Positions 1 to 64,000 of a stretch of 64,000 nucleotides of DNA are shown piece by piece. This DNA is from an uncultured bacterium. Its GTDB lineage: Bacteria > Patescibacteriota > Minisyncoccia > UBA6257 > 2-01-FULL-56-20. The notes beneath the pieces are model-generated. The model saw nothing but the letters and a program-made list of their open reading frames with translations, was not told the DNA's origin and did not search any database. Each line of letters opens with the position of its first letter. Positions within the stretch are counted from its first letter, which is position 1. The stretch covers positions 64,625 through 128,624 of the forward strand of contig CAVYIK010000003.1 of assembly GCA_963768625.1 (NCBI GenBank), given 5' to 3'. Both the position numbers and the translations under genes were made by a program.

Positions 1-1796
1 CGGAGGCCTTTTTTCATAAGGATGATGTCTGCGGTGGCTTTTGCGATGTCCACGGCATTCTGGACCGAAATGCCCACGTCCGCCGCCCGCAGCGACAGCA
101 CGTCGTTCACGCCGTCGCCCATGTAGGCGACCACATGCCCGTTCTCGCGGAGCGCGCGGATGATGGATTCCTTCTGCTCCGGCGTCACGCGCGTGAAGAT
201 GTTCGCGGGCTCCACCGCGAGCCGCAGCTGGTGTTCGTCCAATTTCGCGAGGTCATCGCCAGAAAGTGCTCCCGTGATGGGCAATCCGATCTCCTCCGCG
301 ATCTTCTTCGTTACGAGAAAATTGTCCCCTGTGATGATCTTTATCGCCACGTTGTGCTTGGCCATCTTCGCCAAGGTGTCCTTCACGGTCCGTTTCGGCG
401 GATCAAGGAACGCAAGGAAACCCATAAAGGACAGCCCTGCCTCGTCCGCCTTGCCGTACGACGTCTGTTTGAAAGGCACCTTCTTTATCGCCAATCCCAG
501 CACCCGGAAACCATCGCTTGAAAGCGCTTCGTATTCGTGGACGATCTTTTCCTTTTCGGCTTCGCCGAGCCCATGCGCGTTCTTCAGGATCTCCTCCGGC
601 GCGCCCTTCGCGATGAGCACGGTTTCCTCGCCTTTTTTTACGACCACCGACTCCAGCCGCCGTTCGGCATCAAACGGCACCTCGTCCACCTTTTCCCAGC
701 TCGCGATGTCAATCTTTTTATACGCTTCTATCGCGTGGTCAAGCACGCCGCGTACGCCCGTCAGGTTCCTGCTGCTCAAGTATCCCCAGAAGAGCACTTC
801 ATCGCTTTCCTTCCCGGCGCCGTCCACATATTTTATGAGCGTGATCCGGTCCTCCGTGAGCGTGCCGGTCTTATCCGTGCAGAGCACGTCAATGCTCCCG
901 AGGTTGTGGATAGCCGCGAGCTTCTTCACGATGACGCCGTCCTTGGACATCCGGAGCGCGCCTTTCGCAAGATTGCTCGTCACGATGAGCGGCAAAAGCT
1001 CCGGCGTGAGCCCGACCGCGATCGCGACCGCAAAAAGGAATATCTGGAGCATGTCCCGCTTGATCACAAAAATATTCAAAAGGATCACCGCGAGGACGAG
1101 GAAGAGCGTGGTGCGGAAGATGAACAAGCTGAAGTCCTTCAAGTTCTTCTCGAACTCCGAAGGTACCTCCGGCCGCTGGAGCTCGTGGGCGATGCTGCCT
1201 ATCTTGGTCCTCATCCCGGTAGCCACGACTAGGGCAAGGCCCTTGCCCGACACGACGCTCGTACCCAAAAAGACCGTTCTTGTTTCCGGCACCCCGGCCG
1301 TGGCGGCGTCCTTCTCCACCGGCAGCGATTCCCCAGTGAGCACGCTCTCGTTCACGAAAAGATCTTTCGCTTCAAGCAAGGTCGCGTCTGCGGGCACCAG
1401 GTCCCCCGCTTCAAGCGCTACAAGGTCGCCCGGCACTATTTCCCGGATATCCCTTTCCTTAAGTTCGCCGTTTCGATAGACCGCAGCCGTGATGCTGACC
1501 CGCTCCTGCAGCTCTTCCGCCGCCTTCGCGGATTTATAGGTATTGATGAAGTCAATGAGCGCGCTTACAAAAACAATGACGATGATGACGCCTGCTTCAA
1601 AGTGAGAACCCAAAAGCCCCGAAATGACAGCCGCCGCAACAAGCAAGATAAGCAGCGGGCTCTTGAACTTGGAAAGGAAAATGAAAAGCGGGCGCAGCTT
1701 CTTCTTCCCCATGAACTGATTGGGGCCGTACTGCGCGAGCCGCCGCGAGGCCTCTGCTTGCGTAAGGCCTTTCTTCAAATCAGGTTCGTCGGCCAT
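1..1796 (-). CDS. P-type cation-transporting ATPase (MgtA / Ca2+-ATPase-like), 3' end cut by window edge
   Basis: Absent from ORF track because it runs off the edge. Reverse translation from ATG at 1796 gives MADEPDLKKGLTQAEASRRLAQYGPNQF, then TGESLPVEK. Phosphorylation motif DKTGTLT is at ~855-878 and hinge motif GDGVND at ~105-122. The +strand 160..1479 ORF is its antisense artefact. Confidence 0.9.
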   Translation of the reverse strand, partial: MADEPDLKKGLTQAEASRRLAQYGPNQFMGKKKLRPLFIFLSKFKSPLLILLVAAAVISGLLGSHFEAGVIIVIVFVSALIDFINTYKSAKAAEELQERVSITAAVYRNGELKERDIREIVPGDLVALEAGDLVPADATLLEAKDLFVNESVLTGESLPVEKDAATAGVPETRTVFLGTSVVSGKGLALVVATGMRTKIGSIAHELQRPEVPSEFEKNLKDFSLFIFRTTLFLVLAVILLNIFVIKRDMLQIFLFAVAIAVGLTPELLPLIVTSNLAKGALRMSKDGVIVKKLAAIHNLGSIDVLCTDKTGTLTEDRITLIKYVDGAGKESDEVLFWGYLSSRNLTGVRGVLDHAIEAYKKIDIASWEKVDEVPFDAERRLESVVVKKGEETVLIAKGAPEEILKNAHGLGEAEKEKIVHEYEALSSDGFRVLGLAIKKVPFKQTSYGKADEAGLSFMGFLAFLDPPKRTVKDTLAKMAKHNVAIKIITGDNFLVTKKIAEEIGLPITGALSGDDLAKLDEHQLRLAVEPANIFTRVTPEQKESIIRALRENGHVVAYMGDGVNDVLSLRAADVGISVQNAVDIAKATADIILMKKGL

Positions 1797-1803
1797 TGGT
1801 TCT

Positions 1804-1812
1804 ATTCTAGCA
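1804..1812 (-). promoter_or_regulatory. extended -10 element TGcTAGAAT, 7 nt upstream of the ATPase ATG (leaderless-type promoter)
   Basis: Minus strand reads ctgcTAGAATagaaccaATG. There is no SD-like sequence between the -10 and the ATG. Confidence 0.4.
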
Positions 1813-1845
1813 GAAATAAAAGGGCCCCCGATTGAAGCGAGGGCC
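1811..1845 (-). terminator. rho-independent terminator of the upstream 98-aa ORF transcription unit
   Basis: Minus strand has GGCCCTCG-CTTCAAT-CGGGGGCC (8-bp stem, one mismatch) followed by CTTTTATTT. Confidence 0.6.
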
Positions 1846-1890
1846 AGGAAGGATGGAGGCGAGTAAAGCATACCCCGCAGGTAAGAGAAG

Positions 1891-2187
1891 CTATCCGCTT
1901 CCGAGGAATGCCGGGGTCCGCAGAGACCCGGTATCTTTGGAGCGAACGCTCCTCTCACCTACTTGGTACTTGTTTACTCCCGAAGGATCGATGGTGGAAC
2001 CGACGGTTCCAGGCGAGGGAACCGCTTCCCCTTTGAGCTCTTCGACGCATTTCTGCATCAGAGAACCTCGTAGGAGATGCGCAAACCTCTTGCGCGCGAG
2101 TTTCAGCTCTGCGCCGAGTGTCTGTGCTGTACCCTCCAGCCCGTTGTGCGACCCGTCCTTGCGTGTCGCTTCGTACCGGAGAACCAT
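1891..2187 (-). CDS. hypothetical 98-aa protein (could alternatively be a ~380 nt non-coding RNA)
   Basis: ORF track 1891..2187. It has an AAGGA 7 nt upstream of the ATG, its own TTGACG-16-TAGTAT promoter and a downstream terminator. No recognisable motif. Confidence 0.4.
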   Translation of the reverse strand: MVLRYEATRKDGSHNGLEGTAQTLGAELKLARKRFAHLLRGSLMQKCVEELKGEAVPSPGTVGSTIDPSGVNKYQVGERSVRSKDTGSLRTPAFLGSG

Positions 2188-2232
2188 CCGCCGATCCTTC
2201 TGAAGGTCGTTCGTTTGTTCTGGCTGATATTC

Positions 2233-2260
2233 ATACTACGCGCGCTAAAAAATGCGTCAA
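2233..2260 (-). promoter_or_regulatory. sigma70-like promoter TTGACG-16 nt-TAGTAT
   Basis: Minus strand reads cgcTTGACGcattttttagcgcgcgTAGTATgaatat, about 45 nt upstream of the 98-aa ORF. Confidence 0.4.
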
Positions 2261-2333
2261 GCGAAAAAAAGGCCAAAAATCCCCTGCAACGTGGATAAGC
2301 TGTGGAAGAGATGTGGATGCCCGCCAGAATGGT

Positions 2334-2528
2334 ATGATTATTGCAATGAAATATCTGGCATACCTCGTAATCGCAGGAAACATTATCTATATCCTCTGGA
2401 TCACCTATAACGGGATGGACGAAGGTTTTTCCGGCTCCCCCGTCCAGATTGTTTCCTATATCGGCATCATCGCATTGCTGATACTGAACGCGATTCTTTT
2501 GGCCAGGTTCGCCCGCTTGTCAAAATAA
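2334..2528 (+). CDS. small membrane protein (64 aa, two hydrophobic helices)
   Basis: Internal ATG of ORF 2118..2528: MIIAMKYLAYLVIAGNIIYILWITYNG...IVSYIGIIALLILNAILLARF. The upstream part of that ORF overlaps the antisense unit and looks non-coding. Confidence 0.45.
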   Translation: MIIAMKYLAYLVIAGNIIYILWITYNGMDEGFSGSPVQIVSYIGIIALLILNAILLARFARLSK

Positions 2529-2565
2529 GCCGCCTCCCCTATAACTAAGCTATTACTTAACTGAT

Positions 2566-2976
2566 ATGAGCCCCTATAGAAAACAACGCTTTGGCGGCGA
2601 CCGCGGCGGGAGCCGTCCCGGTGGCCCCCGAGAAAGGACCTTCCAGAAATTTGATGCGATCTGCAGCAAATGCGGCAAGCCCTGCCAGGTTCCTTTTCGT
2701 CCAAACGGCACGCGCCCCGTGTATTGCGCCGATTGCTTCGGCGGTCCTCACCCAATTTCGCGCGACCGAAACCGGCCTTTTGAACAGCGCCCGTCCGGCG
2801 GGACGAAAAGCCTTGCTGACCTTGAGCGGCAGATCGGCGCAATGAATACCAAGATCGATACCATGCTCCGCATACTGGAGAACGTCGTCACCGACGCCGA
2901 TGACGATGCCGACGAGCTTGAAGAACCGGCTGGCGCGCCCCCAAAGCGGGCCCCTCGCTCAAAATCTCGAAGCTAG
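2566..2976 (+). CDS. CxxC-x17-CxxC zinc-ribbon protein with Arg/Gly-rich N-terminus and acidic/basic tail
   Basis: ORF 2566..2976 contains CSKC-(17 aa)-CADC, with RGG-like flanks. Confidence 0.65.
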   Translation: MSPYRKQRFGGDRGGSRPGGPRERTFQKFDAICSKCGKPCQVPFRPNGTRPVYCADCFGGPHPISRDRNRPFEQRPSGGTKSLADLERQIGAMNTKIDTMLRILENVVTDADDDADELEEPAGAPPKRAPRSKSRS

Positions 2977-3001
2977 ACCGGGAACCCGGCGGACAAAATG
3001 T

Positions 3002-3994
3002 ATGCTTACTGACGACATCTCCATACAAGTGGCAGCGGGCGATGGCGGTAAGGGCCGCGTTGCTTTTAATACCAATTTGAAAGCGCACGGGCCTGCGGGA
3101 GCTTCCGGCGGCAGAGGGGGAAGCATATACGCGGAGGGCGTTGCGGATATCGGTGCGCTCCGCCAATTTCGTTTCAAAAAAGAATTCAAGGCGGAGAACG
3201 GCGGCATGGGCGGCCAGCAGTTCCGGGACGGAAAGACTGGAGCGGACCTTATTTTGAAAATTCCCGTTGGCACCGTGGTGCATAATTTGACGAACGGCGG
3301 CACCGCCGAAGTTCAGAAGATCGGCGAGCGCGTATTGCTTGCCGCGGGCGGCATCGGCGGGCGCGGCAATTTTCATTTCCGCTCGGCAGGAAATACCACT
3401 CCCCTGCAATCGCAGGGCGGCCGTCCCGGTGAAGTATTTGATCTGCGGCTGGAGCTGAAGCTCATTGCCGACGTTGGCTTCATTGGTCTCCCGAATGCCG
3501 GCAAGTCGAGCATGCTCAATGCGCTCACGAATGCGCAGAGTAAGGTCGGCAACTACCCCTTCACCACGCTTGAGCCACACCTGGGCGCTTACTATGAATT
3601 GATCCTCGCGGACATCCCCGGGCTCATCGAAGGATCATCCACAGGACGAGGCCTGGGCATAAAATTCTTGCGCCATATACAACGCACCCGCGTGCTTTTC
3701 CATTTTGTTTCTTCCGAATCCCCCGATCCGCAAAACGACTACCAAGTGGTCCGCAAGGAGCTTGGTGCCTATCATAAAGAACTTCTCGAAAAACCCGAAT
3801 ATCTTTTCCTCACGAAGAGCGACCTTGCGGAGACGGCGTCCTTGGCAAAAAAACTCGCAGCGCTCAAAAAAATGAATCGGCATGCGATCGCCGTCTCCGT
3901 AAAAGATCCCGCAAGCATAAAAAAAGTGCAGGCCATCCTTAACAAGGTCAAGGCCGCGCGGTATACTGTCCAACGTGCCAAGCGTGAGCGATAA
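3002..3994 (+). CDS. obg: GTPase Obg/CgtA
   Basis: Internal ATG of ORF 2900..3994. Obg fold GDGGKGRVAF...GGRGGSIY. G1 motif GLPNAGKSS, G3 motif DIPGLIEG, G4 motif TKSD. Confidence 0.9.
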   Translation: MLTDDISIQVAAGDGGKGRVAFNTNLKAHGPAGASGGRGGSIYAEGVADIGALRQFRFKKEFKAENGGMGGQQFRDGKTGADLILKIPVGTVVHNLTNGGTAEVQKIGERVLLAAGGIGGRGNFHFRSAGNTTPLQSQGGRPGEVFDLRLELKLIADVGFIGLPNAGKSSMLNALTNAQSKVGNYPFTTLEPHLGAYYELILADIPGLIEGSSTGRGLGIKFLRHIQRTRVLFHFVSSESPDPQNDYQVVRKELGAYHKELLEKPEYLFLTKSDLAETASLAKKLAALKKMNRHAIAVSVKDPASIKKVQAILNKVKAARYTVQRAKRER

Positions 3995-5432
3995 CGTCGT
4001 TCTTCGGTTCGACAAGGTCTCGTTCGAGCATGGGCAGAAGCCCATCCTCCGCGAGGCCGATTTTTCTGTTCGGCAAGGCGCAAAGATAACGCTCATGGGA
4101 CAGAACGGCGCGGGCAAAACCACGATCTTCCATCTCATCGCAAAAGCGCTCCAGCCCATGGAGGGAAAGGTGATCGTGAACAATGATCTTTCAATGGCTA
4201 TGAGCCGCCAGGTCGTCCCCCGCGACCAGATGGGCTTCACGGTCCAAGAATTCTTTGAGCGCACTTTTGCAAAGAAGGTCTATGACATTGAGTCCCGGAT
4301 CAAAGAAGTCCTTGAAGTAGTGCATCTCAAGGCCCCGCTTGACCGCTTCGTTTCTTCATTCTCCGGCGGCCAGCAGGCGCGCCTTCTCCTTGCCCAAGCG
4401 CTCATTCACGATCCGGATATTCTCCTCCTCGACGAACCGACGAACAACCTCGACAAGGAAGGTATCGCCCACCTCACGAAGTTCCTGATTGATTATCCAA
4501 AGACGTGCATCGTGATCTCGCACGACGCCGATTTCTTGAATTCCTTCACGCACGGCGTCCTCTATCTCGATATCTTCACCCACAAGGTGGAGCAATACGC
4601 CGGCGACTATTTCGACGTCGTCGCCGAGATCAACGCACGGCACGAACGCGAGCGCATGAAGAACGTGCGGCTTCAAAAGGACATCCAGCACCGGAAGGAC
4701 CAGGCGAACTTTTTCGCGCAAAAAGGGGGCCATATGCGCGATGTGGCAAGAAAGATGAACGAAAAGATCGAAGCTCTGTCGGAAGACCTCGTAGAGATGC
4801 GCGAGGAGGACAAGACCATCCGGAATTTCGCCATCCGCTGTCAGTCGGACCTCTCCGGACGCCTCCTTGAGCTTGATTCCGTTTCCATCATGAAAAACCA
4901 TAAGTCGGTGATAAAAAAAGTGCAGGTCACCCTAAAGAAAGGCGAACGCCTGCTTTTGGCCGGCTCGAACGGGATCGGGAAGACGACGCTGCTCGAAAAG
5001 CTCGCGACCGGGCATGCGAAGGGCGAACATGTCACGCGCGGCACGCACATCAGCCATTACCGCCAGGATTTTTCGACGCTTGATTTCGAAAAGACCGTAT
5101 TCAAAACGCTCTCCGACGCGATGCAGGAAGGGACGGAACAGGAACTGCGTTCAACTGCCGCGGGATTTCTTCTTGACGCCGGCGTGCTCCGCGCAAAAGT
5201 GGCCTCGCTCTCCGAAGGGCAGAAAGGATTGGTTGCGTTCGCGAAGATATCGCTTGAACGTCCGGGACTACTCATCCTTGACGAACCTACGAACCACATC
5301 AACTTCCGCCACATCCCGGTCATCGCAAAAGCGCTTGATCGCTACGAAGGCGCGATGATCCTCGTAAGCCACGTTCCCGATTTCGTGAAGCAGATAAGGA
5401 TCGACAAGGTTCTTGACCTTGACGCGCTCTGA
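3975..5432 (+). CDS. ABC-F family ATPase (two tandem ABC domains, no TM domain)
   Basis: Two Walker A motifs (GQNGAGKTT, GSNGIGKTT), two signature motifs (SGGQQ, SEGQK) and two Walker B motifs (LLLDEPTN, LILDEPTN). Confidence 0.9.
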   Translation: MPSVSDNVVLRFDKVSFEHGQKPILREADFSVRQGAKITLMGQNGAGKTTIFHLIAKALQPMEGKVIVNNDLSMAMSRQVVPRDQMGFTVQEFFERTFAKKVYDIESRIKEVLEVVHLKAPLDRFVSSFSGGQQARLLLAQALIHDPDILLLDEPTNNLDKEGIAHLTKFLIDYPKTCIVISHDADFLNSFTHGVLYLDIFTHKVEQYAGDYFDVVAEINARHERERMKNVRLQKDIQHRKDQANFFAQKGGHMRDVARKMNEKIEALSEDLVEMREEDKTIRNFAIRCQSDLSGRLLELDSVSIMKNHKSVIKKVQVTLKKGERLLLAGSNGIGKTTLLEKLATGHAKGEHVTRGTHISHYRQDFSTLDFEKTVFKTLSDAMQEGTEQELRSTAAGFLLDAGVLRAKVASLSEGQKGLVAFAKISLERPGLLILDEPTNHINFRHIPVIAKALDRYEGAMILVSHVPDFVKQIRIDKVLDLDAL

Positions 5433-5435
5433 CCC

Positions 5436-5933
5436 ATGCCTATGCTCCGGAGACAGCCCCGCAGAGCAGAAGAGGGGCCGGTCCATCTTACGCCGGAAGG
5501 CCTCGATCGAATGAAGGCGCGCCTTGCAAGCCTGAAGCAAGCGCTCCCCGATCTTGCATCCGAAGCCGAACGGACTGCCGCCTATGGCGACAGGTCCGAT
5601 AATGCGGCATACAAAGAAGCGAAATCGATCCTCCGTCGCACGCATCGTCAAATATGGAGTATTGAGGATCGCCTGAAGCGCGTGGTCGTGATCGCCCAGG
5701 GCCCCAATGCCACGGGCGCCGTCCAGATCGGCTCAACCGTGACGGTGGAACCTGTGGGAGGCGTCCGGAAAACGTTCCGTATCCTTGGCTCCGCGGAAAC
5801 CAACCCCACCGCCGGACGAATTTCATTTCAATCCCCGCTCGGCGCCGCGCTCTTGAACCAAAAAAAGGGCGCCGTCGTGAAGGTTCAGACCCAGAACGGC
5901 GTCCGCGAATATCGCATTATTGAGATCCGCTGA
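5436..5933 (+). CDS. greA: transcription elongation factor GreA
   Basis: 165 aa. The coiled-coil N-domain carries the acidic tip (GDRSDNAAYKEAK). The C-terminal GreA/B domain reads SPLGAALLNQKKGAVV. Confidence 0.9.
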   Translation: MPMLRRQPRRAEEGPVHLTPEGLDRMKARLASLKQALPDLASEAERTAAYGDRSDNAAYKEAKSILRRTHRQIWSIEDRLKRVVVIAQGPNATGAVQIGSTVTVEPVGGVRKTFRILGSAETNPTAGRISFQSPLGAALLNQKKGAVVKVQTQNGVREYRIIEIR

Positions 5934-5949
5934 GCCAGCGCTTCAGCGA

Positions 5950-5980
5950 AAAAGAAAAACCCGCCTTGCGGCGGGTCTTT
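5950..5980. terminator. bidirectional hairpin terminator (greA on +, RNase P RNA on -)
   Basis: ACCCGCC-ttgc-GGCGGGT. An A-run lies on the left, which is a T-run on the minus strand (GGGTTTTTCTTTTT). Confidence 0.65.
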
Positions 5981-6371
5981 GGCTGGCAATCCGTAAGCCG
6001 GATTCTGTCGCCCGACCGCATTGCTGCGGACGAGGGACGGTCATTTATCTGGGCCCTTGATCGCTCGCGGGCTCGTGCGGCACTCCTCGCACGCTTTCTT
6101 TCGAAAGCATGTGGGGCGCGGCCTTGCACCCAGTAAGGGTTTTGCCGTTTCATCCCCGCTTTTTTGTCCCTATGGCGGAGTTGAGCCGTCTAGCTTGGGA
6201 TCGGGCTCCCCGCGTCCTTTCGGATGCGGGCGTTACTGATCGCACCTCTCGGCTTGCGCCGTGCGGCTGTTAGCCGCTACCGTTTTAACCGTTCGCCCGA
6301 AGGCAAACGAGTGGGTGTCCGGACTTTCCTCTCCCCGGCTTGCGCCGAAGAGCGACCGCCTGGATTGCCAA
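5981..6371 (-). ncRNA. rnpB: RNase P RNA, bacterial type A
   Basis: Minus strand carries GGAGAGGAAAGTCCGGACACC (CR-I), CAGTAACGCC, AGATAAATGACCGTCC and CGACAGAATCCGGCTTAC (CR-V). P1 pairs GGCAATCC (5') with GGATTGCC (3'). End positions are accurate to about 5 nt. Confidence 0.9.
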
Positions 6372-6376
6372 TAGCT

Positions 6377-6405
6377 ATTATACCACCGCGCGATTTGTTT
6401 GGCAA
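6377..6405 (-). promoter_or_regulatory. rnpB promoter TTGCCA-17 nt-TATAAT
   Basis: Minus strand reads cTTGCCAaacaaatcgcgcggtggTATAATagctaTTGGCAATCC. The -10 ends about 6 nt before the P1 helix. Confidence 0.6.
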
Positions 6406-6410
6406 GAAGT

Positions 6411-6461
6411 ATAAAAAAATACCCGACGAGAGAGTATTGCATGGGGAAGTCTCTCGCCGGG
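6411..6461 (-). terminator. hairpin terminator downstream of the RNase H gene
   Basis: Minus strand has CCCGGCGAGAGA-(16 nt)-TCTCTCGTCGGG followed by TATTTTTTTAT. Confidence 0.5.
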
Positions 6462-6579
6462 CTTTTCTGGCTGGTGCGGATCGATCAATCCGCGCTTCGG
6501 TTGTTCGGAGGTACCATGGCACGATGATTGCTTTGCGCGGCCGTCATCGCCCAAGGACTCCTCCTAGCATACCATATCT

Positions 6580-7191
6580 TCAACTATGAAATCCAAGGTC
6601 CGCCGGATTGTGCCCGCCCGAAATCCGCAGGACCGCCCCGCCGCGCTTTTCAAACGCCGCGCGCATCTTCGCCACCTTGTCCGTGAGCGCCACGGTCTCC
6701 TTCGGCAGCTGCTTCCGCTTCACGTGCCACTTTGACCAATACTCAATGACGAGCTTGCTGTCGCCGAATATTTTTTTCACGCGCGTCTTCTTTGCGATCT
6801 CAAGCGCATATCGCAAGGCAAGCAATTCGCCGTAATTGTTCGTCGCCGACGCGTCGCCCACGAGATGTTTCCCGAAAGGATTCAGTTCTTTTTTTGAAAG
6901 CGCCTTATGGAGCAGGTTCCGGCCATGTTCGTCTGTGACGCTCACCTCAACACCCTTGCCGCGTCCGGTGCCGGCATCAAAATAGATCCCGCGCTCAAGT
7001 TTGGGCTGTGGTTTGGCTTCATAAATCGCCCCATCCGCGAGCCAGGCCTCGGCATCGTCGCGGTTGTCAAACGCCCGGTACCGCGCGCCGGGCTTCCCGT
7101 TCACCGTCTTCTCGCACGCCGCCCAATCGTCCGCCACGCCCCGCGCGCCGCCGGGCACGAGATAGGCGTAATACTTTTCTTTCTTTCTCAT
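6580..7191 (-). CDS. RNase H with N-terminal RNase H1/viroplasmin hybrid-binding domain
   Basis: N-terminus YYAYLVPGGARGVADDWAACEKTVNGKPGARYRAFDNRDDAEAWL matches the HBD pattern. The C-terminal part is RNase H-like (YFDAGTGRG...GDSKLVIEYW). Confidence 0.75.
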   Translation of the reverse strand: MRKKEKYYAYLVPGGARGVADDWAACEKTVNGKPGARYRAFDNRDDAEAWLADGAIYEAKPQPKLERGIYFDAGTGRGKGVEVSVTDEHGRNLLHKALSKKELNPFGKHLVGDASATNNYGELLALRYALEIAKKTRVKKIFGDSKLVIEYWSKWHVKRKQLPKETVALTDKVAKMRAAFEKRGGAVLRISGGHNPADLGFHS

Positions 7192-8126
7192 TGTGCGCGG
7201 TTCAGGAACTTGATAATGCCATCCGCCGCGCGCAGCGCCTTCGCCCGCGTCTTGAAATCCACCGCGCCCGCGCCTTTGTGCCCGCCGCCGCCGTATTCCT
7301 TAAGCATCTCTCCGAGATGAACCTTGTTCGCTCCGCGCAGCCAGGGATTCGCCCCGACGCCGATGTGATAGAATTTTCCCTTCATCGTAAAGCGCACCCC
7401 GTAGACGATCTTCGGGAAAAGATAATATGGCGCGTAGCGCAGCACCGGCAGGCGGAATTTCGTAAGGTCAATGAACGTCGCTTTCCCAAATACGCGGAGG
7501 TTCCGCTTATAGAAGACGAGCGCTTTTTGATTCTCCTTCCGGACGCGCGCCGCTACTTTTCTCACTTTTGGCAATCGGGCGATGTACGGCAGCGGCTTTT
7601 CCGCAAACAATTTCACCATCCACCCGGCCGCCTTGGTGTCCTTCCGTGTCTCGTCAATAAAAGCATCTACCTCAAGCGCCGGCTCTTTTATTGCAATGGT
7701 CTGCTTGGGCGATGCGTAGCGGGCAGCGTCAATTACATCCGTCCATTTCACGAGCTCCGCAAGATTGCGCGGCGGCTTCCAACCGAAATTCTTCCGCAGG
7801 GAATCGTAGACGAGGTGGCAGCAGGAAGGATAGGCGGGATCAAGCACGTGGAACTTGCTCGGCTTGAAAGACCGCTGCCAGCTTTTCTTCTTGAAGGTCG
7901 TTGAATGATGGTCAAACCAAAAAGCGGTGCCCGGATGATAGAAGAAATCCACGACGATCGCAGGATTAGCCCCAAAAAAATCATTCTTGAGGTATTGCTC
8001 CTCCATATCAAAATCCACCGGCACATAATGCTCAATATCATCCCCGCGGCTGCGTAAAAAAGAAAGCAGTACGGCCGTGGAGGCGCGCCCGTCAAAATCG
8101 TTATGGAAATAGGCGTCGTATTTCAT
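7188..8126 (-). CDS. DHH/DHHA1-family phosphoesterase (NrnA-like)
   Basis: HNDFDG near the N-terminus, DHH motif (WFDHHS) and DHHA1 motif GGGGHKGAGA. Confidence 0.75.
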   Translation of the reverse strand: MKYDAYFHNDFDGRASTAVLLSFLRSRGDDIEHYVPVDFDMEEQYLKNDFFGANPAIVVDFFYHPGTAFWFDHHSTTFKKKSWQRSFKPSKFHVLDPAYPSCCHLVYDSLRKNFGWKPPRNLAELVKWTDVIDAARYASPKQTIAIKEPALEVDAFIDETRKDTKAAGWMVKLFAEKPLPYIARLPKVRKVAARVRKENQKALVFYKRNLRVFGKATFIDLTKFRLPVLRYAPYYLFPKIVYGVRFTMKGKFYHIGVGANPWLRGANKVHLGEMLKEYGGGGHKGAGAVDFKTRAKALRAADGIIKFLNRAQ

Positions 8127-8142
8127 GCACCAAAAAATTATT

Positions 8143-9234
8143 TTACCGCAGCGCCTCTATCCCCGGCAACTTTTTCCCTGCAAGGAAGTCCACCATTGCG
8201 CCGCCGCCGGTAGAAATGAAGCTGAACCGCTTATCGAGATTGTATTTCTTGAGGAACATGACGGTTTCGCCGCCGCCGGCGACGGAGAAGGCCCGGCGGT
8301 TGCGAATGATGGCGCGGGCGACGGCAATGCTCCCCTTCGCATACTTGGGCTTTTCGATCATGCTCAAAGGTCCGCTCCAAAGGATGGTGCGCGCGACCGC
8401 GATCTTCTTCGCGAAGAGCTGCACGGCCTTCGGGCCCATGTCCCAGATCATGCCGTCGTGCCAGACGAAGTCGTCGGGCAGGATGATATTCTTGTATCTT
8501 GCAACGGCTGCGAGCGCCCGCAAATCCGAGGGGTCGCGGTCGCGCACGGATTTCTGCACATCAATCCCCTTGAGCGAGAGGATGGTGTTCGCCGGCCCGC
8601 CGCCAAGCAGGAACCAATCTGTCTTGTTCTTGAAATATTTGATGACGCCGAGCTTGTCCCCCGCTTTCGCGCCGCCGAGCACAAAGACGAGCGGGCGCCG
8701 GGGGTGTATCATCGCCCGGCCAAGGGATTTGATCTCGCGCTCCATCTCAAGCCCCGCATAGCTCGGCAGGAATTTCGTGATCGCCGTGACGGATGCATTC
8801 GCCCGGTGCGAAACCGCGAAGGCGTCGTTCACGTAGAAATCGGCAAGCGACGCGAGCGCCTTTGCAAGTGCGGGACTGTCCGTTTCCTCGCCCTTCAAAA
8901 ACCGCAGATTTTCCAAAAGGAAGACCGATCCGTGCGACGCCTGGGTCACCATGCCCTTGATCTCCGCGAACCGGAAATGAGGCACGAAAATAACTTTTTT
9001 TCTGATGAGCCCGGAAAGATCCTTCGCGTTCCCTCTCAGGCTGAACTTTTTATTGAACCCCGCAGGCCGGCCACGATGGCTTATAATGACGATCTTGTCC
9101 GCGCGCTTCGCAAGAAACTTTATCGTGGGTAGTACCGCGCGCATCCGCCAGTCATCCTCCGTATTGAAATCCAAGCGCAACAGCGCCGTCCGCCCCAGTG
9201 TCCGCGGTTTCGTCTTGCTCAAAAAGCGGATCAT
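8143..9234 (-). CDS. pgk: phosphoglycerate kinase
   Basis: 363 aa with LLRLDFN, ISHRGRP, FLLENLRF, YVNDAFAVSHR and STGGGA. Confidence 0.9.
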   Translation of the reverse strand: MIRFLSKTKPRTLGRTALLRLDFNTEDDWRMRAVLPTIKFLAKRADKIVIISHRGRPAGFNKKFSLRGNAKDLSGLIRKKVIFVPHFRFAEIKGMVTQASHGSVFLLENLRFLKGEETDSPALAKALASLADFYVNDAFAVSHRANASVTAITKFLPSYAGLEMEREIKSLGRAMIHPRRPLVFVLGGAKAGDKLGVIKYFKNKTDWFLLGGGPANTILSLKGIDVQKSVRDRDPSDLRALAAVARYKNIILPDDFVWHDGMIWDMGPKAVQLFAKKIAVARTILWSGPLSMIEKPKYAKGSIAVARAIIRNRRAFSVAGGGETVMFLKKYNLDKRFSFISTGGGAMVDFLAGKKLPGIEALR

Positions 9235-9253
9235 TGCTTAGATTTTAGCGCAA

Positions 9254-16952: not shown

Positions 16953-18711
16953 ATGCGTCGGCTTTTAGGGAATATTTTTCGTTGGAATCGAACTCCGCGG
17001 TTATCGTCGTGACGCCGCTAGATCCCACCTTGAGGTTCTTTATCTCGTTCCCGTCCACTTTGTATTCCATCCCTTTCTCGTCGACGGCCCTCGAAATATC
17101 GAGACCGGAAAAGGAATCCTCGGTTCCCGCCCTCAGGACAAGATCGAATGTTTTTTTCGCGTTCCGGCTTCTGATCACCAAAACATGTTGGATCTTCCTG
17201 CCCTCGGCGTCTTTTTTGACGAAACTTCGGAATCCTATCTCGCAGCGTTTCCGACCGTTGTCGGGCCTCGGCGTTACCCGTTCTCTCGGCATCTTCCAGA
17301 CCGGAATCTTTATTTTTACGTCCTCCTCCGCCGCGTTTATGCCGACCTCCGGTCCCTCGTCGTTCTTTGCCCCAAACGAATCCGCACCGTCTGCCTCTTT
17401 CGCTTCCCTGTCCATACCGGGGATCCCCAATATATCCCTGAGGCCCGGCATGTCCATGGACTCCGAATCTTCGGAAATCATGCTCTTGAGCGACTCTTTG
17501 ATGAATTCATCCAACTCCTTCATCGCACGGGGAAAGAGTTTTTTGTCCATCGTACTGTCCGCGGCATTATGCCTGTCCCATTCGTTGTGCGCGGCGTTTT
17601 CCATTTCGCGGAGAATGTCGTTTCCCTCGGACTTGCATATAAAAACTCCCGCAAAGGCCTCCGCGCTTCTCCTGTCTATCCTCTGAATTACCATGCCCGT
17701 TTTCCGTATGCAGGCTATCCGTTTCCTGTAGATTTCCCCCGGCAATACGTGCAACTCGACTTCCCGGAGGGTCGGAAGGGTCTTTTCGAAGAGTATTTTG
17801 CCGTTTACTTTTTCCGGCGTCGTAAAGGCGCGATAATACGGCCAGGGATTGGGATCTTCTTTGTTGTCGTCTGGCTCGTCTTCGGGGAAATACTTCTTCA
17901 GAAGATGCTCCAGATTGTTTTTCCTGATTTTTATATCGCCGACATCGACTTCCAATGTGTTGTCCAGTATCGCGTACCAGTAGTAGTTGAGGACCGCCTT
18001 AACGATATCTTTTTCCCAGGTGTCGCCCCAGCGAAATCCCAAAATATAGATATCCGTACCTTGTTCGTCCCTGTAAAATCCGGTCGGAATCGATTCGGGG
18101 TTGCGCACTGGCTCCAGATTCGGATTTCCGAAGTATCCGCACGACTGCTTGACGTCGCCGTCCATTTTGAAACTGACCAGCTTAAGTCTACCCTGGAATA
18201 TGTGCTTGTCTTTCTCGTATACGCTGGAAACAAAAATTGTTCTGAAATGTGATGCTATAAAAAACGCGTGCTTACCCAAGCCGAATGCACCGCCCTTGTC
18301 GCCCCCTTTTTCGGCGGTGCCGTCGACTTTCATCAATTTGAAATAATTTCGGTCGGTCAGGCCGCTCGTATTGTAATCCGAAATTTTCAACGTATGAATA
18401 TCCCTGTTGCGCGTGAGAAGATCCAACGCGTTGGAAAAAAATTGCTGGGTTTTTTTATCTTTCGGCCAGTGTTTTTTGCATGCCGAAAAAACGCTTTCGA
18501 GCTGATTCCTTTCGGGTATCCACGAACCCTTTATTTTGACAAGGTCGAATGTCGCTTTTACGGGATATGCGATTGCGGCGTCGATAATATTCTGTATGGC
18601 TTCCCTCGTCACGTGGTACGGTACGTGACCACGAAAATTTTCCATGGCTCCGTCGTTGAACCCGTTCTGTATGCCGCCGCCCGTGGATGGAAATTCGTAA
18701 ACGAGTCCCAT
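16939..18711 (-). CDS. defence-operon gene 2: GHKL (Bergerat-fold) ATPase, MORC/paraMORC-like (590 aa)
   Basis: N-box TREAIQNIIDA, G1-like ISDYNTSGLTD and G2 GDKGGAFGLGKHAFF. The C-terminal ~350 aa are unassigned. Confidence 0.8.
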   Translation of the reverse strand: MGLVYEFPSTGGGIQNGFNDGAMENFRGHVPYHVTREAIQNIIDAAIAYPVKATFDLVKIKGSWIPERNQLESVFSACKKHWPKDKKTQQFFSNALDLLTRNRDIHTLKISDYNTSGLTDRNYFKLMKVDGTAEKGGDKGGAFGLGKHAFFIASHFRTIFVSSVYEKDKHIFQGRLKLVSFKMDGDVKQSCGYFGNPNLEPVRNPESIPTGFYRDEQGTDIYILGFRWGDTWEKDIVKAVLNYYWYAILDNTLEVDVGDIKIRKNNLEHLLKKYFPEDEPDDNKEDPNPWPYYRAFTTPEKVNGKILFEKTLPTLREVELHVLPGEIYRKRIACIRKTGMVIQRIDRRSAEAFAGVFICKSEGNDILREMENAAHNEWDRHNAADSTMDKKLFPRAMKELDEFIKESLKSMISEDSESMDMPGLRDILGIPGMDREAKEADGADSFGAKNDEGPEVGINAAEEDVKIKIPVWKMPRERVTPRPDNGRKRCEIGFRSFVKKDAEGRKIQHVLVIRSRNAKKTFDLVLRAGTEDSFSGLDISRAVDEKGMEYKVDGNEIKNLKVGSSGVTTITAEFDSNEKYSLKADAYENK

Positions 18712-18720
18712 GTTCGTAAT

Positions 18721-18939
18721 TTATAGTTTGAATTCCTCGTCCTTCGGCAGATGAAATTTCGCCTTCGCCTCTTTCACGGCCTGGTCGATTTCCGAAAAGA
18801 TTTTACGGAAATCGCTTCCCGTGTACGAGTAATTACCCCGGTTTCCGCAGTTTCCCAGTATCCGGAGATCCCGCAGTATCGCTCTAACCCTCCGTTCCGC
18901 TACCCTTTTAAATCTAGCCTCTTTTGACTCTTTTTCCAT
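18721..18939 (-). CDS. defence-operon gene 1: small basic helical protein (72 aa)
   Basis: ORF track, 9 nt upstream of gene 2: KRVAERRVRAILRDLRILGNCGN. No motif recognised. Confidence 0.55.
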   Translation of the reverse strand: MEKESKEARFKRVAERRVRAILRDLRILGNCGNRGNYSYTGSDFRKIFSEIDQAVKEAKAKFHLPKDEEFKL

Positions 18940-19087
18940 ATTTTCTATGTTTTATAAGGTTTTTTCGACGTTTTATACGCTTATTATGTGATTCCTAGCG
19001 TAAATACTATTCTATTGTGCTCCTATAGGAATATATGTCAAGTGGACAAACTGTTAATACAAAGGAGTGAATTATAGAAGAATAGCG

Positions 19088-19492
19088 CTATTTCATGATT
19101 CGCGCTATCTTTTTCGCTACATATTCTGGGTTGCGCTTGATCTTCGACCCATAAAACCTGAGGACCCGATACCCCGCCTTTCGCAACGCCCTACTCTGGA
19201 GGCGATCCCTGCGGATATTGCCCGCGATCTTTTTGCGCCAAAAGGCGGGAACGTCGGATTTCCATTTCCCGAAACCTCTCCCGTGCCAGAAGTCCCCGTC
19301 GGCGAAGATCGCGACCTTCGATACGGAGAAAACGATGTCGGGTTTGCCTGGCAGCGTTGTGACGTTTTTCCTGTATCGTTCTTTTCTCTGGAACTGCCTG
19401 ACAATCTCCGCCAACAATTTTTCGATGTCGGTATTTTTCGTGCCGACTTTCGCCATCAAAGCGCTGCGTTTCTCCTTCGTTAATTTATCCAC
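19088..19492 (-). CDS. vsr: very-short-patch repair endonuclease Vsr
   Basis: RSALMAKVGTKNTDIEKLL, LPGKPDIVF, AIFADGDFWHG, FWRKKIAGNIRRD and AGYRVLRF follow the Vsr family pattern. Confidence 0.85.
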   Translation of the reverse strand: MDKLTKEKRSALMAKVGTKNTDIEKLLAEIVRQFQRKERYRKNVTTLPGKPDIVFSVSKVAIFADGDFWHGRGFGKWKSDVPAFWRKKIAGNIRRDRLQSRALRKAGYRVLRFYGSKIKRNPEYVAKKIARIMK

Positions 19493-20009
19493 TTTCTTTA
19501 ATGCGCGGATAAATAGTGTGGGCCTCGCCGACGAGAGCTTTCGTGACGGTTATGTTCCAGCCTCTCATGGTTTTGTGCCATTTCTTGAATTTAAGAAATT
19601 GTTCCCACGTAATCTCCAAAATTTTCTTCGGTTGTAGATTCTCGTCGATGATGACTATGATCACGTATTCGAATTTCTTTTCCGACGGTCGCTTGTCTTC
19701 GGGATCGCCGAGTCCGTAAAAGACACTGGTTAAACTATTCGGCTCTGTGATCGTCTTAATGCTGTATCTGTCTCCTTTTCTACTCAATGCATCGACGTTT
19801 TGAGTTCCTTCTGGGGCTGCCTGAAGTTTGGGCAGACCGGGAATTTTATTGTAGGTCTCGATGGCCAGAAACTCTCCACGCTCCCCCGTGATATTCTTTG
19901 TCCTGATCAAGCCTCTCTTTTTCAGCAAAGCGATGGCGAAGGCGTAGACGCTCCATACGATGTTATCGTCGGCGGCCTCTATTTTCTGGAATACTTCCTC
20001 TTTCCCCAT
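19485..20009 (-). CDS. putative type II restriction endonuclease (cognate of adjacent m5C MTase)
   Basis: 174 aa, sandwiched between dcm (12 nt gap) and vsr (8 nt overlap). GERGEFLAIE...VDALSRKGDRYSIKT resembles an E...D-x(n)-(S)xK PD-(D/E)xK core. This is inference from position plus a weak motif. Confidence 0.5.
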   Translation of the reverse strand: MGKEEVFQKIEAADDNIVWSVYAFAIALLKKRGLIRTKNITGERGEFLAIETYNKIPGLPKLQAAPEGTQNVDALSRKGDRYSIKTITEPNSLTSVFYGLGDPEDKRPSEKKFEYVIIVIIDENLQPKKILEITWEQFLKFKKWHKTMRGWNITVTKALVGEAHTIYPRIKESG

Positions 20010-20021
20010 GGAAGATAAATT

Positions 20022-21116
20022 TTATAAAAATTTAAGTATTTCCTCGCCGATTTCTCGTATGACATCTACTGCCACGCTGTTGCCGAGCTGTTTGAACGCC
20101 TGCGTCGGGGTTACCGTTTTCGGAAAACGGAAACCCTTCGGAAATCCCATCATTGTTTTGGCTTCGTCAACCGTCAAAATATGTTTCGAATTTCCCACGA
20201 TATAAGTATCCCAACTTCTCCTGTCCACAAACCATTCTCCGTTCTTTTTCCTGTACACTGGTGAGCCCCGACCCCCGACACGGATGGTCCTCCCTGTTTT
20301 GTCCGGCCACTTTTCGTCTTTGAAGAATTTTCTCATGGTCATGCCTCCTGGCGTGGTCGGCTCGGGGAATTTAAAATCGCGCGCGCCGACAGTGTTTTTC
20401 TTGAAAGCCACCAGATAAAACCTTGGGCGGGCGGTGGGCAACCCGAAATCACTCGCGCTCAATATATCCCATGAATCGTCCTGTCCCTGGTTTACGTGAT
20501 ACCCGGCTTTATCAAGTTTTTTGAGAATCGATCTAAATACGTGACCCCCGCCGAGCGTTACGATGTTTCGCACATTTTCCAAAAAAACGACCTTCGGTTG
20601 ACGCGCCCGAATGATTTTCTCGATATCGTTGAACAAGGTGCCCCTGTCATCGTCGAACCCGTTTTTCTTACCGATCCGGCTGAACGGCTGACAGGGAAAA
20701 CCGGCGCACAACATATCGAATGGGGGTATGACCTTCCTGATGTGCCGTGCCCGCACCGATTCCGACCGAACGGTGGCATCGTCTGTTAGAGTAATATCCT
20801 TTATGCTTTTCCAGAAATGAGGCTCGCGCGATTCGTCCCCAAACAAGCGCGGGGCCATTTTGCGAAAGTTGTGTTCGTAGGTCGCACGGGCGTTGCCATC
20901 GAATTCGTTGACAAAAACGCATTCCCCGCCGAGGTCGTGCAGGGCAAAATGGAAACCCCCGATACCAGCAAAAAGATCAACGAACGTAAATTTTGTTCGT
21001 GATCCCGGTTTCATCTTTTCGCTGCTATCGTGGTTGTCAATCTTTCCTTGGTGCTCATTTTCCATCATTTTAAATGATTCCCTGAGAAACATAAAGTGAT
21101 CGTAATAGATCAACAT
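20022..21116 (-). CDS. dcm: DNA (cytosine-5)-methyltransferase
   Basis: Motif I FVDLFAGIGGF, motif IV GFPCQPFS, motif VI FLENVRN and motif X QLGNSVAV. The true start may be an internal Met (MMENEH...). Confidence 0.9.
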   Translation of the reverse strand: MLIYYDHFMFLRESFKMMENEHQGKIDNHDSSEKMKPGSRTKFTFVDLFAGIGGFHFALHDLGGECVFVNEFDGNARATYEHNFRKMAPRLFGDESREPHFWKSIKDITLTDDATVRSESVRARHIRKVIPPFDMLCAGFPCQPFSRIGKKNGFDDDRGTLFNDIEKIIRARQPKVVFLENVRNIVTLGGGHVFRSILKKLDKAGYHVNQGQDDSWDILSASDFGLPTARPRFYLVAFKKNTVGARDFKFPEPTTPGGMTMRKFFKDEKWPDKTGRTIRVGGRGSPVYRKKNGEWFVDRRSWDTYIVGNSKHILTVDEAKTMMGFPKGFRFPKTVTPTQAFKQLGNSVAVDVIREIGEEILKFL

Positions 21117-21153
21117 TAAAAATCTTTAAAAGAATACTTGACAATTGCCCAGA

Positions 21154-21311
21154 GCCCCCTGCCTGCGCCTTGCCTTTGAGGGGGCTCTCGGAGGCGCCCG
21201 CAGCTTGGTCTTTTGCGGAGCAAAAGTGCGGGCGCCGAGAGAGCAGGGTGGCTCGCGCCGCTGGAGCGCGAGAACACCCGTACCCTCAAAGGCAAGGCGC
21301 AGGCAGGGGGC
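21154..21311. repeat. 158-bp element: perfect 29-bp terminal inverted repeats enclosing ~100 nt with three nested hairpins
   Basis: GCCCCCTGCCTGCGCCTTGCCTTTGAGGG (21154-82) is the exact reverse complement of 21283-21311. Inner stems lie at 21185-21201/21228-41, 21210-26 and 21252-72. Confidence 0.85.
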
Positions 21312-21325
21312 CCTATTCGCAAAGA

Positions 21326-23756
21326 TTATTCGCGAAGTCGCCGATAGATATCGTCTTCAATGGCTTGTCTATCTTGCCCATATTTCATTCGTGAGTATTC
21401 CTTGAATTTCCCCGCCAGCTCCTTCTCTCCCCCTCCCCACGACCCCGTCCCAATCCTCAAATTAAACGGTCTAGTAGATTGCCCACCAATAAGTAGCTTC
21501 GCATACGCATTCAAGTTATCAATATTTAAGAGATCATTCTGGTTAAAGACCGGCTCAAACTGCTTCACCAAGAACTCCGCATCAGACGGCCCCACCCGAA
21601 AACATAGAATAGACCCCACGTTCCCAAAGACCGCGTCTTTGATCTTGTCCGTCAGCTGGCCGATGAACTGGTGCGCCATCGTCAGGTTCAGCCGATACTT
21701 CCGCGCCTCGGACAAAATAGTCGCGATAGAATCCGTCGTAAAGTTCTGGAACTCGTCAATATAGAGATTAAAGTCCCGCCGCTTTTCCGCATCAGGCACG
21801 TCTATCCGTGAAAGTGCGGCCATGAGCAACTTCCCCGTAAAGACCATGCCAAGAAGCCCCGCATTGATGTCCCCTATCTTCCCCTTGGAAAGGTTGATGA
21901 GCAATATCTTCCCCTGGTCCATCGCCTCCCGGAAATTGAACGCCGACTTCGGCTGGCCGATGATCGGCCGCATATAGTCGTTGGAGATAAAGTTGTTGAA
22001 CTTGGACGTGATGTAGGGCGTCATGTTCGCAAGCGACGCCTCGCCGCCGGCCTTGACCGCCTCCTTCGTCCCAGAAATCAATGACGACCGGATTGTGGAT
22101 GCGCTCAAGCTTTCGCAGGCGGTACGCCGTGTCCGTGAATACGCGCGGCACTTCCATCAAGGTCGCCGGCTCGTTCGGCATGTCTTCCATCAAAAGGAGC
22201 AGCGCGTTCCGCATGTATTGCTCAAACATCGGCCCCATCGTCTCCGGCGGGAAGAGCTTGTTGAAAATGCTCTGCATCTCGTTCACGATGAACGTCTTTT
22301 CCTCCGGCCGGTTGTAGTTGTAGTCCAGCATATTGAGGCCGAGCGGGCGCGAAAGGTCGCCGGGATCAAAATAAATGACGTCGTCCAGGCGCGAGGGCGG
22401 CACGAAGCCCAAGCGCGTTCTCCACGAGGTCGCCGTGCGGGTCTATGATCGCAAGGCCCTTGCCCGCCCGGATGTCTTCTATCACCATATTGCCGATGAG
22501 CGTGGACTTTCCGGTGCCCGTCTGCCCGACGGTATAGACATGTCGGCGGCGGTCGTCGTCCGTGATGTAGATGGGCTTCGCCTGGCCGCGGAAGACGCTC
22601 TCGCCGAGGAGCGTCCCCTGCTTCGGCAGGTTCTCCGGCGGCGGGGCTTCTTTGGATTTGAGCCATTTCACGCGCGGCGTCTCCGTGGAGGCGATGGGTA
22701 GGTGATAGAAGCTCGCGATCTCTTCGCTTGAAAGCGTCATCGCCTGGCTCGCGTCGTATTCGCGAAAAATGAACTGGTGGACGAGCTTGTCCGGATTGCG
22801 CGGCTTTACGATCCTGAACTCGTTGCGCGTCGGACTCCCGAACTGGCTGAATCCGGCCGCAAGGCCGTCCAGCATGTCGCTCTGCCTGGAAGGGCGACCC
22901 CGCGGAGGCAACGAGCCGCACGTTCACGAAGAAGAGCGGCTTCATGATCTTTGCCTGGAGCGCTTTCACCGCTTCCTCGTCCACCGTGCGCTCCTGCTTC
23001 TCTTTTGCTTTTTGCTCTTCGGTCTTCGGGTTCAAAACATCGCTCGGATTGGAGAGCGAACGGCGGACCATCGCCGTGGAAAACCTTCTTGAACGGCTCC
23101 CCTTTCTTCAGCCGCTCGATCGCCGCCTGGACCTCGCTCTTTGTCCCCGCGGGAGCAGGCCTTATCACGACCTGCATCGCCGCGCCCTCGCCGATCTCGT
23201 TCACCTTCGCGAATGCACCCAGGATGGACTCAAAGGAGTCAATGCCAAGTTCGGTATATGTCCGCATCGGGAGGCCGTAGTGCTCCTTCTGCTTCACGTA
23301 CGCGGCCGCCGTCGCCCCGTGCGCATTGAAAATATTGAAATCGTCCGCCCAGCTCCTCCACGCTCGCCCCGTTCCAGAGTCCCTGGATCTGCTTCATGCG
23401 ACCGTCTCGGACCAGCGCTTCGGCACCGCAAGATAAAAATGGATCTCCTCGCCCACGTGCGGCACCGCGACTTCAAACGTGAACGGTTTCTTTATGGCGG
23501 CCAAGCTGCCCAAGAGCTGCTCAAAATGCGCAAGTTCAGCTTTGAAGTCCCCGTGCTCGCCGTGCCCGGCGCCGCCGTCACCTCCGGTCCCTGTGCCCCC
23601 CGCGCCCGCGGACGGGCGCGGTATTTTTACGAGGAAAAGCGCTGTCCCGAGCGACGCCGCCATCCGCCCGCGCGCAACCGCGCGCAAAATAAAATACACC
23701 GCGACCCCGGCCACGGCGCCGACCACGATCGCGAAGAAGATGTAGAAGCCAAGCAT
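21326..23756 (-). pseudogene. TraG/VirD4/TraD-like type IV secretion coupling-type ATPase with N-terminal TM helix; at least 6 frameshifts as given
   Basis: The protein can be followed through ORFs 23394..23756, 22806..23297, 22283..23071, 22366..22911, 21792..22412 and 21326..22108. Walker A is GQTGTGKST and Walker B is LYIDEFQNF. Confidence 0.75.
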
Positions 23757-23977
23757 TGCCTTAATTCTAGCAAATTAGGCAATTCAGCCACGGCAAGAAA
23801 CATTTTCTGAGCGTATATGACAAAAGAAACAAAAAACTCCCCACATGAGGAAGTTTTTTGGCATGCCCGTTTCAGCGATATAGCCGAATGGGACGAAACG
23901 TCCCACGGGCATAGCTCTATTTTAAAGCAAATAGTTTGCAGAAGTCAAAACTCTTTTAATAATTTTTTAATGTGGCC

Positions 23978-24404
23978 TCACTTCACGATCCCCCGTTTTT
24001 GCAGTTCCGGATACAGTTTTCCCGCAAGCGCATCATGAAAAGCATCCTGCACAAAGTACGGCGATTTGCGCGCTTCGGAGAAGCGCCTTGCCGAGTCCGT
24101 TGCGCAGGGCGACGTCAAGCAGATATTCTATCTCCAGTTTCACCTCGGCGGGAGCGTTCTGCGCATAGTCGGGCAGCGGGCTTCGGGCGGCGCCGGCGGC
24201 CGCAGCGGACGCGCTCGGCGTAGGCACCGGCACCCCCTGCGGTTTCTTCTCCAGCTGCGGAAACGCCCGGATAGCCTCTTTTATGAGCTCTTTTTCGTTC
24301 GCGTCCTTCAATTCCGGCCGCGCACGCTGGTTCTGGATCTCCGTTGCGAGGCGCTGCATATCCGCTTCAAGTGCATGTTCAAACGATGATGGCTGGTCCG
24401 GCAT
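23978..24404 (-). pseudogene. hypothetical protein, one frameshift near 24075
   Basis: ORF 24033..24404 continues in another frame as EARKSPYFVQDAFHDALAGKLYPELQKRGIVK*, with the stop at 23978. Confidence 0.5.
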
Positions 24405-24413
24405 TGATATAAT
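24405..24413 (+). promoter_or_regulatory. extended -10 TGaTATAAT, 6 nt upstream of ATG 24420 (leaderless-type)
   Basis: tgatataat gaaata ATG. Confidence 0.5.
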
Positions 24414-24419
24414 GAAATA

Positions 24420-25903
24420 ATGACGAGATCAAGACGCTCTGGCTCTTGGTTGGTATCCTCATTATAGCAACCTTCCTGCGCTTCTACCATTTCACTACTA
24501 CGCCGCCCGGCCTTTATCCGGACGAAGCGATTGATGGCAACAACGCCGCGGAGAGCCGCGGCGACCGGCCACTACCAGGTGTTCTACACTGAAGACAACG
24601 GCCGCGAAGGATTGTACGTGAATATCATTGCGGTCGATGTTCCAGTTCCTCCACGCGCCGCACGAGCCGTGGGTCGTCCGCCTCCCGGCCGCCGTCGCGG
24701 GCGTCGCTGACCGTGCTCGGGTTATATCTCCTCGTCGCTGAGCTTTTCGGCGGCGGCGCGGGGCTCCTCGCCGCATTCCTTTTAGCCACCTGCTTCTGGC
24801 ATATCAATTTTTCGCGCATCGGCTTCCGCGCGATCCTGGCGCCGCTCCTCCTCACGTGGACGCTCTGGCTTTTGATAAAAGCATTCCGGGCGGCGTCCGC
24901 GCGCTCGGCCGCCTGGTATGCCGCGGTCAGCCGGCATCGTGTATGCCGCTCGGCTTTTATACCTATATCGCCTATCGCGTGACGCCGCTCCTCTTCTTGC
25001 TTTTCATCCCGTTCTTCAAAACGCGCCCCGGCTTTTGGAAACGCGTCCTTGTTTTCATCGTCGCCGCGTTCATCGTCGCCGCGCCGATCGGCTGGTACTT
25101 TGTGAAGCACCCCGCCGACTTCTTCGGCCGGACGTCGGAGATAGCGGTCACGAACGCGCAAGCCCGGTCATCGATTTCGCCGTGAACGTCGTAAAGACGC
25201 TCCTGATGTTCAACGTGCACGGCGACGATAACTGGCGGCACAACATAAGCGGCGCGCCGGAGCTTTTCTGGCCGGTCGGCATCCTCTTCCTTCTCGGCAT
25301 CGTGCTCGGCCTCTATTCACTTTGGAAAAGCTGGCGGCGCGAAAGACGCTGCGTGACGACCCAAAGAACATGTTCCCGGCTATTCGCGCTCCTGCTCACC
25401 TTCGTATGGTTCATCCTCGCGCTGCTCCCCGCCGCTGCCTCGGACGAAGGCATCCCGCACGCGCTCCGCTCCATCCTCATGCTCCCACCCGCGCTCATCT
25501 TCGCCGCGCTCGCCGGCGTGTGGCTCTACGACCTTATAAAAAACCACTGGGGCGGGAAAATCGCAAAGACGCTTGCGGCGATTTTCCTCGTCAGCGTCGC
25601 GGTGTTCGCTTACGTTGATTACTTTGTGTCTGGGCGCGAAATCCGAACGTCCCCGGCGCTTTCAGTGCGGATTACGTGACGATCGGCCGCGAGATCAACG
25701 CGCTCCCCGCAAGCACGCCGAAGTACGTGGTGGATATCGCCGGCGGCGTCATGACGCGCGGCATCCCGATGTCCGCTGAAACGACCATCTTCATGACCGA
25801 CACTTTCCTCCCGACGCAACAAGCGGCGAAAAACGTCCACTATCTTCTCCCCAGCCAGGAAAATCAGATCCCGCCCGGCGCGCCGGTGTTTTATATACAA
25901 TAA
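24420..25903 (+). pseudogene. glycosyltransferase family 39 (ArnT/PMT-like) membrane protein; about 6 frameshifts as given
   Basis: Followed through frames: DEIKTLWLLVGILIIATFLRFYHFTTTPPGLYPDEAIDGNNA, then ORFs 24713..24982, 24856..25185, 24918..25679 and 25676..25903. Confidence 0.7.
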
Positions 25904-25945
25904 AAAAGGCGGACTTTTTAACAAGCCCGCCGTCAAGCGAAAACC

Positions 25946-26380
25946 TTACGGCTTCCCCTCCGCCTGATCCTTTTCCGCCTGGAAAATGATGTGGAGAAGT
26001 ACAAAGGGGAAAATGAGCGCATTCACCGTAGGCGACGTCGCGAGGAAGCGCTTGACGGCTGCCGTCGCCGCCCGCACTACCTTCATGATCGGAGCAAGGA
26101 TAACAGCAGCGAGCGCAAGAAGCAGGTACACTGCTTCCCCTATGAATCTCTGAATGCTGCTGCCCATCGTCCGCCGGACCAAGAAGAAAAGGCCAATAAG
26201 GAATGATACGGCCACGGCGTACGCAATGAGCCACCCGATCGCGGCGGCGCTCCATCTTCCAATCGTGAGATCCGCCAAGCAAAACAACGCGACAGAGGCC
26301 CCCAAGCCCCTACGAACTTTCCCGTCCATGGTCGGTGCCCTCCTGGTTAGGACAATACCATAAAAAACATAGCCCGTCAA
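25946..26380 (-). CDS. hypothetical membrane protein
   Basis: ORF track, with 3-4 hydrophobic helices. An alternative start is at 26329. Confidence 0.5.
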   Translation of the reverse strand: MTGYVFYGIVLTRRAPTMDGKVRRGLGASVALFCLADLTIGRWSAAAIGWLIAYAVAVSFLIGLFFLVRRTMGSSIQRFIGEAVYLLLALAAVILAPIMKVVRAATAAVKRFLATSPTVNALIFPFVLLHIIFQAEKDQAEGKP

Positions 26381-26389
26381 TCTGACGGG

Positions 26390-26698
26390 CTATGCGATCT
26401 CTACCTCGCTGTATTCTTGCCGGTGCCCTTTCTTTTTGCGCTGACGCGTCTTTGAATGATATTTGAAAACGATCTTCTTTTCGCCCCGGCCATCGCCCAA
26501 AAGCTTGGCCTGCACCTTTGCGCCTGCGACGTACGGCGTTCCTACTTCCACGCGGCCGCCCGCGGCGCGCAAAAGCACCTTGTCAAAAACGATGTCGCCC
26601 GTCGCGGAAGCTGCGAGTTTTTCCACCCTTATTTTTTGACCGGAAGAAACCCTATACTGTTTTCCGCCGGTCTGTATGACCGAAAAATCGTTTGCCAT
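26390..26698 (-). CDS. rplU: 50S ribosomal protein L21
   Basis: Internal ATG of ORF 26390..26749: FSVIQTGGKQYRVSSGQKIRVEKL...KIVFKYHSKTRQRKKKGHRQEYSEVEI. Confidence 0.9.
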   Translation of the reverse strand: MANDFSVIQTGGKQYRVSSGQKIRVEKLAASATGDIVFDKVLLRAAGGRVEVGTPYVAGAKVQAKLLGDGRGEKKIVFKYHSKTRQRKKKGHRQEYSEVEIA

Positions 26699-26711
26699 CA
26701 AAGTGTTTATG

Positions 26712-26948
26712 TTATTCGACGCCCGCTTCCGGTGATTTGAGGGCCTCAATGCGTCCTTGAAGATTGGTGCACGCCTCTTCCTCTGCCGCCAGGTCCCCTC
26801 GAAGGGAGACCTCCCGGGGCGTTCCTTCCCTCACCCCCTTAAGCTCCTTCTCGATCCCTTCGATCTTTTTTCTCGACTTACGCAAGGCCTCTTCCAAGCC
26901 CTGAAGCTCCTCTTGATTCCCCATCCCCTGCTCTTTTTCGTATGCCAT
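26712..26948 (-). CDS. small coiled-coil hypothetical protein (78 aa)
   Basis: ORF track. It is charged and heptad-like. No motif recognised. Confidence 0.4.
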   Translation of the reverse strand: MAYEKEQGMGNQEELQGLEEALRKSRKKIEGIEKELKGVREGTPREVSLRGDLAAEEEACTNLQGRIEALKSPEAGVE

Positions 26949-26949
26949 G

Positions 26950-27297
26950 TTAATTTACGTTAATGATAGCAACGAATGCGATAAAAAGCAAGACGGCGAA
27001 GACGAGGGTGACGGCCGCGACGAATTTGCCGAGGAAGGGGTCCCGCGCGTCGAACTCGAGCGCGATCACGAAGTTCATGAGCACGATCAGGGTTCCCAAG
27101 ACCGCCATGAAGACCAGTGTGCCCGGCGGGCCGACGGACGTGATACCCGAAAGGTCATTGAAGTGCAGGATGAGCGGGCTTGCCCCTGCGGTGCCCCGGA
27201 GCATGACGCGGGACCAGATCGCCCCGCCCCAAACGAAAAGGAGCGCCGCAAGCGACATAAGGCTCACCGCCCGGGAGCGCCATATTTTCTTGAGCAT
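26950..27297 (-). CDS. hypothetical membrane protein (115 aa)
   Basis: ORF track, with three hydrophobic segments. Confidence 0.5.
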   Translation of the reverse strand: MLKKIWRSRAVSLMSLAALLFVWGGAIWSRVMLRGTAGASPLILHFNDLSGITSVGPPGTLVFMAVLGTLIVLMNFVIALEFDARDPFLGKFVAAVTLVFAVLLFIAFVAIINVN

Positions 27298-27300
27298 GGA

Positions 27301-28310
27301 TTATGAAGCCTTCTCCCCGCGCAACACTGCCGCCGCGACCGCGGGGTCTATCGCGTTGATGTTCACGACCGTGGATATCTCAAACCCGCCCAGCGGAGAG
27401 ATCACGTTCACGGGGACGATCTCTATGTGCCAGTGGTGGTGAGAATGATTTTTCCCGTCCGCGGGCGCGTCATGGATGAAGAAGTTCAGGTCCGGGTCGT
27501 GCAAATATTGCTTCATCCGCTGGAGCACCGACCGCAAAAGCAGCGCCGCGTCCTTGAGGGTCGCGCGGGATGCTTTTGCAAAATACGGCTCATGGTGCTT
27601 GGGAAGGATGGCTACTTCAAAGGGACGCTTTCCGGCATAGGGCGCAATGGCGATCGCCCGCGGTTCTCCGCGATAACGCGCCGCTGCTCCTTCCGCTCTG
27701 TCGCGATGATGTCGCAGCGGACGCAGCGGCGGTGCTTTTTGTAATACTGCTCGGCGCCGCGGAGCGAGCGCGTAGTGTGCGGCGGGACGATGGGCAGGCG
27801 CGAGGATCTGGTAATGCGGGTGGGAAAGCGATGCGCCCGCTTCGGGCCCCCAGTTAAAAAAAGTAGGAGACGTAGACGTTGCAGCGGTCCTGGACGAGCG
27901 CCTGGTGCCGGCGCTGCAAAGACCGAAAGAAGCTCTTCCGCGGCTTCGGCGTCCAGGTCGGCCAAACTTTTTCGGTGGTCGCGCGCAAGGACGATCTCAT
28001 GGCTGCCGACGCCGGTCTTTGCGGCGTACATGCCGCGGGAGAGTGCAACGGCGTGCCCTGCGGAATGCGTGAGGGCCGGATATTTGTTCGGGATGACGGC
28101 GATCCTCCACCGTTTTCGCTCGCTTCCGCGCGGATAGGTCGCGATCGGGGGCCAGTTCCCCGACTTTTCGAGGTCCTCAAAAGGGCATTTCTGCTTGGAC
28201 GAAAAAACGCGGGCGCTTTTTGCCTTCAAAAATTCCTCCGGCCGCTTGGCCCGCTCGGGCGCGAGGATGACCCAATCGCCGGATACCGGGTCTTCGCGAA
28301 ATTCGCTCAT
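27301..28310 (-). pseudogene. galT: galactose-1-phosphate uridylyltransferase (HIT superfamily GalT); at least 3 frameshifts as given
   Basis: MSEFREDPVSGDWVILAPERAKRP, CPFE, IPNKYPAL, then SLSHPHYQI in another frame. The C-terminus is in ORF 27301..27537 (HHHWHIEIVP). Confidence 0.7.
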
Positions 28311-30280
28311 GGAAAAAATGTTTGTTTGACGATTAGGAGGCCGTCGCGCGGCCGCGCGCCGCCGCCCGCGATCCTGTTCAAATAATACCAATTCAAAACG
28401 TCCTTCGCTATGGGACCGCGTTCAAGCTCCCCTCTTTGGAGTTTTCGATAAGGATGAGGAGCGCGATCTGCGGATGGTTAGCACGGCGCGTAGCCGACGA
28501 AGAGCGCGTTCTCCTGCTGGTTGTTCTGCACCTGCGCGCTGCCGGTCTTCGCGCAAACGTCGAAATCGGCAGGTCGTGCAGCGAATACGCGGTGCCCTGC
28601 GGCGAGGTCACGCCCGCTTTCATCCCCTGCTGCACCTCCTGTGATCTGCGGCGAAAGATACGTGAGGTCCTCCGCCACTTGCGGCGTGGACGCGCGCGTT
28701 CAGGAACGGCCGGTAGATCTTGCCGCCATTCCCGATCGCGGCAATATAGTCTCAGAAGCTGGAGCGGGCTCGAAAAGCAGGTCTCCCTGGCCGATCGCGA
28801 CGTTATAGGTGTCGCCGAGGAGCCACGGCGTCCCGAAGCGCTGCCTGCTTCCAGCCGGCGTCGGCAAAAACCCCGCTGCCTCGTCCGGCATGTCAATGCC
28901 GGTCGGTTTCCCGAGGCCGAATGTTTGCCACCATTCGTACAGCCGGCTGATGCCGAGGCCCGCGATGCCGTAATCGCTCGGATCGTTCAGGAGCGGCGTG
29001 CTCACGGCCGGCGAACCGCCGCCCACGAGATAAAAATAAACGTCGGATGACTGCGCGAGCGCCGAGGCAAGGTTCACGTTCCCTTGATAGCGCCAGTCAA
29101 GATATTTGCTCGGCGTGGAAGAATTGTACGGGTTGGGCACCAGAAGATAGCCGGTCGAAAAGATCGTGCGGCTCGGGTCGATCACGCCTTCTTTGAGCGC
29201 CGCCACGGCATCAAGCGGCTTTATCGTGGAGCCGGGGTTGTAGAAACCGTTCACCGACGCGGTTGAAGAGCGGCTCGTCGGAGCGAAGAAAGGAGCTTTC
29301 GCACTTCGGCCGCCGTGCTCGTGCTCGGCTGCGAAAAAAGATTGTTGTCGAAGCCCGGCAGGTTCACGAGCGAGAGCACTTCGCCGGTTTGCGGGTCGAT
29401 CGCGAGGCCGATGCCGATCGTCCTCCCGAGCGACGCGAGGCCCTGGGCGAGGCGTGCGGAGAAATAGGACTGCAGGCCGCCATCGATCGTCAAATGGAGC
29501 GGGTCGCCCGCCTGCGGCACTGATTCCTGCTTCTCACCGAGCAATTGCCCTTTCGCATTCTTATACTGCACCGTGACGCCGGGCTTTCCCCGAAGCGACT
29601 GGTCGTAAAACGCCTCAATGCCGGTCTTCCCGATGAAGTCGCTGCCGTTGAGCGGTGGGATCGCTCTTGAGGTCGCTCTGGCTCACGCGCCCCACGTAGC
29701 CGACCACGGAAGAAAAGAGGGGGCCGCTGGGATATACTCTTGCGAAATCACTTTCTATCTTTATGGTCGGCAAGGCATCCGCCTGGAGGTTCACGAGCTC
29801 GTTTTGGGTGATGTCGTCGGCAAGTACGATCGGCGTTGCAAAGTCCTCCGCTGCGGCGGCGTTCACAAGGCTCGCAAGATCGTCGGGAGCGACACCAAGG
29901 ATATTCTCCGCGGCTTGCACCGTGGCCGCATCAAGCGCGGTGTCGTTCACGAACTCCCGCGCGTCAAGGACGGCCGCGAACGCCGTCTTGTTCTCCGCAA
30001 TGACGTTGCTTTCGCGGTCATAGATCACGCCGCGCGGCGCGGGCGCGGTTTCGTATTGTGTCACGTTATCTGCCGCGCGCGCGGCGTAATACCCGCCGTT
30101 CAGGGCGTCAAGGTAGATCGTGCGGCCCACCACCGCCGCTACCACGCAAAAGATCGCGATGCCAAGGTAGAAGAATGGCTTGTTGCCGAGCGGTACCTCT
30201 GCAACGTCAAGGTCGCGGCTCCAGTCGTCGTTCAGGGAATCCTCAAAAGCGACCTCTTCGTCCCGCCGCTTCATTGCCAT
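28307..30280 (-). pseudogene. mrdA: penicillin-binding protein 2 (elongasome transpeptidase); at least 5 frameshifts as given
   Basis: The N-terminal TM and dimer domain are in ORF 29615..30280, followed by 29251..29571. SxxK (STIKP) is in 28700..29254 and KTGS in 28478..28678. The tail IAKDVLNWYYL ends with an ATGA overlap onto galT. Confidence 0.75.
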
Positions 30281-30702
30281 CGATAGAGCGGAAAAAGCGT
30301 GAGCGCGCCCGTGATGAGCCCGCCCGCAAGATCAAGCAGGAACGCCGGCGAATGCGCGAGGAAGCCGGACGGCGCGGCTGCAAGATACAGCACGAGGAAT
30401 CCGAGGACGATTGCAATGCAGTTCTCGAGCCATATCTGCCAATGGAAAACGGGGTGTAGGAAATGGACGGCGATGGGAACCAGGGCGAAGACGAGGATCT
30501 CCACGCTCGCCGCGGGCTGCCAATTGAGGATGAACACCGTGAGCGCGATGAGGAATGCAAGTTCCCAAAATTCAAACACGAAGGCGAAAGAAATGAGCGC
30601 CGCGAACGAAAAATCTATGAAGATCCCTGCGCGCGCGAAGAAAAATTGCAGGAGAAGCGCAATAAAGAGCAATATGAGGCCTCCTGAAAACTTGAAGTTC
30701 AT
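30271..30702 (-). CDS. mreD: rod shape-determining protein MreD-like membrane protein
   Basis: 143 aa polytopic protein sitting between mreC and PBP2. The ORF is intact. Confidence 0.65.
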   Translation of the reverse strand: MNFKFSGGLILLFIALLLQFFFARAGIFIDFSFAALISFAFVFEFWELAFLIALTVFILNWQPAASVEILVFALVPIAVHFLHPVFHWQIWLENCIAIVLGFLVLYLAAAPSGFLAHSPAFLLDLAGGLITGALTLFPLYRWQ

Positions 30703-31378
30703 TTGGCGATAAAAACCGTTTGGACGCCGTTCATGTCGTAGGCGAAATTCAGGGATGCCTGCTCAAAGAGATTGTCGGGAGAAGTGACTGCGTCCTGGAC
30801 CACTGCGACAGGCAAGCCCGTAGGGCAATCCCTGCGCGGCGGTAATAGACAACATCCCCCGGCGCCGACTTTCGCTGTCTTTATAAGGGAGGCCACGACG
30901 GGCGAGGCGCCGCCTACAAGGAGGGCGTCGTATCCATGCGGCTCCCACGCGCACCGGCATTTTAAACCGGGGTCAAACACGGTTTGCACGAGCGAAGCGT
31001 GCGGGAAAGTTTGCGAAACGATGCCGATCAAGATCCCCTGGAAGACCACCGCTTTCCCCGTGGCGACGCCCTCGCTCGCGCCCGCATCCACCGTGAACTC
31101 GTTTTTAAAATTGAACGGGTAGCGGGAATAGACGATGGCGCGGAGATAGCCGGGCGATGCATTCGGCAGTTCTGCTGCAACATTCTGAAGCGTCGCGAGC
31201 TGGGCCTTTAGCGCCTCGTTCTCCGCCGCGAGGTCCGGGCTCACGGACGATGATGCCGCTGGCGCAGCGCTAAGCCAGTTGCGCACGGCGCCGCCATCGG
31301 AAGGCGGCAGAAGAAGATGAGCACGCCAAGAGGATCGGCGCTCGCGGATATCAAGAACCATCGATCGCGCTTTCTCAC
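30699..31378 (-). pseudogene. mreC: rod shape-determining protein MreC; N-terminal and internal frameshifts as given
   Basis: A GTG at 31378 gives VRKRDRWFLISASADPLGVLIFF (TM), then shifts into ORF 30699..31361 (coiled coil AENEALKAQLATLQ, beta domains). Local frame excursions occur near 30790-30960. Confidence 0.7.
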
Positions 31379-31381
31379 GAT

Positions 31382-33665
<2,284 letters not shown>

Positions 33666-33706
33666 TACCAATAGATTATCACCGAAACTTCCCGTTGGCA
33701 AAATAA

Positions 33707-33967
33707 CTAGCCCTTTGTCTCAAGAGCGCTAACTCGATGATCAAGCGCAGCTACTTCGCTCACGTCGGCTTTTTTCTTAAGCTGATTTTTTATGATCACA
33801 ATATCCAATATTATGGAGTCAATCTTTTCGCCTTGCAATACAAACATACACTTCATATCGTCAAACTCTTCCCGCAAGCCGACGTATTGTTCCACCACTA
33901 ATTTTATTTTGTCATCATAATGTTCCGTAACTACACCGACGATATGATGGGCATGCGTCTCAAACAT
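33707..33967 (-). CDS. hypothetical protein (86 aa), AT-rich
   Basis: ORF track. It is intact and has markedly lower GC than neighbouring genes. Confidence 0.45.
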   Translation of the reverse strand: MFETHAHHIVGVVTEHYDDKIKLVVEQYVGLREEFDDMKCMFVLQGEKIDSIILDIVIIKNQLKKKADVSEVAALDHRVSALETKG

Positions 33968-34069
33968 TCTCCCTATCTCAGAAAAGAATTCCTCTTTTTC
34001 AATTTTTCCATTAACGCAACCATAGCATACGGATGGTTAAAATTATCTAAACTATTTATTAAATTTTCA

Positions 34070-35169
34070 TTAAATGATAATACCGCCTCCCAACATCTCT
34101 CCATCTTTACGGTAAAACACAGCCGACTGGCCGGGAGCCACGAATTTCTGTGGCTTCGCGAAGTCCAATTTATTATAGTTGCCACTTTCTCCTTTTGAAA
34201 GAGTTGCCGTCGAAAGCGGCTGGCGATAGCGGACGCGCGCAAACACTGTGCTGAGCGCGCTCTTCTGGCGACTGTCCATCGATAAAATTCACCCCCGCGA
34301 GCTCGATCTCTTTGTGATACAACGCAGGATTTTCGTCCCCTTCCGCCACTACGACCACATTGGCTGCTACATCTTTTGAGGCAACATAGAACGGCTTGCG
34401 TTCCTTCGCGCCGCCCGTCTTCGGGAACTTAAAATCGGCCTTGATGTGCCGCTCGCCGATCGTATAGAACTCCGCGCCGGAATGCGTACCGATCTTCTTT
34501 CCTTCAGTGGTCATAAGCACCCCGCGCCGCTCGGGAATATATTGCTTCAAAAAATCTGTCCACCGAGATCTGCCCCAAAAAGCAGATTCCCTGCGAATCC
34601 TTTTTTTCTGCGGTCGGAATTCCCTTCGCGCGCGCCATTGCCCGTACTTCGGACTTCAAATAATCGCCTATCGGGAAAAGGCACTTTACAAGCTCGGCCT
34701 GCGTAAGCGTCCAGAGGAAATACGACTGATCTTTAGTTTTATCCTTTGCTTCAAATAAGCGCGCTGAGCCATCGCGACTCCGCGCGGGCACTGTCCCGCT
34801 GATCCGCACATAATGCCCCGTCGCCACATAATCCGCGCCTGCCGCAAGCGCTTTCTTCAAAAACAATCCGAACTTTATCTCGCGGTTGCACATCACGTCC
34901 GGATTCGGCGTGATGCCCGCGCGATAGCCCTCAATCATATAATCCACCACGCGCTGCTTGTACTCTTCTTCAAAATCCCAGACGTAAAACGGAATGCCGA
35001 AGTGCTCCGCCACGCGCCGCGCGTCCTCCGCGTCCCGCTCGGCGCAGCCGTCCAAGTTATAACAACGCATAAAAACACCCACGACCTCGTAGCCCTCGTC
35101 CCTCAAAAGCATTGCCGCAACGGAGCTATCCACCCCGCCGGACATCCCGACAAACACCTTCTTTGCCAT
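34070..35169 (-). pseudogene. mnmA: tRNA 2-thiouridine(34) synthase MnmA; at least 2 frameshifts as given
   Basis: PP-loop VGMSGGVDSSV and the remaining N-terminal half are in ORF 34504..35169. It continues in 34173..34550 and 34070..34279. Confidence 0.85.
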
Positions 35170-35176
35170 ATCCTTA

Positions 35177-35740
35177 CTATACCCGCTCCACGTACTGTCC
35201 GGTCTCCGTGTTCACGCGGATCGTGTCGCCCTCGTTGACGAAAAGCGGCGCGTTGATCTTTGCTCCCCCTTCGATGACTACTGATTTTGTGCCGCCCTGC
35301 GCGGTGTTCCCCTTGATGCGACGGCGGCGCTTCGATCACTTTGAAATCCATCTTGATCGGGCATATCCGATCTTAATGACTTTTTCATTAAATACCATCG
35401 TGGCCACTTTGGTGTTCGGCTTCAAAAACTGCCCGCGGTCGCCCAAGAGCTCCGCCGGAAGCGAGAAGCGGTTCTTCGGATTCCCCTCCTCGTGGAACCA
35501 ATATTCGCCGCGGTTCGCATAGATGAAGATCGCTGACTTCTTTTCTATTTCCGCCTCCTCAAAAGAGTCGCTCGGCTGGAAATTGCGGTCCAGGACTTTC
35601 GCCGTGATCAGGTTCCGGATGCGCGTCTGCACGACGGCCTTCCGCTGCTGCATGCGCAAAAAATGCGACTCAAGCACCTCGTACGGCGCCCCGTCCATAA
35701 TAAAAAGAACTCCTTTGGTGAGATCGGTATAGGACAACAT
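35177..35740 (-). pseudogene. efp: translation elongation factor P; 2 frameshifts as given
   Basis: MLSYTDLTKGVLFIMDGAPYEVLESHFLRMQQRKAVVQTRIRNL (ORF 35336..35830), then [11 protein letters not shown] (35103..35351), then the third frame [52 protein letters not shown] -10 lies 8 nt upstream of the ATG. Confidence 0.85.
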
Positions 35741-35851
35741 CGGATAGTAGTATAGCAAAATTTTTGGTTTTGTGAAGGGGTGGTGGACAGATAAAAAAAT
35801 CCGGTGGCGCATTGCATAGCAACGCACCACCGGGACGTGAGAGGGAACAAC

Positions 35852-36175
35852 TTAGCGCATCCACCGCGCGGACGGGATCGGCTCTGAGATAAAAGTTTTG
35901 GGCGGCGGCGAAGAGTTGACCTTCTGCCGACGCCTCATAACCGCTACCGCGGAGAGCGCGAGAATGACAATCCAAAGACAGAGCGCTGACGTGCGGATTG
36001 CCGGCACGTTGTGCGTGGTCGCCCAGATAAGCCGGGTAAGCCATACTACCAATCCGCCGATGCTGCAGAGCAGAACGGTGACGAACGCGGGGAACGCGAT
36101 CACCTGAGCCGTCCGATTTTCGCACAGCGAATCCCACCGGGTCCAGGAGCTTCCCCTGTAAGCCGTGTTTCCCAT
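35852..36175 (-). CDS. hypothetical membrane protein
   Basis: Internal ATG of ORF 35852..36226, with two TM helices. Confidence 0.45.
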   Translation of the reverse strand: MGNTAYRGSSWTRWDSLCENRTAQVIAFPAFVTVLLCSIGGLVVWLTRLIWATTHNVPAIRTSALCLWIVILALSAVAVMRRRQKVNSSPPPKTFISEPIPSARWMR

Positions 36176-36244
36176 ATTGACAATACCTCTATCTTGTATT
36201 CTAACATAACCAATTTTTAATGTCAAATTAATGAAAGGGTTGTT

Positions 36245-36283
36245 AAACCAAAAGCCGCCGGGATGCGATCCGCGGCGGCTTTG
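36245..36283 (-). terminator. hairpin terminator after the rpsP-KH operon
   Basis: AAGCCGCCGCGGAT-cgc-ATCCCGGCGGCTT on the minus strand, followed by TTGGTTT. Confidence 0.55.
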
Positions 36284-36292
36284 AGAAATCGA

Positions 36293-36622
36293 TCAATAGT
36301 TATCGCGCCCTCCTTCCGGTCTTCCTTCGCTTCTCGGACGGTCGGGCCTCGGAGGCCTGGTGCTCCCCTCCGGCTCCTCGATCTTCAGATTCACACGTGC
36401 GTTGTTCTTCACCCCCACGATCCTCAAGAGCGAGCGGATGGCCTTCGCGGTCGCGCCCTGACGGCCGACCACCTGGCCCATGTCCATCGGATTCACGCGA
36501 AGCGAGAGCAAAACGCCCATCTCATCGACCTTGCGGTCGACCTTCACATCATCCGGATGGTCCACGAGGGACTTCACGAGGTACTCAAGGAATTCCTGAT
36601 CAGCGGTAGTTGAATTCGCCAT
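36293..36622 (-). CDS. KH-domain RNA-binding protein (YlqC/UPF0109-like)
   Basis: FLEYLVKSLVDHPDDVKV...MGQVVGRQGATAKAIRSLL (a GxxG KH motif), in the conserved position after rpsP. Confidence 0.8.
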   Translation of the reverse strand: MANSTTADQEFLEYLVKSLVDHPDDVKVDRKVDEMGVLLSLRVNPMDMGQVVGRQGATAKAIRSLLRIVGVKNNARVNLKIEEPEGSTRPPRPDRPRSEGRPEGGRDNY

Positions 36623-37083
36623 TACTTCGATTGTTGCTTTCGACCTTTCTTCTTTTCTTTCTATGCCTAGGCTGCAGCGGCGCTTCTGCGGCCACGGGAT
36701 TTCTGGAGCGGCCTGCGGCGGGGGTTCGCGCGCTCGGAGCGCTCGCTGCGGCTGGAGCTGCGGCCTTGGCCGGAGCCGCTGCCGCCGCGGGAGCCGCTAC
36801 TTCTTCCTTCTTCGATTTCTTGTTCATCTTCACCGTCATTTTCGGGACGGAAAGAATGCCCTGTTCAACGAGGAGATTGTGCGTCGTCACGGTCGGCCGC
36901 GCACCCATCTTCATCCAATGCGCCACCCGTTCTTTATTGAAGAACCGCCTTCTTCGTGAACGGATTATAGGTACCCAAATCCTCCACGGGTGGGGCCGCC
37001 ATCTTTGACCGCTTTTCGGCGACCACCAAGCGATAGCTCGGCTGGTGCTTCTTGCCTCCGCGCTGCAATTTAATGGCCAACAT
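36622..37083 (-). pseudogene. rpsP: 30S ribosomal protein S16 with long Ala/Lys-rich tail; 1-2 frameshifts as given
   Basis: ATG at 37083 gives MLAIKLQRGGKKHQPSYRLVVAEKRSKMAAPPVEDLGTYNPFTKKAVL, then a stop. It continues in the frame of ORF 36600..37100 (NKERVAHWMKMGARPT). The tail probably ends at a TAATG overlap with the KH gene. Confidence 0.8.
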
Positions 37084-37090
37084 AGGGAAT

Positions 37091-37120
37091 AGTGTAGCAA
37101 AATAATATACGATTTGTCAA
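37091..37120 (-). promoter_or_regulatory. promoter TTGACA-18-TACACT, 7 nt upstream of rpsP ATG (leaderless-type)
   Basis: Minus strand reads gatTTGACAaatcgtatattattttgcTACACTattccctATG. Confidence 0.55.
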
Positions 37121-37134
37121 ATCTTTTGGGCTCT

Positions 37135-37159
37135 AAAAACCCCGCAAGGCGGGGTTTTT
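37135..37159. terminator. bidirectional hairpin terminator
   Basis: AAAAA-CCCCGC-aag-GCGGGG-TTTTT. Confidence 0.7.
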
Positions 37160-37182
37160 AGGTAAATGCTCTGCAAAATCGC

Positions 37183-37887
37183 CTATCTTGACTCGGTGCG
37201 GTCGCGCAATTTTTCAAGCAACCGCGCCGCATAGTCCCTGCCGCCGAGGCCGAAGGCCAAACCGCCCGCCAGGGCAAGCATCGCGATAAAGCCCGTCACG
37301 ATGCTCTGGATGATCGTCACTGCGATCTGGAGCTGCGTGAGTGCCGCGAGGAACCCGAAGACGACGACGGCCCACCACGTAAGCGTACCCAAGAAGTGCG
37401 CCGCGTGGAGCTTCGCGCTCAACACCGACGCCATGACGATCCGCCGCACGAAATTCCCGAGGACGAACGCGGCAAGCATGATGAGCACCGCCGCGATCAC
37501 ATTCGGCAAGTAGGCGAGGATCTCGTTCAAGAAGCTTGAGAGCGCATAGAGCCCCAAGCTGGTGCACGCCGCAAGCAAGAACGCGATCACGATGAACCAG
37601 TAGACGAGCTGTCCCAAGAAGTACGATGCGCGCAGCTTAAGGCCCGCCCGTTCAAAGTAGGGCTTCAAGCCCAGCTTCTCAAGGAAGGTGTCCAGCCGAA
37701 GCGCTTCGAATATCTTCTGGACAAGCGCGCCGAGGCCGGTCGCAACGATCAAGCCGATGATCAAAACGATCAAAGCACCGACCAAGCTCGGTATGAAGTT
37801 CGCGAATTGCAACCACACGTTCTGGAGCGACGCCACCACGATTTCCGTCCAACTCTGTATAACCATAGTTTTGTATTCGTAAAGCAA
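37183..37887 (-). CDS. membrane protein with repeated conserved-TM-helix segments (CmpX/MscS-N-terminal-like)
   Basis: 234 aa with several hydrophobic helices of a repeated pattern (IPSLVGALIVLIIGLIVA..., LPNVIAAVLIMLAAFVLG...). An alternative start is at 37866. Confidence 0.6.
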   Translation of the reverse strand: MLYEYKTMVIQSWTEIVVASLQNVWLQFANFIPSLVGALIVLIIGLIVATGLGALVQKIFEALRLDTFLEKLGLKPYFERAGLKLRASYFLGQLVYWFIVIAFLLAACTSLGLYALSSFLNEILAYLPNVIAAVLIMLAAFVLGNFVRRIVMASVLSAKLHAAHFLGTLTWWAVVVFGFLAALTQLQIAVTIIQSIVTGFIAMLALAGGLAFGLGGRDYAARLLEKLRDRTESR

Positions 37888-37940
37888 CGAAAACCGACCT
37901 TTAGGGAAACCTTAACCTGCTTTTATTATACCAAACTGGG

Positions 37941-38615
37941 TTACTGGGCGAGCGCTTTATCAAGCACCGCCTTGAATTCGTCATAGCTCGTAGGATTCGG
38001 GATCTGTGTCAAATTCAGGAAGAACGTCGGCGTGTGGTCAATGGCCGCCGCGTTCCCGCTCGTCACGTCTGCTTGAATCTTGTTTGATACCTCACCTGAA
38101 CTCATGTCTGTGTCAAATTTTGCCACGTTAAGGCCGAGCGAGGAAGCATAGCCGTTGAAATAATCGGCGACGATCGTGTTCGTGAACGCCGAGGACCAAT
38201 CATTTTGTTTTGCATACAGCAGGTCGTGCATCTGCCAGAACTTTCCCTGGAGCCCTGCCGCCTCCGCCGCCTGCGCCGAAATGCCCGCGTTCTCATGGAT
38301 CTGATACAGCGGGAAGTTCCTAAAAGCGAATAATACGCGGTCCCCGTACGCAGTCATTAATTGCTGGACGATCGGCGACGTTTCGCCGCACGCAGGGCAT
38401 TCGTAATCTCCGTACTCAATGAATGTCACTTTTGCGTTTTTGTTCCCTTGCGTCCAATCCGCGGCGGCGATCGGCGGAACCGTGGTCGCCACGAACCCGG
38501 GCGATGTGCTCGTCGCCGTGCTCGAGAAACCGCCCGACATCACGCCCGCCGCGATCACGCCCACCACAACGAGCACCACAAATCCCACGATGAACCAAAG
38601 TGTTATTTTATCCAT
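37941..38615 (-). CDS. DsbA-family thiol:disulfide oxidoreductase, membrane-anchored
   Basis: N-terminal TM helix. CPAC active site in FIEYGDYECPACG. C-terminal TPTFFLN cis-Pro-region pattern. Confidence 0.8.
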   Translation of the reverse strand: MDKITLWFIVGFVVLVVVGVIAAGVMSGGFSSTATSTSPGFVATTVPPIAAADWTQGNKNAKVTFIEYGDYECPACGETSPIVQQLMTAYGDRVLFAFRNFPLYQIHENAGISAQAAEAAGLQGKFWQMHDLLYAKQNDWSSAFTNTIVADYFNGYASSLGLNVAKFDTDMSSGEVSNKIQADVTSGNAAAIDHTPTFFLNLTQIPNPTSYDEFKAVLDKALAQ

Positions 38616-38624
38616 AGAGATACA

Positions 38625-39059
38625 TTATACATAATTCCGTATTTGTTCCGATAGAGCTTTCAACTCTGCTTCGGGCGTTTTTTCCCGCGAGCCCGGCCGA
38701 TAAAGGAATTTCCTGGGCTCGTACTCCGTGATGCCTTCGTCGCCGGCCTTACGAGGAACGATATGGAGGTGAAAATGCGGGATGGACTGGCCCGCCGCTT
38801 TATTTTCGTTCCAGACATGGTGGAATCCTTCAGCTCCAAAAAGTTTCGCGAGCGCTGTTTTTATTTTCGTAGAGAGCTCGAAAATGGCGTTCCTTTCGTC
38901 CATGGTCAGTTCCTCAAATTTTTGCACGTGCCGGATAGGGCAGACCAAAGTATGCCCCGGCGTGATAGGAATGTTCGTAAGGAACGCCCACGCCAAGCCA
39001 TTGCGGGCAACCGTCCGTTCCTTTATTTCCGGCGAGGTGCAATAAACGCAATCCGGCAT
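38625..39059 (-). CDS. HIT family hydrolase
   Basis: Internal ATG of ORF 38625..39164, with the histidine triad HFHLHIVP. Confidence 0.8.
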   Translation of the reverse strand: MPDCVYCTSPEIKERTVARNGLAWAFLTNIPITPGHTLVCPIRHVQKFEELTMDERNAIFELSTKIKTALAKLFGAEGFHHVWNENKAAGQSIPHFHLHIVPRKAGDEGITEYEPRKFLYRPGSREKTPEAELKALSEQIRNYV

Positions 39060-39060
39060 T

Positions 39061-39267
39061 TTATGGCCTGTTGTGCCGCAAGTTGTCCATGGCCCAGCAA
39101 TATTCAATAACGAGGAACGCGATCCACTGCGCTTCCCTGACCGCGATAAGGAGCCAGGTACCAAAAATAAGCGCTATCGTTTCAATGATCCAAAAGATCG
39201 CATCGAAGATCTCCTCATGCCGCGACTTCGCCTCGTTATTCGTGATGTATTTCAAAAATTTCCACAT
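39061..39267 (-). CDS. small membrane protein (68 aa)
   Basis: ORF track, with two hydrophobic helices. Confidence 0.4.
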   Translation of the reverse strand: MWKFLKYITNNEAKSRHEEIFDAIFWIIETIALIFGTWLLIAVREAQWIAFLVIEYCWAMDNLRHNRP

Positions 39268-39382
39268 GCGGATGCTATCAGATTATATCACGCCGAGCAG
39301 AAATCCCGGAGCTCAATTTCATGTTCATACATAAAACGTGTAGCAATGGCGCAAGTGCGCCAAAAAATAATATAATACCGAT

Positions 39383-40144
39383 ATGGCGTTTTCCCCGGAA
39401 AAGGGAGGGTATTTTAATAAAAAAGGCGAAGAAATCGATTTCAGTGAAAAACGGCTCCAGTTTTGGTTAGAAAACATACCTCCAGATATACGAAGGCTGG
39501 AACACGACCTGCTCAAGGGCCAGCGAGAACTGCTCCTCGCAAACTTTTATCAGCACGACAACCAGAGCAAGAAGGGCAGATTTATCCTAATCCCGGGGTA
39601 TACAGAGGAGGCACGACAAGCCTCCTGGGAAGAATTTCAAGCCAGCTTCCCGTGGGGCGAGGAACGCAAAGAGCGCTTCGCAAATATCATCAAACAGACA
39701 CGGGCCGATCTCCCATCGCTTCTTGAAAAAAATTCAGATGTCATTCCAAAAGACAAAATCAAACTCATTGCTCTGGCCGGCTCCTCACTTTATGGTCCAC
39801 GGAAGCAAGGCGAGCGGCTCTCCGATGTTGACGTCAACATCTTACTCGACGAGAAGACGGCCAAGCGGAATTTCGACCTCCTCCCCGACATACGAAAAAC
39901 AGAGGAAATCCCCTATCACCTCTTCGGAACCGGGTACACCGATGAAGCCAGAGGTCAGCGAAGGATACATTGGATGCTGTATCCTCACTTTCCACTGGAA
40001 AATCATATGGGCGAGGAGGAAACAAAAACTCTCATCGCCGATTTGCTCGCCGGAGCGGAAGCGAGGAAACCCAAAATCATTGAATACATGCACGGCATTG
40101 AACGACGGCTCAGGGAACGCGAGGAGCCACAGGCATTAGGATAA
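39383..40144 (+). CDS. hypothetical protein with possible Pol-beta-type nucleotidyltransferase core
   Basis: 253 aa. LAGSSLYGPRKQGERLSDVDVNILLD resembles the GS-x(n)-DxD minimal NTase motif. A TATAAT lies 6 nt upstream of the ATG. Confidence 0.55.
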   Translation: MAFSPEKGGYFNKKGEEIDFSEKRLQFWLENIPPDIRRLEHDLLKGQRELLLANFYQHDNQSKKGRFILIPGYTEEARQASWEEFQASFPWGEERKERFANIIKQTRADLPSLLEKNSDVIPKDKIKLIALAGSSLYGPRKQGERLSDVDVNILLDEKTAKRNFDLLPDIRKTEEIPYHLFGTGYTDEARGQRRIHWMLYPHFPLENHMGEEETKTLIADLLAGAEARKPKIIEYMHGIERRLREREEPQALG

Positions 40145-40146
40145 CC

Positions 40147-41100
40147 ATGAAACGACCTGTCTACGTTGCCACGGTCTGCGGCGGCCAATCTTCAGAACAC
40201 GAGGTGTCACTGAAGACGGGGTTAATGATCCTCAAAAACTTAGATCGCCGAAAGTACCAACCAACCCTCGTGGTCATCGAAAAGGATGGTAAGTGGAATT
40301 TCGGCGATGGGAAATTGATTGACATAAGCGACGCGATCAAACGCATCAAACGCTTTGACCTCGTCTTCATTGCCATCCACGGCGCATTCGGGGAAGATGG
40401 CCGCTTTCAGGCCTTGCTTGAGTGGATCGGCATCCCCTATACCGGTTCTCACGTGCTCAGTTCCGCGATGGCGATGGATAAGGAGATTTCAAATATTCTT
40501 TATGAAGAGAATGGGCTGCGGATGCCTCGTTATGCCGTGGTCAAAAAGGGGCAGAGGATCAGACTCAAATTTCCATTTGTTATAAAACCGGCGAACGGCG
40601 GCTCAAGCGTCGGCATATCAATAGCAAAAACGGGAAAGGATTTGCGGACCGGCCTTAAAAAGGCTTTTCGTGAAGATGGCCGCGCGATGATTCAAGAATA
40701 TATTCGAGGCCGTGAGTTCACCTGCGGCGTACTGGAAAACAAGCGCGGAAAACCCTTCGCCCTCCCGCCAACCGAGATCATCCCAAAAACATCTTCATTC
40801 TTTGACTATGGAGCGAAATACAAAGTGGGGGGTAGTTTGGAAATTACCCCACCGCGATTACCCAAACGCAAGATCCGAGAACTTCAACGGATGGCCCTGA
40901 GGGCTCATGAAATACTGGGATGCATGGGAATGTCCCGCTCCGACTTCATGCTAAAAGGATCTGCCTTCTATATCTTGGAAACCAATACCATTCCAGGCAT
41001 GACCCAAACGAGTTTGTTGCCGCAAGCAGCAAAAGCTGCAGGAATCAGTTTTCCTGCGATGCTCGATTTAATTATCGCGGCTGGATTACGGAGGAAATAA
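40147..41100 (+). CDS. ddl: D-alanine--D-alanine ligase
   Basis: 317 aa with GGQSSEHEVS, IAIHGAFGEDG, FVIKPANGGSSVGI and ILETNTIPGMT. Confidence 0.9.
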   Translation: MKRPVYVATVCGGQSSEHEVSLKTGLMILKNLDRRKYQPTLVVIEKDGKWNFGDGKLIDISDAIKRIKRFDLVFIAIHGAFGEDGRFQALLEWIGIPYTGSHVLSSAMAMDKEISNILYEENGLRMPRYAVVKKGQRIRLKFPFVIKPANGGSSVGISIAKTGKDLRTGLKKAFREDGRAMIQEYIRGREFTCGVLENKRGKPFALPPTEIIPKTSSFFDYGAKYKVGGSLEITPPRLPKRKIRELQRMALRAHEILGCMGMSRSDFMLKGSAFYILETNTIPGMTQTSLLPQAAKAAGISFPAMLDLIIAAGLRRK

Positions 41101-41157
41101 GTATCTACGGAAAAACCTACGACGCAGGCTAGAGTGAAGTAGCTTCAGGTATCCTAG

Positions 41158-41228
41158 TGGACTCAGCGAGAATCGAACTCGCGTCTCCGCAATGCGAATG
41201 CGGCGTATTACCACTATACTATGAGCCC
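41158..41228 (-). tRNA. tRNA-Ala (anticodon CGC)
   Basis: GGGCTCA-TA-GTAT-AGTGGTA-ATAC-G-CCGCA-TTCGCAT-TGCGG-AGAC-GCGAG-TTCGATT-CTCGC-TGAGTCC-A. It has the G3:U70 identity pair. CCA is not encoded. Confidence 0.85.
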
Positions 41229-41366
41229 GAAGCGAGGAGAAAACGGGAAAATCTATTTTCACGTTTTCTACGAGCGAGGGCACACGCGGCGCAGCCGCGG
41301 GAGCCCGTCGCACCGTCGGATGGATGATATCACGAAAAATTGTTCGTTTCAACTGAAGTGGGCACT

Positions 41367-41544
41367 GCCTCCGCATAGGTCTTGTTTTTGAACCGTGGCG
41401 GGAGGCGAGGGTAAGCGCGGCATGAGCGAGCAGAAAATTTGACGGGACCCCCGTGCTTGTCGCGGAGGGTGGCAAATTTTCGTAAGCGAGCGAATGCCGC
41501 GCCCGAGCCGGAGCCGGGTTCAAAAACAAGACCTATGCGGAGGC
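41367..41544. repeat. 178-bp element: perfect 28-bp inverted repeats enclosing 122 nt with nested repeats; right arm contains the smc stop codon
   Basis: GCCTCCGCATAGGTCTTGTTTTTGAACC (41367-94) is the exact reverse complement of 41517-44. The interior has GCGCGGCAT...AAAATTTG / CAAATTTT...ATGCCGCGC. Confidence 0.85.
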
Positions 41545-43758
41545 GGCCGGTTCCAGCTTCAATGACACGATCTTTGACGTCCCATCCTCATCCAGCGTCA
41601 CGCCATAGAGGATATCCGCCGCCTCCATCGTCGCCCGGTTGTGCGTGACCACGATGAACTGCGTGCGCTTGGAAAATTCCTTGAGCATGTCCCCGAAGCG
41701 CCGCGCGTTTCGTTCGTCAAGCGGCGCATCCACCTCGTCCAAGACAAGGAACGGCGGCGGGCTCACGGAAACCATCGCAAAGAGCGCGGCGATGCCCACC
41801 AAGCTCCGCTCGCCGCCCGAGAGCATATCAAGCGTCGTGACCTTCTTGCGCGGCAATTTCACGTCTATTTCAATCCCGCCATCTTTCTCAATCGCAAATT
41901 CCTTTTCCACTTCCTCCGCGACGCTTTCCGCTTCCTCGTTTTCGCCGCCCTCCTCCCCCTCCTCGTCTTTTTTGGGCAACCGCGGCTTTTCGACCTTGAG
42001 CTTCGCCGTCCCGCCGCCGAACATAAGCCCGAAGAATTTTTCGAACTCGTTATTGATCTTCCCGAGCGATTTATCAAATTCTGTCTTTATCTTCTCGCTC
42101 AATTCCTGCATGAGGCCCGTGAGGTCAGCGACCGCCTTTTCCAAGTCCTCCGATTCCTTCGTGAGGAATCCGTACCGCTCTTCCGTATCGCGCGCTTCTT
42201 TCATAAGCGCCTCGTCTATCTCGCCGATGGACGCGAGGTCGCCGCGCAAGCGGAAAAGCCGCCGCTCGGCTTCGCGAAGGTCGGCTTCGTGCATTTCCGC
42301 AGGGACCCGCGCGTGCGCAAAGTCCTCCGCCTTACGCCCGGCTTGTTCTATCTGCCGTAATACCTCCTCGCGCCGCAGGTCCAGTCGCTCCTTCTCAAGC
42401 AAAAGCTCCCGGTGCGCATTTTCCCATTCCCCTATCCGGTTCTTCGCCGTCTGCACATCCGCCACCGCCGCCTTGAAGACTTTATAAAATCCTTCCTGGT
42501 TCTGTTCCAGTGATTTCTCCTTCTCGCGGAGCGAGGCGAGTTCTTTATCAAGCCCCTCCAAATCGCGCGAAAGCTTTTCAAGCTGGGACTTCAAACCGGC
42601 CGCAGCCCCGCTCGCGGCGGCACCCGATTTCCTTTCTCCCCTTTCTTTGAGGATATCCGCTATCTCTTCAAGGATATTCTCCACCGTTGCATGGAGCTCA
42701 AGCGCATCCTCGTCAAGCGCCCGCTTCGAGCTCTTCGTTGATCATATTGATAAGGTTGATCAGTCGTTCGGCCGACGGTCCCGCAGGCGCGATCGCGCCC
42801 GATGACTGCGCAAGTTCCATCTGCGCCTCAAGCCGGCCCAGGTCCTTCTGTAGCGCACTGCGCCGCTCCATGAGCGAGCGGATGTCCCCCTTGATCCCGC
42901 CAAGCGCCTTTTTCTCTTCCGGCTGGCTCGCTTCAACTTCCGCCTGGCGGGCTTCCGCCGTTTTGCGCTCTTTTTCCAAGCCGTCGGACTGCTTTTTGCT
43001 CACTGAAATTTTTTCCTCCGCCGCCTTCCCTTTTTCGCCAAGCTCTTTCAATTGGAAACCGAAGAACTGCTCCTCAAGCGTGCGCAGCTCTTCTTCTAGG
43101 GCGCCACGCCGTTCCCACCGGTTCGTCTGGCGTTTGAGCGAACGAAGGTGCGGCAAAATTTCTTCAACGAGCGCCTTCGTCTTATCCAAATTGATGCGGC
43201 TGTTCTTGAGCCGCCGCTCGGCGTCCGCTTTCTTGAGCTGGTACTCGCGGAGGCCCAGAATCTCTTCTATCATCTCGCGCCGCTCCATCGGCGTGGAACG
43301 GATAAAGAGATCACTGTCGCCCTGGCCGATGATGATGAGTCCGCGGCTCCCCATGCGCGCTTTTGCGAAAAAATCAACGAGGTCGCGCAAGAGCACCTCT
43401 GCCTTGTTCAAAAAATATTTGCTGTCACCGCTCCGGGAGATCTGCCGCGTGATCGACCACTTCTTCAAAATCCACCGGGAAGAACTTGTTCCGGTTCTCA
43501 AAGTGCAGACTCGCGTTTGCCATTCCCACGCGCGGCCGCTTTTGCGTGCCCGCAAAAATAAGGTCCTCCACTTTACCGCCACGGAGGTTCTTCGTGTCGC
43601 GTTCGCCGAGGAGCCACCGCAAGGCATCCACGATATTGGACTTCCCGGAACCGTTCGGCCCCACGACCGCAACGATCCCCGCCGGAAATTCCAAAACCGT
43701 CTTTCCCGCAAAGGATTTGAAGCCGTTCAATTCAAGCCGTTTCAGAAAAGTGCGCCAT
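41533..43758 (-). pseudogene. smc: SMC-family chromosome segregation ATPase, short (~740 aa, no obvious hinge); at least 3 frameshifts as given
   Basis: Head N: LKRLELNGFKSFAGKTVLEFPAGIVAVVGPNGSGKSN (43425..43730). Coiled coil is in 42713..43711. Head C is in 41533..42684 (LSGGERSL, LVLDEVDAPLD). The ATG at 43758 needs a 1-nt correction in a T-run. Confidence 0.8.
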
Positions 43759-44443
43759 TATTTATGCTTTTTGAGCGCGTTCTTCGCCGCCTCGAGCTCG
43801 GCTTCCTGCTTGGACGCGCCCTCGCCCTCCGCCATGAGCTTGTCGCCGAAATAGACGCCCATCTTGAACATGCGCTTGTGTGCCGGACCGGATTCGTCCA
43901 AGCATCTGGTACGTCGGCGTGATCTTCAATTTTTCCTGGATGAGTTCCTGCAGTTCGCTCTTCGCATCCTTGTAGCTTTTCGTCTTCATCACTTCGTCCA
44001 GATTGTTCATCACGAACTTTTTGCACGAACGGGCGAACTTTTTCCAGCCCCTGGTCAAGATACATCGCGCCGATCACCGCCTCTATCGCGTTCGCCAAAA
44101 TGACCTCGCGCGCTTTGCCCGTATCTTTCTTCTCGCCGCGCGACATCAAGATAAAATCATCTAAGCCCACGTCCTCCGCCACCCTCGCAAGGATTTGATA
44201 GTTCACGAGCGCCGCGCGGAGCACCGTGAGCTTGCCTTCGGGATAGTCCGGAAATTTCGCGAATAGCTCCTCGGAAACGAGGAGCTCCAAGACCGCGTCG
44301 CCTAGATATTCCAGGCGCTCATTGTGCGGCAAATGCCACCGCGGGAACTCATTCAGATATGAGCGATGCGTGAGCGCTTCCGTAAGCAGGTCTTTGTTCT
44401 TGAAGGGAATTCCGATTTTTTTTTCCAGTTTTTCCAAGTCCAT
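43758..44443 (-). pseudogene. rnc: ribonuclease III; 2 frameshifts as given
   Basis: ALTHRSY, NERLEYLGDAVL and ANAIEAVIGAMYLD are in ORF 43742..44443. The dsRBD continues in 43762..44058 and a third frame (ESGPAHKRMFKMGVYFGDKLMAEGEGASKQEAELEAAKNALKKHK*). There is a TAATG overlap with smc. Confidence 0.85.
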
Positions 44444-44455
44444 GGTGTGCTGTTC

Positions 44456-44926
44456 CTACTTTTTCTTTTCCGCCTGCGCTCTTTTCCGCGGCACCTGCGG
44501 TACTTCCGCTCGCCCACTTCCCGGTAGATGGTGCCCAAGACGCCGTTCATGAACCGCGCGGCGTTCGGTCCGCCGTAATTCTTCGCAAGCTCGATTGACT
44601 CGTTGATGGCGACTTTCGGCGGCACCTCGTCCGGGTCGGCGTAGAAAAGCTCATACAGCCCGATGCGCAAAATATTCCGGTCAATGATCGCGATCTTGTC
44701 GAGCGGCCATTCGGGCGCCGCCTTCGTGATCACATTATCAATATGCTTCAAATGCTCCGCAACGCCCTTCAATATCTTCCACGCGAATTCCGGCTCATCA
44801 ATGCCCGGCGCGAATTCGTTGAGGTTCCGCTCCAGGATCTCCGTAATGTCCTTTTTTTGCCCATAAAAATCCCACTCGTAGAGCGTTTGGAGGATGACGG
44901 TCCGTATTAAGATGTCGTGTGGCCAT
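44456..44926 (-). pseudogene. nusB: transcription antitermination factor NusB; 1-2 frameshifts as given
   Basis: ATG at 44926 gives MATRHLN, then a shift into [17 protein letters not shown]...[14 protein letters not shown] (ORF 44353..44772). The probable true stop is at 44456. Confidence 0.75.
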
Positions 44927-44968
44927 GATTTGCAAAGAACTGACCGCCCTATCCGCCCGCCCGCATCG

Positions 44969-45122
44969 TTATTTCACCCCGCATTGCGGGCAGGCGCGGT
45001 GCGCAAGCTTCGGCGCGCCGCAGTTCTTGCAAACAAAAAGGCGCTGCTTTCTTCATCGCCAAGTGCGAACGCCTCCGACCAACTTTGCCTTTTGAATGAT
45101 GTTTTACCGGTACGCCTCCCAT
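44969..45122 (-). pseudogene. rpmF: 50S ribosomal protein L32; 1 frameshift as given
   Basis: MGGVPVKHHSKGKVGRRRSHLAMKKAA, then a shift gives [23 protein letters not shown] (a CxxC...CxxC zinc ribbon). Not in the ORF track. Confidence 0.7.
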
Positions 45123-45127
45123 TGAAT

Positions 45128-45779
45128 TTATGCTCTCATAATAGCCGATTTTCCGCTAAACGTCAAACGGTGCGCCGGGCACGGGCCGTGCTTTTTGATC
45201 GCGCGGCGGTGGGCGCCCGTGCCATATCCCTTATGGATCTCAAACCCATACTTCGGATATTTTTTTGCCAAGCGGCACATCAAGCGATCGCGATAGACCT
45301 TCGCCACAATGGAGGCCGACTTTGATGGCGCTTATTTTCTCGTCGCCTTTTATGACCGTCTTGGTACTCCTCGGGCGGGCGGCACGGTCGCTACTCCTCC
45401 CCCCGCCATTGCCCAAAAACAGCCCGCCGTCGAGGAAAACAAGGCCTTGGACGGCGAGCCGCTCAAAGGCCCGTTCTGCTGCAATATTCGCCGCCTTTGA
45501 GATGTTACGCTTTTCTATCTGCCGCGGATAAACCCGGGCGACAGCGAATTCAATTTGGGGATGATCGCTGAAATATGCCGCCCATGCCTCCCGTCGCGCC
45601 ACGCTCAATTTTTTAGAGTCTTTTAATTTCCCGAGTGCGCGGCTCCGTGGCACGAATCCCGCGGGCAATGCCGCCGCCGCAACGACGACCGGCCCCGCGA
45701 GCGCCCCGCGGCCCACTTCATCAATGCCCACGATCCATCGCCCGTGCTTGCCATGCCTGCACCCATTGTTCCTCCGCAT
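45128..45779 (-). pseudogene. rnhB: ribonuclease HII; 1 frameshift as given
   Basis: IVGIDEVGRGALAGPVV is in ORF 45240..45938. The C-terminus continues in another frame ([53 protein letters not shown]). Confidence 0.85.
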
Positions 45780-45865
45780 AAAAAAATCATCGCACGGATC
45801 GCCGAAAAAGAAAAAGGGCTCTGCGCGATGGAACGTGCACAGAGCCTTGCCTGCCTGCTGAAATC

Positions 45866-46444
45866 TTATGGCTTGAACTTTTTGAGTCCCCCGAGCCCGA
45901 ATTGATACTTCACCGCCCCGAACGCCCGGATGTCCCACAAAGCTCTTGTGGTCGGGTCAGGGCTTATCTCTTTCCCGACCTGACCGCTCAACGTGAAACC
46001 GCGCTTGAAATCATGCGCGATCCCCACTCCCGGAGTCGCATGGTATCCCGTGCTTCGGTCATGGAAAGCATCGCCGAAAGGATCCGAGAAATTGGTGTCT
46101 CCCCCGCGCCATCCATTTTCAAACCAGAAAAAAGGACGGATGCCGTGCATTTGTTTCCACGAGAGGCTGAAGCCAAGATTTCTCGTCTCGTCGTGTCCCC
46201 ATGCCTTACCACCGTTCGTCGGCTTATGGTACCAGGAATACGACAGGCCGAAATACGGTTCTAGGGAAAAGTTCTTAGGAAGTTTTATCTGGACTCCTAC
46301 CTGACCGATCCCGCCGAAGGCGGTCCCGCTTTTCCCTATCCCCCCGCTCGCGAACATCTTGAAGTCGCTTTGCGCTCGGACTGGGGTGGCGAAAGCGACT
46401 ACGACGAATAACAACGTCACAGCTAGTATTTTGCTTACCCTCAT
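45866..46444 (-). CDS. secreted protein with amphipathic beta-strand pattern (possible 8-stranded beta-barrel)
   Basis: Signal peptide MRVSKILAVTLLFVVVAFATPVRAQS. Alternating aromatic/polar stretches follow (YFGLSYSWY, LGFSLSWK, FFWFENGW, FGAVKYQF). Confidence 0.6.
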   Translation of the reverse strand: MRVSKILAVTLLFVVVAFATPVRAQSDFKMFASGGIGKSGTAFGGIGQVGVQIKLPKNFSLEPYFGLSYSWYHKPTNGGKAWGHDETRNLGFSLSWKQMHGIRPFFWFENGWRGGDTNFSDPFGDAFHDRSTGYHATPGVGIAHDFKRGFTLSGQVGKEISPDPTTRALWDIRAFGAVKYQFGLGGLKKFKP

Positions 46445-46513
46445 CGGGCACGCTCCATTCCTGCTAGGGCTTATACTGCTGCGGTCTATTCTATTCCCCT
46501 TTCCGGGAAGACG

Positions 46514-46891
46514 TCAAAAGCCGCCGATGTTCCCGATATTGTTCACGCTGGACTGGACGGTCTGCTGTATCCAAACGATGGCGAGCCAAAAAGTGACGAT
46601 GGTGGAAATGGCCATGAGCACGATGGCGATGATGCCGATCTGTTTCGCATTCTCGTCGTCCGATTTCAAATATTTTATTCCTGGCCAGTGGCTGATCCCC
46701 AGGAACGCGATCATCGGCATGATAATGCTGAAAATGTAGATCCACGCCTGCGTGCCCGGCGAAGTGGAAAGTGGTTTTTCGCTGAGCGACTTCCCGCAAT
46801 TCGGACAGAAATAAAATTCCGGCGCAACCGGCTGATGGCACTGCGGGCAAACAAGCGGCGCGGGAACAGAAGGGGTGGTCTCCATGGTCAC
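46514..46891 (-). CDS. zinc-ribbon domain membrane protein
   Basis: CPQC-x(12)-CPNC at the N-terminus, followed by two TM helices. Confidence 0.65.
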   Translation of the reverse strand: MTMETTPSVPAPLVCPQCHQPVAPEFYFCPNCGKSLSEKPLSTSPGTQAWIYIFSIIMPMIAFLGISHWPGIKYLKSDDENAKQIGIIAIVLMAISTIVTFWLAIVWIQQTVQSSVNNIGNIGGF

Positions 46892-46949
46892 TTTATTTTA
46901 TCACGCATTTGAAATAATGCGGAATTTATCGTAGAATAACGATGGAAAT

Positions 46950-47022
46950 GCCCCTATAGCTCAGTTGGTAGAGCAGCTCCCTTTTAAGGAGACGGTCCCA
47001 GGTTCGAATCCTGGTGGGGGCA
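46950..47022 (+). tRNA. tRNA-Lys (anticodon UUU)
   Basis: GCCCCTA-TA-GCTC-AGTTGGTA-GAGC-A-GCTCC-CTTTTAA-GGAGA-CGGTC-CCAGG-TTCGAAT-CCTGG-TGGGGGC-A. CCA is not encoded. Confidence 0.9.
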
Positions 47023-47128
47023 CACACAACATTTCGTATCGCAGCATCGTGAGAGCCGACACCCTAGCGCGACCGCGAGACACCAGGTTTATAATAGAAA
47101 GATGTGCTGGTTTTGGAAACGAAAATCT

Positions 47129-47887
47129 ATGGACTTCAAACAATCTTCTATTCCAGAAATATTGGACAGCGAGCGAGAGATGGTTCTTGCCGGTGCCAAG
47201 CGGTACGGCGAGTTTTTCGAGAATGCTTCCGGATTTAATAACCTTCTGAATAATTTGATCAAGTCCATCGATAAGCCGGATAGATTTATTTTTATTCTGT
47301 TTTATTCACAGGTTAAAAAGCATCACACCCTAGCTCTTTTCTCGGCACTCCGGCTCCATCACCTTCAAGCCGGAATGGACCTGAGGCAAACCGTCGAGGC
47401 GGCGCAGTGGGCAGCGTATGCGATGGATAGTCCTCAAAAGGAGAAATTCGTCGAGGAGGATGAAAGCGGCCTCGTCATCACAAAAAAGAAACACCAAAAA
47501 GCGATGTACGCATGGCTTGATAAAAATTTTGACGTTAAGGCGGGAGAATTCAAAAATTTGAAGGGACAAATCAGTGGATCGGTTGCTCATTCAAGCATCA
47601 TTTATGCGTTCCAGAATTTTGAAATGCGGCCAGCCCATAACCCTGGGTTCAAAATCCCATTTTTCGACATAGAAGATGATCATGTGGTGAAGACGGACCT
47701 GTGGTCCGTTGCGAATACCGCACTCGGCGTGTTGGATTTGTTCTATGGTGCCAATGAGCGTTATAAAGTTTTTAGATTGGTGGATGGCTTTGATGCTAGA
47801 TACCAAGAACTCGTTAAACAAAATAACAAGCTGAAAGGTGAAATGATGCAGAGCGAAAGATTTAAAAAAGCTACTTCGCGAGAGTGA
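47129..47887 (+). CDS. hypothetical protein (island cargo)
   Basis: Internal ATG (MDFKQSS) of ORF 47102..47887. No motif recognised. Confidence 0.6.
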   Translation: MDFKQSSIPEILDSEREMVLAGAKRYGEFFENASGFNNLLNNLIKSIDKPDRFIFILFYSQVKKHHTLALFSALRLHHLQAGMDLRQTVEAAQWAAYAMDSPQKEKFVEEDESGLVITKKKHQKAMYAWLDKNFDVKAGEFKNLKGQISGSVAHSSIIYAFQNFEMRPAHNPGFKIPFFDIEDDHVVKTDLWSVANTALGVLDLFYGANERYKVFRLVDGFDARYQELVKQNNKLKGEMMQSERFKKATSRE

Positions 47888-49208
47888 GTGTCTTCTGACT
47901 GAACACGAGCTTACTCTTGAAGCAGGATAGTAACTCTCGCTTCTCCATCGCGCTACCTTTCTTGAGAAGATATTTTGCATAGGTTTTGAGGTCGATTTCT
48001 TTGGTAGCCTCTTTTGGGGCTTCGCCCAAAACGTCATTCGTGAATTTGCGGTACCGCTCCATCTCATCCTCAAATTTCTTTTGCATCCCGATCTCGCTGA
48101 TATCCATCCCGTCGATAATGGTGAGGAGTTGCGCAATCAATTCTTCCTCGCGAATATATCCACATTTGCAATCCTTGTCTTTCGACCTTGTGCATCCATA
48201 GTAAACGTACCGTACAGTGGTGCCGTTCTTATGCGCCTTGTATTTCTCGCACGCACTGATGCCCGATCCGCATAGGCCGCAGCTGATCAGCTTCGTGAAA
48301 GCGAATTCCTTTATCTCCGACCTGATCACGAAATCGCGGTGGAGCTGTTCCTGCACTTTGTCGAACAGCTCACGCGATATTATTGCTTCGTGCTTGCCTG
48401 TATACCAGTTCCCACTTTTCAACGGATATTCAAAGATGCCGCAGTAGAATGGGTTTTTGAGGATGATGTAAATATTCGAGAGCGAAAGCGCTTTTCCGTT
48501 TTTCGTCCTGAATTTTGTCTCGGATTTGAGCCAATGATAGAGCTTACGGCCGGACCACTGTTCGTCCGCGACTTTCTGAAATATCTGCTTGATGACGGAT
48601 GCTCGCATCGAATCGATGATAACTTCGCATGGACGGTCCGTGCGTTTTTCGTTGAGATATCCAGTGGGCGCGATTGATGGACGGAGTCCTTGCTCGCATC
48701 GCGTCCTCAAGCCGCGTTTCACATTTTCTGATTTATTGTCATTTTCCAATTTTGCCTGGCTGCATAGAATCATCAGCATGAATTTCTCGCTCGGCGAGTT
48801 CGTGAATTTCTGGCTAAAGGTACGGATTTCGATTAGCAATTTTTGATCCATCAAATCCACCAGCGAGCCGAGGTCGCCCGCGTTACGGCTCAACCGATCT
48901 GGCGCCCATGTGAGAATGCCATTGAATTTGCCGGAACGAATGTCGGTCAGTAGCTCATTGAAAATCTTGCGTTGCCCGACCGCTTTTGCAGAGTGATTTT
49001 CTTTTCTTACCTCCGCGATCTCAAGACCGTCGCGCTCGGCGATCTTCAACATCTCCTTTATCTGGCTATCGATCGAGAGGACCTGTTGCTCTTCGCTCTC
49101 GGTACTCTTTCTCGCATAGAGGCAGTATTTTATTTTTATGGCCTCGGCCCTTGCTACGGAAACGCCCGACTGGTCCCAACTCTTTGGTATGGTTGTTATT
49201 TTCTCCAT
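47871..49208 (-). CDS. large serine recombinase (resolvase/invertase N-domain + recombinase domain + zinc ribbon)
   Basis: CLYARKSTESEEQQVLSIDSQ (catalytic Ser region), APDRLSRN, and a Cys cluster CGLCGSG...YYGC...C.C. Confidence 0.85.
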   Translation of the reverse strand: MEKITTIPKSWDQSGVSVARAEAIKIKYCLYARKSTESEEQQVLSIDSQIKEMLKIAERDGLEIAEVRKENHSAKAVGQRKIFNELLTDIRSGKFNGILTWAPDRLSRNAGDLGSLVDLMDQKLLIEIRTFSQKFTNSPSEKFMLMILCSQAKLENDNKSENVKRGLRTRCEQGLRPSIAPTGYLNEKRTDRPCEVIIDSMRASVIKQIFQKVADEQWSGRKLYHWLKSETKFRTKNGKALSLSNIYIILKNPFYCGIFEYPLKSGNWYTGKHEAIISRELFDKVQEQLHRDFVIRSEIKEFAFTKLISCGLCGSGISACEKYKAHKNGTTVRYVYYGCTRSKDKDCKCGYIREEELIAQLLTIIDGMDISEIGMQKKFEDEMERYRKFTNDVLGEAPKEATKEIDLKTYAKYLLKKGSAMEKRELLSCFKSKLVFSQKTLTLAK

Positions 49209-49346
49209 ACCTCAAGGGATGCCGCAACGGTGGCAGGAATCCAGAGCGTCCGAATTGGTAACTCAAAGACCCCTACAAGGCGACGAAGGGGCAAAGAAGG
49301 CAAGGAGCGTGATGTCCCCAATTTTTTCGGTAGTCAAAATGCTACA

Positions 49347-50696
49347 ATGAATGTAATGAATCGAGACGGATTTGCCGCAGTTATTCTCCTATTCGCCGTC
49401 CTCGCACTGGCCGTGATCGGTGGGATTGCCTACGTCCATTATGTATATCTGCCGAAGATAGCGGCGCAGAATAATAATGTCGCGCAACCAACATCAACTT
49501 CTGCCTCATCATCGCTTCCCGCATCAGCGACCCCGATTGCTACCACTACCGCCACGCAAGCGGCCGCAGGATCGAAGGCCTGCGCAGCGAACGATATGAA
49601 TTGTCTCATAGCGGCGGCGGCAAAATGTTCTCCGGCAGCCGTTGAATGGACCGCGACAGTTAATTTCCTAGATGTCTTTACTGAAACCGCACAAAATCAT
49701 CTTGCTTTGAAGGGATTGAGTTCTGCTGGAAAGTGCGCCTTCTCCGAACGAGTTGACGATGTCAGTTTGGCGGTAACGTCCCAGGCCGAACAGCAAGCGA
49801 AAGCACAAGGCGTAACCGATGCGCAAATCCAACAGCAATTGCAGGCGTCGAATGCGCAAGCAAAGCAATCGATAGGCATGACAACCTCATGCACGTTCAC
49901 TACGACCTATCTCGTGCAGATGCTCACTAATTGGCAAAAGGGAAATATTAGCTCAAGCGATCTCACGTCGGAAAATTGTACGGCAACCGATGCGGGCGGC
50001 AAATCCTTGCCGCTTCCCAATGCGAACGGGGTGATATCGATAACGCCCAGTGGCCAAACAGCTCCCCAGCCAGTAGCGACATCCGGAGGGAATCAGGGAT
50101 CTACAAATTACTTCGAAGGGAGCCTAACCGATCTATCAAGGATGGATGTTGTTGTGTCGTCTGGCGATTCGTTGGTGCTTGATCAGCTTGGTTTGACGAT
50201 AAAGGCAACGAGCGTGACTGCGACGACGTTCAGCGGAACAGCGACGAAATCAGGACAGACACAAAGTTTTTCATTGACTGCGGGGAACCAAGTCACTGCA
50301 TTCGGCTACGTCATTACGCTTCACGATATTGAAACCGGAACGCAGTACACCGATATTGCTGGCAAGCAAGTGTCGCTCCTCGCCGGAGCACTACACATAA
50401 CAGCTACCTCCGCCACGACGTCCGGATCCGGAATTACGACGATAACTCTAGGTGCGCCGAGTGATATTACGTCTGGAAATCTTGAATTTAAAGTAAGCTC
50501 TGTTTACGTGAGCCAGATGAGCATGACCGTGGTTAACCATACAACTGACCAGAGCGCTGCTGTAACGCTAAACGTTAATCAACCAATGACGGTGCTGGGC
50601 TATACTATGACTGTAACGGGCATTAAAGATGTCCAGGGAACGAATTCGCTGGGGCAGGCGACATTTTCCAACGAAGCCACTTTAACTTATCAATAA
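49347..50696 (+). CDS. membrane-anchored/secreted Ser/Thr/Ala-rich protein (island cargo)
   Basis: In-frame ATGs at 49347 and 49356 within ORF 48972..50696. N-terminal TM FAAVILLFAVLALAVIGGIAYV. A TACAAT at 49343-48 would favour a leaderless start at 49356. Confidence 0.65.
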   Translation: MNVMNRDGFAAVILLFAVLALAVIGGIAYVHYVYLPKIAAQNNNVAQPTSTSASSSLPASATPIATTTATQAAAGSKACAANDMNCLIAAAAKCSPAAVEWTATVNFLDVFTETAQNHLALKGLSSAGKCAFSERVDDVSLAVTSQAEQQAKAQGVTDAQIQQQLQASNAQAKQSIGMTTSCTFTTTYLVQMLTNWQKGNISSSDLTSENCTATDAGGKSLPLPNANGVISITPSGQTAPQPVATSGGNQGSTNYFEGSLTDLSRMDVVVSSGDSLVLDQLGLTIKATSVTATTFSGTATKSGQTQSFSLTAGNQVTAFGYVITLHDIETGTQYTDIAGKQVSLLAGALHITATSATTSGSGITTITLGAPSDITSGNLEFKVSSVYVSQMSMTVVNHTTDQSAAVTLNVNQPMTVLGYTMTVTGIKDVQGTNSLGQATFSNEATLTYQ

Positions 50697-50709
50697 AATA
50701 ACAGAAACT

Positions 50710-51330
50710 ATGAAAATCATAAATCAAACGACCGATGAGATGGCGCTCAAGGATGGCTCCTTTTCATCGCTCATCATCGGAGCCGTTTTAATTGTCATCG
50801 GTGGATATATAAGCTATTCCACCTATGCTTCCTCTGGCTTTTCCAATAATGCCATCTGGATCGCGGTGGTGATTTTCGCAGCCGGAATCGTAACGATTCT
50901 TTTGAGCAGTTCCATCACGATTGATATCAATAAATCGGGCGGCCAGATAGCGTATCAGAAGAAACGCCTGATTGGTTCTCAATCATCCGCTTACAACGTT
51001 GCGGACGTGCTTCGGGTTGAAACAAGAAAAGCGTGGAAAACAGTTTCTTCCTCGAAAGGAGGATCAAGTCAAGTGCTCGTATCCCAATCGGTAATCGTGC
51101 TTAAGGATGGCCAGGAAGTGCCGCTTGACCATCAGAAGCAATCTTCGGGATTCTCGGGCATTCTTATGAGCGGCCAATCAAAAGAATCCGCAGTCGCCAA
51201 TCAGGTGGCAACATTTCTCGGTGTTCCGTTCCAAGAGATAGCCCCGCCATCTGCCCGTGAGCTTGTGGAAGCTGTCCGCGAAGGCATCGAGGAGGGAATA
51301 GACAAGAGAAAAACCGACCAACAGGGATAA
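50710..51330 (+). CDS. hypothetical membrane protein (island cargo)
   Basis: 206 aa with two N-terminal TM helices, then a soluble domain. Confidence 0.6.
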   Translation: MKIINQTTDEMALKDGSFSSLIIGAVLIVIGGYISYSTYASSGFSNNAIWIAVVIFAAGIVTILLSSSITIDINKSGGQIAYQKKRLIGSQSSAYNVADVLRVETRKAWKTVSSSKGGSSQVLVSQSVIVLKDGQEVPLDHQKQSSGFSGILMSGQSKESAVANQVATFLGVPFQEIAPPSARELVEAVREGIEEGIDKRKTDQQG

Positions 51331-51342
51331 GGGGTGGGCAAA

Positions 51343-51790
51343 TGAGACACCGCCCTGACATGCCATATAGTGTCTCATCTGTCTCATTTACCCGGAAAAG
51401 CCTTATTTTACGGTCATCGACTTTTCGAAATGAGACACGCGTCTGTCTCGTTTGGACACCTGTTTTGTGTCTCAAGGTGTCTCAAATTTTCCGTTTCGGA
51501 CATGTCCGGAATGGCCTTCCGATGTCCGATTTGTCCGATTTGCCGATTTTTGGCACACGGGAATGGCACACTAAAAAGTGCCTATGCAGTGTGCCATTTG
51601 TGCCCTTTTCTCTCAAAATGTTACTCGCCGAAACTGTGTAACATTTGTAACATTTTGGAGCGTTGCACCAGGGATGTTGCATTTCAGGCCCCTCGAAAAT
51701 CCTGAATTTTCAGGCTATAGCCAGCTGCACCGCTCCGGAAACGCCGTTTCCCAAATGTTACACATCACGTTGCATTTGTTGCATGTTACA
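51343..51790. repeat. non-coding tract with five families of short tandem/inverted repeats (iteron-like)
   Basis: GTGTCTCA/TGAGACAC at 51343, 51370, 51431, 51467 and 51477. TGTCCGA/G at 51503, 51523 and 51532. TGGCACAC at 51551 and 51564, inverted at 51589. GTAACATT/ATGTTAC at 51618, 51638, 51647, 51754 and 51783. GTTGCA at 51662, 51676, 51769 and 51778. Palindrome CCTGAATTTTCAGG at 51701-14. Confidence 0.8.
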
Positions 51791-51922
51791 TTTCAATCCA
51801 AAACCCCAGACCGTGAGCCTTCCAAGGGAAATTTGGGGTTGCCCTCAAAAACCCTTATACTGATTGCATAGGGAAAGTCCGCACCCGTGAGGGGGCACAC
51901 TGCCCGAAAGCACACAGCCCCG

Positions 51923-53029
51923 TTACGCTTCCCCACCCAGTTCCTCGAGAAGTTTTTGCGCCTTCGCGCTCAATTTTTTCGGGGCTTTGACGATGAAGTT
52001 CACGAAAAGGTCTCCCCGCCCGTACGAACCGAAATGCGGCATGCCCTCGCCCGGGATGCGGAGATTATCCTTGAGGTTGAAGCCGGCAGGGATCTCCACG
52101 GAGATCTTGCCACCCGAGATGGTAGGCGCTTCTATCTTTTTGCCCAAAAGGAGCTCCACCACTTTCAATTCCTGCGTAACGACGAGGTTCGCGGCATGCC
52201 GTTCAAAGAGATGGTGCGGCTTCACACGTACGCGGACATAGAGGTCGCCTGCGGCGGTGCCTCGCTCCCCTGTCTCACCCATTCCCTTTATCTTGATAAG
52301 CTGGTTGTCCGCAATGCCGGGCAGGAGCTCCACTTTCACTTCGCGGTCAGCGACAATGCGGCCGGAGCCCTTGCAGGCGCCGCATGCTTTCTTCGGCACC
52401 TCGCCCGTCCCGTGGCATTTGGCGCAGACCTTCACCTGCGAGAAATTACCGAAGAACGTCCGGCGCTGTTCGCGGATCTCGCCGCGGCCGTCGCAGGTCG
52501 CGCACTTTTCAAAACCGCTGCCCGCCTCGGCGCCCTTGCCGCCGCATTTCGCGCACTGCGTGAAGGTCCGCAGATGCAAGGTCTTTGTGACGCCGCGGAA
52601 CGCCTCCTCAAGCGTGATCTCCTCGTGCATCTCAAGATCCGACCCGCGCTCGTAGGTCTTCCGGGGCTGGCGTACGCCCATTCCCTCAAAGAAACTTTCG
52701 AAAATGTCCCCGAGGTCGCCCATGTCGCCCATTCCCTGCTGGTCGAAATCAAACCCGAACCCTCCGCCCGGGAAACCGCCGCTCCACTGCTGACCTCCAA
52801 AACCGCCGAATCCGGCGCCCGGCTCCGCTGTCCCGAACCGGTCGTAATTGGTGCGCTTCGCTCTGTCCGATAATATCTGATACGCCTCGTTGATCTCCTT
52901 GAATTTCTTTTCGTCGCCGCCCGGCTTATCCGGATGGTACTGGTGGGCAAGCTTGCGGTACGCCTTTTTTATTTCCTCATCCGAGGCGCTCTTCGTGACC
53001 CCCAAAATGTTGTAATAATCTTTTGGCAT
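51923..53029 (-). CDS. dnaJ: molecular chaperone DnaJ
   Basis: J domain (DYYNILGV...HPDK), a G/F region and four CxxCxGxG zinc motifs. Confidence 0.95.
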
Positions 53030-53080
53030 GTTAGCTATGATACTCCACGGGCATTAAAATCCCATGAACCTGCTTTACCG

Positions 53081-54112
53081 TTAATACTGGACGATTTCCT
53101 GTGTCTGCGCGGCTTTCTCGATATGCATGAAGCCGGCGGCAAGGAGGATCTCGTAGACCACGAGCGAAACCAATTGCGCGGCCCAGACGAAAACGACGCC
53201 GATCGTCCGCAGGGCAAGGAACAACACAATCGCCCAAATAAAGATGAACTGGCTCTGGAAACGGTTCCGCCAGCCCGAAAGGGCGGCGACGATGTAGTTA
53301 TAGACCACGGTGCTCATAAGGTCGCTCGGCGCGGGCACTATCCCCGTGGTGTTCGCGACCCCCTGCGCGAGCTGTGTTGACGCCTGCGCAATGGCCGCGT
53401 CCTGGGCCTGCGGACTCAAGGTGGAAAAGGTCGGATTTTTTTGGAGCTCCGATTTCGCCACGTCCCCCGCAAACTGGCCGAACGAACCCGTAAAGGAAAT
53501 GCCGGGATAAAAACCGGAGAGCGATCCTGCGGCCCAGTCAAAGAACGTTTTGAAGTTGGCTTGCGGGAAGAACGTGCCCCGCCCGTCCACCTGCGGCGCA
53601 TAGACAAGGATCATGAAGACGATCGCGGCGGTCACCACCTTTCCGAGCACGTTCCGGCTGATCCTGAAAAATTGCAGTTCCAAGCTGTTGTGCGCTTCGG
53701 AGTGGCTTATGAAATATCCCCATATCAAGACGACGAACGCTACCGCACCCGTAAGGGCGACGATCTGCCAGTCGTCATAAAAGACGAACGGGGCAACGAG
53801 CGCGATCGCTTCCGCAAGGACGATGAACGTCCGCCGCACGATGTTGCGCGCAAGAAAGACCTGCAGGACGGAAAGCGCGGAAAAGACGAAAAATGTCCCG
53901 ATCACGTACCACGGCGAAATGCCGACCGTGAGGTACCGGAAATAGACGTACCCGAACGCGAGCGCCGCAAAGACGCTCAAAAAATCGAGCATGATCGATT
54001 TCCAATAACCCGGCGGCCTGCCGAACGAAACCGTTTTAGTGCTGATCAGGTTTTGATCCGGGATCGGCACTGGAGGCGGCGTCGTTCCCGCCATGATCTG
54101 TCTGAGGTCCAT
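53081..54112 (-). CDS. polytopic membrane protein of unknown function, embedded between dnaK and dnaJ
   Basis: 343 aa with about 8 TM helices. The annotated start overlaps the dnaK 3' end by 77 nt. An alternative start is at 53992 (MLDFLSVF). Confidence 0.65.
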
Positions 54113-55931
54113 TGTCCTTATTATAGAACGCTTGCCCTATTTTTTGTATCTCCGCCGAAAGCGCAGCGGTCGCCGACTGGATCGCCGCAATATCTTCGCC
54201 GTCCTTCACCTTTTTCAACGTTTCCAGCTTTTCCGTAACGCCTGCTTTTATGTCGGCTGGCAATTTATCGCCTGCGTCCTTCATCGATTTTTCCGCAAGG
54301 TATGCGAGCGACTCCGCCTGGTTGCGCGCTTCAATGAGGTCCTTTTTCTTCGCGTCCTCCGCGGCATGCTCGGCCGCTTCTTTCTTCAATTTCTCCACCT
54401 CGTCCTTCGAGAGATTGGTGGATGCTTGGATCTTCACCGACTGCGTCTTCCCGCTCGCTTTATCCTTCGCGGAAACATTCAGGATGCCGTTCGCGTCAAT
54501 ATCGAAGGTGACCTCTACCTGCGGCACGCCGCGGGGCGCAGGCGGGATGCCGTCCAGCATGAACCGCGCCAAGGTCTTATTGTCCGCCGCCATGGGCCGT
54601 TCGCCCTGGGTCACATGCACCTCGACGGACGTCTGGTTATCCGCAGCCGTCGAAAAGACCTGCGTCTTCGCCGTGGGCACCGTCGTGTTCTTCTGGATCA
54701 TCGGCGTCGCCACCGCGCCGTACGTTTCGATCGCAAGCGTGAGCGGCGTCACGTCCAAAAGCAAAATGTCCTTCACGTCTCCCTGCAAGATCCCCGCCTG
54801 CACCGCGGCGCCCACTGCTACCACTTCGTCCGGATTGATCCCCTGGTGCGGATCCTTGCCGAAAAGCTTCTTGACCGCTTCCTGCATCGCGGGCATGCGC
54901 GTCTGGCCACCGACGAGGATCACTTCGTTGATGTCCTCAAACTTGAAACCGGCACCCTTCGGCGCAGGCGCAGTGACGGTCTCCCTCGTAAGCTGGATGG
55001 AACGGTCGATGTATTCCTGGACGAGCGATTCCAATTTCGCCCGCGTGAGCTTCATCAGGAAGTGCTTTGGACCGTTCGCGTCGGATGAAATATACGGGAG
55101 GTTGATCTCCGTCTCCACCGCCGTCGAGAGCTCGTGCTTCGCTTTCTCCGCCGCCTCCTTCAGGCGTTGGAGCGCGAGCGGGTCTTTCGCGATGTCAATC
55201 CCCTCCTGCTTCTTGTATTCGGCGACGAGAAATTCCTGTATCTTTTTGTCAAAATCATCACCGCCCAGGTGCGTGTCGCCGCCGGTCGATTTGACCTCCA
55301 CGACATCGTCCCCCACCTCAAGCACGGATATGTCGAACGTGCCGCCGCCAAAGTCATAAACGACGATCTTTTCGTTCTTTTGTTTGTTAAGGCCGTAGGC
55401 GAGCGCGGCCGCCGTCGGCTCGTTCAATATCCTCCGCACCTTGAGGCCCGCGATCTCGCCGGCATTCTTCGTCGCCTGCCGTTGCGAGTCGTCAAAATAT
55501 GCCGGCACTGTGATCACCGCTTCCTCCACTTTTTCGCCGAGCTTCGCCTCCGCGTCGGCTTTCAATTTGCCGAGGATGAACGCGGATATCTCTTCCGGCG
55601 AATACCACTTGTCGCCCATCTTCACTTCCACGCCGCCCGTTGGGCCTGCTTGCAGCTCGTACGAAAGCCATGCTTTGTCCCGCTGGACCTCCGGGTCCGC
55701 GAACTTGCGGCCCATAAGCCGCTTCACCGAAAAGATGGTGTTCTTCGGGTTCGTCACCGACTGCCGTTTCGCAAGAAGCCCCACGAGCCGCTCGTTTGAC
55801 TTCGATAATGCCACAATGGACGGCGTTGTACGGTTGCCCTCTACATTCTCCAGAATGCGCGGCTCGCCGCCCTCCGTCACCGCGACCGCCGAATTTGTCG
55901 TCCCAAGATCAATGCCCAAAATCTTTGCCAT
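54036..55931 (-). CDS. dnaK: molecular chaperone DnaK (Hsp70)
   Basis: 631 aa with [17 protein letters not shown] and [11 protein letters not shown]. Confidence 0.97.
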
Positions 55932-55962
55932 GTTATTTTTTAATATTTATTTTCGACTGGTT

Positions 55963-56448
55963 TTATTTCGCTTTTGCTACAATGACGCGCGCGGCCCGCA
56001 ATACTTTGTTATGCAATCGGTAGCCGGGCTCTATCTCTTCAACGATCGTCCCGGGCGGCCTTTCCGATTCTATCTCCGTCATCGCCTCCGCGACCGCCGG
56101 ATCGAATGGGTCGCCCGGCTTTATGATTATTTTTTCCAATCCTCGCTTCTTCAAAATGTCCTCTATCTGCGATCGGATAAGGTATACCCCTTTCTCCACC
56201 GGCCCGTTCTTCTCGACCGCGCGGAGGCCCAGGTCGAAGTTATCAAGCACCGTGACAAGGTCCTTGATCAGATCTTCGCTGCCGTACCGCGCCACTTCTT
56301 CCAAATGCGCGAACTCTTCTTTTTTATAATTGATGAAGTCGGCCTTCGCCCGCTGCCAGCCCGCGAGATACTCATCGCGCTGTTTCTCCGCCGCCGCGAG
56401 CTTCTCCCCGAGTCCACCGGCCTCTTCCTTTTTTTCTTCTTCTGCCAT
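55963..56448 (-). CDS. grpE: nucleotide exchange factor GrpE
   Basis: 161 aa with DEYLAGWQRAKADFINYKKE and PGYRLHNKVLRAARV. Confidence 0.9.
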   Translation of the reverse strand: MAEEEKKEEAGGLGEKLAAAEKQRDEYLAGWQRAKADFINYKKEEFAHLEEVARYGSEDLIKDLVTVLDNFDLGLRAVEKNGPVEKGVYLIRSQIEDILKKRGLEKIIIKPGDPFDPAVAEAMTEIESERPPGTIVEEIEPGYRLHNKVLRAARVIVAKAK

Positions 56449-56457
56449 TGCTTTTTA

Positions 56458-57120
56458 TTATAAACTTTTGAATATTTGTATGACCTTTTTATAGTCCATC
56501 CGCTTGGGGCCGATCGCGAACACGGAAATCGTCGCATTCCCGACGCGATAATTCCCAGCGATTACGGAAAGGCTCTCACTCCTCGTGACGGGGCTTTTCT
56601 TGCCAATGAATACCTTTGTCCCTTCTCCTATCCTTTCCGCCGCGCGGGGCAACCGCTCGTCCATCCCTTCAAAGTCGTGTATCACGGAACGGAGTTCCTC
56701 GCGATCTTCAAAATTCAGGCTTTCCACGAGCGCTTCCAGGCCCGTTTTGTATACCGCATCCCTTGTGAGGTCCGCGATAACGCCCAAAAGCCCCAGCTCC
56801 GACGATAGCCGCTCCAAAAGGTCCGGCCATGCCCGCTCCTCAAAGAGGTCGCGCAGGGAGGTCTCCCGCGATTCCGGGGCCGAGGCGAGCATCCGCTTCG
56901 CGAAAAACTCGTAGCCCGCGTCCGTCGGCACCCGTCCCGCCGCATGATGCGGCTGTTCCAAATAGCCCGCGCCTTCGAGCGCATCAAGTTCCAGCCGGAT
57001 CATCGCCGGCCTGATGCCGAAATCATAATGGTCGAAAAGCCAGCCTGAGCTCACGGGTTCGCCCGTCGCGATAAATCCCTGTATGGCCGCTTCCAAAATT
57101 TGTGCCGCCCGTTCGTTCAT
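56458..57120 (-). CDS. hrcA: heat-inducible transcription repressor HrcA (short form)
   Basis: N-terminal wHTH ILEAAIQGFIATGEPVSSGWL...LELDALEGAGYLEQPHHAAGRVPTDAGY. It is the first gene of hrcA-grpE-dnaK. Confidence 0.8.
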   Translation of the reverse strand: MNERAAQILEAAIQGFIATGEPVSSGWLFDHYDFGIRPAMIRLELDALEGAGYLEQPHHAAGRVPTDAGYEFFAKRMLASAPESRETSLRDLFEERAWPDLLERLSSELGLLGVIADLTRDAVYKTGLEALVESLNFEDREELRSVIHDFEGMDERLPRAAERIGEGTKVFIGKKSPVTRSESLSVIAGNYRVGNATISVFAIGPKRMDYKKVIQIFKSL

Positions 57121-57128
57121 CGCTTCCC

Positions 57129-57156
57129 ATTATATGCCTATTGGCAATCATGTCAA
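57129..57156 (-). promoter_or_regulatory. hrcA promoter TTGACA-16-TATAAT, 8 nt upstream of ATG (leaderless-type)
   Basis: Minus strand reads cTTGACAtgattgccaataggcaTATAATgggaagcgATG. Confidence 0.65.
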
Positions 57157-57167
57157 GCGATTGCTAA
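57141..57167. promoter_or_regulatory. CIRCE-like inverted repeat (variant HrcA operator) TTGGCAATC-N9-GATTGCTAA
   Basis: A 9-bp inverted repeat with exact N9 spacing overlaps the hrcA promoter. Compare canonical CIRCE TTAGCACTC-N9-GAGTGCTAA. Confidence 0.6.
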
Positions 57168-57194
57168 TAGCCCGGATATGCTACAATACAAGCA

Positions 57195-58076
57195 ATGAAA
57201 GTAGAGAAGAACAAGAACGTCCGGTGGATCGACATCATGAAGCCGACCACGAAGGACCTTGACTGGCTGGAGGAAAAATTCGACTTGCATCCGGTGATCG
57301 TGGACGAGCTCCGGGGTCCCTCGGTCCGGGCGCGTGCGGAGGCCTATAGGGATTACCTTTTCTTCATCTATTATTTCCCGAAATACGACAAGGACGATGA
57401 GGCGTCGGTGCGGACGGAGATCGACTTCGTTATAACGAAGGGCGCTGTCGTCACGGTGCATTACGAACCGGTGACCGAGGCCTTGAGCGGGTTCCGCATG
57501 ACGGACGAGTCCACATCGCTCGAGCTCATGTGCCATATCGTGCAGCACCTCATCAATTTCGAGGAGCGGCAGCTGCGGCACATCCGCGAAAAAGTGGAGT
57601 CGGTGGGGCGGGAGATCTTCAAGGGGAGAGAAAAGGAAGTGCTGGAGCGGATCACCTACCTGAAGCGCGACGTTTCCGAATATCGCATCGTCGTGCGGCT
57701 CCAGGAACCAATTCTCCATTCGCTCCTCGTAAAGGGCAAAAAGTTCTGGGATGCCGACGCCGAGATCTATCTGAGCGATCTCATGGGCGACCAGCTCAAG
57801 GTGATCAACCAGCTTGAGGACTACCGTGAGGCGATCTCCGACTTTGAAGACACGAACAACCAGCTGATGAACCTCAAGATATCGAGCGTGATGAAGACCT
57901 TCACCTCTCTCTCTTTCCTCACGTTCCCCTTCCTCCTCCTTGCCGCACTCTTCAGCATGAATACGGCAGACACCCCGCTCGTCGGCAGCCCGCACGGCTT
58001 TTGGATCATCTTATGCATTATGGCCGTCGCCATGATCTTCCTTGCTGTCTACTTCAAGAAAAAGGGGTGGTTCTAA
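57195..58076 (+). CDS. corA: CorA-family magnesium/cobalt transporter
   Basis: 293 aa with the VRWIDI N-domain and two C-terminal TM helices. SMN replaces the canonical GMN (LFSMNTADTP). A TACAAT lies 7 nt upstream of the ATG. Confidence 0.8.
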   Translation: MKVEKNKNVRWIDIMKPTTKDLDWLEEKFDLHPVIVDELRGPSVRARAEAYRDYLFFIYYFPKYDKDDEASVRTEIDFVITKGAVVTVHYEPVTEALSGFRMTDESTSLELMCHIVQHLINFEERQLRHIREKVESVGREIFKGREKEVLERITYLKRDVSEYRIVVRLQEPILHSLLVKGKKFWDADAEIYLSDLMGDQLKVINQLEDYREAISDFEDTNNQLMNLKISSVMKTFTSLSFLTFPFLLLAALFSMNTADTPLVGSPHGFWIILCIMAVAMIFLAVYFKKKGWF

Positions 58077-58089
58077 AGATACGGCCCCT

Positions 58090-64000: not shown

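Follow-up and report, generated by a model that had tools for sequence, protein, structure and literature searches.

Results

Interrupted reading frames in two blocks of conserved genes

The window analysed here, a stretch of 64,000 nucleotides, contains two blocks of conserved genes whose reading frames are interrupted. Block 1 (22067..37131) begins within a gene for a TraG/VirD4-like ATPase of 800 aa (21329..23756, minus strand), which carries 6 frameshifts (22067, 22413, 22882, 23069, 23349 and 23398) and whose corrected product is 83% identical to its orthologue P0253 across all 800 residues. The orthologues bear PF26449, PF01935 and PF02534, and since over 100 relatives carry the gene at 60-83% identity, it is a conserved core gene of the lineage and not an accessory one. 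Next come genes for a conserved hypothetical protein (23981..24428, minus; 2 frameshifts, at 24080 and 24390) and a GT39/PMT_2-type glycosyltransferase (24420..25897, plus; 9 frameshifts, including a T at 25628 that is missing in the window and present in a Logan contig, see below), a galT-like gene (27310..28310, minus; 4 frameshifts, at 27661, 27798, 27865 and 27917) and the gene for PBP2 (28358..30283, minus; 10 frameshifts). The frame of mreD (30271..30702, minus) is intact; it contains a compensating pair, +T at 30548 and -T at 30544, which alters two residues with respect to a JGI relative as well as the Logan contig. Further along, mreC (30702..31330, minus) has 6 frameshifts, mreB (31385..32433, minus) 8 single-base insertions and proS (32436..33665, minus) 6 single-base insertions, followed by mnmA (34073..35169, minus; 2 frameshifts, 34557 and 34265), efp (35180..35740, minus; 2 frameshifts, 35364 and 35318) and rpsP (36711..37083, minus; 1 frameshift, 36939).

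Block 2 (42721..45323) holds 8 single-base insertions, distributed over a gene for a short SMC-like ATPase (41533..43758, minus; 42721, 43454 and ~43756), rnc (43758..44434, minus; 43908 and 44020), nusB (44518..44926, minus; one insertion after codon 5, at 44911), rpmF, encoding L32 (44969..45122, minus; one near 45040), and rnhB (45158..45740, minus; 45323). One fragment of the SMC-like gene, the ORF 41533-42684, is already a deposited protein (P0121).

Intact orthologues, for which the syntenic locus L002 and P0253 served as sources, were aligned to the window using our own frameshift-aware protein-to-DNA alignment. Together with manual additions this gave 65 frame breaks in the 64 kb, 3 of them at sites recognised by manual inspection, 1 from a Logan contig and the rest from the alignment, so that the breaks previously put at about four dozen are real and their number had been set too low. 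Signals falling in the upstream, non-coding portion of ORF queries that ran from stop to stop were left out as spurious (galT 28317-28470, mreD 30814, KH 36623, efp 35741 and GT39/hypothetical 24418-24442). The breaks comprise 54 shifts of +1, 5 of +2, 5 of -1 and 1 of -2, that is, 59 insertions against 6 deletions of 1-2 nt (an insertion excess of 10:1); none of the 65 lesions exceeds 2 nt, and no in-frame stop occurs in any corrected coding sequence. About 19 conserved genes are disrupted. After correction, all are full length and 63-89% identical to their orthologues, the upper value being that of MreB against its L002 orthologue, and Pfam models are spanned end to end (MreB_Mbl, 2-325/327; PBP2 transpeptidase, 3-298/299; SMC_N, 1-219/220; all three MnmA domains). 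The TAATG junctions of rnc-smc and proS-mreB, the latter restored at the end of the corrected proS frame, the extra T in CACTTTTCTG and the in-frame read-through of the uncorrected proS into mreB are all as had been described; the break at the 3' end of proS, in contrast, is a +1 shift, and hence an extra base rather than the missing A proposed before.

The restriction of the breaks to two blocks, also claimed previously, was borne out. Block 1 contains 57 frame-breaking indels with a mean spacing of 269 bp, and they are clustered (coefficient of variation of the gaps, 1.41). At the block 1 rate, the absence of events from the 5.6-kb gap between the blocks has a probability of ~7e-10, and their absence from the flanks one of ~1e-67. 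The breaks do not fill block 1, however: as much as 2 kb at a time can be without indels in its interior, and rplU, the KH protein, two small ORFs and the first 221 aa of PBP2 are among the parts spared.

Block 1 and the clean blocks differ in their agreement with a second assembly

As a comparator we used an independent k-mer assembly (Logan) of run ERR11594402, which represents the same population; the run is possibly the deposited contig's own library. Five Logan contigs agree almost perfectly with the window across 22.2 kb of its clean blocks, the exceptions being 2 mismatches and 1 indel located at contig tips or at a block edge. Identity is 100% for L087 (6238..8679), L083 (46996-51881) and L086 (51852-55359); L082 (14542..21262), which stops 64 bp short of the TraG-like gene, shows a single mismatch 3 nt from its tip, and L001 (37027..41628) shows 2 differences, both within 105 bp of its end, where it reaches the edge of block 1. 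These two lie just upstream of rpsP: position 37084 is mismatched, and at 37131 the window has a surplus G (intergenic, counted as 1 event) that L001 does not have. No direct repeats of at least 18 nt, of the kind expected of attachment sites, that would explain the ends of the Logan contigs around the 47-52 kb island were found.

A different picture was obtained inside block 1. Contig L084 (25482..27658) differs from the window by 20 SNPs and 1 indel, and L085 (29168..30778) by 26 SNPs and 3 insertions in addition to the compensated pair, which amounts to 46 SNPs in 3788 positions (1.2%), plus the indels; over the ~22 kb of clean blocks the corresponding figure is 0 SNPs. The genes on both contigs are intact: the PBP2 insertions of the window (G at 29653, T at 29282, C at 29256) are all absent from L085, on which the N-terminal part of PBP2 runs uninterrupted for 369 aa, and the lesion at 25628 is likewise absent from L084. 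The alignment had placed these same frameshifts independently at 29653, 29283, 29255 and 25630. In block 1 these contigs represent another haplotype and not the window's haplotype minus its indels, and both the window and the Logan contigs keep to one haplotype throughout.

Most of the SNPs are at codon position 3 (28/46, 61%) and synonymous (26/46), which argues that the second strain is real; at the ten amino-acid differences in PBP2, the window has the residue that is commoner among ten relatives in 8 cases. The SNPs accordingly reflect natural variation, and the indel-bearing haplotype is a natural lineage rather than noise. Two strains or more of this Parcubacteria species make up the sampled population. 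No conspecific genome was present among the GTDB representatives, where the best match was 72% aa identity (MnmA, L002), and no same-strain fragments were seen among the matches listed in searches with chimeric corrected proteins, those listed being full-length orthologues of 60-79% identity, which also served in later comparisons. Exact matching of the proteins encoded at 54036-55931, 36293-36622 and 26950-27297, and of P0121, gave no match in the contig index.

The preliminary description had contrasted broken core genes with clean accessory islands. This contrast did not survive, as the clean blocks also contain intact Obg, ABC-F, GreA, PGK, DnaJ and DnaK, as well as GrpE, CysRS, DnaB and RecR. 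The real axis is whether the strains differ or are identical.

Indels lie close to SNPs and often pair with a synonymous alternative

At a finer scale, the indels are concentrated in sub-blocks rich in SNPs: each of the 5 sites that could be set against Logan sequence is 3-39 bp from a SNP (P = 0.008; P = 0.0004 for the local SNP count around the sites). In the L084 stretch, 17 of the 20 SNPs and the indel fall in 25482-25850, and the SNP-poor rest is without frameshift, as is the SNP-free segment 29660-30450 of the L085 stretch; altogether, ~2.6 kb of SNP-poor sequence within block 1 contains zero indels.

We then compared each inserted base with its neighbour. At 29 of the 47 testable +1 sites the two form a synonymous allele pair, in 28 of the 29 cases at codon position 3, while simulated random insertions gave 42% (p = 0.005) and insertions duplicating a neighbour 39% (p = 0.001). 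With a looser score tolerance the count rose to 43/47 against a null of 63% (p = 8e-6). Overall, allele pairs with a deduced second allele account for 62-91% of the 47 sites as compared with 39-63% under the null (p = 5e-3 to 6e-7). The excess is thus significant without being overwhelming, as the null itself already stands at 40-60%, and C/G pairs make up 13/29 of these deduced pairs, compared with 10/46 of the observed SNPs.

The sequence context suggested earlier for inspection, homopolymers and methylation motifs, proved to be associated in neither respect. Among 43 scored +1 sites, the run length was 1 at 23, 2 at 16, 3 at 3 and 5 at 1, so that only 4/43 are in runs of 3 or more, the random expectation being 18%, and a homopolymer bias was rejected. 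A methylation or sequence-motif link was also rejected, with no k-mer enriched after multiple-test correction; as the errors are neither of the homopolymer type nor motif-linked, the methylation idea is without support.

Discussion

Origin of the frame breaks

Taken together, the data indicate, with a probability that we put at roughly 0.92, that the frame breaks are technical consensus errors in the deposited contig and not mutations of living cells. Consensus or polishing error, with strain mixture among its causes, had already been put forward in the preliminary description, and it agrees with lesions of only 1-2 nt, with conserved full-length products after correction, with intact versions in Logan of the two stretches that it covers and with the coincidence of the broken blocks with the places where the haplotypes differ. 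As is the hallmark of haplotype merging, the errors occur only where the haplotypes differ and are clustered with the variable sites. A long-read assembly is the most likely source, because the contig is a single 588-kb sequence. The strains are identical over most of the window and ~1-4% apart in two mosaic blocks. As regards the behaviour of the assembler, which we infer, the contig would follow one haplotype in these blocks with a corrupted consensus, in which at a fraction of the variable sites both SNP alleles would be emitted adjacently, giving a +1 insertion, and less often neither, giving a -1 deletion. In strain-identical stretches the same procedure would yield error-free sequence. 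The support for this emission of two adjacent alleles is statistical, and in our estimation it is somewhat better than an even bet.

A possible but distinctly less probable variant has no merging of alleles: the contig would pass through the path of a minor strain covered by few reads, on which random read errors survive, and shared stretches would be clean through the summed coverage of both strains. That the window and Logan each consistently follow one haplotype fits this about as well as it fits a collapsed mixture, and the limitation of the errors to where the haplotypes differ also speaks for it. The error profile of Nanopore or HiFi reads is, however, not one of homopolymer-avoiding insertions in 10:1 excess, and synonymous allele pairs exceed what random insertions would give. 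SNP-poor sequence within the block is, moreover, free of errors for 0.8-1.8 kb at a time, which would require bubbles at the scale of a few hundred bases. Low coverage is nevertheless a known cause of frameshifts in long-read metagenome-assembled genomes (MAGs), and with R10.4 reads ~40x is required before their quality becomes near-finished (Sereika et al. 2022, PMC9262707).

Explanations in which the indels exist in cells fare much worse. Genuine mass pseudogenisation, with one strain truly carrying ~65 frameshifts in genes such as those for MreB, ProRS, EF-P, S16, L32, PBP2 and SMC, could draw on the indel-bearing haplotype being a natural lineage and on the Logan contigs of block 1 representing the other haplotype, so that the window's strain could truly bear them. 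We regard it as very improbable, given that the 65 lesions include neither a nonsense codon nor an indel above 2 nt and that they are biased towards insertions, whereas bacterial genes usually decay with a bias towards deletions. The 63-89% identity of the corrected proteins and the mostly synonymous SNPs imply that selection acted until the present; single-copy essential genes are struck many times while adjoining core genes in identical blocks are lesion-free, and the population also contains intact alleles of this locus. That a strain truly carries dozens of +1 insertions in essential genes and still makes full-length proteins, the shifts being corrected in some way, whatever their context, on the RNA or on the ribosome, is scarcely credible, and the least probable proposal of all is recoding, with programmed ribosomal frameshifting or transcriptional slippage reading through the breaks. 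Conservation of the corrected frames is all that speaks for recoding. Comparison with orthologous loci, as recommended earlier, showed continuous frames at the break positions in L002, P0253 and P0001-P0010, as in the Logan contigs, so the break sites are not conserved; moreover, the sites have no common motif, the longest run is of 5 identical bases at one site only, and up to 10 shifts would be needed per gene.

Relation to known cases

Pseudogene-rich genomes, such as those of Mycobacterium leprae and recent insect symbionts, resemble the window in having many interrupted reading frames. Real decay of that kind is a mix of nonsense mutations and larger deletions, accompanied by a loosening of amino-acid conservation; it leaves essential genes untouched and does not keep to blocks. 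The window shows none of these hallmarks. A closer parallel to the consensus errors that we propose is early FALCON, which, on a diploid animal genome sequenced with PacBio CLR, produced indels at heterozygous sites through a haplotype-merging consensus (Korlach et al. 2017, PMC5632298). There, small indels occurred only in merged regions and at nucleotides that differ between haplotypes, and they vanished on phasing; the indels of the window would be of the same kind. The two haplotypes are here, however, bacterial strains that occur together in a metagenome. Truncated genes in long-read MAGs (IDEEL-type tests, Sereika et al. 2022, PMC9262707; proovframe, preprint 10.1101/2021.08.23.457338) are likewise conserved genes split by single-base indels and detected by comparison with full-length homologues. 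Those truncations are mainly homopolymer-linked, coverage-dependent and genome-wide, unlike the present ones, which avoid homopolymers and lie in strain-variable blocks. According to passages of the Strainy preprint (10.1101/2023.01.31.526521), the graphs of long-read metagenomes contain strain-collapsed unitigs interspersed with strain-resolved ones, much as strain-identical and strain-differing stretches alternate along the present contig; these passages describe graph structure and make no mention of frameshift artefacts arising from it.

Significance

The biology of the locus is ordinary, and the worth of the finding is practical. If the breaks are consensus errors, a public 588-kb MAG contig carries ~65 false frameshifts by which ~19 conserved genes are fragmented, with at least one fragment (P0121) deposited separately. 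Through such fragments a genome looks less complete than it is, genes are wrongly recorded as pseudogenes or as absent, and protein databases become noisier. The pattern can be recognised without reads, namely as block-wise, homopolymer-avoiding insertions, often after codon position 3, in which the extra base is a synonymous alternative, and could help to pick out strain-merging errors elsewhere among long-read MAGs. As regards the organism itself, the analysis also yielded evidence of two co-occurring strains whose sequences are the same over tens of kilobases and diverge by 1-4% in short mosaic sub-blocks, and such mosaic divergence is the pattern that homologous recombination would produce.

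Distribution of the frame breaks

The ORF map of the window is shredded at about 21-37 kb and 42-45 kb and normal elsewhere. A search with the MnmA fragment identified a Candidatus Parcubacteria locus (L002; 72% amino-acid identity) as the nearest in a species-representative genome, and window positions 23979-46870 are collinear with it in reverse orientation, L002 having no counterpart of 37.9-41.1 kb. The genes at about 37900-41100 (DsbA-like thioredoxin, HIT protein, hypothetical protein and D-Ala-D-Ala ligase), all missing from collinear L002, were either gained in the window lineage or lost in the L002 lineage. The fragment ORF 41533-42684 is found verbatim as a deposited protein (P0121) of a 588,419-bp NCBI/ENA contig, and many further window ORFs likewise match deposited proteins of this contig; the window hence belongs to a publicly deposited MAG contig which, to judge by its size, probably stems from a long-read assembly.

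Frameshifts were detected with our own protein-to-DNA dynamic-programming aligner, permitting frameshifts of 1-2 nt, the queries being each L002 orthologue and, for the TraG-like gene, its 800-aa orthologue P0253. Events were left out where stop-to-stop queries reached into upstream non-coding sequence, while three sites (proS 3' end, smc start and rpmF) were put in by eye and one (37131) from the Logan contig comparison. This yielded 65 frame-breaking events (+1, n = 54; +2, n = 5; -1, n = 5; -2, n = 1), 57 in 22067-37131 (block 1) and 8 in 42721-45323 (block 2), and none in the rest of the window, bearing out the preliminary description, which had reported many interrupted frames limited to two blocks. 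Such a distribution is incompatible with a uniform rate across the window (P about 7e-10 for the event-free 5.6 kb between the blocks; P about 1e-67 for the event-free 40.7 kb of flanks). The corrected real coding parts contain no in-frame stops, and the corrected proteins span Pfam models end to end and are 63-89% identical to their orthologues (MreB 89%, NusB 86%, TraG-like 83%, RNase III 81%), the frames of which are unshifted. The gene junctions and indel examples listed earlier stand as claimed, except that the break at the proS 3' end is an extra base and not a missing one. The contrast once drawn between broken core genes and clean accessory ones does not hold, since the clean blocks carry intact essential genes (Obg, PGK, DnaK, DnaJ, GrpE, CysRS, DnaB, RecR and GreA).

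The TraG-like gene (21329-23756, minus strand) encodes, after whole-gene correction, an 800-aa product 83% identical to P0253; its relatives in more than 100 Parcubacteria are of equal length, 58-71% identical over the query portion, and carry the domains PF26449, DUF87 and T4SS-DNA_transf. Its behaviour is that of a conserved lineage core gene rather than of a mobile-element component.

Comparison with an independent assembly

For independent sequence we turned to run ERR11594402, whose Logan k-mer assembly yielded seven contigs to exact-protein look-ups. Five match the clean blocks (6238-8679, 14542-21262, 37027-41628, 46996-51881 and 51852-55359); over these 22.2 kb, the window differs only by a single mismatch, 3 nt off the tip of a contig, and by a further mismatch plus an indel within the final 105 bp of contig L001, exactly at the block 1 edge. 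Beyond these 22 kb, the integrity of the clean blocks was judged solely from uninterrupted ORFs and full-length matches to Pfam.

The two remaining contigs, L084 (25482-27658) and L085 (29168-30778), lie within block 1 and show, besides indels, 46 single-position differences from the window over 3788 bp. Their genes are intact, among them PBP2, whose N-terminal part extends uninterrupted over 369 aa. Compared with these contigs, the window carries an extra G (29653), T (29282) and C (29256) and a missing T (25628), and the aligner, independently of Logan, called frameshifts at 29653, 29283, 29255 and 25630; in mreD, a +T/-T pair 4 nt apart separates the window from L085. These contigs represent the other haplotype in block 1, not the window haplotype minus its indels. 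Codon position 3 accounts for 28/46 of the SNPs and 26/46 are synonymous, which is not a pattern that sequencing noise would leave. At 8 of 10 amino-acid differences in PBP2 the window residue is the commoner among ten relatives; for MreD, contrariwise, it is the Logan version that matches a JGI relative. Together with the SNP pattern, this indicates that both haplotypes are natural, and the differences in block 1 are a real second strain. Inside the blocks the window keeps to one haplotype, and elsewhere both haplotypes are identical. At least 22 kb are shared without difference by the co-occurring strains, which elsewhere diverge by 1.2% overall and by up to about 4% within sub-blocks a few hundred bases long.

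Position and nature of the inserted bases

The SNPs are clumped, 17 of the 20 in L084 falling within 370 bp and none across 29660-30450, and all five directly compared indel sites lie within such clumps, at most 39 bp from a SNP (5/5; P = 0.008; summed local SNP count, P = 0.0004). In block 1, SNP-poor sequence totalling about 2.6 kb is free of frameshifts; over the whole block, the distances between events are over-dispersed (coefficient of variation 1.41) and clean gaps reach 2 kb.

Homopolymers and a methylation motif had both been put forward as possible indel contexts. Run length was scored at 43 +1 sites: at 23 the base differs from both neighbours, and only 4 fall in runs of at least 3, no more than random insertion gives, and homopolymer extension was rejected. 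No 4- or 5-mer was enriched around the inserted bases, leaving the methylation motif without support. In the cases compared directly, the window looks as though two alleles stood one after the other (ACC/ACG giving ACCG, GTG/GTC giving GTCG, and CCC/TCC giving CTCC). We therefore scored, at 47 suitable +1 sites, whether the same best-scoring protein results from removing one or the other of two adjacent, unlike bases. This was so at 62% of them (29 sites, 28 at codon position 3), against 42% for simulated random insertions (p = 0.005) and 39% for neighbour-duplicating ones (p = 0.001); with a looser tolerance the figures were 91% versus 63% (p = 8e-6). This supports, but does not prove, that the inserted bases are merged alleles of variable sites.

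Other features of the window

The tRNA at 10805-10877 (minus strand; ARAGORN call tRNA-?(Ala|Ser)) combines an alanine-type acceptor stem (G3.U70) with an irregular anticodon arm, readable as an 8-nt loop, CCUGCUAU, or as 4 bp, a C.U mismatch and a 6-nt loop. Its closest relatives, from JGI metagenomes (L121 and L194), have the acceptor, D and T arms in common, and are 1 nt longer, with a normal loop, the anticodon CGA (Ser) and no long variable arm. It represents either a tRNA family with Ala-like identity and non-Ala anticodons or a 1-nt error in an otherwise clean-looking block. The HrcA ORF (56458-57120, minus strand) has only 220 aa, its Pfam HrcA_C match begins at profile position 94, and no HrcA signal was found in the ORF upstream; this reflects either a short form specific to the lineage or a fault in a clean block that escaped detection.

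Besides several unknown proteins, the low-GC island at about 12500-21262 encodes a DUF6339 protein, an m5C DNA methyltransferase (20022-21116) and a Vsr-type very-short-patch endonuclease, and it resembles an island for restriction-modification or defence. A second low-GC island (46950-51881) adjoins tRNA-Lys(UUU) (46950-47023), and its large serine recombinase (47871-49208) suggests an integrated element; no flanking direct repeats of at least 18 nt were found around it, and Logan contigs break at both its ends. A perfect 28-nt inverted repeat (41367-41394/41517-41544; spacer 122 nt) lies in a roughly 430-bp non-coding stretch between tRNA-Ala(CGC) (41157-41228) and the smc-like 3' end.

Origin of the frame breaks

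Overall, the frame breaks are best explained as a consensus artefact limited to stretches where co-occurring strains differ, and are not a biological feature. The consensus-error reading favoured in the preliminary description is thus supported, Logan contigs of the same population encoding intact genes in the two stretches of block 1 that they cover. In strain-variable stretches, the consensus would write both alleles of a variable site one after the other. The same kind of artefact has been described for diploid genomes (PMC5632298); interleaved strain-collapsed and strain-resolved segments are known from long-read metagenome graphs (10.1101/2023.01.31.526521), and truncation of proteins by frameshifts is an acknowledged quality issue in long-read MAGs (PMC9262707). 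A close rival, likewise an artefact, would have the contig track a rare strain with few supporting reads through the variable stretches; this fits the consistent haplotype of the window, but accords less well with the absence of a bias towards homopolymers, with the allele-pair signal and with the clean stretches seen at fine scale.

Gene decay accords very poorly with 65 small indels and zero nonsense mutations, a 10:1 ratio of insertions to deletions, retained amino-acid conservation, repeated events in single-copy essential genes and intact alleles in the same population. Programmed recoding can be excluded, since the orthologues are unshifted and the sites have nothing in common.

The pattern is usable as a recognisable error signature. 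It also points to mosaic strain divergence in this population, and such divergence suggests homologous recombination within this Parcubacteria population.

Follow-up and report, generated by a model that had tools for sequence, protein, structure and literature searches.

Large serine recombinases (LSRs) catalyse integration between attP and attB, simple sites of <50 bp in which an imperfect dyad surrounds the 2-bp crossover, and need an RDF for excision. The ends of tRNA genes are usually the target of tyrosine integrases. Little is known about the mobile elements of the CPR/Patescibacteria, ultra-small episymbionts that are hardly tractable genetically. Described serine-recombinase elements insert inside protein-coding genes and disrupt them (PMC5704250). 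The tycheposons of Prochlorococcus inhabit a streamlined genome without classical HGT vehicles, and in a minority of them (27 of 937) an LSR takes the place of the tyrosine recombinase (10.1101/2020.12.28.424599).

Here, we analysed a 64-kb stretch of DNA (the window) from an uncultured patescibacterium, in which an earlier note, made from the sequence alone, had proposed a serine-recombinase island between tRNA-Lys and the end of dnaJ. We conclude that this block is very probably a small site-specific integrative element, inserted at the 3' end of tRNA-Lys(UUU) by its own LSR (Table 1).

Table 1. Features of the integrated element and its flanks (window positions).
Feature	Position	Strand	Basis or remark
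tRNA-Lys(UUU), intact	46950..47022/47023	+	ARAGORN; Rfam RF00005 70.6 bits, full length, model positions 1-71
attL	46994..47080		alignment of the left junctions of the window, L091 and L092
Integrated element, 4,875 bp	47024..51898		ends placed where three sister elements cease to match
orfA, 252 aa, cytoplasmic, all-helical, cargo	47129..47887	+	hydropathy: no TM; AF2 pLDDT 90
LSR (integrase), 445 aa, intact	47871..49208	-	Pfam, PHROG, PDB matches; length equal to homologues
Divergent intergenic region, LSR/cargo operon; presumed promoter region	49209..49346		gene geometry
orfC, 449 aa (488 aa from GTG 49230), cargo	49347..50696	+	one N-terminal TM; Ser+Thr 24%
orfD, 206 aa, cargo	50710..51330	+	two N-terminal TM segments
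Conserved hairpin-repeat block	51331..51800		motif counts, inverted repeats, MFE, conservation
Conserved element right end = attP left arm; attR with flank	51800..51898		...CCCAGACCGTGAGCC...CCCTTATACTGATTGCATAGGGAAAGTCCGCACCCGTGAGGGGGCAC
Displaced original tRNA-Lys 3' flank (host DNA), to dnaJ stop	51899..51922		ACTGCCCGAAAGCACACAGCCCCG; matches L004 tRNA trailer

Results

Attachment sites and element boundaries

The GC content was 0.482 within the element and 0.551 in the remainder of the window; dnaJ and dnaK stood at 0.58–0.59, and the drop that the earlier note had described began immediately past the tRNA. The tetranucleotide distance of the element was also near the maximum of the window, but composition alone is not distinctive because the window contains further low-GC blocks (minimum 0.477). 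The element abuts the 3' end of the intact tRNA-Lys, and this end, which takes in the T-arm, acceptor 3' strand and discriminator, supplies the host half of the attachment site. The direct repeat GGGGGCACAC, proposed earlier as an att sequence at the tRNA end and before the dnaJ stop, flanks the block and was present exactly twice in the 64-kb window (47016-47025 and 51891-51900); 0.05 matches were expected in the window, and 0/100 shuffles held at least two copies. In the left copy, GGGGGC belongs to the acceptor stem (3' strand) and is followed by the discriminator A and then CAC; the right copy ends 22 nt upstream of the dnaJ stop codon (51923-25), and the repeat extends imperfectly to 24 nt (18/24 matches, 47002-25 vs 51877-900). 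Taken alone, the 10-mer is weak evidence, and the case is made by the comparative data.

Sister elements were found in other Patescibacteria at two loci, L091 (LSR 91% identical) and L092 (LSR 83% identical), both ends being shared base for base. The three elements measure 4875, 4584 and 4113 bp and keep the same order of left arm, LSR, cargo, hairpin block and right arm. L092 is flanked by a tRNA-Lys(CUU) with an encoded CCA and has the displaced end GGGGGCAC-CA, and L091 is flanked by a pseudo-tRNA beside tRNA-Arg. At the left junction, a 3-way alignment was identical in all three elements, reading ...GGGCAC followed by ACACAACATTTCGTATCGC and ~60 nt further, such that attL in the window consists of the tRNA 3' part to 47023 and the conserved left end (ACACAACATTTCGTATCGC...) from 47024. 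The right end was near-invariant through ...GAGGGGGCAC, beyond which the flanks differed; the common sequence of the window, L091 and L092 reads ...CCCTTATACTGATTGCATAGGGAAAGTCCGCAyCCGyGAGGGGGCAC up to the junction, and its motifs were also recognisable in L098. These alignments bear out L091 and L092 as independent insertions of sister elements, and sequence comparison establishes the insertion in the window, its exact boundaries and its targeting to a tRNA end.

The core GGGGGCAC lies at 47016-47023 (left) and 51891-51898 (right). Comparison bounded the crossover to these 8 nt, and to 6 nt (GGGCAC) in L091; the 10-nt repeat is real, but the true core of attL and attR across elements is 8 nt or less, and the extra AC in the window is coincidental. 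Dyad scoring of the reconstructed attP and attB gave ≤11/22 matches with an inconsistent centre.

The closest relative of the host, L004 (DnaJ 83% identical), provided an empty-site-like tRNA flank. Its tRNA-Lys reads GGGGGCAC-TC-TGCCCGAAAG, where attR of the window reads GGGGGCAC-AC-TGCCCGAAAG; the L004 tRNA is followed by TCTGCCCGAAAG, and the 11-mer CTGCCCGAAAG is unique both in the window and in L004. The trailer of L004 is the sequence found after the right-hand repeat. L004 is not a clean empty site, as a partial tRNA copy and a YdjM-like gene lie between its tRNA and dnaJ. The synteny conserved in relatives was dnaK-x-dnaJ-(0.2-1.5 kb)-tRNA-Lys-Zn-ribbon...tRNA-Ala, the 4.9-kb block had no DNA match at these loci, and homologues of its four proteins were present at 0 of 54 related dnaJ loci. 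The comparison of related genomes suggested in the earlier note thus revealed a gene order without the block, and the layout that it had put forward (tRNA, attL, island with LSR, attR) is supported by this absence together with the empty-site-like flank of L004 and the identical ends of the sister insertions. Another proposed check, for a contig with the empty site or a circular attP junction, found neither for the host species; exact look-ups of DnaJ, the LSR and the left-flank proteins led to a single Logan assembly besides the source genome. Contigs of the Logan assembly were interrupted close to either end of the element: the break on the left is consistent with branching immediately past 47025, but the one on the right (51852-51881) agrees with neither the attB nor the attP prediction.

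In the mechanism that we propose, the LSR would cross attP (...GTCCGCACCCGTGAGGGGGCAC/ACACAACATTTCG...) with a chromosomal attB (...TTCGAATCCTGGTGGGGGCAC/ACTGCCCGAAAG...) somewhere within GGGGGCAC, which is made up of the 3' strand of the acceptor stem followed by the discriminator and a single additional base. The tRNA stays intact and its original 3' trailer has moved 4.9 kb toward the dnaJ side, the cargo in this case being two membrane/surface proteins and a defence-island-associated helical protein. The LSR is the presumed catalyst, a crossover within the 8 nt is the likely position, and the element may still be able to move.

Recombinase and cargo genes

The 445-aa LSR reported earlier proved to be intact, with three LSR domains and the catalytic serine. 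Its N-terminal catalytic domain matched Resolvase (PF00239, 1.4e-21, residues 30-174), and its C-terminal part matched Recombinase (PF07508, 1.5e-16, 203-290) and Zn_ribbon_recom (PF13408, 2.8e-7, 304-362), both above gathering cut-offs. The catalytic motif YARKS(35)T aligned with the catalytic region of SPbeta SprA, which was also the PDB match (SprA/YokA, 1.7e-13 over residues 33-395), and the PHROG match was the integrase phrog_95 (9.6e-67). An SCC-type Ccr recombinase was rejected on NCBIfam scores (CcrB 126.6 bits vs a cut-off of 900, CcrC 69.7 vs 900, CcrA 63.5 vs 700). Transposons of the IS607 type encode a small serine transposase (~190 aa) that carries a MerR-like HTH at its N terminus and is often accompanied by TnpB; this family was likewise rejected (28.2 bits vs a cut-off of 110), the protein being 445 aa with LSR domains and no TnpB-like ORF being present. 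No RDF candidate conserved among the sister elements was found.

All three cargo ORFs were present with the topologies previously assigned to them. None of the proteins matched a family in Pfam, PHROGs, NCBIfam or PADLOC, and a scan for promoter and terminator consensus sequences performed no better than on shuffles, with nothing convincing in the divergent intergenic region.

OrfA shares 17 nt with the 3' end of the LSR gene and occupies the LSR-tRNA gap, which is only ~111–151 nt in other family members. It had 143 homologues (the best 120 of 143 at 44–73% identity) and no Pfam domain, and its homologues were located between hsdM and hsdS in Type I R-M operons; by this association, orfA is cargo from a defence-island-associated family. 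Structure prediction, as recommended in the earlier note, produced a confident model for orfA (pLDDT 90) but led to no significant PDB neighbour and to HEPN-like matches only, which were too weak for a HEPN identity to be called.

As judged from its sequence, orfC is a modular surface protein, rich in Ser/Thr, with an anchor at its N terminus; its domain at aa ~80-215 was found again in 493 representative proteins. OrfD belongs to a widespread ~200-aa family (231 homologues, the best 120 of 231 at 46–58% identity), among which the sole informative source name was Candidatus Paceibacterota. No cargo was common to the sister elements. The three genes are thus not element-specific, given the other cargo in the sister elements and the orfA homologues in Type I R-M operons. 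Inoviruses are small integrated phages reported in CPR; this identity was rejected, since no Walker-A (P-loop) motif was seen on reading orfA, no cargo protein had a profile match, and the cargo was not conserved.

Hairpin block

The earlier note had correctly listed the LSR and three cargo genes but missed a conserved ~570-nt hairpin array, the non-coding tail of the element. The array consists of ~8–10 modules patterned as AAAT(G)-NNN-ACAC (loop) GTGT-NNN-(C)ATTT; an additional direct copy of the 3' arm (period 9–10 nt) and a T-run usually accompany them. The motif TGTNNCA/TGNNACA occurred 19 times in the block, compared to 0.40 ± 0.69 per 570 nt elsewhere in the window, and perfect inverted repeats numbered 10, compared to 0.7 in shuffles. 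Predicted folding was also unusually stable (MFE z = -4.65, both strands). The block was 81% identical to that of L092 over 437 nt, the match to L091 was patchy, and L098–L101 displayed the same hairpin architecture. At a permissive threshold, Rfam matched the tRNA solely, with none in the hairpin block. A test of RNA strand revealed no asymmetry in energy or G-U use, such that RNA and DNA function are indistinguishable, and covariation was suggestive in a comparison of three sequences only, which is underpowered. A TnpB/omega-RNA-like reading of this terminal block was rejected as there was no nuclease gene.

Wider LSR family

Beyond the three sisters, the downstream tRNA was convergent with the LSR gene in 17/17 loci of the wider LSR clade that had one. 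Seven of these tRNAs, Lys, Glu, Arg, Asp and Gln among them, lay 111–151 nt from the LSR stop, and a 72%-identical LSR was found at a dnaJ-adjacent tRNA-Lys(UUU) in four contigs of other Parcubacteria. L098/L100 exhibited tandem accretion at one tRNA, the larger tandem neighbour carrying TraG/DUF87-like genes. When the regions upstream of the LSR at other family loci were searched generically for short repeats of the tRNA end, only chance-level 8–13-mers emerged; a metagenome-wide scan with the left-end 19-mer gave two chance matches without further similarity, and a viral-contig scan with the right-end 32-mer gave no match. By sequence, these loci form a large element family, so far almost only in Patescibacteria, in which the family relationship is clear, the LSR, att arms and hairpin array appear to be the conserved core, and the cargo is variable and exchangeable.

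Discussion

A refinement of our main explanation, rather than a replacement, is that the element is a helper-dependent satellite or mobilisable element (relying on a phage, conjugative system or DNA uptake), the hairpin array being a cis signal for packaging, transfer origin, single-strand priming or partition. We regard this as possible but doubtful. The hairpin block is conserved like the LSR while cargo is freely exchanged, and no replication, packaging or transfer genes were found in the element with Pfam, PHROGs and NCBIfam; the TraG/DUF87-like genes beside L098/L100 and the typical make-up of pac/cos, oriT/sso and centromere-like sites, which are arrays of short repeats and hairpins, point the same way. 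However, no helper was identified, the block resembled no known pac, oriT or ori and had no Rfam match, and its modules differ from one another in sequence, which is unusual for sites of a single protein.

It is improbable that the locus is instead what decay has spared of a larger prophage with the LSR as its integrase, the ORFs and non-coding tail having survived deletion. The recombinase does match phrog_95, and relatives at 43–65% identity were on IMG/VR viral contigs up to 56 kb. However, its best match in annotated phages was only ~30% identical, structural, packaging and lysis genes were not seen, the three cargo proteins having no PHROG, Pfam or NCBIfam match, and three elements of 4.1–4.9 kb have both ends complete in the same order, which disfavours decay because independent decay would not yield shared ends and order. 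It is more improbable still that the repeat is coincidental and the LSR a resident non-mobile gene (e.g., an invertase or resolvase that has been domesticated) within a hypervariable tRNA-Lys region: the 10-mer within 5 kb is only weakly significant alone and the region is rearranged among relatives (tRNA inverted in L003, L006 and L013; partial tRNA copies in seven loci), yet sister elements in unrelated contexts stop at exactly the same bases, a relative's tRNA trailer sits after the right-hand repeat, and the LSR-tRNA geometry recurs across many different tRNAs.

Returning to the integrative element, it is precisely delimited, with attL, attR, attP and attB at base resolution, and it points to a large serine-integrase clade on tRNA 3' ends that leaves the tRNA undamaged, contrary to the usual division between serine and tyrosine integrases. 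A conserved hairpin array accompanies the integrase, and the surface-protein and defence-associated genes carried by such elements are of a kind that should affect host attachment and phage resistance in these organisms. We tentatively suggest, while considering it somewhat less likely than its opposite, that the LSR and a barcoded hairpin array are the core of an undescribed, Patescibacteria-wide family of miniature cargo-shuttling elements, whose integrases diversified onto many tRNA 3' ends (Lys, Glu, Arg, Asp, Gln, Ser and others), and that the array is an essential new cis module for ssDNA entry, helper-dependent packaging/transfer or recombination control. If true, a phylum with almost no genetic tools would have in these elements compact natural vectors for integration at defined tRNA sites; the compact LSR, short att sites and universal tRNA target could serve as an integration tool.

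Among known systems, serine-integrase elements (SPbeta SprA, TP901-1, Bxb1, phiC31, A118 and Tn4451 TnpX) share with this locus the Resolvase, Recombinase and zinc-ribbon domains with a catalytic serine, very short attL/attR identity (8 nt here) and an integrase gene near one element end. In contrast, the window LSR is ≤~30% identical to those of annotated phages (E = 1e-13 to SPbeta SprA), its target is a tRNA 3' end that is left intact, and the element has no phage or conjugation genes and no identified RDF. Islander/P4-like tyrosine-integrase islands have the same layout of tRNA, attL, integrase with cargo, and attR with a displaced tRNA end, with a tRNA that stays functional and tandem accretion as at L098/L100, but their recombinase family is unrelated and their duplications span 15–60+ nt from the anticodon or T-loop, compared to 8 nt at the extreme 3' end here. 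Tycheposons (10.1101/2020.12.28.424599), likened by description, are similarly small cargo-carrying integrative elements at tRNA genes; they occur in a different phylum, many have replication modules where the window element has none, and the hairpin-repeat block has no described counterpart. Finally, SCCmec-type cassettes (CcrA/B/C) are also LSR-driven, integrate at the 3' terminus of a conserved housekeeping gene that stays active, and exhibit variable cargo and tandem stacking. CcrB was the best NCBIfam match of the window LSR, yet far under its cut-off, and SCCmec targets rlmH, whereas the element described here has one recombinase and targets a tRNA.

The tRNA-Lys(UUU) block and its short direct repeat

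An earlier note had described an AT-richer block at tRNA-Lys, carrying a large serine recombinase (LSR) and three cargo genes and bounded by a 10-nt repeat, and each of these features was confirmed. GGGGGCACAC occurred exactly twice in the 64-kb window, at 47016-25 and 51891-900 (expectation 0.05), with likeness between the two repeats continuing imperfectly over 24 nt (18/24 bases matched), and the right copy lay 22 nt from the dnaJ stop codon. The LSR and the cargo genes orfA, orfC and orfD were found as ORFs, and the last ~570 nt of the block held no credible ORF. GC content was 0.482 within the block and 0.551 outside it, a difference that is not decisive on its own because the window has further low-GC blocks.

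Coordinates of features in the window and in related loci
Feature	Sequence	Position	Strand	Details
tRNA-Lys(UUU)	window	46950-47022/23		intact; ARAGORN and Rfam
orfA	window	47129-47887	+	252 aa
LSR	window	47871-49208	-	445 aa; Resolvase, Recombinase and Zn-ribbon domains; phrog_95 integrase match (1e-66)
orfC	window	49347-50696	+	one N-terminal TM segment; Ser+Thr 24%
orfD	window	50710-51330	+	two TM segments
Logan ERR11594402 contig L105	window	44665-46984		left flank
Logan ERR11594402 contig L002	window	46996-51881		element; 100% identical
Logan ERR11594402 contig L001	window	51852-55359		dnaJ; 100% identical
Pseudo-tRNA at left junction	L091	11863-11915		
tRNA-Lys(CUU)	L091	5268-5341		
Partial tRNA-Lys copy	L004	11722-11758		
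Partial tRNA-Lys copy	L006	12395-12433		
Partial tRNA-Lys copies	L015, L019, L020, L022, L054			
orfA homologue, Type I operon	L102	7001-7765		Fic, DUF2321 and other accessory genes adjacent
orfA homologue, Type I operon	L103	7001-7759		as for L102
orfA homologue, Type I operon	L104	1781-2539		as for L102

A second low-GC block (0.47-0.50) was observed at window ~12000-21500, with others at ~32000-35000 and ~38000-41000. The block at ~12000 began ~1 kb away from an unusual tRNA prediction by ARAGORN ('tRNA-???', anticodon 'gc', 10805-10877, minus strand), and its genes, all on the minus strand, included PDDEXK_3, DUF6339, a C-5 cytosine methylase and a weak TraG-D_C match. This block probably represents a defence/R-M island, and none of the ORFs of at least 150 aa was recognised as an integrase.

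The corresponding locus in relatives

Relatives were retrieved by DnaJ, which was 81-83% identical in the nearest genomes, and this retrieval assigned the window to Patescibacteria (Paceibacterota/Minisyncoccia). Their gene order was dnaK-x-dnaJ, a gap, tRNA-Lys(UUU) and a Zn-ribbon protein, with tRNA-Ala(CGC) farther along, and the gap between dnaJ and tRNA-Lys measured 0.2-1.5 kb compared to 4.9 kb in the window. No match was found by blastn of window 47025-51920 against the loci of the seven closest relatives, or by tblastn of the block's four proteins against 54 related loci.

In the closest relative (L004; 888-kb chromosome, DnaJ 83% identical) the tRNA-Lys end reads ...GGTGGGGGCAC-TC-TGCCCGAAAG, and the window past its right-hand repeat reads ...GTGAGGGGGCAC-AC-TGCCCGAAAG; CTGCCCGAAAG occurs once in each. 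Since the TGCCCGAAAG trailer is common to both, the right repeat and its flank represent the displaced original 3' end of the tRNA together with its trailer. The flank matches the prediction for insertion between GGGGGCAC(AC) and TGCCCG. L004 is an imperfect empty site because other material separates its tRNA from dnaJ.

In many relatives the full tRNA-Lys was followed, 35-50 nt downstream, by a partial copy of its 3' half (anticodon loop TAAGGAG... to acceptor end). Each copy followed the sequence of its own genome's tRNA, and the spacer motif CTCGCTGCCAAT[AT]G was conserved among relatives. These copies, of which the window had none, may have been left by another integrase family (of the anticodon-loop type) or may derive from a tandem tRNA that has decayed. 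A segment with a YdjM-like membrane gene and tRNA-Lys was inverted between the two closest relatives (L003 11132-13511 compared to L004 11132-11881), and in L003 a LAGLIDADG-type ORF (280 aa), with an Exo_endo_phos gene beside it, began at the base directly after the tRNA-Lys 3' end. The surroundings of tRNA-Lys are a hot spot of rearrangement.

Sister elements define the attachment sites

The nearest LSR homologues, P0002 (91% identical) and P0003 (83%), were on contigs of other Patescibacteria, with Peptidase_M50 and rpsL rather than dnaJ as neighbours, and their loci shared the DNA at both ends of the window's block. Base-level alignment of the window's element with the sister elements at loci L092 and L091 (4875, 4584 and 4113 bp) gave a common left end, ...GGTTCGArTCCTGGyGrGGGCAC followed across the junction by ACACAACATTTCGTATCGC..., and a common right end, ...CCCTTATACTGATTGyAyAGGGAAAGTCCGCAyCCGyGAGGGGGCAC, past which the three flanks were unrelated (AC TGCCCGAAAG in the window, CA TCCACAGG in L092 and AA CAAAAC in L091). 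The L092 element adjoins tRNA-Lys(CUU), and its displaced end, GGGGGCA-CCA, is an original 3' end of a tRNA whose CCA is encoded. In place of a full tRNA-Lys, the left junction of L091 has a truncated pseudo-tRNA (Rfam model positions 9-63, TCG anticodon arm) beside tRNA-Arg. The three are independent insertions of elements with identical termini. An intact tRNA-Lys(CUU) was also observed 2.4 kb past the other end of the L091 element, which suggests that the locus was rearranged secondarily or that a second segment was inserted.

In the window and in L092, attL and attR had 8 nt (GGGGGCAC) in common; in L091 they shared 6 nt. By the three-element alignment, the 10-nt att repeat proposed earlier holds as an 8-nt core, its last two bases being fortuitous, and the proposed order of tRNA, attL, island and attR is supported by the identical termini of the sister elements, the trailer match in L004 and the absence of the block from relatives. 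The reconstructed attB reads ...TTCGAATCCTGGTGGGGGCAC joined to ACTGCCCGAAAG, and the reconstructed attP ...AAAGTCCGCACCCGTGAGGGGGCAC joined to ACACAACATTTCG; no dyad centre was demonstrable in either. The left arm of attP resembles the tRNA T-arm and acceptor region (18/24), as is expected if the same protein binds both.

The LSR clade at tRNA genes

The LSR is one member of a very large clade, with at least 8,000 scored candidates, all with E ≤ 1e-20, the best 120 of the 8,000 being 66-91% identical and ~445 aa long; source names, where given, were almost throughout Patescibacteria lineages. Among 40 loci of the clade, the tRNA was on the opposite strand to the upstream LSR in all 17 that had a downstream tRNA, and so convergent with it. 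In 7 of the 17, the tRNA (Asp, Glu(UUC), Glu(CUC), Gln, Arg(CCG), Lys(CUU) or Lys(UUU)) lay 111-151 nt from the LSR stop. This spacer, normally short in the clade, is filled by orfA in the window.

In other Parcubacteria the P0016 LSR (72% identical; on 21 contigs) was at the dnaJ-adjacent tRNA-Lys(UUU), and the cargo there was much larger. Four P0016-type contigs part ways directly after ...GACCGTGTAGGGGCA; two of them continue into a second element-like left end, which indicates tandem stacking at this tRNA. At ~2880-3020 of L098/L100 (compared to L099/L101), the second junction past the first element's right end is GGTTCAAGACCATGTAGGGACAC joined to AAAAAATTTCGTATTTGAGG. The cargo beyond it differs: two contigs have sigma-70-like and TraG/DUF87-like genes, and the other two have a second LSR with a ParB-methylase. 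In L096 (7414-8848), where a 70%-identical LSR is at tRNA-Glu(CUC), bAvd and a short RVT_1 ORF are among the genes directly upstream of the LSR; both are components of a diversity-generating retroelement in the cargo.

Cargo and the non-coding hairpin block

No cargo was common to the three sister elements; in all three it consisted mostly of small membrane-anchored or secreted proteins, Ser/Thr-rich or Ig-like. OrfA is a member of a conserved ~254-aa family without a Pfam domain, whose members elsewhere sit between hsdM and hsdS of Type I R-M operons. Its AF2 model was all-helical and confident (pLDDT 90), with no significant structural neighbour in the PDB and weak HEPN-like matches as the sole fold lead. 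The family probably comprises uncharacterised proteins associated with defence. OrfD had 231 homologues (the best 120 at 46-58% identity), the single informative source name being Candidatus Paceibacterota, and a ~135-aa domain of OrfC was present in 493 representative proteins.

Window 51331-51898 was 81% identical to L092 over 437 nt, with patchy matches to L091, and is not coding because the indels are not multiples of three. It held 19 TGTNNCA/TGNNACA motifs, compared to 0.40 ± 0.69 per 570 nt elsewhere in the window, and 10 perfect inverted repeats (arms 7-11 nt, loops 13-34 nt), compared to 0.7 in shuffles; the corresponding blocks of L092, L091 and L098 held 8, 5 and 7. The hairpin modules take the form AAAT(G)-NNN-ACAC [loop] GTGT-NNN-(C)ATTT; a T-run and one further direct repeat of the 3' arm, at a spacing of 9-10 nt, are usually present. 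The central NNN varies by module (GAG, GGC, GTT, CGG and others) and alters on both arms together between elements, e.g. GTT to GGG and GGC to GTT. Fold strength was equal on the two strands (z = -4.65 each), without G-U asymmetry, and an Rfam search of the block gave no match. The distal non-coding region of P0016-type elements had the same hairpin architecture; the TGTNNCA density was not seen in the other clade members checked. As the most likely reading, we tentatively suggest that the block might act in cis, serving transfer, replication, packaging or regulation.

Activity and strain variation

The LSR is intact and the att cores are perfect; an excision product was sought, including in Logan assembly ERR11594402, and was not found. 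In that assembly the element formed a separate 4,886-bp contig overlapping the dnaJ contig by 30 nt, and the left-flank contig was a 98.9%-identical strain variant ending within the tRNA. The assembly-graph branch at 46996-47025 stops at the final base of the left 10-mer. From these breaks the tRNA is thus a shared hub, and an empty site would branch off at its right edge (47025). The right-hand break was at 51852-51881, compared to 51891-51920 expected for attB. Overall, the breaks show strain heterogeneity near the element ends and not excision.

Comparison with known systems

According to the IME review (PMC5704250), site-specific serine-recombinase elements insert within and disrupt protein-coding genes; an LSR is carried by 27 of the 937 tRNA-associated elements of Prochlorococcus (10.1101/2020.12.28.424599). 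Our literature searches found no paper on tRNA-end LSR elements in CPR. The best LSR among annotated phages was ~30% identical, and the LSR scored far under the cut-offs of the NCBIfam Ccr and XisF models. Integration by LSR-mediated attP x attB recombination is an already known mechanism; what is new here is that tRNA 3' ends are used systematically, that the format is miniature and modular, and that there is a hairpin block.

Follow-up and report, generated by a model that had tools for sequence, protein, structure and literature searches.

A conserved array of short repeat cassettes at the distal end of a tRNA-linked large serine recombinase island in Patescibacteria, a candidate protein-binding arm

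Genes and attachment ends of the island

The stretch of DNA analysed here (64 kb, hereafter the window) contains a 4.9-kb island, at approximately 47024–51900, that adjoins the tRNA-Lys(UUU) gene (46950–47023, plus strand, called by ARAGORN and Rfam). It encodes a large serine recombinase (LSR), two membrane or surface proteins and one protein without a family match. The last is the product of a 252-aa cargo ORF (47129–47887, plus strand) that is not common to the other array-bearing islands described below. The LSR (445 aa, 47871–49208, minus strand) carries Resolvase, Recombinase and Zn_ribbon_recom domains according to Pfam, PHROGs and NCBIfam, and a search returned more than 576 relatives, most of them from Patescibacteria MAGs. 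The two remaining proteins, X and Y, are encoded by a cargo pair (49230–51330, plus strand), both transcribed toward the repeat array. Judging from the translations, X (49230–50696) has an N-terminal transmembrane helix followed by a Ser/Thr-rich surface region, and Y (50710–51330) is a two-transmembrane protein. Homologues of X numbered only 7 among 5.8 billion proteins. The X-Y pair was found again beside LSRs in loci L003 and L004, as was X beside an LSR in L002. Surface and membrane proteins, toxin-antitoxin pairs and proteases are the cargo shuttled by islands of this kind. Outside the island, the host dnaJ gene (51923–53029, minus strand, Pfam) is convergent with it, and the GC content reaches 0.59–0.63 in this flank.

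The island junctions map to 47024–47026 and to approximately 51899–51901, the second about 100 bp past the last repeat cassette. The left junction (attL) lies at the tRNA-Lys 3' end, GGGGGCACAC (47016–47025), a sequence present as a direct repeat at both island ends. The left end of the island, ACACAACATTTCGTATCGC, also occurs in L015 beside a different tRNA: the L015 island has the same left and right ends and adjoins tRNA-Arg, and its right end agrees with that of the window up to GAGGGGGCACA and diverges beyond. Between the cassette stack and the right end lies a terminal segment of approximately 105 bp (51796–51899, plus strand) that is conserved in many LSR loci. It consists of a GACCGTGAG box (51809–51817), a second box, CTCAAAAACCCTTATACTG (51844–51862), in which a -10-like TATACT (51855–51860) is seen by eye to face outward, and a P arm, AGTCCGCACCCGTGAGGGGGCACA (51876–51899). 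This right end mimics a tRNA 3' end, 16 of its 23 positions matching that of tRNA-Lys, and the end of the L111 island likewise imitates the 3' end of tRNA-Gln. The attP sites described for LSRs are simple and about 50 bp long. Only the terminal 25–30 bp of the island have the character of such a simple site, and the cassette array lies outside it. The predicted attP junction joins ...CCGTGAGGGGGCAC to ACACAACATTTCGTATCGC, and the predicted empty site joins ...CCTGGTGGGGGCACAC to TGCCCGAAAGCACACAG. A Logan unitig (L001) corresponds to window positions 46996–51881 and starts 30 nt before 47025. Its break points were considered as crossover markers and set aside: the left one fits 47025 exactly and the right one (51881) misfits a simple empty-site model. 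Nothing on such islands, or on mobile elements of this kind, was found in the literature searched, and the family (tRNA-3'-end-like att ends, LSR and cassette arm) is apparently undescribed in Patescibacteria.

The repeat tract and its cassettes

The 560-bp tract at 51331–51890 is a real, non-coding pile of short repeat cassettes. It fills the intergenic gap between two convergent genes, a 206-aa ORF that ends at 51330 and dnaJ, which ends at 51923, and thus occupies the distal end of the recombinase island, where a first-pass annotation had placed it. All the motifs listed in that annotation were recovered. GTGTCTCA occurs at 51370, 51467 and 51477 on the plus strand and at 51343 and 51431 on the minus strand; TGTCCGAT at 51523 and 51532, with TGTCCGGA at 51503 and TGCCGAT at 51541; TGGCACAC at 51551 and 51564, with an inverted copy at 51589; GTAACATT at 51638 and 51647; ATGTTAC at 51618, 51755 and 51783; and GTTGCA at 51662, 51676, 51769 and 51778. 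The coordinates were right except for one ATGTTAC copy, given as 51754, which actually lies at 51755.

To judge whether these repeats exceed chance, 1000 dinucleotide-preserving shuffles of 51331–51890 served as controls. Recurring 8-mers occupied 80 positions in the tract against 15.3 ± 7.1 in the shuffles (maximum 43), tandem 7-mer pairs 8–14 bp apart numbered 7 against 0.2 (maximum 3), and TGTNNNATT sites on both strands numbered 12 against 0.56 (maximum 4). None of the 1000 shuffles equalled the observed value for any repeat measure, and the repeats are non-random. The tract holds 12 of the 26 TGTNNNATT sites of the whole window. When the motifs were searched for elsewhere in the 64 kb, the exact 9-mers of every repeat family proved to be confined to the tract. 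The motifs were also missing from the LSR-X intergenic region and from the remaining island, which gives no sign of a dispersed regulon. DNA-uptake sequences were rejected since the motifs are not enriched elsewhere in the window.

Two claims stood only in part. The five repeat families, described as distinct, are all present but are variants of a single frame, GTGTnnCATTT (TGTnnnATT). The perfect palindrome at 51701–51714 is likewise present, but the alignment shows it conserved in none of the homologues, so it is probably incidental.

The array consists of six self-contained cassettes over approximately 460 bp. Each cassette is made of 2–5 copies of one 9–11-bp site type, with tandem copies 9–10 bp apart and inverted partners often 20–30 bp upstream. 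Cassette 1 (CTC type, 51340–51389) combines an inverted AAATGAGACAC (51340–51350) with the tandem GTGTCTCAT (51370–51378) and TGTCTCATTT (51380–51389), and it is found in 7/7 homologues covering that part. It is followed by a non-repeat block, AAAAGCCTTATTTTACGGnCATCGAnTTTT (51396–51427), whose conservation is apparent from the alignments. The minus strand of this block shows, by eye, a -10-like TAAAAT directed to the LSR, and the distant arrays of L026 and L027 contain a similar box, CCTTATTTT. We infer only from these features that the block may have a promoter function. Consensus scans found no recurrent sigma-70 promoter, and the -10 candidates TAAAAT (minus strand) and TATACT (51855–51860) were discarded, being neither universal in homologues nor called by these scans. 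A sigma-54 promoter (TGGCAC...TTGCA) was discarded on direct reading of the sequence for its wrong spacing.

Cassette 2 (CTC type, 51428–51485) contains AAATGAGACAC (51428–51438), TCTGTCTCGTTT (51442–51453), GGACAC (51454–51459) and the tandem GTGTCTCAA at 51467 and 51477, with a 10-bp spacing. Cassette 3 (CCG type, 51494–51551) opens with the back-to-back sites TTTCGGACA and TGTCCGGAA (51494–51511), followed by TGTCCGATT at 51523 and 51532 and TGCCGATT at 51541. Its tandem copies are spaced by 9 bp, and L003 and L125 are without it. Cassette 4 (GCC type, 51551–51609) has its two TGGCACAC copies (51551 and 51564) 13 bp apart, then a 17-nt spacer, GTGTGCCATT (51589–51598) and TGTGCCCTTTT (51599–51609). 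The same position is occupied by a TCC-type cassette in L138 and L111 and by AAC- and CCC/TCC-type cassettes in L015, all copies having changed together in each case. Cassette 5 (AAC type, 51615–51656) consists of AAAATGTTAC (51615–51624) and the tandem GTGTAACATT (51636–51645) and TGTAACATTTT (51646–51656).

Cassettes 6a and 6b (TGC type, 51662–51793) contain direct repeats only, as does this type in 9/9 homologues. Cassette 6a comprises GTTGCA at 51662 and TGTTGCATTT (51675–51684), after which comes a spacer with the non-conserved palindrome. Cassette 6b comprises AAATGTTACAC (51753–51763), GTTGCATTT at 51769, GTTGCAT at 51778 and GTTACATTT (51785–51793), and the block 51753–51793 is nearly invariant in 8/9 homologues. 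In L015, all five TGC copies, which form two separate clusters, have changed to TAC in concert. Comparison of the homologues shows that cassettes are gained, lost and reordered between arrays and that each cassette holds one site type throughout its copies. This uniformity, together with the concerted TGC to TAC change, is the pattern expected if the sites co-evolve with a binding partner.

Homologous arrays and the neutral, coding and RNA readings

At least 12 related LSR islands, known from MAGs of Patescibacteria and from metagenomes, carry homologous arrays. Searches with blastn and nhmmer retrieved L003, L015, L034, L110, L111, L125, L137 and L138, and more distant arrays or terminal segments were seen in L017, L025, L026, L027, L037, L039, L059, L065, L089 and L143. 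In every locus that includes the LSR, the array is located 5' of the recombinase gene and runs on the opposite strand, with a single exception in L034, where a second, truncated array copy lies downstream of a distant second LSR. In L111 and L138 the array adjoins the start of the LSR gene, with about 70 nt up to the ATG; the window has 2.1 kb of cargo in this interval; other islands have unrelated cargo there, always opposite to the LSR in orientation. The features common to the array-bearing islands are the LSR, the array and the att ends only, the LSR being the sole protein that they all share.

At the DNA level, the array of the window is 76–81% identical to those of L034 and L003, against 67–68% for the LSR gene. 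The corresponding protein identities between the window and L003 are 63% for the LSR, 55% for Y and 43% for X. These values bear on the possibility that the tract is made of functionless repeats, generated by slippage-driven 9-bp duplication and palindrome formation and simply carried by the island. The near-identical L111 and L138 arrays differ by one 9-bp unit and a 9-bp loop duplication, which indicates that slippage does occur. Against this, array DNA is better conserved than the recombinase gene over deep divergence, the array has a fixed order, orientation and position in at least 12 islands, and non-repeat blocks are conserved too, all of which makes a neutral origin extremely improbable. 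The tract also resembles BIME/REP and BOX elements, which are modular mosaics of palindromic units downstream of convergent genes, with modules gained and lost. Such elements are dispersed in hundreds of copies per genome, whereas the units of the tract are confined to it within the 64 kb and are linked to a single kind of mobile island.

No coding function was apparent. Similarity between homologues extends over all six frames, each homologue interrupts the ORFs in its own way, and the lengths of cassette indels are not divisible by 3. A 99-aa ORF proposed by the gene caller (51342–51641) was rejected, no frame being conserved among homologues. Minus-strand mini-ORFs of the form ATG-nnA-CAA-ATG-nnA-CAC (MxQMxH) were also rejected: the CCG type has no ATG, the TAC type reads ATG-TAA, and no ribosome-binding site is present. 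The earlier statement that the tract holds no credible ORF agrees with this, since no reading frame is kept open across homologues.

A structured RNA was also considered. The tract could encode 3' hairpins of the cargo operon that serve as stabilisers or terminators (plus strand), a long leader or antisense RNA directed to the LSR (minus strand) or small RNAs. Most cassettes hold inverted arms of 10–13 nt, and both strands fold much better than shuffled sequences (z = -4.65 and -4.66). Plus-strand 3' arms lead into T-runs, with the cargo genes always transcribed toward the array. In one L015 cassette the sequence of the outer arms is not that of the inner ones (GGAACA versus GGGACA), the matches being nested, and a swap of cassette type changes both arms at once. 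However, the fold z-score is equal on both strands, and mismatches in the 43 inverted pairs show no strand bias, with 26 plus-strand G.U, 22 minus-strand G.U and 24 transversions. The RNAalifold covariation term was unfavourable (+3.61), with 5 of 67 pairs compensatory in an alignment of 7–9 homologues that gives limited power, and 2 of these 5 pairs stem from the cassette replacement in L015. Furthermore, the best conserved block, that of the TGC cassettes, is made of direct repeats without a complementary partner, a hairpin would have no use for a 3' arm repeated in tandem at a fixed 9 bp, and no terminator-like site was called in the tract of the window. Rfam returned nothing at the gathering threshold and only chance-level matches (E ≥ 1) at a relaxed one (E ≤ 10), and neither tRNA nor tmRNA was detected in the tract. 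A T-box, or anticodon/codon mimicry by the variable triplets, was discarded for want of flanking stems and of a T-box sequence. Taken together, these results make an RNA function unlikely. The first-pass annotation had itself raised a conserved structured RNA or small proteins in homologues as the outcome that would overturn its reading; the tract yielded no Rfam match, covariation or conserved ORF. The dense short-repeat pattern that it described is better matched by protein-binding DNA than by RNA or a coding region.

Readings of the tract as protein-binding DNA

That annotation had named a replication origin and a partition site among its proposals, and had seen a fit to an integrated plasmid- or phage-like replicon. 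The tract would then be the origin or partition site of an excised circle, its repeats bound by an initiator or by a ParB/ParR-like protein. Clusters of different short repeats, direct and inverted, are typical of origins, and the island forms a discrete assembly-graph unit (L001), which is compatible with an excised or variable form. Short tandem or inverted repeats at near-helical spacing also characterise iteron origins and centromeres (parC, parS, the omega-type heptad). However, L001 is linear and without terminal overlap, and the predicted attP junction was missing from IMG/VR. Among the island proteins, Pfam, PHROGs, NCBIfam and PADLOC gave no match to Rep, primase, helicase, ParA/B or ParR, and no partition genes (ParA/ParB or ParM/ParR) adjoin the tract within the island; the LSR alone is common to the islands, with no second protein. 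Iterons are units of 17–22 bp and of one type, whereas the tract has several families in a chromosomal recombinase island: at least 5 types of 9–11-bp units at 9-, 10- and 13-bp spacings, many of them inverted. There is no AT-rich unwinding region (GC content of the tract 0.46–0.50), and the tract was similar to 0 of 72,556 plasmid and 50,697 phage records. By eye, no site matched the DnaA box TTATNCACA. We therefore do not retain the replicon interpretation, which the missing Rep/Par genes, AT-rich element and plasmid or phage matches render very improbable. DnaA boxes, dif/Xer sites, parS, LexA boxes, integron attC/attI and Mu/Tn7 ends were compared with the tract by eye and discarded for misfits of sequence, spacing or orientation.

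Alternatively, the tract could be a hitch-hiking signal: a pac/cos-like packaging site, a transfer origin, or a set of excision-trigger sites read by several helpers. Minimal islands carry a recombinase and cargo and no means of transfer. Related LSRs occur in phage-like elements, such as L004 with its genes for a terminase and a ParB-methylase, and the viral contig L143 has the same architecture. Viral contigs bear the same tandem pairs and similar multi-family arrays: the exact 21-mer of cassette 5 was seen again in 11 viral loci (about 8 different contexts), the array of viral L011 adjoins a terminase-like gene, and L139 and L161 have AAC/TAC-type arrays. Several shuffled cassette types would also suit several helper specificities, different cassettes serving different helpers. 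Nevertheless, the viral matches extend over only about 20 nt, with no similarity beyond the motif, and some are coding (N-termini KCxKCxTIKK, a collagen-like repeat). The helper itself is hypothetical, and pac sites normally consist of one repeat family. Hitch-hiking thus appears distinctly unlikely. Two sets of matches were discarded: the ACGTTGCATTTGTTGCATGTT match in L007 is due to chance, its surroundings being without other array features, and many viral matches to GTGTNNCATTTGTNNCATTT are coding or simple 9-mer satellites.

Most likely the tract binds proteins. We tentatively favour, with somewhat less than even confidence, a cis-acting double-stranded DNA arm that would bind protein and control recombinase expression and/or recombination. 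Of the first-pass proposals, the multi-operator control region comes close to this; the origin and the partition site do not hold. In the proposed scheme, the cassettes would act as double-stranded DNA, bound cooperatively by one or more sequence-specific proteins. A nucleoprotein complex would form between the upstream side of the recombinase gene and the crossover site, and would determine how strongly the recombinase is expressed and/or how efficiently, or in which direction, integration and excision proceed. The recombinase would cross over at the tRNA-3'-end-like half-site that ends the terminal segment. Protein binding, the identity of the binders and the control of recombination or expression as the output are all inferred from sequence.

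The candidate binders are the LSR itself or host or helper factors acting in trans. Apart from the LSR, no conserved DNA-binding protein is encoded by the minimal islands, and since no island-encoded candidate is conserved, the binder may be supplied in trans by the host or a helper. The cassette set is independent of the att-end type, the same cassettes being found with three att-end types, and L015 has the closest LSR (91% identical) yet the most altered cassette set. That the cassettes do not track the att-end type argues against the att-recognition surface of the LSR as their reader. For the same reason, cassettes as mimics of LSR att half-sites were rejected; the likenesses are weak and partial (GGCACAC of the GCC type to the tRNA end, AACATTT of the AAC type to the left end). 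With five or more site types, the array would call for either several specificities or a single protein tolerant of the central bases, and such a protein would leave the identity of copies within a cassette unexplained.

Known recombinase systems have arrays of direct and inverted binding sites with promoters beside the recombinase gene (PMC7157771). Many Tn3-family transposons have a toxin-antitoxin pair immediately ahead of the recombinase gene (PMC7157771), and so do L003 and L125. We liken the proposed role to that of res accessory sites, of the direct repeats in the Tn4430 irs, of the lambda attP arm and its Xis sites, and of the P2 cox boxes. Like the tract with its candidate promoters, res of Tn3/gamma-delta is a compact, promoter-bearing array of inverted and direct sites on the upstream side of a serine-recombinase gene. 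Both TGTCCGATT and TGTCTCATT are similar to the half-site of gamma-delta, TGTCYNNTA (for example TGTCCGATAAT). The consensus string itself gave nothing in the literature searched. However, res covers about 120 bp with three subsites, inverted pairs of one 12-bp consensus, whereas the tract spreads at least 5 site types over 460 bp in six cassettes. TGT lies at the outer ends in res and points inward in the tract. Crossover takes place within subsite I of res; in our case it falls at the end of the island, about 100 bp past the array. Finally, res is served by a small resolvase with a C-terminal helix-turn-helix, and the island by an LSR with Recombinase and Zn-ribbon domains.

In complex attP arms (lambda P arm with Int arm-type, Xis, IHF and Fis sites; P2 cox boxes; L5 Xis), in the Tn4430 irs and in integron attI, as in the array, a stack of direct and inverted repeats is placed between recombinase gene and crossover core. 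Tandem sites about one helical turn apart and different site types side by side are further likenesses to attP-type arms. The array does lie between the recombinase gene and the crossover core, a position fixed in at least 12 islands. Unlike the island, attP-type arms work with a tyrosine recombinase that has an arm-binding domain and with an element-encoded directionality factor, and no small conserved DNA-binding ORF of the Xis/Cox type was found among the islands. Measured from the crossover, the cassettes lie at distances between about 100 bp (the last) and about 560 bp (the first); to our knowledge, the longer reach exceeds that of any known accessory arm. We also know of no LSR that uses accessory sites, and the literature searched held nothing on accessory sites for serine integrases.

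LSRs are widely used as genome-engineering tools, their sites being thought simple and free of host factors. GTGTnnCATTT sites with defined central bases offer precise, short targets for direct binding assays. A bolder form of the protein-binding arm, which we consider doubtful, is a modular LSR attachment arm made of exchangeable cassettes, each with its own trans-acting reader, that would gate excision, integration or expression. This form would extend to some phage-like relatives of Patescibacteria LSR elements. Simple sites of about 50 bp and a protein directionality factor are considered sufficient for LSRs. If true, the modular arm would be the first accessory-site system for large serine recombinases and would give minimal islands without a directionality-factor gene a route to sense several partners. 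More generally, the array may, on our tentative reading, be a conserved cis-acting arm of a family of small, tRNA-targeting, LSR-moved islands in Patescibacteria, and a conserved array tied to an LSR family would mean that some LSRs are controlled via DNA beyond the minimal site.

Repeats of the tract and the island that holds it

The repeat-rich tract lies in the gap (51331–51922) left by two convergent genes, one a 206-aa ORF that ends at 51330 and the other dnaJ, ending at 51923. The iteron-like motifs described there by the first-pass annotation were all recovered, one of them shifted by 1 nt. When 51331–51890 was compared with 1000 dinucleotide-preserving shuffles of itself, 80 positions belonged to recurring 8-mers (15.3 ± 7.1 in the shuffles), seven 7-mer tandem pairs were spaced 8–14 bp apart (0.2) and 12 TGTNNNATT sites were counted on both strands (0.56); none of the 1000 shuffles equalled the tract in 8-mer, tandem-pair or TGTNNNATT counts. 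These 12 sites are almost half of the 26 in the window, and the exact family 9-mers have no copies outside the tract within the 64 kb. The 9–10-bp tandem pairs and many inverted pairs were also recovered by Tandem Repeats Finder and a repeat finder. The repeats had been assigned to five distinct families but are all variants of one frame, GTGTnnCATTT; the common frame is TGT-nnn-ATT, where nnn is CTC, CCG, GCC, AAC, TGC or TAC. The perfect palindrome at 51701–14 is present but is not conserved in homologues.

The tract belongs to an island beside tRNA-Lys(UUU) (46950–47023). The tRNA is followed by a 252-aa ORF without family match, the gene of a large serine recombinase (LSR; 47871–49208, minus strand; Resolvase, Recombinase and Zn_ribbon_recom domains), and two cargo genes, X, whose surface-protein product combines a transmembrane helix with a Ser/Thr-rich region, and Y, encoding a two-transmembrane protein, then the tract. 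GC content is 0.43–0.54 (mostly 0.45–0.51) in the island versus 0.55–0.63 in the flanks. L001, a 4886-bp unitig from public run ERR11594402, is 100% identical to 46996–51881, so the island behaves as a discrete unit of an assembly graph. GGGGGCACAC is present twice, at the tRNA 3' end (47016–25) and at 51891–51900. The MAG locus L015, whose LSR is 91% identical, shares with the window the left end ACACAACATTTCGTATCGC and the right end ...CCGCGAGGGGGCACA, and the two diverge immediately beyond both. These common ends place the island at about 47024–51900, with the tract wholly inside. The L015 island adjoins tRNA-Arg(UCG) and a tRNA 3' fragment: at its left end (11797–12000) an intact tRNA-Arg(UCG), 27 nt and the 3' fragment of a second tRNA-Arg-like gene precede the window-type island end, so the same island type uses different tRNA genes. 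At the right end the final 24 nt, AGTCCGCACCCGTGAGGGGGCACA, resemble the T-arm and acceptor 3' strand of tRNA-Lys, agreeing at 16 of 23 positions, and the right end of L111 likewise mimics the 3' end of tRNA-Gln.

Other features of the window were also recorded. At 10805–10877 (minus strand) ARAGORN reported a tRNA-like gene, 'tRNA-???', its anticodon left undetermined ('gc'), with an Rfam tRNA score of only 44.6 bits versus about 70 for the other two tRNAs. Between dnaK and dnaJ, where grpE or nothing might be expected, a 343-aa ORF without Pfam match (53081–54112, minus strand) overlaps the dnaK 3' end by 77 nt.

Homologous islands and cassette anatomy

LSR relatives of 60–91% identity were found at more than 576 loci, labelled mostly as Patescibacteria/CPR MAGs, which makes a CPR bacterium the very probable host. 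Clear homologues of the tract were detected by blastn and nhmmer in L003, L015, L034, L110, L111, L125, L137 and L138. In L026, L027 and L059 the LSRs have nearby arrays that share the design but no detectable sequence similarity. Weaker matches to the array or its terminal segment occur in L017, L025, L037, L039, L065, L089 and the viral contig L143. Where a locus also holds the LSR, the element is on its 5' side and on the opposite strand, at 0.07–11 kb, the one exception being L034, whose second copy is truncated and lies downstream of another, distant LSR.

Alignment of the homologues resolves the array into self-contained cassettes, named here by their central bases, with the full form [xTGnnnACAC]-N3-[AATGnnnACAC]-N15-20-[GTGTnnnCATT][TGTnnnCATTTT]. 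Tandem copies stand at 9-bp intervals (10 bp in cassette 2), inverted copies are 7–14 bp from each other, and the spacing between inverted copy and tandem pair is constant for each cassette type (about 30, 27–30 and 20 bp). Each cassette has one site type, kept in all its copies. The TGC type consists of direct repeats only in every homologue, and all five of its copies are changed to TAC in L015, in two clusters 80 bp apart. The order is CTC, CTC, CCG, GCC, AAC, TGC, (AAC inverted)+TGC in the window; CTC, CCG, TCC, AAC, AAC, GCC, TGC, TGC in L138/L111; and CTC, CCG, AAC, CCC/TCC, TAC, TAC in L015, while L003 and L125 have neither CCG nor GCC cassettes. These differing orders show that cassettes are gained, lost and reordered as units. 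A non-repeat block, AAAAGCCTTATTTTACGGnCATCGAnTTTT (51396–51427), is conserved, as is a terminal segment of about 105 bp that includes the tRNA-like P arm together with two boxes, GACCG(T/A)GAG and CAAAAACCCTTATACTG.

The box (C)CGTGAG is found in the terminal segment (51809–51817), in the P arm (51884–51891) and, some 25 nt in from the left end, at 47045–47053; in a circular form these copies would be direct repeats on both sides of the crossover. Equivalent GACCGAGAG boxes are present in the LSR islands L037, L059 and L089. Three same-orientation copies of the terminal segment (5922–6005, 7864–8467 and 19974–20142) lie on one MAG chromosome, L034, within 15 kb; the full array accompanies one of them and a single AAC tandem pair another. 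The second, distant LSR of L034 (35% identity) lies at 18466–19476. The layout resembles the outcome of islands accreting in tandem at a reconstituted att site.

In L111 and L138 the array abuts the LSR start, and a trypsin-SH3 protein and a 198-aa ORF form the cargo on the opposite, downstream side of the LSR. In other islands unrelated cargo separates the two, its transcription running in every case from the LSR side towards the array. This cargo consists of X and Y in the window, of Ig-like and other proteins in L015 and L034, and of a RelE/ParE-like toxin-antitoxin pair in L003 (2510–2990) and L125 (2656–3252). The X–Y cassette travels with LSRs in the window (49230–51330), L003 (4488–6189), L004 (10001–11607) and L002 (1884–3688). 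Y has about 200 aa and two transmembrane segments, its L002 counterpart being a DUF3592 protein; X is without family assignment, and 5.8 billion proteins include only 7 homologues of it. No protein besides the LSR is common to these islands. Between the window and L034 or L003, DNA identity is 76–81% in the array and 67–68% in the LSR gene; at the protein level the window and L003 share 43% (X), 55% (Y) and 63% (LSR). Array, LSR and att ends form the conserved backbone of the element, and the array is under purifying selection.

RNA, coding sequence or double-stranded DNA

The absence of a credible ORF in the tract was borne out: a six-frame comparison of homologues gave similarity in all frames, none of them kept open. 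Rfam gave no family match, even at E ≤ 10. Structured RNA hairpins could still be read into the inverted repeats, and both strands fold equally better than shuffles (z = −4.65 and −4.66), as would be expected of any inverted-repeat set. Across seven homologues RNAalifold returned an unfavourable covariation term (+3.61) and 5 compensatory pairs out of 67, two of them from a replaced cassette. Arm differences in 43 inverted site pairs (26 that would be plus-strand G.U, 22 that would be minus-strand G.U, 24 transversions) gave no sign of preserved pairing on either strand. Moreover, hairpins account neither for the constant 9-bp tandem duplication nor for the TGC cassettes with direct repeats only. 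One-type clusters, direct and inverted, strand-symmetric and with copies that change together, have the look of double-stranded protein-binding sites, and we regard the tract as a putative set of such sites.

Replicon, helper-phage signal or control arm

A replication origin or partition site of an integrated replicon, as initially proposed, is improbable. The island proteins match no Rep, primase, helicase or Par family, the tract has no AT-rich segment, its repeat units have neither the length nor the uniformity of iterons, phage and plasmid collections contained nothing similar, and the attP junction predicted for an excised circle was not found in IMG/VR.

A serious alternative is that the array is a hitch-hiking signal read by helper-phage proteins. 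The exact 21-mer GTGTAACATTTGTAACATTTT occurs in 11 viral loci, representing about 8 different contexts. Among these loci, L143 has a related LSR and the same architecture, and others, L011, L139 and L161, have multi-family arrays. However, some of the viral signal comes from coding or satellite sequence. In one group of viral contigs, L149, L154, L156, L192, L198, L199, L227 and L256, the same tandem 9-mers stand in the context CCTTTTTTATAGTGTnnCATTTGTnnCATTT, whose opposite strand gives an N-terminus K-C-x-K-C-x-T-I-K-K (e.g. MSKCHKCHTIKKEK), so that in these contigs the repeat is probably coding (CxxC motif). Directly 3' of a terminase-like gene, L011 packs eight TGAGACA/TGTCTCA sites and, after them, three TGTACGCA-type sites into 130 bp (1700–1840); like the window's tract, it is designed as one cluster after another, each of a different site. 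L013 (IMGVR_UViG_3300020195_001307), probably a concatemer or circle of about 9.1 kb given its self-repeat period of 9117 bp, encodes ribonucleotide reductase, NUDIX and PfkB-like proteins and, upstream of the NUDIX gene, has a GTGTCTCATTTGTCTCATTT pair accompanied by an inverted copy.

Most likely, the array would be a cis-acting control arm for the LSR. It occupies the space between the upstream side of the LSR gene and the crossover site, and as a nucleoprotein arm it may control recombinase expression and/or recombination. The proposal draws on other site-specific recombination systems, whose accessory or regulatory sites occupy the same position, as do the lambda P arm and the P2 cox boxes. 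The res sites of Tn3-family resolvases, promoters included, are similarly placed (PMC7157771). Tn3-family transposons often carry a toxin-antitoxin pair directly upstream of the resolvase gene, beside res, resembling the placement before the LSR in L003 and L125 (PMC7157771). Tn4430 irs and integron attI, each with direct repeats, also hold this accessory-site position. Against a control arm, the cassette set tracks neither att-end type nor LSR clade, several binding specificities would be required, and consensus promoter scans found no recurrent promoter. A further point against it is that we know of no accessory sites described for large serine recombinases. Neither the islands nor an array of this kind turned up in the literature searched. 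By kind, the array is a variant of recombinase-associated accessory-site arrays; its composition, in which a large serine recombinase is accompanied by many exchangeable cassettes that differ in site type, is to our knowledge unlike that of any known array.
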